Positions 1 to 64,000 of a DNA stretch of 64,000 bases are shown in pieces. The stretch spans positions 1,798,001-1,862,000 of the forward strand of contig JBPPKV010000017.1 of the NCBI GenBank assembly GCA_051294905.1. Reading direction: 5' to 3'. Position 1 is the stretch's first letter. Every line of letters starts with the position of its first letter. Both the position numbers and the translations under genes were made by a program. The notes under the pieces are model-generated. The model was given only the letters and a program-made list of their open reading frames with translations, was not told the origin of the DNA and made no database searches. Source of the DNA: Botryllus schlosseri (Eukaryota).

Positions 1-1153
1 TGAACATCTTCGGGCAGACCCGTTGATATATTGACTTCGTTACATGATGCTATTTCAGTATTTCGTGACCTCCTACATCTGCTATGTAAAAAGATATGGA
101 AATCGCTAAAACAAAAGGCACACACGATTTCAAATTGGTATTGCTTTACTGACAAATAATTTTTTCCTGGGAAATGGCATTTGTCATGTGGGGTTTGGAT
201 CGCCACGGCATGAACAATGAACATTCAGCGCCAGTCATTTAGCCACCTATGGACAATTAAACATATATGTATATTGTATATCGAAGCTTTTCTGTCACCA
301 CAAGGGCATTCCTTCTCGCTGCTGATCGTTCTGGCACACTTCTTCGAGTCGCATGTTATACGACCTATACCTTCATAATCGGATGTCTTGGTGCGTCGTG
401 GCGCAGTAATGACCGAAGTCTCCATTTCTATAAAATCTATGTATTCTCGTGGGGGAAGGGTACCCAATAATTAAGATATTTGGCAATATTAAATCGCGCG
501 CCCAGCGCAAAAAAATGAAAAACTGACATAAATTTCCCCCCAAAAATAATGCAGTTTATGTTAATTCACGAAATCATTCTGGGTCCCTCCGAGCTCGATT
601 TGGGATGTGGCAGTTATGGTCCTGTACCCCACTACCCAACACTTTTGCCATCACAGAGCAGCTATTTGCTGGTTTGACTACAGAAGACACGCCACCACAT
701 AAGTACGCAAGACAATCGTCTATAACTGCAACGTAAAAAGTATTGTGAACTGATATCAGTAACACTCAAAATTTCGTGAAAGCGTTATTTCACGTCTAAC
801 TAGTCGTGCTGGATGCGTTTGTGACGCCATCATTGTCCATCCAGAGTTGAAAATGAAGTTTTGTGAACAACACGTAATATAATTTTCGAAACATACATTC
901 CAGAACAGTTAACTGGTAACGGTAGTTGCGCCAGTGTTGGGATCAAGTCACTACCTTCGAGTCACGAGTCACTGCACATTTTGACTCGAGTCAAGTCAAG
1001 TCAATCCATTTTCGAAGCTGACTCGAGTCAAGTCGAGTCACGAGTCAAGTCACAATTCAAGTCAAGTCGCCTTTTCGAGTTATGAGGCATGAATACGTCA
1101 TTGCATTTTGTTACCTGTCTGAAATACAGATTAAGTGGTCATTGATTCTAAAC

Positions 1154-1496
1154 CAGTTTTCCCAACCTTTTTCGACTCATCGCACCCTTTTCAAGTTCAA
1201 CACCGATCATTGCCCCCCAAATTTCGTGAACCGAATAATGGGCATTCAACACGAATCACCGGCGGGTTGACTTAAAAAAGGGCAACTTGTCGGCTCGATG
1301 TCGAATTTGACACTTTTGCAACCGAATTTTGGTGGGTTGACTAAAAAAAAAAAGGTTATTTCTCCGCCCCGACTCCAATATAGCCGTTTTAACGCGTCAT
1401 CGACCCCTCCGCTATTTTCGCCCCCTTTGTCCATTTTCGCCCTCTTCGTCATTTTCGCCCCCTAGGACGCGATATCGCCTACGTTTGGAACCACTG
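1154..1496. mobile_element. hAT-type MITE nested in the 932-2631 element
   Basis: Imperfect TIRs CAGTTTTCCCAAC / GTTTGGAACCACTG; near-perfect 8-bp TSD TTCTAAAC/TTCTGAAC; absent from the homologous position of host copies at 2984 and 41468. Confidence 0.8.
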
Positions 1497-1877
1497 TTCT
1501 GAACCAATGAACAAATATAGAGTTAAATATGCACGCAAGAAAGCGCTGTATCGCTCACATATACGTAGAACTGCTAAACTAAGTAAGTAATTGCATAGCC
1601 TCAGTTTATAGGTACCAGCCATAATGGAGAAACGAATTGATAAGATGCAATACATTACATTTTACAAATTGATATGATACAATTCGAGCCTGCGCCAATG
1701 GTTGATGAATATATAAACTATATTCGAATTCAATTTCAATAAAACAAGAGGTTTGGTTAAGGTAAAAACTGAGAACAGGAATAGACATTTTGCTATTAAA
1801 TTACTTTACTTTACTAGTTTACGACATCGTAAGCTATAAGCTACGATCACTTCGTTTGCGTTCAATTTATTTGTGAC

Positions 1878-2362
1878 TAGGGCAGGGCAAAATAGAGTAC
1901 TCGAGTGATTCGATTCTGAATCACGTAATATGCTTCGAGTCGAGTATCACTTATGATGACGTCATAATAGAATGTAATATGTCAAAGATCGAATGAGTAC
2001 CTTTTATACTACCACAAAGAACATGGTGCTTAGTTTTCCATCACATTAAAGATACTTTGCAATTTCTTCGACCGTACCGATTTCATTGCACTTTGTGACA
2101 ATGTTATGGGATGATCACGACTTTGGAAATGTGTTATTTCCAGTAGCGTTAGGAGCTTTGTACTATGTTTCGTATGCTGCGAAACGGCTAATCAAGGTTT
2201 CAAAGGCTTCCACAGTAGAGAAAAGTATCGAAATTCTCATCCTCATTGATAAATTAACTTTCAGTGGCAAGGAGCGTATAATTTCAGAATTCGAAAAAAT
2301 CGACTTTTACTACTCGACTTGAATCATTAAAATTATTATTCGAATCATTGTGCCCAGCCCTA
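1878..2362. mobile_element. hAT-type MITE (TAGGG ends) nested in the 932-2631 element
   Basis: TIRs TAGGGCAGGGCA / TGCCCAGCCCTA; exact 8-bp TSD TTTGTGAC (1870-1877, 2363-2370); empty site in other host copies. Confidence 0.85.
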
Positions 2363-2983
2363 TTTGTGACAGAACAATGGAGGCTCAGTGAAACGCACGA
2401 TTATTGAATGATTAGTCGCTCTCACGGGTTACTCCAGCGTTTCGCGAGCAATCCGACCATATGTAAGATACAGTGATTTTTATCGGCACCGATTACCGGA
2501 TGACTTGAAATTGACTCGTGCATTTTGCTTCGAGGCACGAGTCAATCCATATTTCTGAAATGCCGAGTCAAGTCAAGTCATTTTAGCAAAGTGACTCGAG
2601 TCAAGTCATGACTCGAGTCATCCCAACACTGAGTTGCGCATGTGTCTATGTGAATATGAAGACTGTCCTGCAAATAATTTTGAACAAACGCGTCTATTCC
2701 CCACTAGAAACCACTGAATTCCCCACCGTTTAGGAACCACTGCTCTACATGAAGTAGATTTTCATGTCTTGGAAATAGCTGCTTTAAGTAGTAATTCATA
2801 ACATTTATTCTACTTGAGTAGCAATCATGTGGGGGTACCATAGAAGAGGCTTATAAAGGTCATTTGACTCCCCAAAGACCCGTCCTCACTTGTAATTGGC
2901 TGGAGTTGAGCTTTGTTTTAGTCCACCTTGCCATCGAAACCGAGATTTCAAGGCTATTATGGCATACTTAGTTGTTTCTGTAC

Positions 2984-3757
2984 CAGTGTTGGTATCAAGT
3001 CACTACCTTCGAGTCACGAGTCATTGCACATTGTGACTCGAGTCAATCGATTTTCGAAGGTTACTGGAGTCAAGTCACAATTTTCGTAGTATAAGGCATG
3101 ACTACGTCATTGCATTTCGCTAGCTGTCGAAAATGCAGATTGAGGGGTCATTAATTCTGAATCGATGAACGAATATAGAGTTAAATATACACGCAAGGCT
3201 CTGTATCGCTCACATATACATAGAACCGTTAAACTACTTGAGTAATTGCATACCCTAAGTTTATAGTTACCATCCAAAATATAGCCTAAGATATAACACA
3301 TTACCCATTTACATATTGATATGATGCAAATTGAGCCTGCGTCAATGGTTGAGGAGTATATAAACTATATTCCAATTCAAATTCAATAAAACAAGAGGTT
3401 TGGCTGAGGTAAGAACAGAAATAGATATTTTGCTATTAAATTACTTTATTACTAGTTTACGATAACGTACGCTGTGAGCTTTGATCACTTCGTTTGTGGT
3501 TAATTTTTTTGTGAGAGAACAATGGAGGATCCGTAAAGCACACGATCATTGAATTATTGATCGCTCTCACGGGCTACACCAGCGTTTCATAAAAAAATCC
3601 GAACCTACGGAAGTAACAGTGATTTTTATCGACACCGATCCACATTTCTGATACGACGAGTAAAGTAAAGTTGCTTTAGCAAAGTGACTCGAGTCAAGCC
3701 AAGTAATACGAAAAAGGTAACTTAAGTCAACTCATGATACGAGTCATCCCAACACTG
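2984..3757. mobile_element. hAT-type MITE, second copy of the 932 family without nested inserts
   Basis: TIRs CAGTGTTGGTAT / ATCCCAACACTG; TCTGTAC duplicated on both flanks; colinear with 932-2631. Confidence 0.85.
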
Positions 3758-4299
3758 TCTGTACGATCACCAGACGCTCAAGGCTATTTAGGAGTGCGAA
3801 TTGTGAAAACGTAGGACATTCTATATTTCTTGAACAAGGACGACAAATCCTGATAAAGAAGGTCATATGGTAACCCTAAATAATGACCACTTCGACCACC
3901 CCTGCCAGCACAAAATTCGAAATAATATGTAGAGCCATGTTTCATATTTGATGCCGACAATCGAGTGAAGTTCACCTCCCAGCTCACCAGTACCTACCAG
4001 GGTCACTCTTTCAATCAATAACTGGAAAGAGGAGCGACGACTAAATTTCTCTGCCTGCTTGCGTCTCACTGAATAAGCATAAAGATGACCAGGTTAGTGG
4101 CATTCATTGTCCGCCCAAGGAACTCCCAGTTTTCCTAATCCTCTCACATTTCTTCACAAGTCGAACTGGAGATGCAGACAGAATTTGAGCAAAAAGTATA
4201 ATATATACAAACAACGAAACAAAATAGAAACGAAACAAGAATACAAGTAATAAGATAAAATAGAATTATATAAATGCAAAAATTTGGTGAAATGCCAGA

Positions 4300-5080
4300 A
4301 AGAAATTACATCCAGCTGTACACAGAAATTGGCGTACACTCGATGCGACAAGAAAACAAACCACTCACCGAAATTTCAACAGGCTTAATGTACGTTGAGA
4401 TAACTTTTCGTCGCACCCACTGCGGCCGCAAATTTCAAAGCTCTTCCGAGGGTCACGTCCCGACCCGATGGCACGTAAACTTCTACACCCAGCTCTCAAC
4501 TGGACTACGACCAGCTGCCAGCGATACTTACTGCGCAGAACTGCTTGGAACACAGCATAACGCGATACAAATCAATGCAGCACTCCGCATAGTGTGCCTA
4601 GCGCACACCGGATTTGGTGCATCTGAAGATGAGCACTTAAGCAGGTTATCCTTCTGTGGAGAGAACGAATGGCGACGTAACCGCGAGTTAAGCAAGGTAG
4701 CATCTGAAAATTAGCTCCGAATGAACCAATGAAAACATGCTTATACTTTTCAATCACGCAATCAGGGATCACTCAGATGCAGCAGGTATCACTAAGATAG
4801 ACGGTAAGGTAGACGGTGTTTGGATCTGTTGGTTACAAATGCGTCAATCCTGAACTCTAATTAGGCCTGTTCAATCAAATTGAATCAGATATCGGCTCTG
4901 TACTGTGTTGAAGTGTCTCCAACGATACAATATAGCCAGGAGGGGTCAGACTCGTAGAAACAACTGGATTGTCAAAACTCCCAAATACTATATCGAGAAC
5001 CAACGACCGTTAAATATACGCAACTATCTAATTTAAACACATACAACTGGATTCTGAATTATTCAATTGTAAATGAGCTG
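4300..5080 (+). pseudogene. Probable decayed endonuclease/linker region of the downstream LINE ORF2
   Basis: VNFYT resembles the xNxYAP motif of AP endonucleases; WILNYSIVNE near 5048 resembles the L1-clade WxLNxSLL motif; A-rich strand; separated from the RT by inserts at about 5.2-6.0 kb. Confidence 0.4.
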
Positions 5081-5442
5081 AGAAATTCCAAAGGACGGGG
5101 TTTCGAGTTCAAAATTGGAGCAGGAGCGGCAAAAATATCATACAACAGAACAACAATATCAAGATTCACGCCAAACAATGACAGGTGTTTTCTAGTTGCT
5201 CAGGAATTAATTAGTCTTTTACATGTGCAGCTAGAACTGGAACACTTCTCAAAATAGAACTAGAGTTGGCACTACTTACATTTCCAATTTCAAAACTAGC
5301 ACTAGAGCTAATCACTGGAGCTAGTCACCTTTGAAAACCTGTTAACTAACTACATTCGATTCATAAACAACTCAATAATTAATCGGAGCGATATTTGACG
5401 TTGGGCTAGCAATGGTTGCAAGAACATAACACACAAAGGTAT

Positions 5443-5466
5443 CACACACACACACACACACACACA
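5443..5466. repeat. (CA)n microsatellite
   Basis: About 12 CA units seen directly. Confidence 0.95.
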
Positions 5467-6055
5467 TGGTTTTTGGTTGTTCGGCAACTGATTTAGTAAA
5501 TACGCAATGTACTTTTTTCCAAATTTCACTGGCTATGTCAGTGGTTCCCAACCTGGTATCAACAAGAAGGGATTTGGGGGTTTGTGATTACTTTGATGAA
5601 TTTCGGGAAAAAAGATATGTTATCTTTCAACTTAATATCTCTTTTTAAATGCAAATCAGTTAACTTAAGTGCGCAAGTATAAATTGTACCATGCATTAGG
5701 ATGAAAAGATGCTGCTGACTACAGTGTGTGAATTGATCTTACGTTACAGTACTACATCTACCACAGCGGAACGATCACAGTCAAACAGTCAGTTATTGAA
5801 CAGAAAGCATGCGATTTAGTTCAAGATTGCCAATATCACTCTTTTATTTTAGTCCTTACAGTGCGAGGCGCAACTACAGCTCAAGACCTCTGGACCTCTT
5901 CCGCTGCTGTGTAGATGTTTCTTTATTTTGGCATTATGTCAATTGTTCATTCAATTCTATGCCAATAGTGCCAATAGTGCGCTGTAGTGATATGAGCCAT
6001 ACTGAGAGACTACTCGCTACAAAAATACACTCTTGTAGACCATCAAAAGGACAAA

Positions 6056-8020
6056 ATGGAAAAACCAATCCAGGAGGAAAAGCTTCGAATGGCATTTGCA
6101 CAACAAAAGGACAACAAGACCCCGGCAGAGGACGGGATAAGCTCAGAATTTTTCAATCAAAACGTGCACGTAATCGCAAAAGATCTCCAGGGTTATTAAT
6201 GAAATCCATACAATGCACTGACCAACGGAATCCTTCGCCCGAGGGCTACTTAAGGTCATACATAAAAAAGGGGGAAACAGAGATATATTACAAATCATAG
6301 ACCGACCGATATCCCTCCTTAACGCAGATTACAAAATCTTCAGCATAATTCTATCAAACAGATTAAAGACAATGCTTCCCAGCATCACACACAGACACCA
6401 ATATGCGGAACCCACAGAAGTCGATCGAACAACTCCACCTCATGCTTAGAGAAGTAACGGAGATGAAGAGCAGGAAAATAGGAGCAATGATCTCAGTGAA
6501 TATCAGAAAAGAGTACGACTCCATAGATCATGAGATTCCATAAAAAGCACTGGAGCTAACAGGTTTCGGTAACGCCTTTTGAAATTTCTAGAGCTATATA
6601 CGACAGAAGCGAAGCAAAGATCTCCATCGTGGGAAGAGTCAGGAAATCAATTCTAATTTACGCTGGTATCAAACAAGGATATCAAATCTCCATGTTTATT
6701 CACAATCACCACCAAATCCTTATTATAGAAACTGAATAGTTCCCTGAAAGGACAGAAGACGAGGGGACTTGAAGAGAGTAAATTAACCGAGCTACGCAGA
6801 CCACATCACAATAACCCTGGACAAAGAAGAGGAGTGTGAAAAAGCGATTCGAGTCATTGCAGGCTTTGGGGAAGCAAGGTTGTTGACAATCAACAAGAAG
6901 AAGTGCGATGAGCTATGGGTACTCCACACAAAGAAAAAGATCGAGGGCGATCACGTGGGTCGACGAGATCGTCATCCTTGGCAACACAATAACGAAGAGA
7001 AAGAAAGCCAGTCCCCACAATGAGAAGCAGCTACGGGCAAACTAATCACACTCCAAAGAGACCTCAAACACATGCACCACAAAAGACATGAGAAGGTAAA
7101 AATAGTTCAGTGCTATGTACTTCCTCTGTTTAGATACAGTGCGACGACGTCCCAAATGCCGAGCATCATCAGATCCCGACGGAGAAACGACATCATCGCC
7201 TTCCTATTCGGACCAGAGAAAGGTACAGACTATGCCAAGATAATACAATCAGAATATCTCGGAGGATTGGACGTGGCGGATCTATTATGAATCAAAACTG
7301 CGATCTAATTCCTGAAAAAGGAAGAGAACAGGAACGTGAATGGGACAGAAGGCTCGAACAACTGACCCTCACTTTGACGAGACATGTGCAGCAAGTAATA
7401 AAAAAAACATGCCTCATACATTACAGCCCTTGAAGCACTGGCAAGAAACAAACCAGAAAATGACAACCAATGAGATATGAGCGCAGGACATCAAACAGAG
7501 AGAAGGAAATGACTATACAACCCAACGGCAGAAAATCAACACGGAAGAGAGATCAGTAAAAGGTGAGGCCTAAGCTGGCACAACATCAACCATGCATCAC
7601 TGACACAACACCATAAGAATTGGAAAATCGCACATCGGATACTCCCGATCAACTACCAACTCCATGCCAGACTAGCGGCCCAAAACAGCAACTACACTCT
7701 GTCTGACGAGCAGCATTATTGTTAAATCTAGAAACCTGGTGGGAATCAACCAGACAAGTAAAGTAAAATCCCGACTTGCAGACGGTGATGAACATAAAGA
7801 AGAACCCTGTCGCGTAGCACTCTCATACAGGCAACATGGGCAGCCAAATGCGAGGAGCAACACAATAACCATAACCTCAGCCCCGAATTCGATGATACGC
7901 TAATTCTCCAGAAAGCACTCTGGATGAACAAGACACAGATGATCTCCTGCACCAGATAAAACTGAGATGATGAAAGAAATGATGAAAACCTTTGGAGAAA
8001 GTAAGAGACGAAGAAATTGA
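6056..8020 (+). mobile_element. Decayed L1/Tx1-like non-LTR retrotransposon ORF2 (reverse transcriptase and C-terminal region)
   Basis: Manual translation across frameshifts: KPIQEEKLRMAFAQQKDNKTPAEDGISSEFF, RPISLLNADYKIFSIILSNRLK, KEYDSIDHE, GIKQG, YADH (for YADD), WKIAHRILP...CTLC; many stops and frameshifts. Confidence 0.85.
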
Positions 8021-8079
8021 ATGTGAAATTTTGAGTATTAGTCTTTTGCAAGATCATGCATTAAGCTAGAGCGTATTAG

Positions 8080-10980
8080 ACCGTCTCGGACTGGGATATG
8101 ATCCCTTCTCTGCGGCTCTGGAAACGTTACAGGATATGATAAATCTATACTTCGAGCTGAATGCCACTACAAATACCGCCAAGGAGCCTACACCATAAAA
8201 ACGGGATCAGGCGATGAAGGCGCCAGAAAAGTACAACAATCGGGACTGTCCGCTAAAGACATGAAAGTCCCCGAACGAATAAGGGAATTATTCAAACTGG
8301 AGATCGATACAAGTGACAGAGTGAGCTACAGAGTTCACAAATTATAATTTGCGAAGTCATGCCCATTAAAGGATGAGTCACTGACAGACCTTCTCCACAG
8401 AATCATGAAAAAAAGCTAAGAAATGTGACTTTGAAGACAATGATGTAGAAGAGATTAGTGGAAAGAATCGTGGCATCCACCCAAATCGAGTAACTAAGAG
8501 CAAAGATATTGGAAAAAAATTCACGACTAAGGAAGCCCAAAGGTTAGATTTGGAAGCACTACACACATACAACAGTAGCCACGATGCTTTTAAAGGATCA
8601 ACTACAAGTATTGATATGATCGCAACGGAAATATGGACACAAGACCTGTAACAAATGCGGACTTGTCACACGGTTGGAAATGCCCAGCATTTAGATCTCC
8701 CTGAAACTATTGCGAAAACTATGGCCACTGGGAAGATTTCTGCGCAACAAAGAAGCGTGATAATGAGGCCAATTCGAGAAGCAAGCAACAAGATAGCCAC
8801 CAACGTAAAGCGCCGAGAAAGTCGAAGAAACATCAAAAGACTCGAAAAGCAGAAATAAAAGTATATGACACTGACAACAGCAGTACCGACAGTCAAATCC
8901 CTGACGGTGATGATGGCTCAACAAACACAATTTCATCGATCACCATTGGAGCTGTAAACGGCTGCAAGAACCCTGGTAAGTAAGCATACGATTCATTTTA
9001 GGCATATAAATCCGAAGCTGACGGGGAGCTGGAAGAATAAGGAATTATTCGCGAAATTCAAACCGACACCCTCACATCCGGAACCCAATGTTTTACTCAA
9101 GAACTACTGCGGTTTACGTATTGAGTACTTTGGATCAATAACTCTCCACATTAAATAGCCACATGGCAAGAAGTATCGTTAGAATGAATTCTATGTGGTT
9201 GACACTGACAGTCCAGTCATCCTGGGCCCAACCACCTGCGAGGCACTCGATCTTGTAACACTAAACCTGCACGCATGCAGTATCATGGACAAGGCTCCTC
9301 ATACAGAGCAGAAGCTGCCTAGGGTGGATACCATTGAGGACCTAAAAAAATCATTTTCATACTGCTTCGACGTCATTAGAAACTTCGAGGGTGAAGAATT
9401 CCTGCACATACTAAAGAGCGCAGAACCAGAGGAGCTTTGAAATCAGCAGCTGCAGTGGGTGCAACGAAAAGTCATCTCCGCGTACATTAGGCCTGTTGAA
9501 GTGGTTTGTTTTCTTGTCGCATCGAGTGTATGCCAATTTCTCTGTACAGCTGGACATAATTTCCTACTGGTATTTCACCATAATTTTGCCTTTTTATAAT
9601 TCTATTTGGTCTTTTGAATGAGATACGCATCGTAAAAGGTACAGTACTACATAGTATTAGCTACCGTGAATATCCACAATTCTATTTTGTCTTTCGAATG
9701 AGATACACTTTGTAAAAGGTACAGTACTACATAAACATTTGCTACAGTGAATATCCACGACTGTGCAAAGCACCCAGATGACTCAACTTTCATGATTGAA
9801 ATATTTCATTCGCCGCATTTTCTGTTTAATTCTGGGATATAAGTAGACTTATAAAGTCACCTGTGACACCACATACTCTTCATAGAAGTTAAAACTGTCA
9901 TTTATCAGACCACAGCTTAGATATATTTCTTTCACTGCTAGATAGATATGATTGGGGCCCATGCCCCTCAAATGAGGAACTTTTCGCTCCAATACATTAG
10001 ATACAGTCAGTAATGAATCTCTGCTAAACCAGTCGCTGATAAAGCTAATATCAATGTTTAAGCAAGCCGTGATGACGGCAAGAAATAAGAAAATATGGAA
10101 AACACCTTACTCCGTAATGAGAAGACTCGAAAGAAGAAGCCGAAATGAGGAAGAAACGGAAGAAATCTTAGAGAAAATAACCGAACGAGCGCGAAAACTA
10201 CGAAGCAACACGCGATAGGCTAATATATGCGAAACGTGCCAAAGCAAACGAACTACAATTATAACATGCATTATCTCGATTCCGAGCTATGGCTGCATTT
10301 GAAATGATATATATTATGCGTGCAACGCCAGGTGAAACTAGAGCTAGAACATGTAAGTTGGATCTACCGGTTGTATCTGGAAAATTAAAGTCTTGTGCGT
10401 AGCGCGAGATTACCGAATGGGTGTAAGTTTACTTTACATTGACTGACGGTGAGGTAGCCCGCGAAAACGACATAATATTCAAAGGAAATCCGACAGTTGT
10501 TTTGACACGTCTGCAACCAGACATACTACAAAAACTGCATGAGAGTCACTGGGCATATATTGGCCTGAAATAAAGAATGACATTGCAACACTATGGTAGT
10601 AGTGCGAATCACGCCAGGAACTCCTACCGGAACAAACAAAACAAACAATGAAGATGCAGGAACGCCCACCAAAACCTTGGGTAAAATTGGGAGGTGACAT
10701 TTTCAAGATCAAAGGTAGGAACTTTCTGATCATTTCATACTACTTTTCCAGGTACCCCATCGTACAAGAACTATGATCGATCGAAATCCGTCATTAACAA
10801 ATTGAAACGGATCCTGAATTTATTTGGAAGCGTTTAAGAAATAGTCAGTGACGGTGGACCTTGTTTCCTCAGCCAATACGACATATTCTGCGGTGAATGG
10901 GAGATCGCACACACCACCTGATCACCTCGACACAGTAGATCAAATGGCTTCATCGAATGATGAAGAAATTGTCAAGTTCC
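8080..10980 (+). mobile_element. Decayed Gypsy/Ty3 LTR retrotransposon (gag, protease tail, integrase) with internal deletion and unrelated insert
   Basis: Two CCHC knuckles near 8650-8740 (CNKCG..; *NYCENYGHWEDFC); FYVVDTDSPVILGPTTCEALDLV; integrase YWPEIKNDI, PPKPWVKLGGDIF, YYFSRYP, IVSDGGPCF, SPRHSRSNGFIE; RT/RNase H not seen; LTRs not identified. Confidence 0.8.
9598..9760. repeat. Two-unit tandem duplication of about 80 bp inside the non-retroelement insert
   Basis: AATTCTATTT..GAATGAGATAC..GTAAAAGGTACAGTACTACATA..GTGAATATCCAC occurs twice head to tail. Confidence 0.8.
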
Positions 10981-12696
10981 ATTGAAAAACGGTTTACATC
11001 ACGTTTGGCTCATTTCCAACCAGTAGACTTATGGTGATACCAATTTGAAATTTCAATAATTTAAAAGAAAATTATTCGCAGTGGAAATATCGTCACTCTA
11101 CCATGACCAAACAATGTGTTCCTGTCATGCCTGAAGGTAAAGTTATGCAACAATTTGCTGGTCGTACACCAAGGGCAGTATTCGGAGACACGTCTCTATC
11201 TCAAAATCATGTCGTGCTCAACGGAGCACAGGATGAGTCCAACTTAATTAGAGAGAACGTTTGGTATTCGGTTAGGATTTCAAGCGTTGATCAGTTTTAT
11301 GTGTTTGACAGCAGATGACTGCTTGCAGACGTCTGCGGTTTTGTTAATTGCTCGCAATCTGGCAATCCGCAGGTTTAGATATCATGTTAGTTGCCTAGCA
11401 TTGCCTTCAATCTCGAAGTCTTCAGGCATAAGCACAAGTTATTGGATTACTGATGATGGGTAGTGGTACCAAGTTGTCGATATTTCCGCCATACACGGGG
11501 ACAGACGGTTTTATTCAGGGTATTGCGATGATGTAACATTGCGTACATTCATAAAGTTCCAGGTCATCTATTATTGTATTTGCCTGCTGAGGCGCCGCAT
11601 TGCCTGCCCGCATCGCCACGGATTCGGTTCATGTTAGGATTGGTAGATCTCTAGAGTAGACAACAGCTTGTGTTTGGTTTTTCAGTAATATTCATCCCCC
11701 ATTCGTTTCTACATATCCTGATGCTACGTTTTATATTTAAATGATAAAACATGGCGTTGTGAGGAATTAGCCGCTTTCGCTAATCCATTGGAAGCCTTTC
11801 TGATAGAAAACGTCCGCCAATTTGGGAATAGCCTATCAAGCCAACGATGAAGCCATACAGCGCTAGAACACGATTTCCTTCTTATGGCAATGCCATATAT
11901 TACAGTTGAAATTGTGAATTCAGGCGCCAAACATGCTCACAGCGCAATTTCCACATTATATTCACGGCCAGACGTAAAAAAGTGAATGAGTAAGGCGTTG
12001 AGTCTGCCAACGGCTTGACTCGGAAAACGCTTGCTCAAACGCTACATTTTGAGATCCACTCCGACCTCAGATCGTCATTGAATACCATAACCACAAAAGT
12101 GCAACTCCAAAGAGCGCTGAGTTCGACTCCAGTCGAATTTAAACTCGTTCTCTTGCTTTGCTTTCTGAATACCGATTTTACGCAATGTTGACGCAAAACG
12201 AGTTTGAGCACTGAGTAGGGTTTTGTGAATACGGGCCCAAGTCCTTCTGTGGGTTCTGTATATGATGCAGAGGCCTGATGATGAAGTCTTTGCAGTGGTA
12301 AATTGTATTCTCACTGGCAGAACCCCAGCAAGGAATGCATTATTGCCCAGCCCTGAATACTGATACCACTCTGACTGTTTGCAGATAAACTGGGGAAACA
12401 CCATTTTCTATTATGATGTTGGAGAAAGGGAAATAAAATGATCAACATGCAAGCTGATAATTTTCTGAAACCAGGCTGGAATTAGATCATAACCGATGGC
12501 CTCTTTTTAGATATTAGATTTACAGGGTAAAACATTTTAGAGTGAAATATCGTTCCAGCATTTAGCCTGGTTCTGAGAGGGACAGTTTTTCACCGGTATT
12601 CAAGTTCACGATTTCCAAAAAAAGGACTGGTAAGTTTTGACTGGTGCCAGAGAGAGTCAATCTTCACAAGGTCTTTGGAGTTTCCTCTATATTTTT

Positions 12697-12944
12697 GAGA
12701 GAGAGAGAGTGAGATGCACCATCGAGATGCTTTTGGTGACGGAGTTGCGATACGGCCCCATGAGGTCATCTAGTCTGCGCCCCCGTTTATTTTTTCTCCT
12801 CCATGCTATCCGTGATTGCTGAGCGCCTAGCAGGATAGCTGCGGATACCATTTTTCGAGTCTTTGGTATGACCCGGCCAGCGAGCGAACCCACGACCTAC
12901 CGCTCGAGAAGCCGGACGCATAACCATTACACTATCTCGCTCGG
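12697..12944 (-). mobile_element. tRNA-derived SINE with (TC)n tail
   Basis: Minus strand CCGAGCGAGATAGTGTAATGGTT (A-box) ... GGGTTCGCTCGC (degenerate B-box), then body and (TC)n tail; second copy at 23279-23517, fragments near 30.0 and 61.9 kb. Confidence 0.8.
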
Positions 12945-13149
12945 AGGAAGAATCTTCATATATCTTTGCCTCTAAGCCCTGAAAATATGATGAGTGATGC
13001 GATTCCTGAATTGTCAAAGTCTTTCTCGTCCATCCTGTGAGAAGTTCCCGGCATCCAGTCTTTTATGCCATTGGTTTTGTTGTTTCGATATAATGCAATA
13101 GCCGTCGAGTCATCCACAACAGTCGGTTCCACTTGCGACCTCGATGTGT

Positions 13150-14930
13150 CACGGCATCGATTTGATGGTCAACAAACCGATCAATGCAGTACAAATTGCG
13201 ATCACGTTTATTCAAAACGACACATAATAGATTACCAAAGACAATATACAAAAACGATGAATTGTCAGCACATGTAATTAGTGGCAAATGAATCAAATAC
13301 AAAGTAATTCCATTAATTCATGTATTACTGTCTTTTTATGAGTGAGTGTCTCATATTATTAGGTTCATCTTCCGATAGTGCATGGACATCTGAAGAGGCA
13401 TGGCACATAGATTTCTCATACATCAGGTGTGATGCCAGTTCCACTGTTTTCTTCAATTCCAATCCATGCCAAATTGATCAATGTGTCTTCTCTACAAAGG
13501 ACCCCACGGATGAACTTCCACCTTGGCAGCGCAAGAACCAATCGCCTTGTTAACTGTCACCGGTGCCCTCTTAGAATTTTTCGTCCGTCCGTCCGTAATA
13601 CAGAGCACAGCAGGGCGTTCCAATCTTGAAGTGATTGACTGCTGTAAATTTGCCTTTCAACTTCTCTCATTGCTTTATTCGTTCAATTATATATTTTCAA
13701 CTGCTTATGACACGCAATGTGCAATGCGATGTCATAAACGGTTGAAAGAATGACGATATGGCCAGCTACGGTCTCTTAATCCGATATTTATCGTGGGCTA
13801 GCGCTCAGTGCAACAATGTTTGTTCTCAATCTTTATCCGGCTATATTTTCTTTAATCTCTCTACCTTGTTCTTTTCATTTGATTCTTTGTACACGTCCTT
13901 CATCGGGTCTTTTTCTGGCGCTGATAAGCCAATTCTGATGCATGTAATCACAGCAGATGTTACGGGAGCGCCAATGGAATCTTATGACACTGTACTAGGA
14001 ACCATGGGCGGCTCAATTCATCAGCGCTACCTTGCTACTTTGTGTTACGACATTCAATATCATAATTGTATTGATTGCCAGTCTCATTTGGCTAGGCTGT
14101 TTTCAGCGAGGCATGATACAGCTTTGTGTGGTCCAAACAATGCAGTAAAGTCAATAAAAACTGTACTTGATATAATATTGATTGAAGTTCTGGAAAGCAA
14201 CATTGATAACCGAAACATATTTGTTATATCTGGTCCTACTTTCATGGAGTGTCTTTTGAATATATCGGAAATTGCTTCTCACAATCAACATTAGAAGGGT
14301 GAAAAACACGCAAACAATTCCTACGTCAGACGAGTCACATGATAATCCAAACTTCTTTGTCAGATCAAAATGAACCAACAGTAATTCTGCTCCCAAAATC
14401 TTCTTCAATTCTGCAAACGAATCTTGCCTATAGTCAACACCAAAATCACAGGATTCCCTTTCTTGTAAGAAGTCATCGCTGACAGATTGGGTAAAAATTT
14501 ACTGTAGAATTGTACCAGGCCAGGTAACGATTTGAAAACATTAGCAAGAGCCACCATTTTCAAACCTCTGGAACTACTAGCTTCAAGAGGAAAGTCTCTG
14601 ATGCCTAAGAGAAATGTACAAATTCGCACAACCGTCAACAAAATTCTTAGGTCTCAAATAAAATTTAGTTTCAACACTGCCTCCATTTTGAACCTTTGAA
14701 ACTACCGGCACTTGACAATCGTTATTTCAGACCTGTGTTTCAACTGACTATTGTGAAAATATGAGCTTTTGTCTCGGCATAAGAGACGTTTCTCGTGATG
14801 TGTCTTCAGCAATGCTGACCAGAATCTCATCCAGGAAAACTGCAACGCCTCTTGACTCAGCTGATTTATGATTTCCGTGAAATAACTTGGTGCTGAAGAG
14901 ATTCCAAACGGCATCTTCATTTGCAGCAAT
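13150..14930 (-). mobile_element. Decayed Gypsy pol (RT, RNase H, integrase)
   Basis: MPFGISSAPSYF, GLVQFYSKFLPNL, LVHFDLTKKFGLSCDSSDVGI, ADELSRP, HPW..RRHIDQFG, ITCADNSSF; many stops. Confidence 0.8.
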
Positions 14931-15659
14931 ACTAAACGAATTGTGCTAAGAGTAAGACATTTTAGACTATCATCGCTCTATTGAACTTGGTTATATGCAA
15001 CAGCATAGTCAATCTTCAAAAAGCAATATACACCGTCCTCATTGTGGAAAGAAAACGGTACTGCAGAGTATTTACAGACAATCCTTCAATCAACCAAACC
15101 GAAAATGCACCGGTGAAAGCCTCACAGCGCTTGGTCAATTCGGAAATGAACACTGGAAAGTGAGTTTACGACTCTGCTACCGTAAAGGAGGGTATCAATT
15201 GCAATATTCAGTATCTTTATTCCACTAGGGCCCATCAATTCTAATTAAGTACATTAGTAACAATAAATTGAAAATTGGATATTTCAGATGGATTATTTAC
15301 ATCTGCTAGTAAAATATTCATAGGTGTGAATACACCCAAAGTGTTCAGCTTATGCAATGATGTAGATTCAAGCTCAGCAGGTCTTCAGACATGCGCCAGT
15401 ATCCAGTATTCATTCACTGCTCAATTACTTTGATGTTGGATACGCTTGAGTATGCTTTACACCTTCAATACAACCACTCCTTCGAAAACCTTTCCTGTGA
15501 ACATATCCTGTTTTTGATATGGTGGTTGAGTATCACCCCTACTAATGTAGTGATGGCATAGAGCCCGTATATATTTGCATCCATGAGGTGAGCGTCAGCA
15601 CTTATCAGGAAGCTGTCTTTATTCCACATAGTATCCAAAAACTCCTGAAAGCCCATGTT

Positions 15660-16690
15660 TCTTTGTAGAAGAAGACTTGACTACGTTAGTTTGAAACAGG
15701 TGTTTCTTTTGCTTTTCAGTATGCACACTCCGTTCAGAAAGCTTGTTTTCCTAAATAGCACATAAATATAAATCGGTTCATCAAACAGAATTTTGATTGG
15801 CGAAAATCACAGGTGAGCACATCTTGCCTGATACGAGCAGCTAATTCCGGTATGCAGTAATAGCATATCGTCACACTATATATTAGCATCCATGAGGTAA
15901 GTGTCAACACTTATCACGAAGCTTTCTTTGTTCGGTTTATTAGCAATTTTTATCAGTTCAGTACACCACTTGAATTGTCATACAATGAAAAGATAGAAAC
16001 GTGTCGAAACGACTTGGTGTAGTCTTTGGAATCAGACACTCACCTTGGCCTAGCTAGGCGATGTATAGAGGAGACATGCACACTGAATGAAGAGTAAAAG
16101 AAGACAATATAGAAAAGCATGCAATAAAAATGGGGTGGCATGTCACGGGAAATCGAAAGGTCAGGTCTTGGTCCGGTAATCTTGAGTGAGGACTAGTATT
16201 CATTTAGTAGAAATTGCTTGTATTTCGACTTGAATGTGGACTTGCTCGTCGACTGTCAGATGGCCGGGCCAGGTCCGGCATATTTGATAGAGCGATGATC
16301 TTTCCGGTCGATCATATGATATTTGGACGATGTGGACGAGCGTGTGTTGTACTTGTGAGCTTTTCATTCCGGGGTAAAGAAGTCATTGAAATATTCAGGG
16401 CAATGACCGCAGTGGAACTGATACATAAAGTTGGCGCTTCATATCGACTTCATATCCAAAAACTCGACCATCGAAAGTCTGAACAGCTTGTTTACGTTTC
16501 TTCGTATAAGAAGACTTGACTGTTAGTTTGAAACAGGTGTTTCTTTTGCTTTTCAGTATACATACTCGTTTCAGAACAGCTCTATTTCGAAAATAACACA
16601 TAAATATACATCGGTTCATCCAACAGATTTTTGATTAACCAAAATCACAGCTGATCACGTCTTGCCTGATACAAGCAACTAATTCAGGTA
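15660..16690. repeat. Local duplication: about 200-bp block at 15665-15850 repeated at 16505-16690; shorter duplicate 15575-15625 / 15880-15930
   Basis: AAGAAGACTTGAC..GTTAGTTTGAAACAGGTGTTTCTTTTGCTTTTCAGTAT..ATCGGTTCATC..CTTGCCTGATAC seen twice. Confidence 0.75.
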
Positions 16691-19600
16691 TAGCCGCTCT
16701 TGGTTCACGGTTCATATCACAAATTGGTTCGGATCATAGTGCTCGGTCATGTAAAGGTCAATTCCATCCATGGAAATACTATTCATCTTTTCCGTATCGG
16801 CCTGCTCTGCATATATATTCTGCAATATTTCGTAGACCACCCGAGATTGATTTGTCAGGAATAAATGGGCCATTTTATCATCATCCATTCATGAATCAAT
16901 TGGCTTAGACCAGTTACCGGGGCAGTGTGGACCACATTGGAAGATGTCTTACACAGTCGCTCCAGCCATGCATTCAATATACCATTTGTTTCAAATCTTC
17001 ACCCTGCTGTTCCAATCGAACCTCTTCTCGAAATTGCTCAAATAACGTAGCTCTGATATGTATCACGAGATCCCTCAACCGTTGTCAACCACGTTCCATT
17101 TTGTTCCGTAAAACTACTCCTCTATCATATGCCCGGAGCAAACTATTCGACACGGTACAAATTGCTAACAAGCGTTTATTTGCAACACATAATAGATTAA
17201 CAAATGCAACAACATAGAAAAACAATCAACAGTGATAACAACAATGCGAGCCAAAACATGAATTCTTGCCTCACTTGTGTTTCTCGTCAGCTCAGTGATA
17301 CCAACAGACTTGGTGGCATTGGAGTGGGGATCCGATCTCTGCTTGAGACGATCGGCATTGATATCTCCCCTGAATTTAGACTAGAATTTAGCCTTTTGGA
17401 TGATGAATTTCCATATAATTGTTTCCAGTGTATAACCATTGCGGTTGTATTCCGAATAGTTTTTGTACGAAATTTCTCATAGAAATTGGGGGCCTGGATA
17501 TCTTCTAAGTTATAGCCTTTGTCCGATATGGAGGTTTATTCAGCTCACAAAATATACTGCAACCCGACAGACGATACAGATCCAAGAACCAATTAACTGA
17601 CCAGTAATACTGTCAACCGCACCGCCGACACAACCCAAAAGGCAAAACCAGCTCATGCTCTTCTCCGAATAGACAGCGTATGAACGATAGCGAACCCGAA
17701 TAGGGGGCGCAGGAGGGCTGCTACACCAACAACTATACATTGATCTACGGCTTATTTGAAAAGTACATTTCCGAGCTACCACTAAAGCGGAAATACTGTT
17801 CAGGGCAGTAAGAAGGGTTTCTAGTTTATCCCGATAAGATTACTACCATCTGACGTTAAAATGAATCAAGCTAATCGGTTCGTCTTTTGGGGATATTAGA
17901 CAAAAGTAAGGCGTTTTTTCCGGCCTTGTTGAGTTGAACATTAAAATAAGCTAAAAAGTGTTTGTTATCCACGGACAATAAATTAAGTATAAGCGTCCCC
18001 CACTCAGGCAGTGAAGGACAATTCAATCAACCTCCAGATAGAGGATATTACACTTTGATTCGTTTCTGTATCCTGAACGAATGCTACGAGATAATGAGCT
18101 TAGGTTTGCGATCAAAATTGTTCCACATTGCTACTCGTCCTCAATAATTCCATGTTCACGGATTCCACGGAATCGATCGACTACTATTCAGTCTGTTGTT
18201 GCTGTCTGCTTCAACGTCAACATCAGATATGTGAGCGAGACTGAGTAAAATTCGGTAAAAGCCGTTCAACAGACACCGAACCTCGGTGTGTACGAAGTAG
18301 GATTCAAATACTCCGTTATTTTCACTGCATAAAATGAACCACACTCTGTGGTGATTCTATCTGATGATAGGAAGGATCAATTTTGTGAAGTAACAATGCA
18401 CTTTTCCGGTATGCAGTTGATTGAATAACCAATGCCAAAGTGAATAGATTTTTCATATTTCACTGCATATTGTGCTGCTTCAGTATAGAGCAGCTGCATT
18501 ATAAGCCTATACCACCCCGTTTGCTATCAACGCCAGCGATAGACACCAGTGATGTATCCAGGGGGGTTTTAGGAGGTCGGAACCTCCCTTTTTCAAAATC
18601 CTAAAAATTGATGTCAAATATAGCCTCTAATATTTGCTAATTTATCAGTTTAACATATTCGTTTTTATGTATGAGAAGGCGAATATGGCGTCTTAATGTT
18701 ATTTAAGGGGACTAACACCCCTACAGAATATTGGAATTATGCGCCGAATTAGTCGAAAGGATAAACTAGGTCATTATAATTCGCTAATTCCATACGAAAT
18801 CTGTGCTTGTTCAGCTACATTTCAGCTGTGGCAGTTGCTGCCGTTCTCATCTTTCTTCCCTCGATTTCTCTCTCGCCTTGCTAAAACGAGAGACGCATTT
18901 TAGGAAAATCTAATCTAATTGGCCGACGCGATACGTAATTGCAAAGACGAAGTTGTCGGCAATTAACATCGCTCGCGAATTCGCTGCACCTGCTCGCCTT
19001 GAAATCCTAATTAAGAATTGCACGGCGCGTTGATTGATCAGCGAGACGCAGACACGACGACACCAGTACGACAATGCTATTCTCAAATCCACATTGTATT
19101 CGCGATTATTGGCGAGAAATGGCCTACGATTGACATTCACATTTCAAAATACAAGCCTAGCAATCCACGTTCCCGATTGTTAGGTGGCTTGCTGTCGTCC
19201 AAATACAGGCCTATGTTGTCGCTGAACGGGAGAATGAGTAGGCCTAGTAGTCAAGTTAACCTAATTATACCAGCTGACAAGTTTCTGTGTCGATCAAGTT
19301 ATTATCCCAGTATGTACTCTGTATTAATTGACTGACTTGCGTGCTTGCAATTAAGGTCTAATTATCTTCGCGTGTACTACACGCTCAGCCGTATGGCTAG
19401 TAAAGCCATAAAAAAGCAAACATTCGTGTACGACGTACACTGTTCACACTACACCTCTCTGTGGTGATCGCGATCGGCCTCGTTTACGCTACCGCCTTAT
19501 TCCGCGCTTGTTCGTCCGCTGCGATATTACCGACCGTGCGCATAATATCGTCAAAACTCAACAAAATCGCGCATCTCTGGTCGCGCTTGAAGACGGGCGG

Positions 19601-20174
19601 CGTTTGCCGGCTCATGACTAAATGTGAGCATTTACGAATTTCTTTCAATCATACCGTAAAAGAAACGCGATTTTCAGGCAATGTCTGTATCGTATTCGTT
19701 CATCTCCCACTCACCGCACATCTCCGCCACGGCGTGGAGATGAGTAATCGTAATGATGACGCCACAATAGCCAATTTCGTAACGCAAAACCCCTATTTTT
19801 TCGCGCTCTGGATACGCGCCTGATAGACACCATCGTATAACGATACTATCTCGATCACATTGACCAATTTCCAGCAACTAAGCCTGATCAATTTCCAGCA
19901 ACTAAGCCTGGAGTAAGTGTTTTGAACATGGGTGAGTGACGACTGTGAGGGAGACGAACGGTTTTTCTGGGGACCAAGACTTTACAGCGTAAAGGAATAA
20001 TATTGGGCATAGCCCACCAAATAGACAGAATACTCGTCGGAGATACGCTTGAGGATTACAACAATGGAAACACCGACTAAAATGACGGATATGAATATCA
20101 GTACGAAGAAACACCAAAAAAACAGCTACTCGAGCATCACCAAAAGAGAACATCTATAAGTAACCAAGACCGAA

Positions 20175-20961
20175 GTCCTTCATTTTGTGTACAAGACTTA
20201 ACTAAAAGAGAAGTCACCTCTTTTGTCGGGCGCACACAATTCCAATTTTGCATTTTATTATGGGATGCAGCATCATTGAAGAGCTACTCAGATTGGCAAG
20301 ACAGGACATCTATGCGCATTGCGCATATATGAACAATGGTCAATTGGACATATATAGCCTATATTGAAGGTATCAGCGAATATGCGGCAGTCTTCCCGGC
20401 TAGCTGGAATTTGTTGGCCGCACTAAATCATCTTGTTAGACGCACTTGTATAGTGCATCGGGATAGGAAGAATACTTTTAATGGTATTTAAGCGTACTTT
20501 AAGCTAGAAATCATGCAAAAGTGATACACATTTCAGACGAACTAGTTTCAGGCTAAGTAGTTGTGCCATAAATACATGTTAAAGTTTGGCGGGTCCCGGT
20601 GTGCCTCCCTTTAGTACCCTAAAGTCAAAATCCCTCTCGTTGAGAATTCCCACTAGCTTGGGAATCACTGTCCTGACATGTGTCAATAGTGCTTGACAGG
20701 AAGAGTCCAGAATAATCTATCTTGTCTGAACAATTATAAATCGAAGAGGGGTTCGTTGAATTGACACTCGGAGGCCAAGCGATCAAGCTCGAAAAGAGGT
20801 GGCAGTTTCAAGTGCCCCGAGGGAACAATTATAAAATAAAAAATATACAAATATTTGTGAGGAGAGTTTCTAAAAAGAAAACAGGCCTGATATACTTGTC
20901 TGACAAAAACGGCAGAGCAAATCAGGAAATGCCTGACTTGGATCGAAGACATAAACTGTGA
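20175..20961 (+). pseudogene. Broken inverted paralog of the CENP-C-type cupin region
   Basis: Reverse-complement homolog of 24040-24755; IEEGFVELTLGGQAIKLEKRWQFQVPRGNNYKIKN; 19-nt deletion removes the acceptor seen in the minus copy; upstream in-frame stops; divergent C-terminus. Confidence 0.65.
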
Positions 20962-21124
20962 AAAACGCAACTAGAAGGGCCACGAGGCAAAGAAATGCAG
21001 TGCCCCCCCCCACTAAAGAACGACATAGTAAACTATAATTATCGTTGATTAAGTCACTCTTAGTGCCAAGTAGCGTATAATTTCAGCCATCGACTTGAAT
21101 CATCAGAATTAATGCTTTATTCAG

Positions 21125-21500
21125 ATTCCAGTAACCCGAGTCCGCCATCAACTGGCTCTGGCAGGCTAGGGATGGAGCGTGGAAAAAGGCCCCTGTCACT
21201 ATCTTCTGGTGGGAGCGGGCCAGCGCCAAAGCGTCGTACACCACCAAAGTCCCAGACCAATGGCACCTGATTATGATGGTCAGTATTAGATAACACTGCT
21301 CAACAGCCAAATTGCTTCAGAGTATGAGGTCGCCACAAAATGGCTCTGGTTCAGACATGGGTCAGATGTCTATCAGGCAAAGAATGGGGTGCACGAGAAG
21401 ACCCATCTCATCATCGTCGTCTGAGGCAAGCAATCCTTCGCTCAAATGTCGTACAACTCAGAGCTTGCCTCTTGAATATGAAGGCTAATGTCAGTATTAG
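21125..21500 (+). pseudogene. Two degenerate plus-strand copies of cassette exon B
   Basis: ttattcag|ATTCCAGT...GGAAAAAGGCCCCTGTCA...GATG|gtcagt, 154 nt (frame broken, internal TGA) versus 144 nt in all minus-strand copies; second diverged copy at about 21345-21500. Confidence 0.7.
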
Positions 21501-23278
21501 ATTACACTAGTCAACATAATTGCTTCTAAAACGGTTGTGGGCAATCTTCATTATTTGGGGTCGCTATTCATGAATATCAACTTGGAATTTGTTGATTGGC
21601 TCTAGTTATCCAGATATGTCAAAACGTAATGACAATGAGCAGTTACACACTCACTATTGTACCGTACCGTCATTAACATGGTTGACATTAATATTCAGAT
21701 CAAAACCAGGAGCGCAAGAATGCAAAACCTATGCAGAACGGCATCAAGAGGCAATCTACAACTTGAGCATTGAAGTCGGAAGGTAAGCAAATACCCCTAC
21801 CATAAGAGCATGCCTCACAGGTATGCCTCATAACAAGTTACCATAAGGAGATCGAAACCCTTTGCACGACACAAGTCAAATGCGAAGACCCGACGGAAAT
21901 CCCGCAAAAGGAAGTATACGAATTACGAAATTCTGGTCAACGATTCCACCCAACCAAACACCGAGACTACTATGTAGGAGGAAATACGGCTAACTAAGCG
22001 AGACGTAAAAGCCTGCTTCAGTAATATTGATAGAGTGCTTGCATACAGAATCACAAATGAAGCATTTCTCACGGTTGCGAAAAAAAAATCCAGCCGGACT
22101 TATACCGCAAACATACTGCAGAAAAACAAATACAAACTCTGCAGCGCCGACGGGGATACGATGAAGCATATATATATGAAATGCATTGCTTACAAAAAAA
22201 ATTCACATTGTTAGTGCCGATGTCGAAGACCTCGTAAAAATGGACTTCAATGCTATCATGGAAGAAACGTACTACGCCTACGACGGACCGCACAAAATAA
22301 CGACGCTAAGTCAAGAACTGGATATTGGTAATGAATAAACAACTCAACATCAAAAATAGATAGGTGGCCCGTGAACAAATCACGGAGCTAATCAGTAGAG
22401 ATATCGCAAAACGCCTACAAGAGATGATGGACTGATCGCGAACGCAAGCGTTGTGTGACTTGTATATCACATTGTATATTGTGTGTGTCTCGGGCAGATG
22501 AAAATATAATCTGTAACCGGCAAAGGATCAACTATTCCGAACTCGTCCTTTCATGATTACAACGTAAATATCAGAAATATAACATGTGACAACTCTAGTA
22601 GCTCACAATATTGAAATCACACCCTCACAGCACCAAGATATGCTCCGATTGGAAATATCTCTCACATAATGCATACGGTCACGTGTGTTTTATTCAGTGC
22701 ACATATTTTTTGAAATAAAATCACAGAAGAAATTTTTCACGGTAGATAACATTATTCCATAAAATTGTTGAAATTTGAAATATTATTGACGTTGCGTCTA
22801 CTGTTTCAAAATGAGCAAATTTTGGTTTTAGGCGTTTTCTAAGCTCCTTAACAATTTTTTCACCGAGCCGAGTGAATTTGGAAAACAGTTGCTTGACCAA
22901 CCCTAATTAACACACACACACACTTCAGAGGGATAAATGAGCGTTAGACAGACTTGCACGCACTCCAGACATGATACCCGAGTTGTCGACCATAGTACAG
23001 AAAACAAACCTATGAATAGATAAGCAACTCCCGCCGTTACGCTTGGGCAGGCAGCATTATTGCTAAGCAATCTAAATGCAGCATCATTGGTACGGTAGCG
23101 GTATAGCTGATGACCCTAGCATTTAAAATTAATAAACCTGGCCTTAATCGACAACAGAAAGTAAAAATCTTGTCAGGACAATGGAACTACCTCGAAACAT
23201 TCCTTAACGTCTGAAAATCGGCATTGTTCTGAACAACTGCTTGACGATGATGTAAATATGTAAACACAGTCAAGGGAG

Positions 23279-23517
23279 GAGAGAGAGAGAGTTAGAAGTG
23301 GGGTATTCGTTTTCGACTGCACCATCGAGATGCGATACGACCGAAAAGCCACCTAGTCTGCACCCCCATCTTTTCTCATTCATGTTCTCCTTGGATGTTA
23401 AGTGCCAAATAGGATAGCCACCAGTTTTTGAGTTTTTCGTCAGACCTGGCCGGGGATCGAACCCACAACCTACCAATCAAGAAGCCGGACGCATCACCAT
23501 TACACTATCTTGCTCGG
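23279..23517 (-). mobile_element. tRNA-derived SINE, second copy
   Basis: A-box TAGTGTAATGG, B-box GGTTCGATCCC, (TC)n tail; colinear with 12697-12944. Confidence 0.8.
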
Positions 23518-23993
23518 TCAGATACCTTAGTGATACCTGCTACATCTCAGAGATACCCGAAAGACACAATCCCATGCTGACAGATAGTACCTTGCTCAAC
23601 TAGTGGTTATGCCGTACGTTCGCACTCTCCACAAAGGGATACTGCCCACTGTCTGATGAGCCAGACCTGATATACGCTCGGCACTCTTAACGGAAAGCTA
23701 CAACGAAATGTACCGCGTAATGCCATGTCCCAATCATACCCTAGGGATAAGCATCGCTGTACGCAGTGTTGAGCTGCTTGTAGGCCAGTGGAGAGCTCTA
23801 GATATACAAGTGCACGTACCATTGGATGAGCCCTGAAATTGACGTTCGCCGTGGATGCCGCGAAGAGTCATGTCGTTGTACTTCAGTGTGTTGGAATCTC
23901 GAGAGTGGTTTCCATTCTTGCTGCATCAAGTGGATGCGAATATCTTGTGGAGCTGGACCTGATTTCTTTCTGGCATTTCACACGGTTTCCGAA

Positions 23994-24155
23994 TTACGGC
24001 AATTGAAAGCAGGCAAAGAGCACGGCGCTCTTTGCTGTTAAATTTTTGATTTTATAATTGTTCCCTCGGGGGACTTGAAACTGGGATCCTTCTCCAAGCT
24101 TTATCTTTTGGCCCCCGAGGGTCAGTTCAACGGCTCCTTCTTCGATCAAATAGGC
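23994..24155 (-). CDS. CENPC: Terminal exon encoding a Mif2/CENP-C-type C-terminal cupin domain
   Basis: tttttacag| then AYLIEEGAVELTLGGQKIKLGEGSQFQVPRGNNYKIKNLTAKSAVLFACFQLP*; matches the recalled GxxFxVPxGNxYxIxN signature and the C-terminal position of the CENP-C_C domain; missed by the ORF track (53 codons, no ATG); identity from motif recall, not a database search. Confidence 0.65.
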   Translation of the reverse strand, partial: AYLIEEGAVELTLGGQKIKLGEGSQFQVPRGNNYKIKNLTAKSAVLFACFQLP

Positions 24156-24755
24156 CTGTAAAAAGATTATATTCGTTCAGACAATATTGATTACTTGGGA
24201 CTCAGGCGTAAACAAACACTAATAACACATGTCAGAACAGTGATACCCAACCTAGGAGTAATTCTCAACGGAGAATTCGACTTTAAGGCAGTAAAGTGAG
24301 GCACACCGGGACCTGCACAACTTGATATTTATTTATGGAACAACTACTGAGCCTGAAACTGGGCTGTCTGAAACATGCATTACTTTTGCGCTCGAAATAC
24401 GCTTAAATGCCATTCTTCCTCTCCTGGTTAGTGGTACAAGTGCGGCTAACAAGACGATTTAGTGCGGCCAACAAATTCCAGCAAACCGGGAAGACTGTCG
24501 ATTGTTCGCTGATACCTTTGATATAGGTTATGTCCAATTGTCCTTTGTTCATATAGGCGGTTAGGCGCATAACTGACAAGCGCTGAATAGTTCTGTCTTG
24601 GCAATCTGAGCACCCCTTAAATGCTATCCGGAGAGGGAAATGCTGCATCCCGTAAATAAATGCAAGCTTAGAATTGTGTGGTGTCTGCGTCCTACGAAAG
24701 AGGTAGCTCCTCTTTTAGGCTCGTCTTGTATACAAAATGAGCAAGGATACAGTCA
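24156..24755 (-). other. Upstream part of the cupin-like region: coding-like, exon/intron structure unresolved
   Basis: GPGVPHFTALKSNSPLRITPRLGITVLTCVIS differs from the 20.6-kb paralog largely at synonymous positions; in-frame stops shared by both copies and a frameshift suggest short introns or pseudogenisation. Confidence 0.4.
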
Positions 24756-25611
24756 GAAAAATATTTAGGGGGCAAATCTTTCAAGTGTCACAGGTCACTT
24801 TGGGCGGGTTCATTGTTGTTAATTACATCGTTAAAGCATGTTATTTAGTAACCTACTAGGTTTCGATTATATACACACGCGTTGACATTCAGCGTCCAAC
24901 GATATATGACCTGTCGGTTTCGAATTCCATCGAGGTCGTGTTTTCAAGTTTCGAAAATCAAGCAGATTTTTTTGGAAAGTTCGCCGGCGCCAGCTGGTTA
25001 ATAAAATCCAGAAATATAGTGACACTCAAATTTCACGAACAAGTTAACGGTCTTTTTCCCCCTGGCTAAACCAATAAAAATGAAATCATTCTAATGAATA
25101 TTCATTGCAATTTCTGATATTCCATTTCAAACAAAAGTTAGGAATTAGAAAAGCTGGGTTTTGCCATAGAGAGTGCCAACGTATTACTTGATCAGCGTGA
25201 TATCAATTGCCAAACTGCAATTGACCAAATAAATATTGGAGATAAAATCGGCAATTGAGCACGAATAGGTTTCGATTTTGAGTCCTAATCTCTCCCGCAT
25301 ACAGCACTGCACACGTACCTCCACAGCAGTCACATTCTGACTACGGTTCGCTACTAATTGTCTGTCGCCAATGGTAGCCAGAACGGGCCAGAGCGCCCTC
25401 AAACTGGCTCCAAGAAGCACAATCAAGAACCACTGCTTTAGGCAACATACAACGAGAAAAGAATTAACGTCAATACACTAGTTTTATTTTAAATATACTG
25501 TACACATTTCCACAAACGATTGTTCAGGTCATTCGGGTCAATAACTATTCCTGGCAGCTCAAGTAATCAAAAACCACGAGAGAGACGATAAATGGTACAG
25601 AAAAAACTCAC

Positions 25612-25877
25612 CGCTGTGCCCGGGCACGTCCTTTCGGGCTTTGTCACGTTTGGCCTGATGACCATTCGCCCTTGGACGACTCTGGATATGCCGGTTCTGG
25701 TTATATCAACGTTTTTCGACAGGAACACCCCCTTCGAAATTTCTTCTTGCTTCGGCTTGCCGGTCCCATGAACAACGACTCGTGAAAGCTCTGGTAAAGA
25801 ACAGGACTTGTAGCATACCAGAGTCTGCATGGCGGAAAACTTTTCAACGGTGAAAAGTCCATGCGATGCATTAAAGA
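25612..25877 (-). CDS. Candidate internal exon I (phase 1 to 0, 88 codons)
   Basis: ttattttttggccag| ... ACAGCG|gtgagt; only the phase-1 frame is open end to end (VFNASHG...RPNVTKPERTCPGTA); compatible with exon H2. Confidence 0.4.
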
Positions 25878-27979
25878 CTGGCCAAAAAATAAGTAAAGTT
25901 GGTTACAAGGTGCTTTTTCAGGTAATTCACTCTCCAATTAGTGTGACTTGTTCGCGATCAGGGCTGGCCACAATGATTCGGGCCACTCTTATCTGAATCG
26001 AGCGTTAATTGTAATGATTCAAGTCGACTATTTAGAGATGATTATTTCAAGTACAGAAATTACAAGCTCCCAGCCACGAGAGTGAACTTATCAGCGAGAA
26101 TTATACTTTGGTCCTATTTTCCACGGCGGAGGGCTGTGAACCTCGATTATTCGTATTGCGGGATGCGAAACACGTCATACATAGCCAAGCACCTTGGTGG
26201 AAACGACACCCGTGTATTTGAGATCAATCCACAGCATTGTAACACAGTGCCATGAAATAGCTACGGTCTTTAATGTGATATAGAAATAAGCCAAGTACCC
26301 CAAATTGACCAAGATAACGATTCAGTAGGGTAGAGTACATCGTAAATGCCGATAATTCGGGTCTTCTCACTTCGACGAACTTACGTGTAAGCTCCACTCT
26401 GCACTCTACATTCACTAAAATTTGACGTTCAAGCAAGTAGTGGAGAATCTCAGCACAGTGGGGCCGCGGGTCACACTATCATCGACGGGAAACTGTCCGC
26501 GCCGGACAAAATCCCGTCGCAGGCCATATGTTGCCCGCCCCTGCTGTAGAGCATTTCACCATGAACCGCGGTCTGACCCAGCTGATGCATGAGTGTTTGT
26601 AATGAAACGCTATACCACGCATTGATAGTATCGATCGAATTAGTTGAGCAAAAGCGGTCACTCATGGCTCGTTTGAAGGACTTTCATCAGATTTTGTTAC
26701 GTACTGTCACACATTATCGGTGACACGTACTACTAACATCGAATGAAAAGAAAAACTCATTTCATGAGACGCATGCGGTTACAATATTACAAGAGACGTC
26801 ATTATTTTGTACCAACTATTTCAACACTCTGCAAATCAACAGATTCTGTGATTATGCGGCACTGTTTCGAGGTTTCAAGACTTTCACAGTGGAAAAACTT
26901 TCCCAAAAAAATATATTTTCACGTTACGAAAAAAAATCGGCTGTCACCACTCCAATGATTACAAGTAATACTCGATTCAGATTCGAGTAATCAAAACATT
27001 GTGCCCACCGCAGTTAAAACAAAATGATGAACGTGACGTCAAAGACATTCCTAGGACAAGACATATGACACAAATGCATACCCACCGATGGGCCACAGTT
27101 CATTATTGTCGGAGGCATTGATCATGTTGACGATCTTCCTTGTCTTCGCGGATGGCTCCTGTTCATCTGTTTGGAGGTACATAGTTATTGTCAAAGTGTG
27201 TAACGTGGAAGCGTAACTGACCGACTGCAGGTGATTCAAGTTCTCCACATTGGCAGAAAGCAGAATATGGAGCCAAAATACGGCCTGACCTATTTTTGCC
27301 CATATCAAAATAAGACAAGTAACATACCGGTAAGGAAATTTGAATTAGAGGCACTGATTTCGGAATATATCTTATATAAACTTGATTCATTTACAATACT
27401 GGTTCTTAACACTACAACGATCAAGTGGCTTTTTTGACGCATTTTCATTTTTGAAGAGCTGGCATTCGGTCATATCTTATGCTGTTCGGCTGAAACTTCT
27501 CGACTTTTATTTATTTTATGCAGGCCACCTTACCTATGATTCTCATCACTCATCTAGTACAAATAAAAAATTTAAAAACAGAACTACCTAGCACTACCGA
27601 GTGGCCTTTTTGACGTATTACGGTTTTTCTACCTTAAGGCATCGCAGTTTCATATTATTGAAAGTGGTTATGTATCTGCTAAACGCAGAAAAGTCGTTTA
27701 TAAAAACATCTGTGTTAGCAACAACATCCCATGTAATAGAAGGCTTTGGATCTTCCTCGTTCCAAGTCACCAAAGCTCTGTAATATTATATTCCTGAAGC
27801 TCAACGTGTTACAGGACATGACATTTGAAATGTTCCATTAGGTCAAGCAGACATCTGTATTGTCCATACTAATATACTAGGGTTGTGCTCTGGTCTACGA
27901 GATGGATCTTCGGGGGGAAAAGGGAGCTAGATCTTGTAAATTGAATACATATGAGGACTTAGGGCATGAGTGCATTATG

Positions 27980-28690
27980 TTCAGTCAGACCCTCTCGAGG
28001 AACAAGTTCACGGAAGTCAAGAGCTTTCTATTGAAATAAGGAGTAAAAAGGTGTGGACTCGATAAAGATAATATTGTGTTCGTTTATTACATGGTCGCAA
28101 TGCCAGCAAATAATTGGGGTAGCCCAAATGTCAGATGGTGGATGCTGCTGCTACCAAGTATTTCTACAAGGGAGTCTCATATTTAGGCAAGGATAGGACA
28201 GGACACCTCTTCTATAATCTATACATTTGCCAAGCATAGTAATGTGAAGAGTCAGATGTGATCCATCTTGAAACAATATTGCATGAATGTGACTGTATAC
28301 GTTCGGAGAAGCAAACGAAGTCCCAGTTGACACTATTGTCGAAAGTTGCTTGAAGCTACCAAGGACCAGAAGGAACACAGACAGCTTCATGTAGTCACAC
28401 TTTTCAAAGCCAACATCTTGTTGATAAGCGTAACGGCGAGATGCCAGTGTAGAGATCGAAGTTGTACACAGATCTATTGAGTTCAATCCAACCGGAGGTA
28501 ACTGTTCCTTTCAGAAACAACACTAACAAGTAACCAGTGACGGTTGAATGTTATAACGCAACAAAACCAGAGGGATATCATTGGCCAGGTTGCAAGACAC
28601 TATTCTATGAGGGTACCAACATGTCGACGATGGTCCGTGCATGTTTTCTTAGAATGTGAATGATCTTCTACTTGCAAAATGCCGATGCTA
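27980..28690 (+). pseudogene. Decayed piggyBac-family transposase fragment
   Basis: FSQTLSRNKFTEV, DAAATKYFYKGVSYLGK, YNATK..GDIIGQVARHYSMRVPTCRRWSVHVF; stops and frameshifts; TIRs not found. Confidence 0.75.
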
Positions 28691-29239
28691 TAAAAATATG
28701 CCAATCGAGGATTAGTTTCGAGATTGCATTATGCAAATCTTATCTGATAAGCTTTGTGATATGTCAGCAATAACCAAGAATGATGATGTGGCTGAAGCGG
28801 ATCTGGAACCTACTCCAAATTTTTGAAGAACGACCCAAATACCAAATGCGCATCAGAACAACACTTTTATGTTACACCAAAAAACGGCGATTTGTTATAT
28901 AAGTATTGCACTAAGGTGTGTCTAAAATATTGCAAGTGGCTGTGAGCGCAATAAACATGGTTTCTGATACCGTTTGTTGAGATTTGTGCTGATTTTTGGC
29001 TCCGTTGAATGCATTTAATCGAAGAAAATTTAACATGCGTCAAAAAAGCCACAGGAAAGTTCTAGGTAGTTCGAAGTTCCGTTAATTCCAGAGTCAAACT
29101 TGGCGGGATTTTGATTTCAATAGGTTGGTAGCACTTGATGTGCGATTTAGATGGCACCAGAAAGATCATGAAGCTGCATTCCATTATACTACAAATAATT
29201 TTTCAATCATAATGTGTAAAACCCTAAAAATGACAGCAC

Positions 29240-29338
29240 CTTCACGGGCAGCTTTGCTCGCTTTTCTCTTGTATGTCCTCTTCCTTGGACCTGTATCAGA
29301 CACGGGCGGAACATTATCGGACACGGGTGCAGCATTGT
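29240..29338 (-). CDS. Candidate internal exon H2 (phase 1-1, 99 nt)
   Basis: gagcag|AC AAT GCT...CGT GAA G|gt; (D)NAAPVSDNVPPVSDTGPRKRTYKRKASKAARE; tandem paralog of H1. Confidence 0.55.
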
Positions 29339-29399
29339 CTGCTCAGTACATATGATATTAGGATGAGAATGTTTGAAACCCTGGAATAAATGACAGCAC

Positions 29400-29477
29400 C
29401 TTCACGGACAGCTTTCCTCGCTCTTCTTTTGTATGCCCTCCTAGTTGTAACTGTGGCAGCCAGTCGTGCGGGATCAT
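29400..29477 (-). CDS. Candidate internal exon H1 (phase 1-1, 78 nt)
   Basis: tctcttttctcag|AT GAT CCC...CGT GAA G|gt; (D)DPARLAATVTTRRAYKRRARKAVRE. Confidence 0.6.
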
Positions 29478-31130
29478 CTGAGAAAAGAGATACATAAATG
29501 CAACCATTTCAAACTGCAACGTGTCGGCATACCTGGATAAGTGATCTTTGTAATCCCGATGACTTTCTTGAAGCCGGCCTCATCGAAGTCAGAGCTGCAA
29601 CAACACAAAAACATAGGAGTGGTGAACTACTAATAAATAATAACTTCAAATAAATCTTTTTAAATTATACTTGCTACTGGATATCATTGCTAGATTGGTT
29701 GCAAAAAAACGCTGCACAACAACATAGGCTGAATTCCAACCATAAGTCATTGTAACGATAGCATACCATCGTTATTTAGAGATACCGAGCCATGCGTGCA
29801 ATCTAGATGTAAGCTATGCTATTAGTCATATTGAACAATTGTTTACCTTTCTACAGGTATATTTAGTGGTTAAGATCAACGTTAGTGTAAGATTGTCGCC
29901 GGAATAAGTTGGTAAGATTTGCATTGTTAGATAGGATAGGTTTTCAAGTATTACACCGCCCATCTATGATATCTATGTTATTCTGAGCCAAGTGGGAAAG
30001 TCGTGAATACCAGTGTTACTAATCAGGTATTTGGTCTGACCCGGCTGGGCAATGAACCAACGACCTACAGATCAAGCCATACGATATCTTGTCAGTTGTA
30101 TATATCTATGTCTAGAAATGATACATAACAAATTTGACTCAATCCCGACTCGCATTAGCAAAGTTACCGCAGTTAGAAAACTTTGGAATTGAAAAAAATA
30201 GCATTTACGATTAGAAATCCACTTACGAATATCGGAAGTTGTATTGAACGCCTGGTTCAACTGGAAGCTTTATCCTCGGACTACGACGCCGTCCGGCTGC
30301 AGTGCCTACGGGCAGGATCGGAACTGACAACAAAAAGAAGATGAATTCACAAGAGGTATGGACCTAATTATTCCCGCACGGACACGCAGTTTCGATTATA
30401 CCAGTGCCGGGACAAGGAGCTCTCTACGAGTCAAATTCAGAAATTGACCTGAGCATCTATTCTAAAAGCATGGTCGAAAATGCTTGTTCGAAGAGTATGA
30501 TTTAGATGTCGCACTCGCTCCCTTGTGTATATCTAGTGGTTTTTATGTATCTACTGTAACCTGTTCCACATACATTGTATTATGTATTAGTTGCATAACC
30601 ATATAATCTATACCATAAGCTATACCATATATTCCTTGAAGTCTTTCTATTTATTCATTTATTTTCATGGTAATGGGCCAAGCGTGGAACGTTTTGCAAT
30701 CGTTAAAATCATTAACACGCCTATTTGTCCTTACATTATCAGAAATTTATCGTTTGTTCCTCCATCCATACCTCTATAGCGGTGGGAGTGTATTTCGCCG
30801 TTCTGCACATTTTTATATACTATATTTAATTTCTATACTAGTGTGTGTTTCATACCGCAAAGCACTGAATTCCCCACTTCAAAACATCACTAGCCAGATC
30901 AAGCAGTTGAGTTTTACATCAACCTAGCACCCTTATGTCACGTAGAGAGAGTGATGACACTTTCATAATATTGCATCACCCTATGAATATCAATAGGCCT
31001 TGCTAATGTTGCGTGGCCTTCATTGGTAGCAGGCGATTGGGCCATCTTCTAGTTGAATTGTGATTGTTGAGGTAGCGCAACGTTTGTATTTTATTGGTTT
31101 TAGTCTTCCACCAATCAGTTCATGGCTTAC

Positions 31131-31180
31131 CTGGGAGCTCTTCCACAATACGGTTCGGCTTCTGAACTTTTGACAGACTC
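31131..31180 (-). CDS. Candidate internal exon G (50 nt, read as phase 2 to 1)
   Basis: atctattttccag| ... CCCAG|gtaagc; (R)SLSKVQKPNRIVEELP bridges exon A1 (phase 2) to H1 (phase 1); all three frames are open, so the phase is inferred. Confidence 0.55.
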
Positions 31181-31850
31181 CTGGAAAATAGATGATGTCT
31201 TTAAAATGGATGAGACTGGCGATTTTAAAAGTAATAGGGGAGAAATATTACTGAGGCACTGACTCTGACTTAACATAGGGCAAATGTGTTGCGTAACAAA
31301 GCCCATTATGATGCAGTCAAATTTGCCTGAGATCGTCATCTCGTACGTGGAATCTAAGTCAGTGGTGCCAATTCTTACCGAAATTCACGGCTAGGAAAGA
31401 TTTTGTCTGTGTGTAACATATCACACCCTCAAAAAACACGATTGTAACCACATCACAAGGTTCCGAGAAACAAGTCAATTCTACTCGTATAGTTTTGACT
31501 CGAGTCATTTTCGATTCATCGCTGCGACAAGTCCGAGTCCTAGGCACCGAGCAAAGGATCAGAGCCATAGTGATCACGGTTCCTTATCGAGTTCAAGTCA
31601 GGTTCAGCCCAGTTCTTCAAAGCCATTGAAGCTTGATCGATATTGAATGTGTCGATAGACGAGGCTTGAATCAAGTCAAAAAGAAAGTCTCGGGTCATAC
31701 GACTTGATCAAAGTTGATACGCAAAGTGACTCGGGTCGAGTTAAGTCTTATCCATGTATAACAAAATGACTCGAGTAAAGTCAAAGAAAAATTGCAACTA
31801 GAGTCATTACAACCCAGGGCCAAACTTATTTATCGAGCGCACAACCCCAC

Positions 31851-33637
31851 CTGGACGACTTAGGCTTTGACTTGGACTTCGGCGTCGATTTGGACTTTGG
31901 CTTCGATTTGGATTCCGGGTTCGATTTGGACTTTGGCTTTGATTTGGATTCCGGGTTCGATTTGGACCTTGGCTTCGATTTGGATTTCGTGTTCGATTTG
32001 GACTTTGGCTTCGATTTGGATTTCGGGTTCGATTTGGACTTTGGCTTCGATTTGGAGTTCGCCATACCAGCGGGTGTTGTGTTTTGCTCCCGTGATCTGT
32101 GATCTGTCGTAGATTTGGCAACTGAATTTTGGTGTCCTATATTTCCAATACTACTACTCATTTTGATTCTAATATAATCTGTAAAAATTGTGTATCCATG
32201 ATTCTAATTAAATTTTAAAAAACTGTGTAGCTCTAATTCTTACACTATTATAATTTCTAGAAATTTGTGCAATTTAAATTCTAATCTAATTTGGAAAAAC
32301 TGAAGGTTTCCTAGTTCTACAAGTCTGGTCTCAGAAGCCATCTGGCTGTTAACCAGCGTAATCTAATACTGACCTTCATATCCAATTTCAGATACCGAAG
32401 GAAGCTTTGGCGCTGGCCCTTTCCTACCGGAGGATGGTGAGACGGGCCTTTTCCTGCGTCTACTCTCTTGCCCGGAAGAGTCACTTGTTGCCAATCCTGG
32501 ACTGAGGTTACTGGAATCTGAATAAAGTATTAATTCCGATGAATTGACTGTACTGAAATTACACAATACTCGTTATTATGAGGTTGTTTCCCATGCATTG
32601 GTCAGATTTTAATATGTATTTTCGAGAGTACAACACTAGCTTTCGATTAAGTCCAGTTTTAATAAATGTTAGCGCACGGCTCGCCAGCTATAGGACTACA
32701 TATAACGCTGATTCTGCCATGCTCAGCAGTCAATCGCACGACTGGAGCTGTATATCTATCCGTAGGTTGGTAATCTATACTCCAACTGTGGGACTCACTT
32801 TCCGAAAGCTGTTGAGCACCGTGTGTCTTCGCCGAGGGAAGAGAGTTCAACCAGGACTGGATTCGTTTTGTCTTCTCGGCCTTGGACGGCGATGCGGACA
32901 AGGCAATCCCGCTGCGACTAACGAAACATTCAGTTACCGTAACACATATATTTCACAGCATATTTCATACTTTGAGGTTATGCAAATAAACATACCACAA
33001 AACAGGCACATAGCCAGCCGAGAAAAAGGGGGGTGTTTTGAAGAAAGGACGTGTTTCGAACACACGACGTTTTACATTCTATCGGATTTTTCAGGCTAAA
33101 TATATGCACAAGTGCATCTACTGCAGGAATCAGATAATATCGCACGTAATAACAACTCTACACTCATATACAAAGCCCCGCCAATGTTGAAGCGGGATTT
33201 CGCATTTAAATTAGTAGTGACCTCAACTTGATATCATACGACAGAACCAGTTTCACGAATGTTCATGTATCCTTTCAGGATATGTTAAACCCGACGTTTC
33301 AATCATTTTTATTTTGGCCCGTAACACACCCACAGAACCCAGTTGTATTATTAGGATATATAACCACTATCGTAAACTAAGATAACAGCAGAAAGATAAA
33401 TAAAGACATAATTTAACCAAAAGCGAAGCAGCACAATCAAGTTACAACATAGCGAGCTCACATCATATCAGATTTCACAAATTAAAATGTTCAATGCGGA
33501 ATCCAATACGAATTAGCTCAGTTGTTGAAATCACAACTGCCCACCTTTCTGATCTTCTGGCACTCGGGCCTGCCACTTCCTCCTGTTCCGTTGCCACCGC
33601 GGTTGACTCGGCAAAGGGAGCGCGTGCTCTATTTCTG
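31851..33637 (-). CDS. Exon-cassette unit 1 (D-C-B-A intact)
   Basis: D 33545-33637, C 32799-32911, B 32374-32517, A 31851-32121; AG/GT sites, phases 2-2, 2-1, 1-1, 1-2; open spliced frame ending in KSKPKSKSNP repeats. Confidence 0.75.
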
Positions 33638-35280
33638 CTGTTTGTTGATTACAGGTTAAAATCGAACCAACAAGATACGTAAAGGAAAATAATTTCCTCA
33701 CTAGAACTCGAATCTACCGATGTACGGAGCTGGATGATGACGACAATCATTCGAGTAAACCAATCAGAATCGAGTAATAATTCTAAAGATTCAAGCCGAG
33801 TAGAGAGATGATTTTTCCGTGGGGAAATTTAGGCTCTAATTTCAGCCGATGGGGTCCACTGTGTTAGAGTATATTTTGTAAAGCGGAAGTTTTATTTCTA
33901 AATTGAAAGCAGTGAATTACATTATTAACACATGCTGCTAACTGGAAATTATTATGCGGGGCTTGCTAAGATAGCTACATATTTTATGATGACATGATTC
34001 ATGTGTCTTCAACTCTTCATGCATGACGTCTATATCTTCTAATTTAGACAAATTGTGCTTACACTCTTTACCGAGTAGGCCTATAATTATATTAAAATAC
34101 TTCTGAATCGTTTTTTTTTTCTAGTGCCAGGCCTGATTTGCTTCATAACAAAATCACACGTATATGATGTGTGTGCAATGTGGTTATACAAGGCCGGACA
34201 AATTCATCCCGGTCTGCTTCAAACTTTGCACAAGTAGAATATGCCATTGTTGGGGTAGATTTTATACAGGCGTCAAATATCGCCGATACAAATTCCAGCA
34301 GAAAATTTTTTTAGAACTCTTTCACCTGGGAAGAAATTTCTTTTTTAGTTGGACAGAGAGTACCGTAATTTTCCATGAATAATGCGCCAAATTTAACAAA
34401 TTTTTTTTGTCCCAAGATCGAAAGGGTGCCTATTATGCATGGGTACAACTAGCCTTAAAAAAAAGATCCCTTGAAATCACACCTGTTTGTTTTAACCACG
34501 CATCACATTCAGCCAACGTGCCCAGTAATTCGCAGGCTTTGGCTGCTATCTACTATTGTTTCACAGAGACAATGCTGTTAAGTGTATAATGATTAGCGAT
34601 TGTTTTGTCATGATTGTTCAACAGTGACATCGCAAACAGAATGACATATACGAATAGTAAAACTTAATTATTCACGTACTGCGAATGCAGGGTGTGTACT
34701 ATACATGCGTACAGGCTTTTTTCCAGAATTTACATCCCATGGAAAATTACAGTAATTCTAGTTCTAGTTCTAGTTGCGGATATTGAAAAGTTGGTAGCTT
34801 GTCAGAATGTAAGATCGCCATCCAACATGTCAAATCTACGTCAGCGGTTTCAATTCTTACCAAAATTGACGGCCGGGACAGATTTTGTAACATTTCACCC
34901 GCCTCGGTAAAAGTTGTAACCTCGTCACGAGGTTCCCAGAAAAAAGTCAATTTCACTCATACAGTATGAATCGAGTCAGGTTGAGTCATTTTCAATTCAT
35001 CACTGTGTCAAGTCTGAGTCCGAGTCATGGGGCAAAGGATCCAAGCCATAGTGTTCGCAGTTCATTATCGAGTTCAAGCCAGTTTCAAATCAAAACACAA
35101 GACTCGAGTCAAGCCATATAGAATGTCTCGGGTCATATGACTTGGTCGATTTTAACACAATGACTCATGTCGAGTTCCGTCATTTTCCATGTATAACAAA
35201 ATTAGAGTCCAGTCGAACAAGAATTGCAACTCGAGTCATTACAACCAAGAGGAAAACATATTTACCGAGCGTGACCTCAC

Positions 35281-38200
35281 CTGGACGACTTGGGCGTCGA
35301 TTTGGCCTTGGGCGTTGACTGGAACTTTGGCGGCAACTTCGACTTTGCCGTCGACTTTGACTTGGCCTTCACAGCAGATCTTGCAGTTGGACCCCGTGAT
35401 CCGTCATCTGTCGTTGATTTTGCAACTGAATTTCGGTACCCAATATTTTCAATACCATATGTGCGCAACATCTCGCAGGATGTTCACAAGGACATTCCTT
35501 TCGTGCGGGGAAATTCAGAGTCAAGCCGCCATGGCATTACTCACACCGTACAGTCATAGTAGTTATTGTGACAAATAAAATACGCATGCTGGTATAGAAG
35601 AACCAATGATGATGATGAAGTTTTGAGCTTGCCAACATCTTCTATTTTCTATCAAAACAGGACGGCGGCGAAGAAAAAGACATAGTTAACAAAGGCATGT
35701 TCAGATCTACCAAAAAGAAAACATATCGTGGGATGAACTGGAAAGATATTTCGCAGCAGACAGTGAGAGCATGGGCTGTGATGTTTTGAGTTACTGGAAA
35801 AGAAAAATCGTTTTGCTCATCCCAGGGCCGCTCTTCGAGAACTCGTACGCATGACTACAACATCACCTCCGTTGGAAAGTGTTTTCAGCCATGCAAAGAG
35901 AACTGCATAGGGATAAAGAGAAAGATATTTTTATTGAACGAGCCAAGCTTGGTTTACAGACATTAATCATTCTCGTGCTTGATTCGATATGAACGAACTA
36001 CACTTGAATTTTGCTGCATATACTTTCTCATTCACAATTTCACGCAATTTTTGAGAATTCACTAATTCTAATACCAATCTAATATGGAAAAACTGTGTAA
36101 CTCCAATTCTAATTCTAACCTAATCTGTAAAATATTGTGCAATTCTAATTCTGATCTAATTTTAAAACACTGCGTAGCTCTGATTCTAATACTAATAAAA
36201 TTCGTGCAATTCTAATTCTGATCCAATTTGGTAAAACTGAAGAGTTTCTAGTTTTCCAAGTCTGGTATCAGAAGCCATTTGGCTGTTGACCAGCGAAATC
36301 TAACACTTACCTTCATATCCATATTCAGGTGCCGAGGGACGCTTTGGCGGTGGTCCGCTCCCATCAGATGATGGCGAGACGGGCCTTTTCCGGCAACTAG
36401 TCCCTTGCCTGGCAGAGCCCCCTGCGAGAAATCCAGGAATGCGGTTACTGGAATCTGAACAGAGTATTAATGCTGATGATTCGAGCGCACAGTGCATGTG
36501 AGCGTTAGGACAGGAGTCGCATATCTATCGTTAGGTTGGTAATCTATATTCCCACAGTTGGACTCACTTTTTGAAAGCTGTTGAGCCGAGGGTTTTGCTG
36601 CCGAGTGAGGAAAGTCCAACGAGGTCAGCAGACCTTTCGTTTTCTCTTCCTGGGACAGTTTGGTCTCCTCACACCTGCTACTAATAAAAAATGACATATA
36701 GCAATTTTCGAAAATGAATCAAGATTCTGTAACAACATACAATTTCCAGCATATTTCACAAGCATTTTCATATTTAGAGGTGATGCGAACGAAGAGGGAA
36801 AACTAGGTGGTGTTTCAAAAACAGGATGTTTTAAATTATATCGGATTTATTGGCCTATATATATGCACAAATGCCGCTACTGCAGGAATCAGATAATCTC
36901 GCATATATCAACAGCTCCACACTCATACAAAGCCCTGCCAATGACGAAGCGGGATTTCGCATGATTTCGCATTTTAATTAGTAGCGACATCAACTTGATA
37001 CCATACAACAGAACCCTTTAGACAAATGGTAATGTATCCCGTCAGAATATGCTATATCCAACCTTGGTAGGTTCTGCACTGTGAACCTTTTTCATATATT
37101 ACAATTTTCGCTACATTATAAGATCTTTGGTTGAAATTGATTGCATTTCAATTGCGGTCAACTCAATGCATGGCGCCGGCAGCGTAAAACAATCAACACT
37201 TAACGAGCATGCACCTTGACAATCTCAAAAATGTCTGCTGTGAGATTGACCCGCCATGACACAACGTCAAAAGCGAAACACACTACATATAGTCGGCGAA
37301 TGATGTTTATCCAACCAATCAACGAAATTAATATCGTTGTCTGATGTACAAAATCTAGCGGGCGTACATGGTCAATCTTGACTTCATATATATAATATAC
37401 TGTAAAAACCAAATCCGTGCGATTGGGGTGCTGGCTACTACTGTGTAACTTGTGAATGGGGTAGTATTAGCATCAAGTATAGAATCCCGCTTTGCACCCT
37501 AAATATCACACTCCGAATACATTGTCTGGACCGGCCTAGACCGTTACGGCGTAAGATTATATTCCTTGCAAGACGTCGTCGAATTTGTTGTCAAAGCGAC
37601 AGCAGATATGGATTTCATGGGATCATTATATTATTTGATTGCCCCAGTTGATACATTTGGCGATATTTAAAACGTCAATATGTATTTGAGCATTGTAGCA
37701 TTTTGTGGCCCGACTCATCGCTAGGCATCGTGTACAACTTATACATTTGTATACGCTGTCACTTCACTGAAATGTAGGCAAGGAATTACCAATATTACGT
37801 CACATGACGTCATGAGGTTCAGGTTCGCGTTCACACAGAACCTTTCAAAAAGGTTCACGTTCACACAAACCTGAACCTTTCAGAGGTTCACACCATCCCT
37901 ACTCTCTACCAAGAACAACAATTTTATTCTAATGTTCCTTAATGAGATTTTTCTCGTGCCAGGCATGAATTGCTACAATAGGAAATCATACTTACATGAT
38001 GTGTGTGCAATGTGAATACGCTATGCAAGATTGGACAATTTCATCCCGGTCTGTTTCTAACTTTGCACAAGTAGATTATGCCATTGTTGGGATAGATTTT
38101 AGTTGGGCGTCAAATATCGCTGATAAGAATTCAAGCAGAAATTTTTTAAAAACTCTTTCACCTGGGAAGAAATTTCTCTTTTAGTTGACGCACGCCTCCT

Positions 38201-38374
38201 GGTAGTAGGTTACCCATGGAATACGAGTCGTGACTCGACGCATCACTGCAGGTGGAGGAAATCTCGTCACCTGAAAAAATACGCATGTTCTATCCATCCG
38301 CCCAAGATCAGAGAAGGGAGACCAACGTCAAGTCCTACACACCTTCCCCCTCGCTTTCCTTGGGTTCCTGGACC
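35281..38374 (-). CDS. Exon-cassette unit 2 (E, C, B, A; D absent)
   Basis: E 38343-38374, C 36568-36674, B 36311-36454 (donor GTAAGT), A 35281-35425; E-C-B-A splices in frame. Confidence 0.7.
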
Positions 38375-39155
38375 CTGTTTGTGAATGGGCAGGTTAAAAT
38401 CGAACTAATAACATGTAAAGACGCCTCACTGGCACTCGAAACTGCCAATAGATAGTGTTGAATAATGATGCCAATGATATGACTCATCGAACATGAATTG
38501 AGAAATGAGTCCAACGATTCGAGTCAAGTATGACTTGACGATTATTTGAAGGACTCAAACTATATGCTCATTTACACCAAGAGTTAATTTGTCACAAGCC
38601 TTCTCAAGCAGGATTGGTCGTATTGAAGCATACGAAACTAACATTGGCGGAACAGAAACATCTGTGAAGTCCAAATGACTCGGCATTTTCACCAAGTGCA
38701 ATTGAATAGGCGGTGAAACAATGAGCGGAAGGGCGGCTGAAATTCCAAGAATATTTGGAGCACCAAATCGTCATTTATTGGAGTCCTATCAGTTTGTCGT
38801 GGGGAGGCCACCGTCCATCAACAGTAAAGTCTATTTCACCAGGCTGTACACTGCTCGGGAGGCAGCGACCTAGACAAGCTTTGCAGTATCCTAAACACAT
38901 TTTTATGATCCTAATAAAAAAATCATGTCAGTGAGTGAAAAAGAAAGTTCAAAATGTATCAGTTTCACTTTTGTTTGGAATGATGACGGCGAATATACCC
39001 CTGCCATATTGAATGTCTCAGGTCATATGACTTGGACGTGTTAATACACAGATAGTTACGTCATTTCACGAAATGACTCGACTCAAGTCAAAGAGGAATT
39101 GCAACTCGAGTCATTACAACCAAGGGCAAAACTGTTTTACTGAGCACGGCCTCAC

Positions 39156-42100
39156 CTTGTTGACTTGGCCTTGGGTGTCGGCTTGGACTTGGCCTTCCCA
39201 GCCGGCTCTGCGGTTGGCTCCCGTGAACTGTGATCTGTCGTTGATTTTGCAACTGAATTTGGGTGTCAAATGTTTCCAATACTACATGTCCGCGACATTT
39301 TGAAGGAGGCAATAAACCGTACAGTCATAATAGTTATTGACGAATAAAATACCCATGCTGGCATGGTAGCTTGTAGCCTGCAAACAACTTCTAGTTTCGA
39401 TCACAAACAGAACAGCACCCAAGAAAAATATCATGGTTAACACGGGCTTTTTAACAAATGCTCTCAACTACATCAAAAAAAGAGAAAGATTGCTTCAGAT
39501 CTGTCCAAAGAAAATATATTAGGGAACGAAGTGAAAAGATATTCCGCAGCAGAGCTCGAGAGCGTGAAATGCGATGTTTTGAGTTACCATAAAAAAGAAA
39601 TAATTTTGCTGATCCCAAGGCTGCTGCTCGACAACTCGTAGGTGTACCTGCAACATTATCTCCATCAAAAAGAGAACTGTATAGCGCGAAAGAGAGAGAG
39701 AGAGATAGTTTCAACAAACTAGCCAAGTTTGGTGTACGGGCGTTAAATTTTTTCTCATTCGGAATTTCATTCAATATTTGCGAATTAACTAATTCTAATC
39801 CAATTTGTAGAGGTTCTTGGAGGTACTAAACTTCAATATACAGTTGAGTAGTACATTCATATTGAAATGAACCCGGATATTTTCGGCTGACACTCGTCAG
39901 GGATAATCGTCAGCAACTTGTAGAGAATTGGAAAGAACGTTGCATATCAACAATCGTATCACAAAATATGATGTCAGCGGCATGAACTTTTGAATGATAG
40001 AGCGTTCAATGTACTATTTTAAAGTGGTACACGAACCCCTTTTGTTGACAGAGTTTTGGTTGGTGTATTTTGATAAAAGTAGACTCCAAGGCACACAAAT
40101 GGAATTGTGAACGGCCCCTCTCAACGAAACGAAATCTGTCGTCTGGATAATTATTCGCACAAATCGGATTATTTAACAGATGTTTGCCGATGGCAGAATC
40201 AGATCATCGGGATCGTCACTGCGTCTGCAGGAACGTGTAAACAACCGCGTCCCCATATTCATCAGAGCACATGTAACACGCTAGGTGAAAAGCTCACCGT
40301 TAACTCATCCGCTGAAACTTGATGCTGACCTATCAAAGGCCTTTAATTCTGTGATCGGCAAACATCTGTTAGATAATACGATTTGTGCGAATATTTATGG
40401 AGACGACAGATTTCGTGTCGTTGGGAGGGGTCGTTCACACTTCCGTGTGTGTGCCTTGGAGTCGACTTTTATCAGAAAACACCAACCAAAACTCTGCCAA
40501 CAAAAGGGTTTCGTGTACCACTCAAAAATAGTACATTGAACGCTCTCCCATTCGAAATTTCATGCTGGTGACGTCATATTTCGTGATACGATTGTTGATA
40601 TACAACGTTCTTTCCAATTCTCTACTAGTTGCTGACGATTACCCCTGACCAGTGTCAGCCGAAAATATTTGGGTTCATTTCAATATGAATATACTATTCA
40701 ATCAAATTTGGAAAAAACCGTGCAATAATAAATCTAATCTAATTTGGTAAAACTGTGTAGCTCTAATTCTAATACTAATCTAATTTGAAGAAAATTGTGT
40801 ACCTCTAATTCTAATCTCATTTTGAAAAACTGTGTAGCTCTAGTTATGATCTAATTTGGAAAAACTGTGTAGCTCCGATTCTAATTCAAATCTCATCCGA
40901 AAAACCGTATATCCCTAATTCTAATCCTAATATATCATGTAAAACGGAAGATTTTCTAGTTTTCCAAGTCTGGTCTCAGAAGCAATTTGGCTGTTGACCA
41001 GCGTCTTCTCATACTGACCTTCATATCCATATTCAGGTGCCGAGGGTGGCTTTGGCGCAGGCTCGCTCCCACCAGATGATGGCGAGACGGGCCGTTTCCC
41101 GCGTCTAACACCTTGCCTGGAACAACCCCTTCGCGGCGATCTTGGAATGCGGTCACTGGAGTCTGAATGGAGTATTGATTCTGATGAATCGAGTCGAGTA
41201 ATGAAATTATACGATCCTTCACTAAGAGTGAATTTATCAACGAGAATAATAGTTTTCATAATAAAGTGGAATCCTCGAAACCCCGGTAGTTCGTAACACA
41301 GCGCACGATACGCGTCGTACAAATCCATGCAAGTTGTGGAAACGACACTTCTCCGACGTCATGATCAACCCACAGAATTATCACCAAACTTGAACAAACT
41401 ATCGGCACCATTCTTTGGAATGATCCTCATGTTCAGATTTTGAGAGCTTTTTAAGGTTGGTTTCAATCATTGGGATCAAGTCACTACCTTCGAGTCACGA
41501 GTCATTTCGAGTCATTGCACATTTTGACTCGAGTCAAGTCAAGTCAATCGATTTTCGAACTTGACTCGAGTCAAGTCAAGTCACTTGAATTTTGGAGCTG
41601 ACTCGTGTCAAGTCGAGTCGAGTCAAGTCAAGTCACGAGTCAAGTCACAATTCAAGTCGAGTTGCCTTTTCGAAGTATGAGGCATGATGACGTCATTGCA
41701 TTTTGCTAGCTGTCTGAAATACAGATTGAGTGGTTATTGATTCTGGATCTATGAAGAAATAGAGTTAAATATAAACGCAAGAAGGTGCTTTATTACTCAC
41801 ATATACGTAGAAATGCTTAACTACGTAAGCATAATCGCCCTCTGATTATTATAGTTACCAGCCAAAATAGAGAATAGAGAAACGAGTTGATTAGATGCAA
41901 TACGTTGCCCATTTACAAATTGATATGATACAATTCCAGCCTGCGCCGATGGTTGCTGGCTGTATAATTTTATATTGGAATTCAATTTCAATAAAACAGG
42001 AGGCTTGGTTAAATTAGGAACTGAGAACAGAAGTATACATTTTGCTATTCAATTACTTTACTATACTAGTTCACGACAACGCAATTTGTAAGCTTCGATC

Positions 42101-44201
42101 ACTTTGTTTGCGATCAATTTATTTGTGAGGGAACAATGGAGGCTCAGTAAAACCCACGATCATCGAATGATTGGTCGCTCTCATGGGTTACATCATCTTT
42201 TCACGTATTATCCGAACGTATGCAAGATACAATGATTATTATCAACATCGATTGCTTGATGACTCAAAATTGACTCGTGAATTTTGCTCCGAGTCTCGAG
42301 TTAATCCACATTTCTGATACGCCGAGTCAAGTCAAGTCAAGTCATTTTAGCAAAGTGACTCGAGTCAAGTCAAGTCATACGAAAAAGGTGACTCGAGTCA
42401 AGTCATGACTCGAGTCATCCCAACACTGTCATAAGCCAGATTTTAATATGTATTTTTGAAATAAGTACAATACAAGTACAATATTAAGTCAAGTTTGATT
42501 AAATTTTAGCGCTAGCGTTGCCAGCAATAGGATTACCGTAACTTTTCAAGTATAGTACGTCCCCATTGATAATGCACATACTTAAAATGACATGCAAAAT
42601 CTGGAAAAAAGCCTGCACCCATGTATAGTGCACACACTGCATTCGCGGTACATGAATAGTTGTGTTATGGTATACGATGTTATTGTGTTGGTGGTGTCAC
42701 TGTTCAACAATCATGACGTAACGATCGCTGATCATTATACAGTTAGCGGCATGGTCTCTAAATGATAGTAGATGGCAGATAAAGCCTGCGATAGTTCAGG
42801 GCAGCTAAAAGACATCTTGCGCACGAGGCCTATTATAGATGCGATTGCTCAGTCCAACGGTTATGTCGTGCGCACCTGGAATGTTGCAGATGCGATAAAT
42901 TAGCAAGGATTACCGAGCAGGTTAGGAACAATCAATGACCTAATTTCACTCTCGTACAAACGGCTAACCAACATAACAGGAGATCGCATGCTGTTGTGCA
43001 GTGCAGACGCCTTTCAGTAATTGGCAGCGCGTAACATTGATAATACGAATTACTGGGCACGACGGCTGAATGTGATGCGTGATTAAAATGACAATGAGGA
43101 AAGGCGTGATTTCAAGTGTTATTTCGAGGGAGGTTTTTTTAGTGCTTTTTGCACCCGTGCACCCTCGGTTTTATGACAAAAAATCTGTAAAATTTTGTGC
43201 ATTATAAATAGAAAATTTCATTACTAATAATGTTGATTTTGCCTAACTCAGCAGTCAACCGCATTGTGCATGTGAGCGTGACGACAGGAGCCGCTTATCC
43301 ATCTTTAGGTTGATAATCTATACTCCTACAGTTAGACTCACTTTCCGAAACCTGCTTTGCTGCCGAGAGAAAACTGTTTTGGTGCCGCTGTTGTGCTGCA
43401 GAGAGAAGGGAGTCCACTAAGGCCTGTATAGGTTTCATTATCCCTCCAGTAGACGGTGCAGTTTCCTCACACCTGCTATTTACAATAAATGACTTGTAGC
43501 AATTTTCCAAAATAAATTTCGTTACCGTAGCAAATATATATTTCGCAGCATATTTCACAAGCATGTTTCGTACTTTGAGGTTATATAAAACAACATACCA
43601 CCGCCAGGCGCGTAGCAAAGGGAGAAAAATAGGGGGTGTTTCGATACAGGATTTTTTAAATTATATCGGATTTATCTGGCTAAATATATGAAAAAACGCC
43701 GCTACTGCAGGAACCAGATGATCTCGCACATATCGACCCCGCGAATGTCGTACCAGGAGACGATATGATTTCGCATTCATATAAGTAGGGGCCTTAACTT
43801 GATATCATAACACAGAAACCGATGTTTCAATCTTTTTTATTTCGGCCCGTAGCGCACCCACGGAACCCAGTTGCAACATTAAGATATAGCCCAACTATGG
43901 TAAGCGAAGATAACAGCAAAAAAAACAAAGACATAATTTGTCCTTGATTACCAAAAGGGAAGCAGCCCGATCAAGTTACAACACAAAGACCTTGCCATTT
44001 TTTGGTCAAACAAGAACATGATTCCAATTCCGCATCAAATCAGATTTCACAAATAAAATGTTCAATGAGGAATCTGTTATGTACTGATAAAATCTAAGAT
44101 GAATTAGCTCGTTTGTTGGAATAACAACTGCCCACCTTGCTGATGTTCTGGCACTCGGGCCTGCCAAATCCTCCTGTTCTCTTATTGCCTCGGCAAAGAG
44201 A
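39156..44201 (-). CDS. Exon-cassette unit 3 (5'-truncated D, C, B, A) with Penelope and hAT insertions in introns
   Basis: D remnant 44136-44201, C 43342-43472 (+24 nt in frame), B 41019-41162, A 39156-39252. Confidence 0.7.
39871..39904 (-). ncRNA. Minimal type I hammerhead ribozyme motif in the inverted Penelope pLTR
   Basis: Minus strand TATCC-CTGACGA-GTGTCAGCC-GAAA-ATATCC-GGGT; intact CUGAnGA/GAAA core, one change in stem III. Confidence 0.55.
40641..40674 (+). ncRNA. Minimal type I hammerhead ribozyme motif in the Penelope pLTR (mutated core)
   Basis: ACCC-CTGACCA-GTGTCAGCC-GAAA-ATATTT-GGGT; palindromic AATATT stem III; core G to C change. Confidence 0.5.
41468..42428. mobile_element. 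hAT-type MITE, third copy of the 932 family
   Basis: 5' end CA(gtg deleted)TTGGGATCAAGTC, 3' end ATCCCAACACTG; follows GTTTCAAT; empty site in unit 4 (45157-45175). Confidence 0.85.
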
Positions 44202-44702
44202 CTGCTTTCATCATCTCCAGCGAAAAGAGCTTTCAGCCAGGGTAGCAAGACAGCTGTATAGTGGGAAAGAGAGAGAGAGTTTCATTAAACCAGCCAAGCT
44301 AGGTGTCACGACGTTAATCAATTTCATGTCCGATTTGCGATGGGCTGAACTTGAATTTTGCTGCTAATTCTGTCTCATACGCAATTTCATTCATATTTGC
44401 GAATTATGTAATTCTAATCTAATTTGGAAAAATTGTGTAGCAGTAATTCTAATACTAATCTAATTTGAAGAAAAATATATGTCTCCAATTCTTATTTAAT
44501 TTGTTAAAACTGTGTATCTCTAATTCTAATCTCATTTGGAAGAACTGTGTAGCTCTAATTCTATTTTAATTCAAACAAAAAAGTGTGTATCTTTAATTCT
44601 AATGGTAATTCAAATCCATTTGGTAAAACTGACGATTTTCTAGTTTTCCAAGTCTGGTCTCAGAAGCAATTTGGCTGCTGACCAGCGTAATCTTATACTG
44701 AC

Positions 44703-47700
44703 CTTCACATCCATATTCAAGTGCCCAGGGAGGCGTTGGCCCAGCCCCGCTCCCACCAGATGATGGCGAGACGGGCCTTTTCCCGCATGTAGTACCTGGC
44801 CTTGAACAACCACTTTGCTGCAATCCTGGAATGCGGTTACTGGAATCTGAATGGAGTATTTATTCTGATGATTCCAGTCGAGTAATGAATTTATACGATC
44901 CTTGTCACTAAGGGTGAATTTATCAACGAGAATTATGGTTTTCATAATAAAGTGGAATCGTTGAAAACCCGATAGTTCTTAACACAGCGTACGATAAACG
45001 ACGTACAATTCCATGCAAGTAGTGGAAACAACATTTCTCTGAAGTCATGATCAACCCACTGAATTATCACTGAACTTGAACAAACTATCGCTACAATTCT
45101 TAGAAACGATCCTCATGTTCAGACTTTGAGGGCTATTTTAAGGTTGGTTTCAATGCATTGGCCAGTTTTTAATATGTATTTGTGAATAAGTACAACACTA
45201 GCTTTCGATTAAGTTAAGTTACATTGAATTTTAGTGCTCGCGTTGCCAGCTATAGGACTACCGTAACTTTCCGAGTATAGTACGAACCGATGTATACTAC
45301 GCATACTTCAAATGACAAGCACATTCTGGAAAAAAGCCTGCACCCATGTATAGTACATACACTGCTTTCGCAGTACATGAATAGTTGTGTTTGGTATTCG
45401 AAATCATTCTGTTTGGTGGTGTCACTTTGGAACAACCATGACGTAACGATCTCAGATCATTATACAATTATCGGCATTGTCTCTAAACGATAGTAGATAG
45501 CAGATAAAGCATGCGAAGCCTGCGATAGTTCAGGCCAACAGCAAACATCTGGCGCAAGAGGTCTATTACAGATGCGATTTCTCAGGTTATGTCGTGCGCA
45601 CCAGGGATGTTGAAGATGCGTCTGTAGTGTTCAGGCCAGCGATTACATCTTGCGCACTTGGCATGCTGTATATGCGAATGTTCAGGCCTGTCGGCGATGC
45701 GAAAAATTAGCAAGGATTGCCGAGCAGGGATGCAGCAATCATTAACCAAATTTCGCTCTCGTACAAACGGCTAACCAACTTAGGAGATCGCATGCTGTTG
45801 TGCAGTGCAGACGCTTCTCAGTAATTGGCAGCGTGTAACACTGATAATACGAATTACTGGGCACGATGGCTGAATGTGATGCGCGATTAAAATGACAATG
45901 AGGAAAGGCGTAATTTCAAGTGTTATTTCGAGGGAGATTTTTTTAATGCTTGTTGCACCTGTGCACCCTCGATTTTAGGACAAAAAATCTGTAAAATTTT
46001 GTGCATAACATATGAAAATTTTCTGTACTAATAATGTTGATTTTGCCTAGCTCAGCAGTTAACTGCATTGTGCATGTGAGCGTGACAACAGGAACCGCTT
46101 ATCTATCCTTAGATTGGTAATCTATACTCCTACAGTTAGACTCACTTTTCGAAACCTGTTGGGCCGTGGGGTTTGCTATTGGGAGTAGAGAGTCCAATAA
46201 CTTCTTCATGAATTTCGCTGTCTCTTCCTCAGATTTCACGGTCTCATCACACCTGCTACTAACAGAAAATGACTATTAGAAATTTTCCAAAACAAATTTA
46301 GTTACTGAACCCATATATTTCGCAGCATATTTCACAAGCATGTTTCGTACTTTGAGGTTATACAAAACAACATACCATCACCAGGCGTGTAGCAAAGGGA
46401 GAAAATAGGAGGTGTTTCGATAACCGGATGTTCTACATTATATCGGATTTATCGGGCTAAATATATGCACAAATGCCTCTACTGTAGGAATCAGATGATC
46501 TCGCACATATTAACCCCGCAAATGTCGTAGCAGGAGACGTTATGATTTTGCATTCAAATAAGTAGTGACCGTAACTTGATATCATACAACAGAACCCGAT
46601 GTTTTAATCTTTTTTATTTCGGCCCATAGCACACCCATGGAACCCAGTTGTATCATTAAGATAAAGCACCACTACGGTAAGCGAAGATAACAGCAGTAAG
46701 AGAAACAAACACATAATTTGTCTTCGATCACCAAAAGAGAAGAAGCCCGATCAAATTACAAAACAAAGATCTTGCCATTTTTCATCCAAACAAGAACATG
46801 ATCTCGAGTCCGTATCATATCAAATTTCACAAATTAGAATGATCAATGCGGAATCAGTTACGTACTGATAAAATCAACGACGAATTAGCTTGGTTGTTGT
46901 AATAACAACTGCCCACCTTGCTGATCTTCCGGCCCGCGGACAGTTTTTCGTCTTACATGATAATATGGCCCGCCGGTTCCAGTGTTCCGAGACATTTTAG
47001 TGATTGTATGTTTTTATACACATGTATGCACAGCGAGCGAGGGTGGAGCTTACGCGTAAGTTCGTCGAAGCGAGAAGACTTGCATTATCGGCATTTACGA
47101 TGTACTGAACCCTAATGTCACTTGTGGTAATAATGGTTTTGTCGACGACAATGGTCATTTACACCAGGCCGATATTTCTTATTTTTGATTCCGTAACCGT
47201 CGACTTGTAGCACGTCCCACACTTTTAGGCTTTTGTAAGACACCAATTATGCCAGGTGTCGCCAACTGAAAACGGGTCAGCGGGCCAATTTCAAATCACG
47301 AGGCCGCGGCCCGCACGAATTCAATATCGAGATAGACAGGCCGCACAGTTTAACAACCACGCTATCTCGTCACCTACTTAATCCTAATGCATTGATATCT
47401 TGGTAAATATGGGGTACCGGGCTTATTGAACGCCTTGAAATCTTAATGAAGGATTGCACCATGAAGGTGTTGGCGGCCGTCGACGTGGAATTTGAATTTA
47501 CGAATTGACTCCCGATTTTTTGAAAGATTTTAATTTTTCTTGAAAGTTTTTCGCGCAACGCGCGATTCAATGCGACTTTATTTTTCGATTTTGATATAGT
47601 TACGCACTTTGCAATCAGAGCCCCACAGTACAGTTGCGAACAGATGCGCCACATATAGAAATACCAACTCGGAATCGTGTTCTCCTCACTATAACGACAA

Positions 47701-49460
47701 TCCTGACGGGAGGTCAAGACATGCAAAGAACAGCATGCAACAAAGTGACTAATAATAATTGCCCTGCCCTGACCGACCCTCCACCAACTCTACCGGTGAA
47801 TCTGATCACATGGGATGAGGAATAATAGGTAGATTGTAGAACTACTAATTTTCATGACGAAATTCATTAATGAATCTGAAAAAATTTTCGCGACTATGAA
47901 CACTGAACAGCCTACATTATTTAATAGATTAGTACGGAGTTCGCCGGAAATGGGCATAGACACTTTAACATGAGTATTTGGCGTCCTGCTATTTCATTAC
48001 GACTATTCCCTGGAATGCGGCCGTAGCCTACATGAGTTGAGTAGCCTAGTCGAAATGCGGCCGGGACTGGCAAAAAGATTGGCCACCCCTGCTGTATGAG
48101 AGTGCTGTTCTCAAATCCACATTGTCTTCGTCATTATTGGCGAGAAATGGCTTTGAAGTTGCATTGCTGTCGTTAAAATACATTCATTAAATACAATTTC
48201 TTCCTTGTATACGTGAATAAATGGGCGAATAATGTATCGATTCAGCAATCCGGCCATCTGGCCCGCCGACTTGGAGAAGTTGCCCGCCCCTGCGTTAGAG
48301 CATATTTTGTGGATTGGGAGTTTTATTTCTGAATTAAAAGCAGTGGATTACATTGTTAACATATGCTGCTGATTGACAATGTTCATATGGAGCTTGGTAC
48401 GATAGGTACAAGTTTTATGACGACATGATACATTTGACTCTCTGCATGCTTACTCTTTACCAGGGTTGTTACCAAGTCACAAGGCTCTGAGTCACAAGTC
48501 AACCTCCCTTTTATAGTTTTAAGTCGAGTCAAGTCGAGTCATTTTCAATTCACCACCGAGTCAAGTTCGAGTCCAAGTCAGCGATAAGAGAGTCGAGTCC
48601 AAGTCACGGTATTTTGACTTGAGTCCGACTCCAAGTCATTGTGTTGACTGCTCAGTTTCCTCTTACAGTCTTGGCACACACACTGTTGATACCTCTGTTT
48701 GGTGATATCGAATAGTTCGCATTCATAATATACTAATTTTCTTCACTTTTAGCTGTTCTTAGTTGCATTTGCAAGTACCAGTACCAATAGCCGAAATCCC
48801 ATTAGCGTGGGTACTTTACTTTTCTTCGAAATTATAATGAAACGTCGGTCTTTGCCGTTAGAGTCTCGAGTCATATGACTTTGTACGAGACATGCGCAAT
48901 GACTCGAGTCCAAGTTGAGTCAACACACAAATTGACTCGAGTCAAGTCGAGTCATCAGAAATCGTGACTCGAATGGGACTCAGTCATGACATGACTTGAG
49001 TCATTACATCCCTTTATCAAGTACAATAATGTTATTCTAATATTTCTTAATGAGATTTTTCTCGTGCCAGGCATGCATTGCTACAATAGGAAATCACATT
49101 TGAAATATTTGTGTGCAATGTGAATATGCAAGGGCGGACAATTTCTGTTTCAAACTTTTCGCAAGTACAATATACCATAGCTGGAGTAGATCTTATTCAG
49201 GCGTTGAATATCGCCGATACGAACTCAGGCTGAAATTTTTCAAAAACTCTTTCACCTGGGAAGAAATTTCTTTTGTAGTTGATCAAAACCTGGTAGTAGG
49301 TTCGAATACGAGTCGTCGGCCGACACCTCAGTCTCGGTGAAGGAAATCCAGTCACCTGAAAAAAACACGCATGTGCTATCCATCCACCCAAGATCAGAAA
49401 AGGGAGACCAACGTCAAGTCATACACACCTTCCCCCTCGCTTTCCTTGGATTCCTGGACC
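44703..49460 (-). CDS. Exon-cassette unit 4 (E, broken D, C, B; A deleted)
   Basis: E 49429-49460, D cut at about 46931 by a MITE cluster, C 46146-46252, B 44703-44846; shares an intronic insert with unit 3. Confidence 0.6.
46931..48292. mobile_element. Composite of GGCCCGC/CAGGGG-type MITE pieces that truncates exon D4
   Basis: 3' ends GGCCACCCCTG (48091) and GCCCGCCCCTG (48292); about 46990-47110 is a reverse-complement match to about 26310-26420; 5' end missing. Confidence 0.55.
48461..49013. mobile_element. GACTCGAGTC-rich MITE with CAGGGTTGT / ACATCCCT ends
   Basis: Interrupts CTCTTTAC|CAAGTAC, intact in unit 6 near 61030; degraded flanking duplication; related to remnants next to every exon A. 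Confidence 0.7.
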
Positions 49461-50288
49461 CTGTTTGTGAATGGGCAGGTTGAAATCAAACCAATGAAAA
49501 TGTACTGACACCTCGCTGGCACTCGCGACTACCAATGGACAGTGCTGGATGATGATGCCAACGATATGAGTCATCGAACAGGAATCAAGGAATGAGTCCA
49601 ACGATTCGAGTCTAATATGATTTGATGATTATTTCAAGTACTCAAACTATATGCTCATTCCCAGCAAGAGTTAATTTGTGACGAGCCTTCTCAAGCTAGA
49701 TTGGCCGTATTGAAGCACTAACATTGGCGGAACAGAGGTATCTGTGAAGTCGTGAATGACTCTGCATTTTCACCAAGTGCGATTGAATAGGCGATGAAAC
49801 GCTGAGCAGGCGACTTAAATTCCAAGAATATTCGGGCCAGTTAATCTTCGTTTATTGGAGTCGGAGAGAACCCGTCCTATTAGTTGGTCGCGAGCAGGTC
49901 GCGGTGGAGTATTTAAGTCGGCATCATGCCAAAACCATAAAGAAAGTCACTCGGCCAAGGGAGGGCTCGTGTCGGAAGCACTGCTAGTTTCTATCAACAA
50001 TAAATTCCATTTCACCAGCCTGTACACCACAGGATCTGGTAAAAAATTTTGATTCGGCCCGTCATCATTATTTTTTTTGCTTTTTTTGGCCCTAGGTGAA
50101 AATAATTGCCCCCCCCCCCCTGCCATATTGAACATCATATGACTTGATCGGATTAATACACAAAGTGACACCAGTCGAGTTACGTGATTGTCCATGCATA
50201 ACAAAATGATTCAAGTCAAGTCAAAGAAAAATTGCAACTCGAGACATTACAACCCAGGGCAAAACTTATTTCCCGAGTACAGCCTCAC

Positions 50289-53200
50289 CTGGACGACTTG
50301 GCCTCGGGCATTGACGTTGACTTGGCCATCGGCTGTGACTTCGCCTTCCCAGCAGGTCTTGTAGTTGTCTCACGTGAACTGTGATCTGTTGTTGAATTCG
50401 CAACTGATTTTGGTGTCAAATATTTCCAAGACTATCATAAGTCCGCGACACTTTGCAGGATGTCGCACATCGTACAGACATAGTAGTTATTGTGACGAAT
50501 AAAACAGCCATGCTGGCATTGTACCTTGTAGCCTGCGAACAACCTGTAGTTAGAGCAGCACCAAAGAAAAAGACATGGTTAACACATGTTCTCAACTACA
50601 TCAAGAAAAAAGACGAAGATTGCTTCAAATCTGTCGAAAGAAAATATATTAGGGAATGTAGTGGAAAGATATTTCACAGCAAAGCTTGAGAGCGTGGAAT
50701 TCTGCTCATCCAAAGGCTGCTGCTTGAGGACTCTCCCTCTTCATCTCCATCAAAAATAGAGAGAGAAAGCGCGAAAGAGAGAGAGAGAGAGTTTCATTAA
50801 ACGAGCTAAGTTTGGTGTACAGACGTTAATCATTCTAATGGTTGATTTGTTGAGCTGAACTTGAATTTTGCTGTTAATTTTTTCTCATTTGGAATTTCAT
50901 TCAAGATTTGCGCATTAACCAATTATAATCTAATCTGTAAAATAATGTGTAGCTGTAATTCTAATTCTGAAGTAATTTGGAAAAAACTAGGCAGCTCTAA
51001 TCCTTGTCACTAAGGGTGAATTCATCAACGAGAATCATACTTTTCCTTGAAACCTATTTTGAGGTTGGTTTCAATCAGGGCTTTGGAGCAGCCGTAAATT
51101 TAAACTGCTCCAGCTCCGGCTCCGGAGCTCTCTTTTATCATACATTAGCTCCGGCTCCAGCTCCGGAGCCGCATTATAACCACTGCTCCGGCTCTGAAAT
51201 TATCGAATGGTCCTGTCTATATCAGGGGTGGGCCGCAAATGTGACCCGCGAGAGGGTTTTGCGTGGCCCGCGAGGTAATATCCTATTATATTACGGAAAA
51301 TGAATTGCTCAGATTGTGAACTTGCAATGCCAACCAAAAATTGCAATTCTGGCTGCGACACTTGGGATGTTGATGACTAAAATATCAGTTCCGACGCATT
51401 GGCAGATCCAGGGTCCAGTCACATTTTCAGTAAATCGTCGTACATTACAATAAACTAAAATAGTAGCGAAATTTTTCTTCACGCTTCGCGTGTTTAATTG
51501 TCACACGATTTCTTGCTTGGTAGCCTACCCCTACTGAAAATGAAAAAACGCCAAATTTGCCCGATTGAATCTATTCGCAATTACGGAAGAAAGTCTTTTC
51601 GCGTTTGAGCTCGCATACAAATCGTCGACGGTGAAATGTAGGCACAAAATGAGTGTCGCATGTTATCGGAGACCTTCGATATCGATGTGTCCAGACGCCG
51701 AATAGTCGTGTCCTTGCAAACTGAGCCTAGCGGGTGGTATACAATAGACCCGCAATACTCACCTAGTTTATTTATAAACTTAGAAAATTTTACCCGCTTG
51801 GCGTGGCTAGTGAACCGCGCACTCGTTCGTCAATTGCATGTGCCCCTTTAGCAGAAGAGGTTGGCCATTCCTGGTCTATATAGATTACTAATCTACTAAT
51901 AGGTTAGTTATCTATAGTAATCTAGAGTCCATCAGCCGTCAGTAACATTCGATGCAGCAACAAATACATATAGGTGCAGCCGTGCCGGCTTGTGACTTCA
52001 TACTGAATACCTGTCAATTTTCGACAACATCATAGTTGCACTAGAACGCTATTTACTCCGTGCCATTGCTGTGCAAGTGTGCATAGCATTGAAATTCATG
52101 CCTGGTGTTCAATTACGATAAATCAGCAGATGTGGTTGTTGCATATATAATAGCATCTTATGAAATATGTCGGAGCCGGAGCTACTCCTCAAATAACGGG
52201 CTCCAGCTCCGGCTAAATTTTATGTAGAGCTCCGGCTCCAGTGAAAATGCACGGCTCCGGGGCTCCGGCTCCGGGCTCCGGCTCCAAAGCCCTGGTTTCA
52301 ATGCACTGGCCAGATTCGGGTTCATTCCAATATGAATATACTATTCAATTGTATATTGAAGTTCTGTACCTTCAAGAAGCTCTTGAGATTTTAATATGTG
52401 TTCTCAAAATAGGTGCAACACTAGCTATCGATTCAGTCAAGTTTGATTGGATTTTAGCGTTCGCGGCGCCAGCTATAGGACTACCAATAACGCTGATTTT
52501 GCCCGGCCCAGCAGTCGACCTCATTGTGTATGTTAGCTCGACGAGAGCTGCATATCTATCCTCAGGTTGGTAACCTATACTCCCATAGTTGAACTCACTT
52601 TTTGAAAGCGTTCGAGCCGCGGGTTTTGCTGCCGAGGGAAGAGAGTCCAATAAGGTTTGCAGACGTTTTGTTTTCTCTTCCTTGGACAGTACGGTCTCCT
52701 CACACCTGCTACTAACAAAAAATGACTTGTAGCGATACTCGAAAATAAATTCAGTTACTCTAAAAAATATATATCACAGCATATTTTGCAAGCATGTTTC
52801 ATACAGAGAAATAAAAGGGGCGTTTCAAGAATAGGATGTTATAAATTATATCAGATTTGTAACACTAAATATATGTACAAATGCCTCTACTGCAAGAATC
52901 ACACAATCTCGCACATAATAACAACACCATACATAACCCCGCCAATGTCGTAGCGGGAGACCTCATGATTTCGCATTCAAATAAGTATCGACCTCAACTT
53001 GATATCATACAATAGAAACAGTTTCAAGAATGGTAATGCAACCCGTCAGAATATGTTATACCCGACGCAATGCGATCAAGTTACAGCACAGAGATCTCTT
53101 TTTGCTGTTTGTTGATTACAGGTTAAAATCGACCCAACAAGAAACGTAAAGGAGAATAAACTTCTCACTAGTACACGGAACTGAAGATGGACGGTGCTGG

Positions 53201-53988
53201 ATGATGAAAACAATCATTCGAGTAATCGAATAAGAATCGAGTGATAATTCTAAAAATTCAAGCGGAGTAGAGATCGGACGATTTCTACGAGGGCGAATTT
53301 AGGCTCAAACTTCGGCAAATGGGGTCCCCGAGATGAAAAAAGGTTGGGAACCATTGGGTTTGAGTATATTTTGTACAGTAGTTTTATTTCTGTATTAAAA
53401 GCAGTGAATTTCATCAACACATACTGCTGACTGGAAATGTTTATAAAGGTCTTCGTACGATAGCCACAGGTTTTATGGTGGCATGATACATTTGTCTTCC
53501 TGCGTGGTGTCTATATCTTATCATTTTGACAAATTATGCTTAATCTCTATTCTGATTATTCTGATAGTTCTGCATGAGATTTTTCTTGTGCCAGGCATGA
53601 ATCGCTACAATAGGAAATCACATTTACAGGATGTGTGTGCAAAGTGAATATGCAAAGTCGTACAATTTCAACCGGGTCTGTTCCAAACTTTGCCATTGCT
53701 GGGGTAGATTTTATTTAGGCATCAAATATCGCCGATACGAACTCAATCAGTAATTTTTAAAAAACTCTTTCACCTGGGAAGAAATTTCTTTTTTAGTTGA
53801 CGCACGCCTCCTGGTAGTAGGTTACCCATGGAATACGAGTCGTGACTCGACGCATCACTGCAGGTGAAGGAAATCTTGTCACCTGAAAAAAAATACCCAT
53901 GTGCTAACCATCGGCCCAAGATCAGAGAAGAGAGAGCAACGTCAAGTCCTACACACCTTCCCCCTCGCTTTCCTTGGGTTCCTGGACC
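50289..53988 (-). CDS. Exon-cassette unit 5 (E, C, A; B and most of D deleted)
   Basis: E 53957-53988, C 52599-52705, A 50289-50403; lost exons D (2-2) and B (1-1) are symmetric, so E-C-A stays in frame. Confidence 0.65.
51076..52294. mobile_element. hAT-type MITE with (GCTCCG)n subterminal repeats
   Basis: TIRs CAGGGCTTTGGAGC / GCTCCAAAGCCCTG; exact 8-bp TSD GTTTCAAT. Confidence 0.9.
51223..51873. mobile_element. hAT-type MITE nested in 51076-52294
   Basis: Ends CAGGGGTGGGCC / GGCCATTCCTG; exact 8-bp TSD GTCTATAT. Confidence 0.85.
52317..52385 (+). mobile_element. 69-nt Penelope pLTR tail insertion
   Basis: Matches the pLTR tail at 39810-39875 (minus) and 40670-40700; flanked by AGATT duplication; absent from paralogous units. 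Confidence 0.75.
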
Positions 53989-54186
53989 CTGTTTGTAAAT
54001 AGGCAGGTTAAAATCGAACTAATAAAAATGTAAAGACGCCTCACTGGCACCCGAAACCACCAATGGACAGTGTTGGATGAAGACGCCAATGATATGAACA
54101 CTCGAGTCTGAATCGAAAAATTATTTTAATGATTCGAGTCAAGTATGACTAGATGATTACTTCAAGTACTCAAACTATATGCTCAT

Positions 54187-55803
54187 TAGGGTTGTCCAAA
54201 ATTTGGAAAATCTTACAAATCCTCCGTTGTAATGTCTTATTCTATAGATTATTGATAAAAAACGACATTAGGCCTAAAAGAAGCTCACAAGGAGGCCGTT
54301 AAGATTTCGTGCAAAGCGTTTGAAAGTAGCTGCTGAAGAATGGGCGTGCCACCGACCATAGAACGGCGAGAAGACTAGTAATCACGAAACCACGGCTCTT
54401 AATTGGCTAATCTGCTATGCTTCAATGACCACGACAGCAGCAGCTTGCTGATTAGGTGATCAAGGAGTCTGCTATCGGCGGCGATTCTGAAAGCGCATTG
54501 TATGTTGGTTGACAGATTATGATTTAGGATTGATTCAGGGTATGTTGAGGTACGAAATACATGATGAACAAACCAAATACATGATGAACAAACCACAGCT
54601 GCTTCACAAAAACGTCTAAAGCATGACCGCTTTACTGTGAAGGAAACCGCCGTAGCCTATATGCCTTGTTTTCAACGAGGGAAAGCATAGGTGCTTATGC
54701 AAGTGGCGATCGATTCCTGGTTTCAGAACGGATATATCATTATCGAATACAAATATAAAGCTTAACAACGACACTATAATTTGTGTGATCCTATTGGGCT
54801 CAGGTTGTAGTACATAGTTGAAGTTGTGAATGCTCTAGGGATCGGCTGAATCAGACGGTTAGGCCTGGCACTTAGCAGATGTTTACAGCAAATTGAATTC
54901 ACTTGTAAGCACACACATACTGTGCTTGATATGATATACAAACTATGCTGGATACTATGCAGTATGAAGTATTTTCTGTGCTTACCTTTACATTCCTTTT
55001 CTGCGCGTTTATTAAGGACTTTGCCACATCATTGACATATCATATCCAGCATAGTATGTGCTTACTATTACACCGCTTTCCTGGTTCATCATTAAGGACT
55101 TTGACAACAATTGCAAGTGAATACAATTTGATGTAAGCACCTGATAAGAACCAAGCATAACCCGCCGATTCTTAGAGCATTCAAAACTTCAACTATGTAC
55201 TACCACCTGAGCCCAATAAGATCACACCACTAAGAGTGTCGTTGTTAAGCTTTATATTTGTATTCAATAATGATATATCCTTTCTAAAACTAGGAATCCA
55301 TCGCCACTTGCATAAGCGCCTATGCTTTCCCTCGTTGAAAACAAGGCATATAGGCTGCGGCGGTTTCCTTCACAATAAAGCGGTCATGCTTTGGACGTTT
55401 TTGTGAAGCAGCTGTTGTTTGTTCTTCATGTATTTCTTACCTCAACATACCCTGAATCAATCCCAAACCATTATCTGCCAACCTACATGCAATGCGCTTT
55501 CACAATCGCCGCCGGTAGCAGACTTCTTGATCACCTAATCAACAAGCTGCTGCTCTCGTGGCCATTGAAGCATAGCCGATTGGCAAATCAAGAGCCGTGA
55601 TTTCGTGATTACTAGTCTTCACGCCGTTCTATGGTCGGTGGCACGCCCATTCTTAGGCAGCTACTTTCAAACGCTTTGCACGAAATCTTAACGGCCTTAC
55701 TGTGAGTTTCTTTTAGGCCCATTGTCGTTTTTTATCAATAATCTATAGAATAAGACATTACAACGGAGGATTTGTAAGATTTTCCAAATTTTGGACAACC
55801 CTA
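54187..55803. mobile_element. Foldback element with about 700-bp inverted arms and hAT-like ends
   Basis: TAGGGTTGTCCAAAATTTGG.. / ..CCAAATTTTGGACAACCCTA; arms about 54187-54910 and 55110-55803; exact 8-bp TSD ATGCTCAT; empty site at 38563-38575. Confidence 0.9.
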
Positions 55804-56708
55804 ATGCTCATTTACACCAAGAGTTAATTTGTCACAAGCCTTCTCAAGTTAAATTGGTCGTATTGAAGCATACAAAACTAACGTTGGTGGAGCAGAGATA
55901 TCAGTTAAGTCATGAATGATTCAGCATTTTTACAAAGTGTAATCGAACAGGCGATGAAACGATGAGCGGGCGGATGGCCGAAATTTCAAGAATATTTGGC
56001 GCACTAAATCTTCGTTTATTGGAGTCGGGGGCGGACCCGTCTTATTATTTTGTCCCGAGCAGGTCGCCTTGGACTATAATTTAAGTCGGTGTTACGGCAA
56101 AAAGACAAAGACAGACACTCGGCTAATGGAGGACGCGTTTCGGAAGCACTGCTACTTTCCATCAACAATAAAGTCTATTTCACCAGGCTGTAGACTGCTC
56201 CAGAGGCAGCGACCAAGACAATCTTTGTAGTATCTTCAATACATTTTTCATTATCCCAATAAAAAATTGTGTCAGAGGGTTGAAAAAGAGTTTAAAATTT
56301 ATCATTTGGACCATTGTTTTGAATTATGACTGCGAATAAATACTATATTTGATAATTAACCAACACTTCCTCGTTGTCAAATACCAACAGATCCGCAGGG
56401 CACCATGTATTAACAATGTAATTCACTGCTTTCCATTTAGAAATACAAAAAAAAACAGGATATAATTAAAATTTTTGACTCGGCTCACCAACTTATTTTC
56501 TGCGATCATTTGGCCCGCGGGGATAATAATCGCCAACTCCTACCATATTGAATGTCATATGACTTGGTCGGGTTAATACAAAACTTGAGTCAAGTCAAGT
56601 TACGTGATTTTCCCTGTATAACAAAATGACTCGAGTAAAGTCAAAGAAAAATTGCAACTCGAGTCATTAGAACCCAGGGCAAAACTTATTCACCGAGCAC
56701 AACCTCAC

Positions 56709-59700
56709 CTGGACGACTTGGTCTTTGGCGTCGACTTTGGCGTCAACTTGGTCTTTGGTGTCGACTTTGGTGTCGACTTCGACGTCAACTTGGTCTTTAG
56801 TGTCGACTTTGACGTTAACTTGAGCTTCGGCATCGTCTTTGACATCAACTTGGCCTTGGACGTCGACTTTGACGTCAACTTGGCCTTGGGCGTCGACTTT
56901 GAGGTCAACTTGGCCTTGGGCGTCAACTTTGACTTGGCCTTCCCAGCATGTCTTGTAGTTGACTCCCGTGAACTGTGATCTGTTGTGGAATTCGCAACTG
57001 AATTTTGGTGTCAAATATTTCCAATGCTATATGTCTGTGACACTTTGCAGGACGTCATACATCATACAGTCATAGTAGGTATTGAGACGAATAAAATACC
57101 CATGCAGGCACAGTATCTTGTGGCCTGTGAACAATTTCTAGGTATAATCACCAACAGAACAGCACTACAGAAGAAAAAGCCTTAGTTAACACAGGCCTTT
57201 TTACACATGCTCTCAACTACATCAAGTAAAAAGTGGAAGATTGCTTCAGATCTATCTAAAGAAAATATATTAGGGAATGAAGTGGAAAGACATTTCTCAG
57301 CAGAGCTTGAGAACACAGAATGTGATGTTTAGAGTTACTGGAGCTCAGCACGAGAACTCGCAAGTGTGCGCACAGCATCACCTCCATCGGAGAGAGTTTT
57401 CAGACATGGATGCAAGAGAACTGTACGGTGGGTTTAAGAGAGAGAGTATCATTAAACCAGCCAAGCTTGGCGTACAGAAGTTGATCATTATCATGCTTGA
57501 TTTGCTGTGAGCTGAACTTGAATTTTGCTGCTCATTCGGAATTTCAATCAATATATATGCGAATTAACTTATTCTAATCTAATTTGGAGAAAATTGTATA
57601 GCGCTAATTCTAATCTAATTTAGAAAAACTTTGTAGCTTCAATTCTAATTCTAATCTAATTCATAAATAAGTGTGCCATTTTAATTCCAATCTGATTTGG
57701 TAAAACTGCGTAGCTCTTATTCTAATAATAATCTAATTTGGAAAAAAATTTGTATTTTTAATTCTAAATGTAATTTGGAAAAAACGCATATCTCTAATTC
57801 TAATTGTAATTCTAATCCATTTCGTAAAGTTTAAGATTTTCTAGTTTTCCAAGTCTGGTCTCAGAAGCAATTTGGCTGTTGACCAGCGAAATCTTATACT
57901 GACCTTCAGATCCATGTTCAGGTGCCGAGGGTGGCTTTGGCGCAGGCCAGCTTCCACCAGGTGATGGCGAGACGGGCCTTTTTCCGCGTCTAGTACCTTG
58001 CCTGGAAGATCCCCTGCGTGGCAATCCTGGAATGCGGTCGCTGGAACCTGAATAAAGTATTGATTCTGATGATTCGGGTCGAGTACTGAAATTATACGAT
58101 CCTTGTCAATAAAGACTGGGTCACATTCTCGTGAAATCGTACCGCGTACGATTCTCACCATCTCACTAAATTGGCCAAAATGAGCGATTACGTAATCGCT
58201 GAACGAAAAGTGAGAATAAAGGTAGCGCTGTTTCGCATGTTGTCGCTGCCTAGCGTCAGCCGAGCCTCTCGCGACCTCTTATTGCGGGTATCAATTCTCG
58301 CAATTTAGCTCGTCGAGTCCACAATACGCTCGTACGAATCGCTCTCCCCGCATAAGGTCTGCGTAAGGTCCGCGTAAAAAACGAGAGAGAGGAGGCTTTT
58401 TACGCGCCAAGCAAACGAGAGAAAAGAAAGGAAAGAAACTAAAGAAATGCTTTACGCGCCCTACACGCCATACGATTTTACTTACAATGTGACTGATGCT
58501 TAAGAGTGAATTTATCAACGAGAATAATAGTTGTCCTAATAAAGTGAAATCCTTGAGACCACGATTGGCCGTAACACAGCTTACGATACACGTCGTACAA
58601 CTCCATGCAAGTAGCGGAAACGACACTTCTCTGAAGTTATGATCAACCCACTGAATTATCACCAAACTTGAACAAACTACCAGCACCAGTCTTTGCAACG
58701 ATCCTCAAGTTCAGATTTTGAGGTTGGTTCTAATAAACTGGCCAGATTTTCTCAATTATTTTTAAAGCAAGTACGACACTAGCTTGCGATTAAGTCAAGT
58801 TTGATTGAATTTTAGCGATCGAGTTGCCAGCTATAGGACGACCAGTAACGCCGATTTTGCCCGGCCCAGCAGTCGACCTCATTGTGTATGTTAGCTTGAC
58901 GACAGGAGCTGCATATCTATCCTTAGGTTGGTAATCGATACTCTTACAGTTGGACTCACTTTTTGAAAGCTGTTGAGCAGTGGGCTTTGCTGCCGACGAA
59001 AGAGAGTCCAATAAGGTCTGCAGACACTTCGTTTTCTCTTCCTTAGACCGTACGGTCTCCTCACACCTGCTACTAACAAAAAATGACTTGTAGCGATATT
59101 CGAAAATAAATTCAGTTACTCCAAAAAATATATATCACAGCCTATTTTGCAAGCATGTTTCATACAGAGAAATAAAAGGGGCGTTTCAAGAATAGGATGT
59201 TATAAATTATATCAGATTTGTAACACTAAATATATGTACAAATGCCTCTACTGCAAGAATCACACAATATCGCACATAATAACAACACCATACATAACCC
59301 CGCCAATGTCGTAGCAAGAGACCTTATGATTTCGCATTCAAATAAGCAGCAACCTCAATTTGATATCATACAACAGGACCAGTTTCACACGTGGCAATGC
59401 ATCCCGTCAGAATATGTCATACCCGACCTTTCAATCTTTTTATATTTCAGCCCGTAGCAGACCCAAAGAAGCCAGTTGTATTAATAAGATATAGGAAATA
59501 CTTGAAAGCTGGTTCGTGGTACTATAGATAACTAACCTACGGATAGATATCCAACACCCGTCGTCACGCTTGCTTGCCCGGAGGAAATTACTGCTCAGCA
59601 ATCTGAACGCAGCATAATTGCTGATCCCATACCTGACGACCCGCGCCTAAATTCAATAAAGTTGATCTTCTTTGAAAGCTACTGTCGCACTACTTCCGAA

Positions 59701-61351
59701 AATATACATTAAAATCAGACCAGGGCAATGAAACCCCCTTGAAATACACCTCAAAGTCTGAAAATCGGCATTGTTCTGAACAATCGCAGTGACGCATAAC
59801 AATGACCATAACAATGGTCCTTGCGTGGTTGCGATTGTTCAGAACAATGCATATTTTCAGACTTTTAGGTGTATTTCAAGGGGGTTTCATTGCCCTGATG
59901 AGATTTTAATGTATATTTTCGGAATCAGTGCGACGTTAGCTTTCAAATAAGACCAACTTTATTGCATTCAGGCGCGCGGGTCGTCAGCTATGGGATTAGC
60001 AATTATGCCGCGTTCAGATTGCTGAGCAGTAATTTCCTCCGGGCAAGCAAGCGTGACGACGGGTGTTGGGTATCTATCCGTAGGTTAGTTATCTATAGTG
60101 GTAAAGAACTTGATTATAGCTATCAATTCAAGATCCATTGTAAAAGTGTGCAGCTAACTCTTGAAAAGAGGCACCCGAAAATTCTTCGAGTTCAATGAAT
60201 ATTCTTTTGCAATGGATGTTGTATTGAAAGCCGTGATATAGGCCTAGCACCGCTATGGTAAGCAAAGATAACAGCAGAAAGAGAAACAAAGGTATAATTT
60301 GTTCTTGATTACCAAAAGTGAAGCAGCGCGATCAAGTTACAACACAAAGATCTTGCCATTTTTCGTTCAAACAAGAACATGATCTCGATTCCGTATCATA
60401 TCAAATTTCACAAATTAGAATGTTCAATGCGGAATCTGTTATGTATTCATAAAATTGACGATGAATTAGCTCGGTTGTTGGAATAACAACTGCCCACCTT
60501 GCTGATGTTCCGGTACTCGGTCCTGCCAAATCCTGCTGTTCTCTCACCGATGCGACAAAGGGACTGCGAGATCTCGTTTTGCTGTTTGTTGATTGAAGGT
60601 TAAAATCGAACCAACCAGAAACATAAAGGAAAATAAACTCCTCACAAGTACTTGAAAATGCCGATGGACAATGTTGGATGATGAAGACAATCATTGGAGT
60701 AATTGAATCAGAATCGAGAAAGAATTCTAAAGATTAAAGCCGAGTAGAGAGCGGATGATTTCTACGAGGGAAAATTTAGGCTCCAATCTTAGCCAATGGG
60801 TCCACAAGATAAAAAAAAGGGTTGATATCCGCTGGGTTAGAGTATATTTTACGAAATAAGAGTTTTATTTCTAAATTGAAAGCAGTGAATTACATTGCTA
60901 ACATATGCTGCTGACTGGAAATGTTTATATGAGGCTTGGTACGATAGCTACAGGTTCCATGGTGTCGTGATACAATTGTCTCTCTGCGTGGTGTTTATAT
61001 CTTATAATTTAGACAAATTAGGCTCACTCTTTACCAAGTACAACAATTTTATTCTAATATTTCTTAATGAGATTTTTCTCGTGCCAGGCAAATATCGCCG
61101 ATACAAACTCAAGCAGAATTTTTCAAAAACTCTTTCACCTGAGAAGAAATTTCTTTTTTAGTTGACGCACATTTCCTGGTAGTAGGTTACCCATAGAATA
61201 TGAGTCGACGGTCGACACCTCACTGCAGGTGGAGGAAATCTCATCACCTGAAAAAATACGCATGTGCTATCCATCCGCCGGAGATCATAGAAGGGAGAGC
61301 AACGACAAATCATACACACCTTCCCCCTGGCTTTCCTTGGATTCCCGGACC
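56709..61351 (-). CDS. Exon-cassette unit 6 (complete E-D-C-B-A, 656 nt spliced, open)
   Basis: E 61320-61351, D 60498-60581, C 58960-59066, B 57904-58047, A 56709-56997: GPGIQGKPGGSKTRSRSPFVASVREQQDLAGPSTGTSARCEETVRSKEEKTKCLQTLLDSLSSAAKPTAQQLSKSSSDRIPGLPRRGSSRQGTRRGKRPVSPSPGGSWPAPKPPSAPEHGSEVANSTTDHSSRESTTRHAGKAKSKLTPKAKLTSKSTPK...KSS; start codon not found. Confidence 0.75.
57560..57830. repeat. Degenerate CTAATTCTAATCTAATTTGG-AAAAACTGTGTAGCT array in the B-A intron (also 32150-32310, 36060-36240, 40700-40930, 44400-44610, 50920-51000)
   Basis: Repeated units of about 30-35 bp, copy number differing between cassette units. Confidence 0.8.
58113..58500. mobile_element. PIF/Harbinger-type MITE
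   Basis: Ends AGACTGGGTCACATT / AATGTGACTGATGCT; 3-bp TSD TAA; empty site CACTAAG(A/G)GTGAATTT in units 3, 4 and 5. Confidence 0.75.
59522..60098. mobile_element. Near-perfect foldback MITE (about 265-bp arms, short loop)
   Basis: CTATAGATAACTAACCTACGGATAG.. / ..CTATCCGTAGGTTAGTTATCTATAG; TGGTA on both flanks; related sequence near 23.0-23.25 kb and 51.9 kb. Confidence 0.85.
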
Positions 61352-64000
61352 CTGTTGGTAAATAAGCAGGTTAAATTCGAACTAATGAAAATGTGAAGAC
61401 GCCTCACTGGTACTCAAAATTACTAATGTATGTGCAGTACTGGATGATAGGTACAATGATACGAGCAATCGGACCTGAATCAAGTAATGACTCTAATCAT
61501 TCAAGTCAAGTATAGTGTGATATGACTATTTCAAGTACGGTACTCAAGCTATATGCTCATTGCCAGCATGAGTTATTTGTAAACAAGCCTTGTCGAGCTG
61601 GATTGGTCGTATTGAAGCATATGAAACTAACGTTACTGCAACAGCGATATCTTTGAAGTCGCGACTGACTCAGTATTTTCACCAAGTGCAATTGAAGAGG
61701 CATGTTCGTTCAAGAGAATTACAGTTTCAATACTATTTTTGCCGTAGAAGCCCCGAAACCTCGATCTACCGTATCGCAACATGTATTACAAAACTTGGTA
61801 GAAATAAGATATCTGTTGTTATCGATCCAACGGATTTTCATAAGTTAAACGAAAAAAGACACCAAGTAATCTTTAATGTTATTTTTGGTCTTTGGTCTGA
61901 CCAGGCCAGGATCGAGCCCGTGACCTGCGATCAAGATGCCGTGATGCTATGATGCAATCAAGAACATCACAGTAACTATCAAATGACGACAAGTGACCGA
62001 AATTCTTTTTTAAATGTGCAACTAGGAATAGAGCTACTCACTTTTGAAAATCCATATCCACAATATTCACTTTTTGAAATCTGAAGTTCGAGCTATAATC
62101 GCTGAATTCGAGAAGCAGACGTGACTCGCGTTCGTGAGTTAAAATTTCTGCGAAGCCTCGTTTTTTCAAGCCTATTTATATACAAAGGCTCCCAGAGCGA
62201 CACCTACTGGAATTTGTTGAAGTTTTGTGCTTTTTTGTGATTTAAATTCACTTTAAAAAGGGCATAATTTTCATATCAAAGCAAACAATATATTCATACG
62301 CCCTATTTTATTCCACTCAATGCATTTCGAATAACTCTCATCAGGACCAAATGTTAGTAATCAGCTAGTCAACTTCGAAATATTGGAATTGTGTTGCGCC
62401 TGTGACGTAACAAAGACCGACACAGTTCCTCGAGCAACAATAACAATTCACACTTCCGGTATGCAGGATGTCTTACATCCGCTCTATCTCTTGGCGCGGT
62501 ATAACGTAGAGTTAAACACACCTGGCTATGAAATAGCCGAATAAGCACAGAACACGAAGAAAATATTCCAATGTTGCAGTTTAATAATTGTAGATTTGAT
62601 AATCTTTAAAGCTAGGGTTGCAATTCAATCAAATTGTGCTGTACTGACTGATTTCGAAAATATAAATTATATTTCGCTCATGGCCCCGGAACCGCTCAAT
62701 TAGCCAGATATCGGTTCGCGAAGGGATTTTCAACGGCCCGTAGACGCTTTCCGGTCTTACATGATAATGAGGTACGCGGGTCTACAGTTTACATACATTT
62801 GCGAGCAAATATTTTCGACCATGAACATTACCAAGACAAAGCTGCGTTACAATCTAATTTATTTTCACATGCAGGATTTAGTACGTCCTACGCGCAGGCA
62901 AACTTCAAAGAACTAGTTGAAAACTTTGATCGACCACAGATGTCTCTTCGACTTCAACAACTATCAAAGTATACATAACGTTAATAAATTCATTAACCAT
63001 TTATTCCTTGTATAGGTGGCATTGCCGTAGCCAGGAGGGGGCCAGAGGGGCCATGGCCTCTCCAAAATATTTGAAACTTTTTCTTAAATTAATATAAGGT
63101 GGAGTATGTTTTAGCAGATGTATTCAACTTGAAATTTTTCCACGCGCGTTGTGTGATAGGCTATATAATTTGATTGTTGGGTACTCGTCTCTCGATAAAT
63201 CAAAATAAATAATAGACCTAAATAAACATACGCCTGATGTGCAGAATTGAATGTGACTGTGTGCTGGCTGCGGTTGCGGAAGCATTAGGCGCCAACAAGA
63301 CACCTAATGCAGATAGGTTTAGTTAACACATGGCGATAGAATTACCTTGGTCGAAGATCGCGCGGACGGCCCAGTCTTTTCAACCTGAGTCCCATCGTAC
63401 CAATGCGACGAGCGGAGGCAATAAATATAGCGCTTGTGAATAAATGCAAATTCAGAATTGAGCGAATCCCACCAAGGACATTTCTCTTTTAAATGGTTGC
63501 GGTACGTGTGAGCGATCCTTTAAGTCAGTGGCTCTTGACCTTTTTCATAACGTTACCCCCAAGAAGATCATGACGGGATGCAATTACCCTTCTATGTACC
63601 GGAGGTTGTCTGGGCTCCTCACCGCCGATCCCGCTGTGCTAGCAGCGTATTGAAAAGCCCAGACACAGAGTATAAGCCACGCTCTTAAAAAAGTCGGCAG
63701 CCGTGACTTGAAAGACGAACGCATGAAAGAGGATATATGCCTTGTAACAGAGCCCTGTTGTCGTTCAACCATGAAATGTATATATCTCGTAACCGAGAGA
63801 CATCCTGTTCTAGAGTAATTTGCCTCTAGTATAAAACTACTGATTCTCTCGGATCAGGAGACTCATTTGCTAAACCTACTTGTAACAACGTCTGAAATAT
63901 ATTCGTATGTCTTGCGTATAACGGCGTCTTAAGAAGATCTCACCAGGAACAGTACAGGACTCCAGGTTAAGTAGTCAGCCAGCTAACCCTATAATACTTT

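Follow-up and report, generated by a model that had tools for sequence, protein, structure and literature searches.

What kind of gene occupies a minus-strand locus in which a series of repeated exon blocks runs toward an exon resembling the C-terminal cupin of CENP-C? The locus lies in a 64,000-nucleotide stretch of the Botryllus schlosseri genome (contig JBPPKV010000017.1, positions 1,798,001–1,862,000, referred to hereafter as the window; all positions given are those of the window unless a contig is named). CENP-C/Mif2/Cnp3 is an inner-kinetochore protein that carries a PF11699 cupin and a 24-residue CENPC motif, and serves as the central scaffold that connects centromeric chromatin to the kinetochore. 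Its gene is normally present once, and the rapid evolution of that gene is a main argument for centromere drive (PMC549713). The original prediction proposed a CENP-C-like gene with cassette amplification, a reading that is supported at the level of sequence; our analysis leads us to regard 62183–23994 as probably an intact gene that encodes a CENP-C/Mif2-family protein.

Cupin and motif exons at the 3′ end

The terminal exon (T, Table 1) is intact as first described, encoding 53 residues and a stop codon behind a tttttacag acceptor. It matches the Pfam CENP-C_C family (PF11699) at 42 bits (E 1.1e-10, profile positions 39–82; the family cut-off is 29 bits), and no other cupin family fits it better, Cupin_2 coming next at 31 bits. 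Its PDB matches are Cnp3 (6o2d), CENP-C (7x85), and Mif2 (2vpv), and it is the genome's best match to the canonical CENP-C cupin. A search of 1.84 billion representative proteins with the T exon (52-residue query) returned seven weak matches, two of them with CENP-C_C, and no close relative, which left no full-length homolog to map.

The splice from exon I into the cupin, thought at first not to be resolved, joins a phase 0 exit to a phase 0 entry at the T exon, and alignment to two CENP-C_C proteins extends 16–22 residues across the junction. Exon I taken alone gave nothing significant in Pfam, in hhalign against a CENP-C_C protein, or in a PDB profile search. Further upstream, the proposed exon ends of G (31131), H1 (29400), H2 (29240), and I (25612) each fall at a GT donor, and the chain that they form is phase-consistent. 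Two additional phase-compatible exons, X and Y, sit between G and H1 and were absent from that chain.

Exon X corrects the statement that no convincing CENP-C motif was found on this strand, in that it encodes a derived one. Among nine aligned family members, R-R-S-x-R, L-P-V, and two tyrosines are invariant in this exon. When a profile of the motif family was searched against the PDB, the first of 177,635 sequences was the CENP-C motif peptide 4X23_V, matched over VRRSxRIRL (the peptide reads VRRSNRIRL) at an E value of 0.13, weak taken alone; the motif exon by itself found nothing in the PDB (phmmer), and the 4X23 match came from the family profile alone. Two arginines within this stretch, R717 and R719 in rat CENP-C, contact the acidic patch (PMC6776904). 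The derived motif starts ~190 residues before the C-terminus of the 956-residue model, with the cupin last; the vertebrate motif lies ~180 residues from the C-terminus (PMC549713).

The Tyr-Trp pair of the CENPC motif has been lost: all nine aligned members read P-V-x-P-G-V/F-x-Y-x-F/I/L-x-Y, and the two Tyr-Trp positions hold no aromatic residue in any of them. A strict pattern (R.S.R....P..[YFW]W) had no match in six frames across 84 kb around the window and both paralogs (B and C, see below), and the canonical RRSxR....P..YW pattern occurred genome-wide at chance level (seven matches, nine in the control). A separate motif-exon candidate, C3:35195668–35195709, reads RRSPSTRLTPPPYW.

Cassette array and gene model

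Exon copies with in-frame AG/GT boundaries, set in repeated blocks, bear out the predicted exon-cassette array, which spans ~32 to 61.5 kb of the window (~30 kb of blocks at 60–92% identity). The cassette consists of three exons (C, phases 2>1; B, 1>1; A, 1>2) present in 5–6 in-frame tandem copies, each module comprising ~130–190 residues. In the window array, C-type exons number six and B-type and A-type exons five each; all sixteen are open in one frame and bounded by AG/GT sites. Exon C carries a short K-x-LQTLLDSL stretch, exon B a K-R-P-V-S-P-S core that never varies although the residues around it change fast, and exon A a hypervariable S/T-P-K repeat. The A exons differ in length between copies (289, 115, 97, 145, and 271 nt), in every case 1 mod 3; the A exon at 32121–31851 (A1 of the original prediction) contains an 18/36-nt coding minisatellite encoding K-S-K-P. 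Further copies of the putative optional D-type exon are located at 44204–44136 and 33637–33545. Within cassette 3, the 131-nt C exon (43472–43342) is out of phase after B and is therefore presumably skipped or alternative.

Together these modules fill ~3/4 of the protein and nearly all of the sequence N-terminal to the motif. Of the expanded central region with six cassettes first envisaged, the amplification stands (with 5–6 copies) but the position does not, since the region is not central and precedes the motif almost entirely. The gene extent of 23994–61351 likewise lies inside the gene, but the true 5′ end is further out, at an ATG (62055) preceded by a TATA box. The putative 5′ UTR of ~98 nt lacks an upstream ATG, and the block that contains both TATA box and ATG (62260–61980) is 96–97% identical to paralogs B and C, above its surroundings. 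No convincing further 5′ exon was found in 63525–62200. A block at 62360–62274 resembles sequence 3′ of exon Y in two distant paralogs.

The complete minus-strand model begins with the ATG at 62055, closes with the stop codon at 23994, and comprises 23 exons, each of them bounded by AG/GT, such that the cassette exons lead into the cupin end in one unbroken, stop-free frame of 956 codons. The predicted protein begins with MDFQK, continues through 5–6 modules, exon G, the derived motif, and two basic exons, and ends in the cupin; its repeat region is very basic, with 196 K+R to 73 D+E. Neither AATAAA nor ATTAAA occurs within 500 nt of the stop. The 3′ flank (23945–23594) was considered as a high-copy transposon and rejected, its 18 genome matches nearly all adjoining family members. 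Beyond it lies a gene fragment (20180–21322) that we regard as debris because its exon copies stand in the wrong order.

The cassettes follow MDFQK directly, with no recognized region like the N-termini of known CENP-Cs. Cassette exons had no match in Pfam or the PDB, and profiles of exons B and C reached no PDB CENP-C entry and nothing in Pfam; the Mis12- and CCAN-binding regions of CENP-C are short and poorly conserved, and a missing profile match therefore proves little. The K-x-LQTLLDSL stretch of exon C was also considered for a resemblance to the Mis12-binding helix of CENP-C, an idea dropped when Pfam and PDB searches gave no support.

Table 1. Positions of the gene model's elements and neighboring features, in 5′ to 3′ order of the minus strand
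Feature	Position	Strand	Characteristics
TATA box GTATATAAATAGG	62171..62183	−	128 nt 5′ of ATG; block conserved in paralogs
Exon 1, coding part (MDFQ + 2 nt)	62042..62055	−	GTGAGT donor, exit phase 2; identical in paralogs B and C
Putative optional D-type exon, 84 nt, phase 2>2	60498..60581	−	Open frame; GTGGGC donor; length multiple of 3
Cassette 1	56709..59066	−	C 59066–58960, B 58047–57904, A 56997–56709
Cassette 2	50289..52705	−	C 52705–52599, A 50403–50289; B exon not found, C>A still in phase
Cassette 3, internal C-B duplication	39156..46252	−	C 46252–46146, B 44846–44703, C 43472–43342, B 41162–41019, A 39252–39156
Cassette 4	35281..36674	−	C 36674–36568, B 36454–36311, A 35425–35281
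Cassette 5	31851..32911	−	C 32911–32799, B 32517–32374, A 32121–31851
Exon G, 50 nt, phase 2>1	31131..31180	−	96–98% identity in paralogs; synonymous changes only
Exon X, derived CENP-C motif RRRSPRIKLPVEPGVQYNFRY	30227..30323	−	Kept at 26 genome places; PDB profile match 4X23_V
Exon Y SDFDEAGFKKVIGITKITYP	29533..29594	−	Conserved in distant paralogs L024, L025, L027, L028, L029, L031
Exon H1, basic, …RRAYKRRARKAVRE	29400..29477	−	GT donor, in-phase chain
Exon H2 PRKRTYKRKASKAARE	29240..29290	−	Tandem duplicate of H1 end
Exon I, 179 nt, phase 1>0	25612..25790	−	Probable first cupin half, from phase, position, and cross-junction alignment
Terminal exon T, second half of CENP-C_C cupin + stop	23994..24155	−	Pfam and PDB matches
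3′ flank	23594..23945	−	In genome search mainly beside family members, 74–96% identity
Scrambled inverted gene fragment	20180..21322	+	T exon + its intron copy 20180–20847, then B-exon copy 21030–21322

Divergence, RNA, and the status of the window copy

The whole 41-kb locus occurs three times in the genome, at 85–95% identity. When the window gene is compared with paralogs B and C, dN/dS in the 3′ exons is 0.29 and 0.20, and in the cassette exons it is 0.75. The orthologous exons in the paralogs are stop-free, and their indels are all multiples of 3, whereas those of the introns are not. Stop-free cassette exons are likewise the rule genome-wide (B 36/36, C 35/35). Across 13–20 cassette copies, exons and the first 40 nt past the donor retain an identity of 0.71–0.89, compared with 0.5–0.6 for deep intron.

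In four bulk RNA runs (~37 million reads sampled), zero reads fell on 23700–29699, which spans Y, H1, H2, I, T, and the 3′ flank; the runs were taken by species label alone, with tissue and organism as labeled, and the 95% threshold would also catch near-identical paralogs. Run X1 was discarded as RNA: for each of the two stretches examined, 5–6% of the words occur in it, and it therefore looks like low-coverage DNA instead.

Could the cassettes lie outside the mRNA altogether, the gene running only from G to T plus an unseen first exon, and the array being a conserved non-coding or separately transcribed repeat? Several properties of the array would be compatible with this: no read of the four runs links the cassettes to exons Y to T, the cassette exons have a dN/dS of 0.75 and, between recent paralogs, have diverged more than the sequence flanking them, nearly every copy of exon B can be read through in two frames, and conservation in the intron just past the donors exceeds that of the exons themselves. 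We nevertheless consider it very improbable, given that the sixteen cassette exons agree in phase, never depart from AG/GT at their borders, and feed one frame into G, X, and the cupin, that exon indels are only ever in-frame, that all 71 copies of exons B and C found in the genome are stop-free, and that a TATA box and an ATG exon whose exit phase fits exon C stand upstream.

The absence of RNA reads also bears on whether the window copy is a silent recent duplicate becoming a pseudogene, its open frame owed to youth or to gene conversion from active paralogs. Consistent with such decay are the lack of a poly(A) signal near the stop, the debris at 20180–21322, a 560-bp array of cupin-exon units that adjoins paralog C, and the T exon itself, which is 9–10% diverged in flanks that differ by only 3–4% and so carries apparent signs of local gene conversion. 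Set against this, 2.9 kb of coding sequence has diverged by 5–15% with no stop, frameshift, or splice-site loss in any of three copies, the 3′ exons evolve at a dN/dS of 0.2–0.3, and the block with promoter and ATG is better conserved than its background, which makes pseudogene status improbable, if a little less so than an array outside the mRNA. Against the preferred reading of an intact CENP-C-family gene stand, besides the missing reads and poly(A) signal, the loss of Tyr-Trp, the lack of a significant cupin match for exon I alone, the unmatched cassette exons and N-terminus, the multi-copy state described below, and the failure to find a close relative of exon T among representative proteins.

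The gene family and its place among known systems

With regard to other CENP-C genes in the genome, the T exon of the window remains the best cupin match, but the gene is not single-copy. In addition to the three copies of the locus, two more cassette-bearing genes are present on contig C1 (15.233–15.280 Mb and 15.552–15.597 Mb), bringing the total to at least five, with 5, 5, 7, 9, and 9 B exons per locus. Motif exons number at least 26 and lie on ten contigs, cupin exons that pass the Pfam cut-off number at least 14, and distant paralogs (40–55% protein identity) keep exons X, Y, I, and T open. This is a CENP-C-like family of more than 15 loci where one copy is expected, at least five of them with cassettes. 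Motif exons occur in pairs on C4, C6, C13, and C14.

Such numbers raise the question of whether the family still acts at the kinetochore, or instead comprises CENP-C-derived, dimeric, acidic patch-binding, H1-like basic chromatin proteins (in germline or sperm, for example), the true CENP-C being another gene. The multiplicity of motif exons and cassette-bearing genes would suit the latter, as would the silence of the window gene in bulk RNA, the failure of cassette-exon profile searches to recognize Mis12- or CCAN-binding regions, and the loss, in 9/9 aligned motif exons, of the Tyr-Trp that reads the CENP-A tail; the S/T-P-K repeats, moreover, may resemble the SPKK repeats that sperm and linker histones carry. 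However, the canonical motif pattern is at chance level genome-wide (7 vs 9) and no cupin more canonical than that of the window T exon exists in the genome, and thus no better CENP-C candidate was found. We judge a family wholly off the kinetochore to be unlikely, albeit the most plausible of the three alternatives weighed here.

For the preferred reading, an intact gene of the CENP-C/Mif2 family, a mechanism can be proposed by analogy with that family. The cupin would make the protein a dimer, the retained arginine anchor (RRSxR-I-K/R-L) would dock on the H2A/H2B acidic patch of the nucleosome, and the basic repeat region may add many weak DNA or chromatin contacts together with SP/TP kinase sites, such that cassette number would set chromatin-binding valency. 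Because the Tyr-Trp pair is replaced family-wide, the protein must have changed or lost its preference for centromeric nucleosomes, or must draw it from another source. The array itself probably arose when frame-neutral units (phases 2>1>1>2) crossed over unequally; amplification would have preceded the copying of the locus, with cassette number continuing to change afterwards.

We tentatively advance, as a possibility that falls short of our confidence in the gene itself, that a normally single-copy CENP-C has given rise to a radiating family of more than 15 loci whose nucleosome-binding motif is rewired in all aligned members (arginine anchor kept, Tyr-Trp replaced), and in which a five-gene subfamily is still amplifying a frame-neutral, three-exon, chromatin-binding cassette. 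A centromere-drive arms race that is still under way would be expected to leave such a pattern, as would the emergence of a new class of dimeric acidic patch-binding chromatin proteins. Taken together, the many intact CENP-C-like genes, the family-wide change in the residues that usually read CENP-A, and the differing cassette numbers of recent paralogs would allow tests of how nucleosome specificity is rewired, of whether repeat number tunes chromatin binding, and of whether paralogs share out germline and somatic roles. Had the family left the kinetochore, it would illustrate how an acidic-patch anchor joined to a cupin dimer, a module of the kinetochore, can be put to new use.

Relative to CENP-C/Mif2/Cnp3, the window gene shares a C-terminal CENP-C_C-type cupin, an arginine-rich RRSxRI(R/K)L placed at a similar ~190 residues before the C-terminus, a constrained 3′ end (dN/dS 0.2–0.3), and a remainder that is long, basic, fast-evolving, and probably disordered. 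It differs in that its family replaces Tyr-Trp (PVxPGVxYxFxY), in having no N-terminal Mis12- or CCAN-binding region that our profile searches recognized, in being multi-copy where CENP-C is normally single-copy, in devoting ~3/4 of the protein to tandem repeats of one three-exon module, and in showing no expression in four bulk RNA runs.

Retained Cenp-C duplicates are also found in Drosophila, where one of Cenp-C1 and Cenp-C2 is described as male-germline-biased; that CenH3 and Cenp-C are duplicated "can be said to be rare" (bioRxiv 10.1101/134817; PMC12724597). Flies have two genes, compared with at least 26 motif exons over ten contigs here, and a fly-like male-germline bias might, by analogy, account for the silence seen in bulk RNA. 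Grass CENP-C genes, in which exons 9–10 or 11–12 are tandemly duplicated (Talbert et al, 2004, PMC549713), offer a parallel for the array: both systems display in-frame tandem duplication of small, fast-evolving exon groups, and in the window the exon group keeps frame and its splice sites are retained in all 16 copies, as befits intragenic cassette amplification. Whereas grasses have one extra two-exon unit, the genes described here carry 5–9 three-exon units each plus optional exons, and, unlike in grasses, the amplified array has been copied to at least five loci.

Terminal exon and cupin

Window composition is eukaryote-like, with a G+C content of ~41% throughout. The terminal exon (T) of the original prediction is real, with an acceptor and a stop codon (see table). 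Its top Pfam family is CENP-C_C (PF11699; E 1.1e-10, 42 bits against a cut-off of 29 bits, profile positions 39–82 of 85), the C-terminal cupin of the inner-kinetochore protein CENP-C/Mif2/Cnp3. Cupin_2 ranks second at 31 bits and the top matches in a PDB sequence search are S. pombe Cnp3, CENP-C and Mif2, and therefore exon T does not, as had been entertained, sit better with another cupin family. It is also the genome's closest match to the canonical CENP-C cupin.

The splice from exon I into the cupin, left open originally, can now be placed: exon I ends in phase 0, exon T opens with a whole codon, and the joined product aligns to two representative-library proteins with full CENP-C_C domains (P0005 and P0007), extending gap-free 16–22 residues upstream over the junction. 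Exon I alone returned nothing significant in Pfam, hhalign or PDB, and we therefore infer that it supplies the cupin's first half on the grounds of its phase, its position and its conservation in the family. In P0005, a 247-aa protein fragment of different origin, two CENP-C_C cupin halves stand in tandem, so that cupin-exon duplication may occur outside this genome too.

Features of the locus and its relatives (window positions unless a contig is named)
Feature	Position	Strand	Description
TATA box	62183–62171	−	within block 96–97% identical in paralogs
Exon 1, coding part	62055–62042	−	ATG GAT TTT CAA AA/gtgagt; end phase fits exon C
Exon type C			n=6; 107–131 nt; NAGNAGCAG acceptor, GTGAGT donor; phase 2>1
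Exon type B			n=5; always 144 nt; GTCAGT or GTAAGT donor; phase 1>1
Exon type A			n=5; 97–289 nt; GTGAGG or GTGGGG donor; phase 1>2
Exon type D			n=3; phase 2>2
Exon X	30323–30227	−	encodes ...AAG-RRRSPRIKLPVEPGVQYNFRY
Exon Y	29594–29533	−	encodes SDFDEAGFKKVIGITKITYP
Exon I	25790–25612	−	179 nt; end ...CCG GGC ACA GCG/gtgagt
Exon T	24155–23994	−	53 residues + stop; tttttacag acceptor upstream
3′ flank	23594–23945	−	352 nt
Scrambled fragment	20180–21322	+	terminal exon + intron copy, then B-exon copy
Paralogous locus	C17:~107,000–140,581		collinear with window 63525 to ~22585, 85–95% identity
Paralogous locus	C16:~18,511,700–18,563,815		collinear with window 63525 to ~22585, 85–95% identity
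Cassette-bearing loci	C1: 15.24–15.28 Mb and 15.55–15.59 Mb		opposite orientations

Cassette array, gene model and expression

Self-comparison of the window confirms the predicted tandem cassette array, a complex one running from ~32 to 61.5 kb, in which alignments of the repeated blocks define exon types C, B and A with invariant splice sites. The C-B-A unit is frame-neutral and the expected frame is open in every copy; D exons may be optional. Upstream, 98 ATG-free nt separate the TATA box from the start codon, and the gene reaches beyond its original upper limit, to 62183. A short open block further upstream (62274–62360, − strand; …FGPDESYSKCIEWNKIGRMNIL…) is similar to sequence after exon Y in two distant members of the family, L029 and L027.

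Exon 1, the cassettes and exons G, X, Y, H1, H2, I and T together give a model of 2871 nt in 23 exons, with AG/GT at every intron and 956 stop-free codons. The modelled protein is rich in Ser (16%), Lys (13%) and Pro (10%), with 196 K+R versus 73 D+E, and the amplified part, originally described as central, is nearly the whole of its N-terminal three quarters. That the array lies outside the mRNA is very improbable beside a single frame joining cassettes to cupin.

Against the two paralogous loci, dN/dS is 0.29 and 0.20 for the seven 3′ exons and 0.75 for the cassette exons. The orthologous exons of both loci lack stop codons, and exon indels come only in multiples of three (3, 12, 15, 30, 36, 54), flanking-intron indels being of any length; repeat units of 3, 6 and 12 nt in exon A account for part of this in-frame pattern. 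Genome-wide, 36/36 B-exon and 35/35 C-exon matches are stop-free. Judged by these alignments, the 3′ end is constrained and the repeat region fast-evolving yet frame-preserving, and the same pairing of a constrained end with a rapidly evolving remainder has been reported for CENP-C elsewhere (PMC549713).

Within exon B (overall dN/dS 0.94, 14 copies), the core K-R-P-V-S-P-S is near-invariant even at synonymous sites and its surroundings change fast. The donor-proximal 40 nt of intron are 0.80–0.89 identical, versus 0.71–0.82 in exon and 0.5–0.6 in deep intron (13–20 copies per cassette exon); such stretches follow B, C and D (e.g. 57903–57864, 58959–58920, 60497–60458) and may be splicing-control elements for the repeated exon array. 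A 35–41-nt minisatellite occupies the post-B intron of most cassettes (57571–57816, 44409–44571, 40696–40931, 36064–36159).

Four bulk RNA runs of unverified tissue (~37 million reads sampled in all, assigned to species by label alone) left exons Y, H1, H2, I and T and the 3′ flank without a single read; all they yielded were partial matches in an intronic repeat (26.9–27.7 and 28.9–29.1 kb). Exon Y is 97–98% identical between paralogs and exons of this kind would also catch reads from the other two copies; all three copies therefore appear silent in these runs, which is weak negative evidence. The silence would suit a duplicate whose frame stays open because the copy is young or through gene conversion, an account we hold to be unlikely alongside the dN/dS of the 3′ exons.

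Gene family

By sequence comparison the window gene is a member of a large family rather than a single gene, with at least 14 exons over the CENP-C_C cut-off in the 495-Mb genome. The two paralogous loci share a sharp homology boundary with the window locus at 63525, and five cassette-bearing loci hold 5, 5, 7, 9 and 9 B exons. In distant members on contigs C1, C8, C11, C13 and C15, exons X, Y, I and T are retained with a protein identity of 40–55%, and the motif-exon profile finds 26 genomic places, several paired 5–7 kb apart. The literature calls Cenp-C duplication rare (bioRxiv 10.1101/134817).

A family this large might be one of CENP-C-derived chromatin proteins departed from the kinetochore, which we think rather doubtful; searches with the canonical-motif pattern and the canonical cupin found no better candidate for a "real" CENP-C in the genome. 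Canonical RRSxR....P..YW shows no excess genome-wide (7 matches versus 9 for the control). The sole match reading like a CENP-C motif (RRSPSTRLTPPPYW; C3:35195668–35195709, − strand), from a pattern whose total is at chance level, is a lead to a candidate canonical CENP-C.

Immediately beyond the C16 paralog on its 3′ side lies a tandem array of ~560-bp units in opposite orientation (C16:18565400–18568900, − strand; loci L006–L008), each holding a cupin terminal-exon copy and the start of the 3′ flank, several copies still open. Over 24155–23997, exon T of the window differs from both paralogs at 14–16 of 159 nt, mostly synonymously, the 150-nt flanks differing by only 3–4%; the paralogs' version is nearer other family copies, which together suggests a short gene-conversion tract in the window exon from an unsampled donor. 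The 3′ flank is 74–96% identical beside members with only ~50% protein identity in coding exons; its 18 genomic matches nearly all adjoin relatives of the gene, and it is therefore no common transposon. An inverted gene fragment, its parts in the wrong order, sits 2.7 kb past the gene's 3′ end. In a distant member, L025, an intron between motif exon and cupin exons contains long open frames resembling core histones, one H3-like and one H2B-like (L025:3100–4500; C13:~22,931,600–22,933,000).

A derived CENP-C motif

Exon X, located via ORFs of distant family members, lies with exon Y between G and H1. The pair adds 159 nt, so both G>X>Y>H1 and the originally proposed G>H1 are in phase; the original chain had overlooked the two exons. 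Motif exons of nine family members share invariant R-R-S-x-R, L-P-V and two tyrosines, and the top match of the exon X profile among 177,635 PDB sequences is the 25-residue CENP-C motif peptide of 4X23 (VRRSNRIRL; E 0.13). This derived motif thus supersedes the original statement that the strand showed no convincing one.

The CENP-C_C cupin, the derived motif and the 956-codon frame support the predicted CENP-C-like gene with amplified exon cassettes. We consider that the locus is probably a functional CENP-C-family gene, whose protein would form dimers via its cupin, use the motif to anchor on the nucleosome acidic patch and make multivalent chromatin contacts with the amplified basic module, with expression confined to tissues outside those sampled.

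In 4X23, rat R717 and R719 contact the H2A/H2B acidic patch, and Y725 and W726 contact the CENP-A tail (PMC6776904). Compared with the rat motif, the family retains both basic positions (R and K/R), whereas the two aromatic positions are replaced by P-G (G-V if a gap is disallowed). The motif starts ~190 residues from the C-terminus of the modelled protein; vertebrate CENP-Cs have ~180 residues C-terminal to theirs (PMC549713).

What the first reader, a model, noticed from the sequence alone, without database searches (positions are those of the whole stretch)
31851..61351. Six-unit tandem array of phase-compatible exon cassettes hidden in apparent repeat DNA
Seen: five small minus-strand exons recur in six units with AG/GT sites. 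All 6 C, 5 B and 5 A copies keep the frame. Length changes are multiples of 3 (C 107/113/131; D 84/93; A 97/115/145/271/289). Substitutions in KRPVSPSS and AAKP fall mainly at synonymous positions. The introns around them are full of TEs and deletions. Phases are D 2-2, C 2-1, B 1-1, A 1-2, so (D)-C-(B)-A is a symmetric block. Exon A ends AG|GT in all five copies, with no conserved AATAAA, and its following TGA is TGG in unit 1, so A looks internal. Inference: either one long gene with a modular, possibly alternatively spliced, repeat protein, or a tandem family of small basic proteins.
Basis: partly seen in the sequence, partly recalled or inferred. Interest (0 to 1): 0.88.

Follow-up and report, generated by a model that had tools for sequence, protein, structure and literature searches.

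The report
Tandem five-exon cassettes, probably one gene
A 30-kb stretch of sea-squirt DNA that looks like decayed repeats holds about five tandem copies of a five-exon coding module kept free of stops and frameshifts. They most likely form one long gene for a serine/lysine-rich disordered protein with no detectable relatives, which is a real but familiar kind of gene architecture.

Summary
The exons are real. On the minus strand of 31.7-61.7 kb I recovered 24 exon copies: E x4, D x4, C x6, B x5, A x5.

Three tests show selection for an open frame:
- No stop occurs in the spliced frame, against 11.3 expected from 273 substitutions. The other two frames match the neutral expectation.
- No frameshifting indel occurs, against about 11.5 expected from the flanking introns. 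The four exon indels are 3, 6, 6 and 24 nt.
- Conservation peaks on the exons plus about 75-100 nt of adjacent intron.

Residue identity is only weakly constrained (dN/dS about 0.64), as fits a disordered protein.

- D is 109/100 nt, not 93/84. The symmetric block is E+D (141 nt).
- "Units" 3 and 4 are one module with an internal C-B duplication that breaks the frame unless one pair is skipped.
- A conserved AATAAA does lie 376-688 nt downstream of A.

Skipping either C-B pair gives an 882-890-aa ORF that ends at a TGA followed by AATAAA. No unit has its own conserved start codon, so I favour one long gene.

I found no homologue, no Pfam domain and no transcript data. This is a new member of a known kind, of modest interest.

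The parts
31694..61704 (-). Whole tandem array: five modules, one of them (units 3+4) carrying an internal C-B duplication
   Evidence: Self-BLAST and dot plot; projection onto unit 6; pairwise identities 62-91% with mosaic relationships between units
61320..61351 (-). Exon E, unit 6 (32 nt; 1 lead nt + 10 codons + 1 tail nt)
   Evidence: the most conserved exon (p = 0.052)
61139..61247 (-). Exon D, unit 6 (109 nt; lead 2, tail 2)
58960..59066 (-). Exon C, unit 6 (107 nt; lead 1, tail 1; AAKP motif)
57904..58047 (-). Exon B, unit 6 (144 nt; lead 2, tail 1; KRPVSPS motif)
56709..56997 (-). Exon A, unit 6 (289 nt; lead 2, tail 2; 30-nt S/T-P-K coding minisatellite)
53957..53988 (-). Exon E, unit 5
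53774..53882 (-). Exon D, unit 5 (109 nt)
52599..52705 (-). Exon C, unit 5 (107 nt)
50289..50403 (-). Exon A, unit 5 (115 nt). Unit 5 has no B; C-to-A stays in frame
49429..49460 (-). Exon E, unit 4
49256..49355 (-). Exon D, unit 4 (100 nt; in-frame deletions of 6 and 3 nt)
46146..46252 (-). Exon C, unit 4 (107 nt); first copy of the duplicated C-B pair
44703..44846 (-). Exon B, unit 4 (144 nt). Splicing B4 to C3 is out of frame
43342..43472 (-). Exon C, unit 3 (131 nt; +24 nt in frame); second copy of the duplicated C-B pair
41019..41162 (-). Exon B, unit 3 (144 nt)
39156..39252 (-). Exon A, unit 3 (97 nt)
38343..38374 (-). Exon E, unit 2
38162..38270 (-). Exon D, unit 2 (109 nt)
36568..36674 (-). 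Exon C, unit 2 (107 nt)
36311..36454 (-). Exon B, unit 2 (144 nt)
35281..35425 (-). Exon A, unit 2 (145 nt)
34328..34351 (-). 3' stump of exon D in unit 1 (QLKKKFLP plus the donor); its 5' part and acceptor are lost
32799..32911 (-). Exon C, unit 1 (113 nt; rearranged 5' end with a different AG)
32374..32517 (-). Exon B, unit 1 (144 nt)
31851..32121 (-). Exon A, unit 1 (271 nt; 18/36-nt KSKPKS coding minisatellite; donor GTGGGG)
31075..31180 (-). Candidate single-copy last exon. It has a strong acceptor at 31180, is in frame with A1, and carries TGA at 31120-31122 and AATAAA at 31090-31095. Alternatively it is a 50-nt internal exon ending at the CAG|GTAAGC donor at 31131
   Evidence: Sequence read; in-frame chain; AATAAA. 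Inferred, not verified
61670..61782 (-). Speculative first coding exon: an ATG, 37 codons and 2 tail nt, with a GTCAGT donor present only in unit 6
   Evidence: The only ATG-to-donor candidate with the right phase in 61352-64000. The homologous donor is degraded in the internal units. Weak inference
21030..21520 (+). Two decayed tandem copies of exon B plus its proximal intron, in inverted orientation outside the array. Copy 1 is net +10 nt with a stop before the donor; copy 2 has 5 nt inserted at the donor

Best explanation
One lineage-specific protein-coding gene on the minus strand grew by tandem duplication of a cassette of roughly 4-6 kb that contains five small exons, E-D-C-B-A, and their introns.

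The cassette is 681 nt of coding sequence in unit 6, or 227 codons. Its end phases match, so successive cassettes splice in frame. The sub-blocks E+D (141 nt) and B (144 nt) are themselves multiples of 3 and have been lost from some cassettes without breaking the frame.

One cassette later duplicated only its C-B segment. That segment is 251 or 275 nt, which is not a multiple of 3. The two C-B pairs must therefore be used alternatively; if both are included the frame shifts and stops in C3.

Exon A is a coding minisatellite whose S/T-P-K-rich repeat expanded independently in different cassettes.

The product would be a basic protein of at least about 880 aa (pI about 10; Ser 18%, Lys 14%, Pro 9%, Thr 8%). 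It is predicted to be largely disordered. Selection keeps it open and in frame but hardly constrains individual residues.

Shown: the exon copies, splice sites, phases, purging of stops and frameshifts, and the continuous spliced ORF. Inferred: that all cassettes are joined in one mRNA, the first and last exons, the alternative use of the C-B pairs, and any function. The polybasic S/T-P-x-K tracts and KRPVSP motifs suggest a phospho-regulated protein that binds nucleic acid or chromatin; this is low-confidence.
For: - Array and unit map.
- All 24 exon copies have AG and GT and are open in the splice-dictated frame.
- Stops in that frame: 0 seen against 11.3 expected from 273 substitutions (0 of 2000 simulations reached 0). 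The two other frames behave neutrally, at 12 against 12.4 and 40 against 37.1.
- Indels inside exons are 3, 6, 6 and 24 nt. The 150-nt intron flanks hold 56 indels, 36 of them not multiples of 3. That predicts about 11.5 frameshifting indels in the 478 aligned exon nt, and none is seen.
- dN/dS is 0.64 in the claimed frame, against 1.02 and 0.95 in the other frames.
- Divergence from consensus is 0.03-0.2 in the exons and the first 75-100 intron nt. It rises to 0.2-0.37 deeper in the introns.
- A 110-codon intronic ORF in unit 6 is broken by stops in other units. This is a negative control.
- One-gene reading, phases: they chain A to E to D to C to B to A.
- One-gene reading, start codons: no unit has a conserved ATG or first exon, and the first ATGs in exon D of units 6, 5 and 2 are out of frame (read from the sequences).
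- One-gene reading, units 1 and 3: they lack E/D yet stay stop-free (0 against 4.66 expected, P about 0.01).
- One-gene reading, continuous ORF: skipping either C-B pair gives an uninterrupted 882- or 890-aa ORF ending at a TGA, with AATAAA starting 25 nt after it.
- Minisatellite periods in exon A (18, 30, 36, 42 nt) are all multiples of 3. Most non-coding arrays in the window are not (35, 37, 41, 77, 80 nt).
Against: - No RNA or protein evidence is available with these tools.
- An exhaustive HMMER search with the exon-B profile against 1.84 billion representative proteins found only one spurious hit. Pfam and the ESM Atlas gave nothing. No annotated protein, from this genome or any other, supports the model.
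- With all exons included, the B4-C3 junction shifts the frame and stops at residue 486. The single-gene reading therefore needs exon skipping there.
- Substitutions show no significant third-position excess (70/78/84), and pN is about equal to pS in B and D.
- A conserved AATAAA lies 376-688 nt downstream of A in three spacers, and TGA directly follows A in four of five units. Both are compatible with A being a last exon.
- The exons were chosen partly because they are open, so the stop test carries some selection bias. That bias is partly offset because splice phases fix the frames, and because the indel test is independent.
- The 5' end of the gene was not found convincingly within the window.
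Confidence: 0.55

Rival explanations
1. A tandem family of separate small genes. Each unit would be its own transcription unit (or an operon member resolved by spliced-leader trans-splicing). Exon A would be the last exon, ending ...KSSR-TGA. The 3' UTR would run about 400 nt to the conserved AATAAA, giving several basic proteins of about 200 aa.
For: TGA follows A immediately in four of five units. AATAAA is conserved at 56020, 49856 and 38779 in the A-to-E spacers, about 75 nt before the next unit's homology begins. An in-frame ATG (SYSMGNLL) is present in exon D of units 6, 5 and 2. The scan's notes identify the genome as an ascidian with spliced-leader trans-splicing.
Against: No conserved start exon exists. 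The ATG-bearing upstream stretches differ in frame between units. The first ATG downstream of the E acceptor is out of frame in units 6, 5 and 2. Unit 4 has deleted the in-frame ATG, and units 1 and 3 have no E/D at all, yet their exons stay open (P about 0.01). E and the 5' half of D would be untranslated, but they carry no stop and only in-frame indels. The TGA is an automatic consequence of a GTGAG donor after a phase-2 exon end. The donor at the end of A is intact in all five copies.
Confidence: 0.17
2. A dying or already dead array. The cassettes were coding while they duplicated, but the locus is now an untranslated or NMD-targeted transcript, and the open frames are only what remains.
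For: The B4-C3 junction is out of frame. Unit 1 has a truncated D and a weakened A donor, GTGGGG. pN is about equal to pS in B and D. No homologue or annotated protein was found. The introns carry heavy insertions and deletions.
Against: The purging of stops and frameshifts is measured on changes that arose after the duplications. About 273 substitutions and dozens of flank indels accumulated in that time, so selection acted for most of the array's history, including in the most diverged unit 1. A very recent death cannot be excluded.
Confidence: 0.15
3. Not a gene. The unit would be a dispersed transposon or satellite-like repeat, and its open segments and AG/GT sites would be chance.
For: Decayed copies of exon B with its flanks lie outside the array, inverted, at 21.0-21.5 kb, inside a segment bounded by about 530-bp inverted repeats. 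Exon A is open in several frames, as any period-3n repeat is. Identity between units is fairly uniform at coarse scale.
Against: Only B has extra copies in the window. E, D, C and A have none. There are no transposon protein domains. Stops and frameshifts are depleted only in the spliced frame, with neutral behaviour in control frames and in an intronic ORF. Five exon types have mutually consistent phases.
Confidence: 0.05

Closest known systems
LPA kringle IV type 2 array (5.5-kb two-exon cassette repeated in tandem inside one gene); my own knowledge, not tested here
   Same: A multi-exon unit, with its introns, is repeated head to tail inside a gene. The cassette length is a multiple of 3, so any copy number stays in frame. 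The array grows and shrinks by unequal recombination.
   Different: The LPA units are nearly identical and encode a folded kringle domain. Here the units are 62-91% identical, have five exons, have lost different exons, and encode low-complexity sequence with no recognisable domain.
NBPF Olduvai (DUF1220) and nebulin super-repeat arrays; my own knowledge
   Same: Intragenic segmental duplications of several small exons at a time, with symmetric phases.
   Different: Those encode recognised domains or repeats with Pfam models, and none matches here. Those are vertebrate families with known transcripts.
Treacle (TCOF1) / Nopp140 (NOLC1) type nucleolar phosphoproteins; my own knowledge
   Same: Modular exon-encoded repeats alternate serine-rich acidic stretches (here DEISSTCSEVSTVDSYS) with Lys/Pro/Ser/Thr/Ala-rich basic stretches. 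The proteins are disordered, weakly conserved and strongly basic overall.
   Different: Their repeat is a single exon. No sequence similarity or Pfam match was found. Membership is not supported; the resemblance is one of composition only.
S/T-P-x-K tails of linker histone H1 and sperm histones, and KSP repeats of neurofilament H; my own knowledge
   Same: Exon A encodes runs of TPKA/TPKS/KPKS-type motifs in a lysine-rich tract whose repeat number varies between copies.
   Different: There is no linker-histone globular domain or intermediate-filament rod. The fourth residue of the motif is usually A, S or T rather than K or R.
[quoted passage not shown]
   Same: The adjacent homologous pairs C4-B4 and C3-B3 are each 2 mod 3 in length. 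Including both shifts the frame and stops in C3; including either one alone keeps the frame.
   Different: Here the alternative unit would be a two-exon pair rather than a single exon. Mutual exclusivity is inferred from phases only, with no transcript evidence.

Membership tests
Intragenic tandem multi-exon cassette array | Head-to-tail units that include both exons and introns | tested here: met
   Self-BLAST, dot plot and projection onto unit 6
Intragenic tandem multi-exon cassette array | The same exon set with intact splice sites in each unit | tested here: met
   24 of 24 exon copies have AG and GT. Exon sets differ by loss of E+D, B or A
Intragenic tandem multi-exon cassette array | Cassette length a multiple of 3, with matching end phases | tested here: met
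   32+109+107+144+289 = 681 nt. A ends with 2 nt, and E and C begin with 1 nt. Continuous 882/890-aa ORF
Intragenic tandem multi-exon cassette array | One transcript spans all units | not testable with these tools
   No RNA data. Indirect support only: no per-unit start codon, and units without E/D stay open
Protein-coding sequence under selection | Depletion of stops and frameshifts specific to one frame | tested here: met
   0 stops against 11.3 expected, with control frames neutral. 0 frameshifting indels against about 11.5 expected
Protein-coding sequence under selection | dN/dS clearly below 1, or a third-position excess | tested here: inconclusive
   dN/dS 0.64 against 1.02 and 0.95 in the other frames. 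Codon positions 70/78/84, p = 0.53
Tandem family of independent small genes | Each unit has its own start codon or first exon | tested here: not met
   No conserved ATG exon upstream of E. First ATGs in exon D of units 6, 5 and 2 are out of frame. Units 1 and 3 lack E/D
Tandem family of independent small genes | Each unit has its own stop codon and poly(A) signal | tested here: inconclusive
   TGA follows A in 4 of 5 units but overlaps the donor GTGAG. AATAAA is conserved 376-688 nt downstream in three spacers
Transposable element / dispersed repeat | Transposon protein domains or terminal repeats bounding the unit | tested here: not met
   No Pfam hit for any exon product. No terminal repeats at unit borders
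Transposable element / dispersed repeat | Many dispersed copies in the genome | not testable with these tools
   Within the window only exon B has extra, decayed copies, at 21.0-21.5 kb. The genome-wide count is unavailable
Linker histone H1 / SPKK basic nuclear proteins | Winged-helix globular domain (Pfam Linker_histone) | tested here: not met
   No Pfam match at E <= 1
Treacle / Nopp140 family | Sequence or profile similarity to the family | tested here: not met
   No Pfam match. The HMMER profile search of exon B found no relative
Frame-enforced mutually exclusive exons | Adjacent homologous exons whose joint inclusion breaks the frame | tested here: met
   C-B pairs are 251 and 275 nt. 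Including both gives a stop at aa 486; including either alone gives a full ORF. The pairs are 83-86% identical
Frame-enforced mutually exclusive exons | Transcripts contain one or the other, never both | not testable with these tools
   No RNA data

The most novel reading that the evidence does not exclude
The locus is a diversity generator. Symmetric sub-blocks (E+D, B, whole cassettes) and the frame-enforced alternative C-B pairs would be spliced combinatorially. The exon-A coding minisatellites and the cassette number would vary between individuals. Exon cores that evolve faster than their tightly conserved proximal introns would reflect diversifying selection. Together these would give a hypervariable family of basic disordered proteins from one taxon-restricted ascidian gene, for example in gamete or self/non-self recognition.
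Probability: 0.1. Interest if true: 0.6.

Novelty: new member of a known kind. Interest (0 to 1): 0.35.

Why it matters
This shows that a region which looks like decayed repeat DNA, with no long ORF, no domain hit and no homologue, can still be shown from sequence alone to hold a selected gene. The paralogous cassettes act as internal replicates for testing purging of stops and frameshifts.

For annotating this ascidian genome, it adds a taxon-restricted gene of about 30 kb that homology-based pipelines would miss or mask.

Biologically it is a clean example of gene growth by multi-exon cassette duplication. It shows in-frame loss of symmetric sub-blocks, an out-of-frame internal duplication that should force alternative splicing, and independently expanding coding minisatellites.

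It does not change what is known about how such genes arise.

Tried and rejected
- Coarse conservation profile (50-nt bins of BLAST HSPs). Identity looked uniformly 80-90% and suggested no exon islands. Finer per-block alignments later showed islands made of each exon plus its proximal intron.
- Homology searches. The HMMER profile of the five exon-B peptides against 1.84 billion representatives gave one hit, a bacterial-type repeat protein matching only 20 profile positions, which I judged spurious. Pfam on the exon products and on the ten longest ORFs of the window found only a decayed retroelement RNase H at 14.2-14.5 kb. The ESM Atlas feature search with exon A gave no meaningful hit. Rfam found nothing in the window.
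- Word-index protein search. I did not spend one, because its length filter (0.55-1.75 times the query) would exclude a product of about 900 aa for any stop-free reference I could give, and I did not type a long spliced sequence.
- Other coding segments. The 110-codon ORF in the unit-6 D-C intron (60404-60733) is broken in other units. tblastn of all exon peptides against the window found only the B-like copies at 21 kb. K/S/T/P-rich ORFs occur only in the A exons.
- RNA structure in the very conserved intron stretch downstream of B. It forms a small hairpin with no covariation, so I make no claim.
- Plus-strand gene. The reverse strand of exon A is also open (D/F/G-rich), but the conserved AG...GT boundaries are canonical only on the minus strand.
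- Literature search for an ascidian lysine-rich tandem-repeat gene returned nothing relevant.

Full report
**Context**

The window is eukaryotic DNA of about 41% G+C, with no N runs, no long ORFs and no Rfam match. Earlier notes of this scan identify the genome as a sea squirt. I did not verify that myself.

**Is the array there?**

Self-BLAST and a dot plot show a degenerate head-to-tail array from about 31.7 to 61.7 kb. I projected everything onto the top unit (56554-61704). This gives:

| Unit | Window coordinates |
|---|---|
| u1 | 31694-34351 |
| u2 | 35132-38711 |
| u3 | 39068-44182 |
| u4 | 44209-49796 |
| u5 | 50119-55956 |
| u6 | 56554-61704 |

Large unit-specific insertions, deletions and inverted repeats separate the homologous blocks.

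**Are the exons there?**

Block alignments and pattern searches recover five exon types on the minus strand.

| Exon | Length (nt) | Copies |
|---|---|---|
| E | 32 | 4 |
| D | 109, or 100 in u4 | 4, plus a 3' stump in u1 |
| C | 107 x4, 131 in u3, 113 in u1 | 6 |
| B | 144 | 5 |
| A | 289 / 115 / 97 / 145 / 271 | 5 |

- All 24 copies are preceded by AG and followed by GT. Donors are close to consensus (GTGAGT, GTAAGT/GTCAGT, GTGTGT, GTGAAA, GTGAGG). D, B and C have pyrimidine-rich acceptors.
- Counting the lead and tail nucleotides of split codons gives E 1/1, D 2/2, C 1/1, B 2/1 and A 2/2. The chain A to E to D to C to B to A is therefore in frame throughout. A complete cassette is 681 nt, or 227 codons.
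D alone is 1-2, and the 2-2 block is E+D (141 nt).

**Is it more than chance?**

*Stop codons.* I compared each copy with the majority consensus. I then scattered the same number of substitutions (273 in all) at random.
- Simulation gives 11.3 +/- 3.2 stops in the spliced frame. The real copies have none, and 0 of 2000 simulations reached that.
- In the two other frames, observed and simulated stops agree: 12 against 12.4, and 40 against 37.1.

*Indels.*
- The exon alignments (478 columns) hold four indels, of 3, 6, 6 and 24 nt.
- The ten 150-nt intron flanks hold 56 indels, of which 36 are not multiples of 3.
- At that density about 11.5 frameshifting indels would be expected in the exons, and none is seen.

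*Negative control.* A 110-codon ORF inside the u6 D-C intron lies in a block shared with other units, and it is interrupted by stops in them.

*Minisatellite periods.* Those inside exon A (18, 30, 36, 42 nt) are all multiples of 3. Most other arrays in the window are not.

*Selection bias.* The exons were noticed because they are open, so the stop test has some bias. However, once one exon's frame is set, the splice sites fix all the others. The indel test is also independent of the stop test.

**How constrained is the protein?**

Only weakly.
- Nei-Gojobori sums give pN/pS of 0.149/0.158 in D, 0.285/0.447 in C, 0.197/0.223 in B and 0.165/0.348 in the non-repetitive start of A.
- dN/dS is 0.64 overall, against 1.02 and 0.95 when the same columns are read in the other frames.
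- Minimum changes by codon position are 70/78/84, which is not significant.
- At fine scale the exons and the first 75-100 nt of adjoining intron are 3-20% from consensus. Deeper intron is 20-37% from consensus.
- The proximal intron after B and after C is more conserved than the exon cores. This fits either splicing-regulatory constraint or fast protein evolution.

Frame integrity is what selection preserves here.

**One gene or several?**

Arguments for one gene:
- No unit has a conserved start. The stretches upstream of E that contain ATG differ in frame, or stop at once.
- The first ATG after the E acceptor is out of frame in u6, u5 and u2 (sequences).
- The in-frame ATG in D is deleted in u4. 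D is absent from u1 and u3.
- The exons of u1 and u3 are nevertheless stop-free, at 0 against 4.66 expected (P about 0.01).
- The parts missing from some units, E+D (141 nt) and B (144 nt), are both multiples of 3.
- Downstream of A1 lies a single-copy exon with a strong acceptor at 31180. It continues the frame to a TGA at 31120-31122, and an AATAAA follows at 31090-31095.
- In 61352-64000, the only ATG-to-donor segment with the right phase is 61670-61782. Its GTCAGT donor is degraded in the homologous stretch of the internal units. This is weak evidence for a first exon.

Arguments against:
- The region between B4 and C3 shows that u4 and u3 are one cassette in which the C-B segment was duplicated.
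- Each C-B pair is 2 mod 3 in length. With every exon included, the ORF stops at residue 486, inside C3. Skipping either pair gives an uninterrupted ORF of 882 or 890 residues down to the terminal TGA.
- Joint inclusion that breaks the frame is a known way in which duplicated exons become mutually exclusive (PMC5740500). Here that is inference only.
- A conserved AATAAA lies 376-688 nt downstream of A in three spacers. With the TGA that overlaps the A donor, it keeps the separate-genes reading alive.

I put about 0.55 on one gene, 0.17 on separate genes, 0.15 on a recently inactivated array and 0.05 on no gene.

**What is the product?**

- The 882-aa conceptual protein is 18.5% Ser, 13.6% Lys, 9.3% Pro and 8% Thr, with pI about 10.1.
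- Each cassette encodes four parts: a short acidic serine-rich piece; a probably helical K/E/L-rich piece with two or three Cys (D-C); a Pro/Arg/Ser-rich piece with the invariant KRPVSPS (B); and a polybasic S/T-P-K minisatellite (A).
- The A repeat differs between cassettes. It is a 10-residue unit in u6 and a 6/12-residue unit in u1.
- Nothing similar was found. The HMMER profile search of 1.84 billion representatives gave one spurious hit. Pfam gave nothing, and the ESM Atlas gave nothing useful.
- By composition it resembles H1-tail, treacle/Nopp140 or neurofilament-tail types of phospho-regulated polybasic disordered proteins. It fails every membership test I could run.

**How the array evolves**

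Relationships between units are mosaic. u5 is closest to u6 in the C and A blocks (about 90-91%) but closest to u2 in the E-D block (88%). u3, u4 and u6 group together in B. This pattern fits unequal crossing-over or gene conversion between cassettes.

**Verdict**

The most likely reading is a taxon-restricted single gene built from multi-exon cassettes. That is a new member of a well-known architectural kind, such as the LPA KIV-2, NBPF and nebulin arrays. Transcript data are the decisive missing piece.

Noticed in passing
window 21030-21520 (+), within 20322-24559: Two decayed tandem copies of exon B with about 45-95 nt of its flanking intron lie in inverted orientation, 10 kb outside the array. 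They sit inside a 4.2-kb segment bounded by about 530-bp inverted repeats (20322-20847 against 24039-24559, 76% identity). This may be a transposon that captured a gene fragment, or the source of exon B.
   Followed up: partly
window 57838-57888 and homologous positions after each B exon: An intron stretch of about 50 nt, starting 16 nt after the B donor, is about three times more conserved between units than exon B itself. It is also retained in the 21-kb copies. It folds into a small hairpin without covariation. It could be a splicing regulatory element.
   Followed up: partly
window 14154-14498 (-): An ORF fragment matches the reverse-transcriptase RNase H-like domain (PF17919, E = 1.4e-7). 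This is a decayed retroelement.
   Followed up: no
window 1497-3639 and 41667-42252: A repeat of about 0.4-0.6 kb rich in GACTCGAGTC-type palindromic motifs. It is present twice near the window start and once inside the unit-3 intron (76-82% identity), so it is probably a dispersed non-autonomous element.
   Followed up: no
window 59521-60099: A 580-bp perfect-register palindrome (90% self-complementary) is inserted in the unit-6 D-C intron. Related fragments lie at 23164-23236. It looks like a foldback or MITE-like element.
   Followed up: no
window 54184-54908 against 55111-55806, and 39844-40199 against 40346-40701: Two large inverted duplications (88-90% identity) lie inside array introns. 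The first includes a copy of the sequence upstream of exon E.
   Followed up: no
window 56020, 49856, 38779 (minus strand): An AATAAA inside a conserved GACTCCAATAAA block is found in three A-to-E spacers, about 75 nt before the next unit's homology starts. It could be a relic or an active poly(A) signal.
   Followed up: partly
window 36064-36159, 40696-40931, 44409-44571, 57571-57816: A non-coding minisatellite of 35-42-nt period (TAATTCTAATCTAATTTGGAAAAACTGTGTAGCTC-like) recurs in the intron just downstream of exon B in several units.
   Followed up: no
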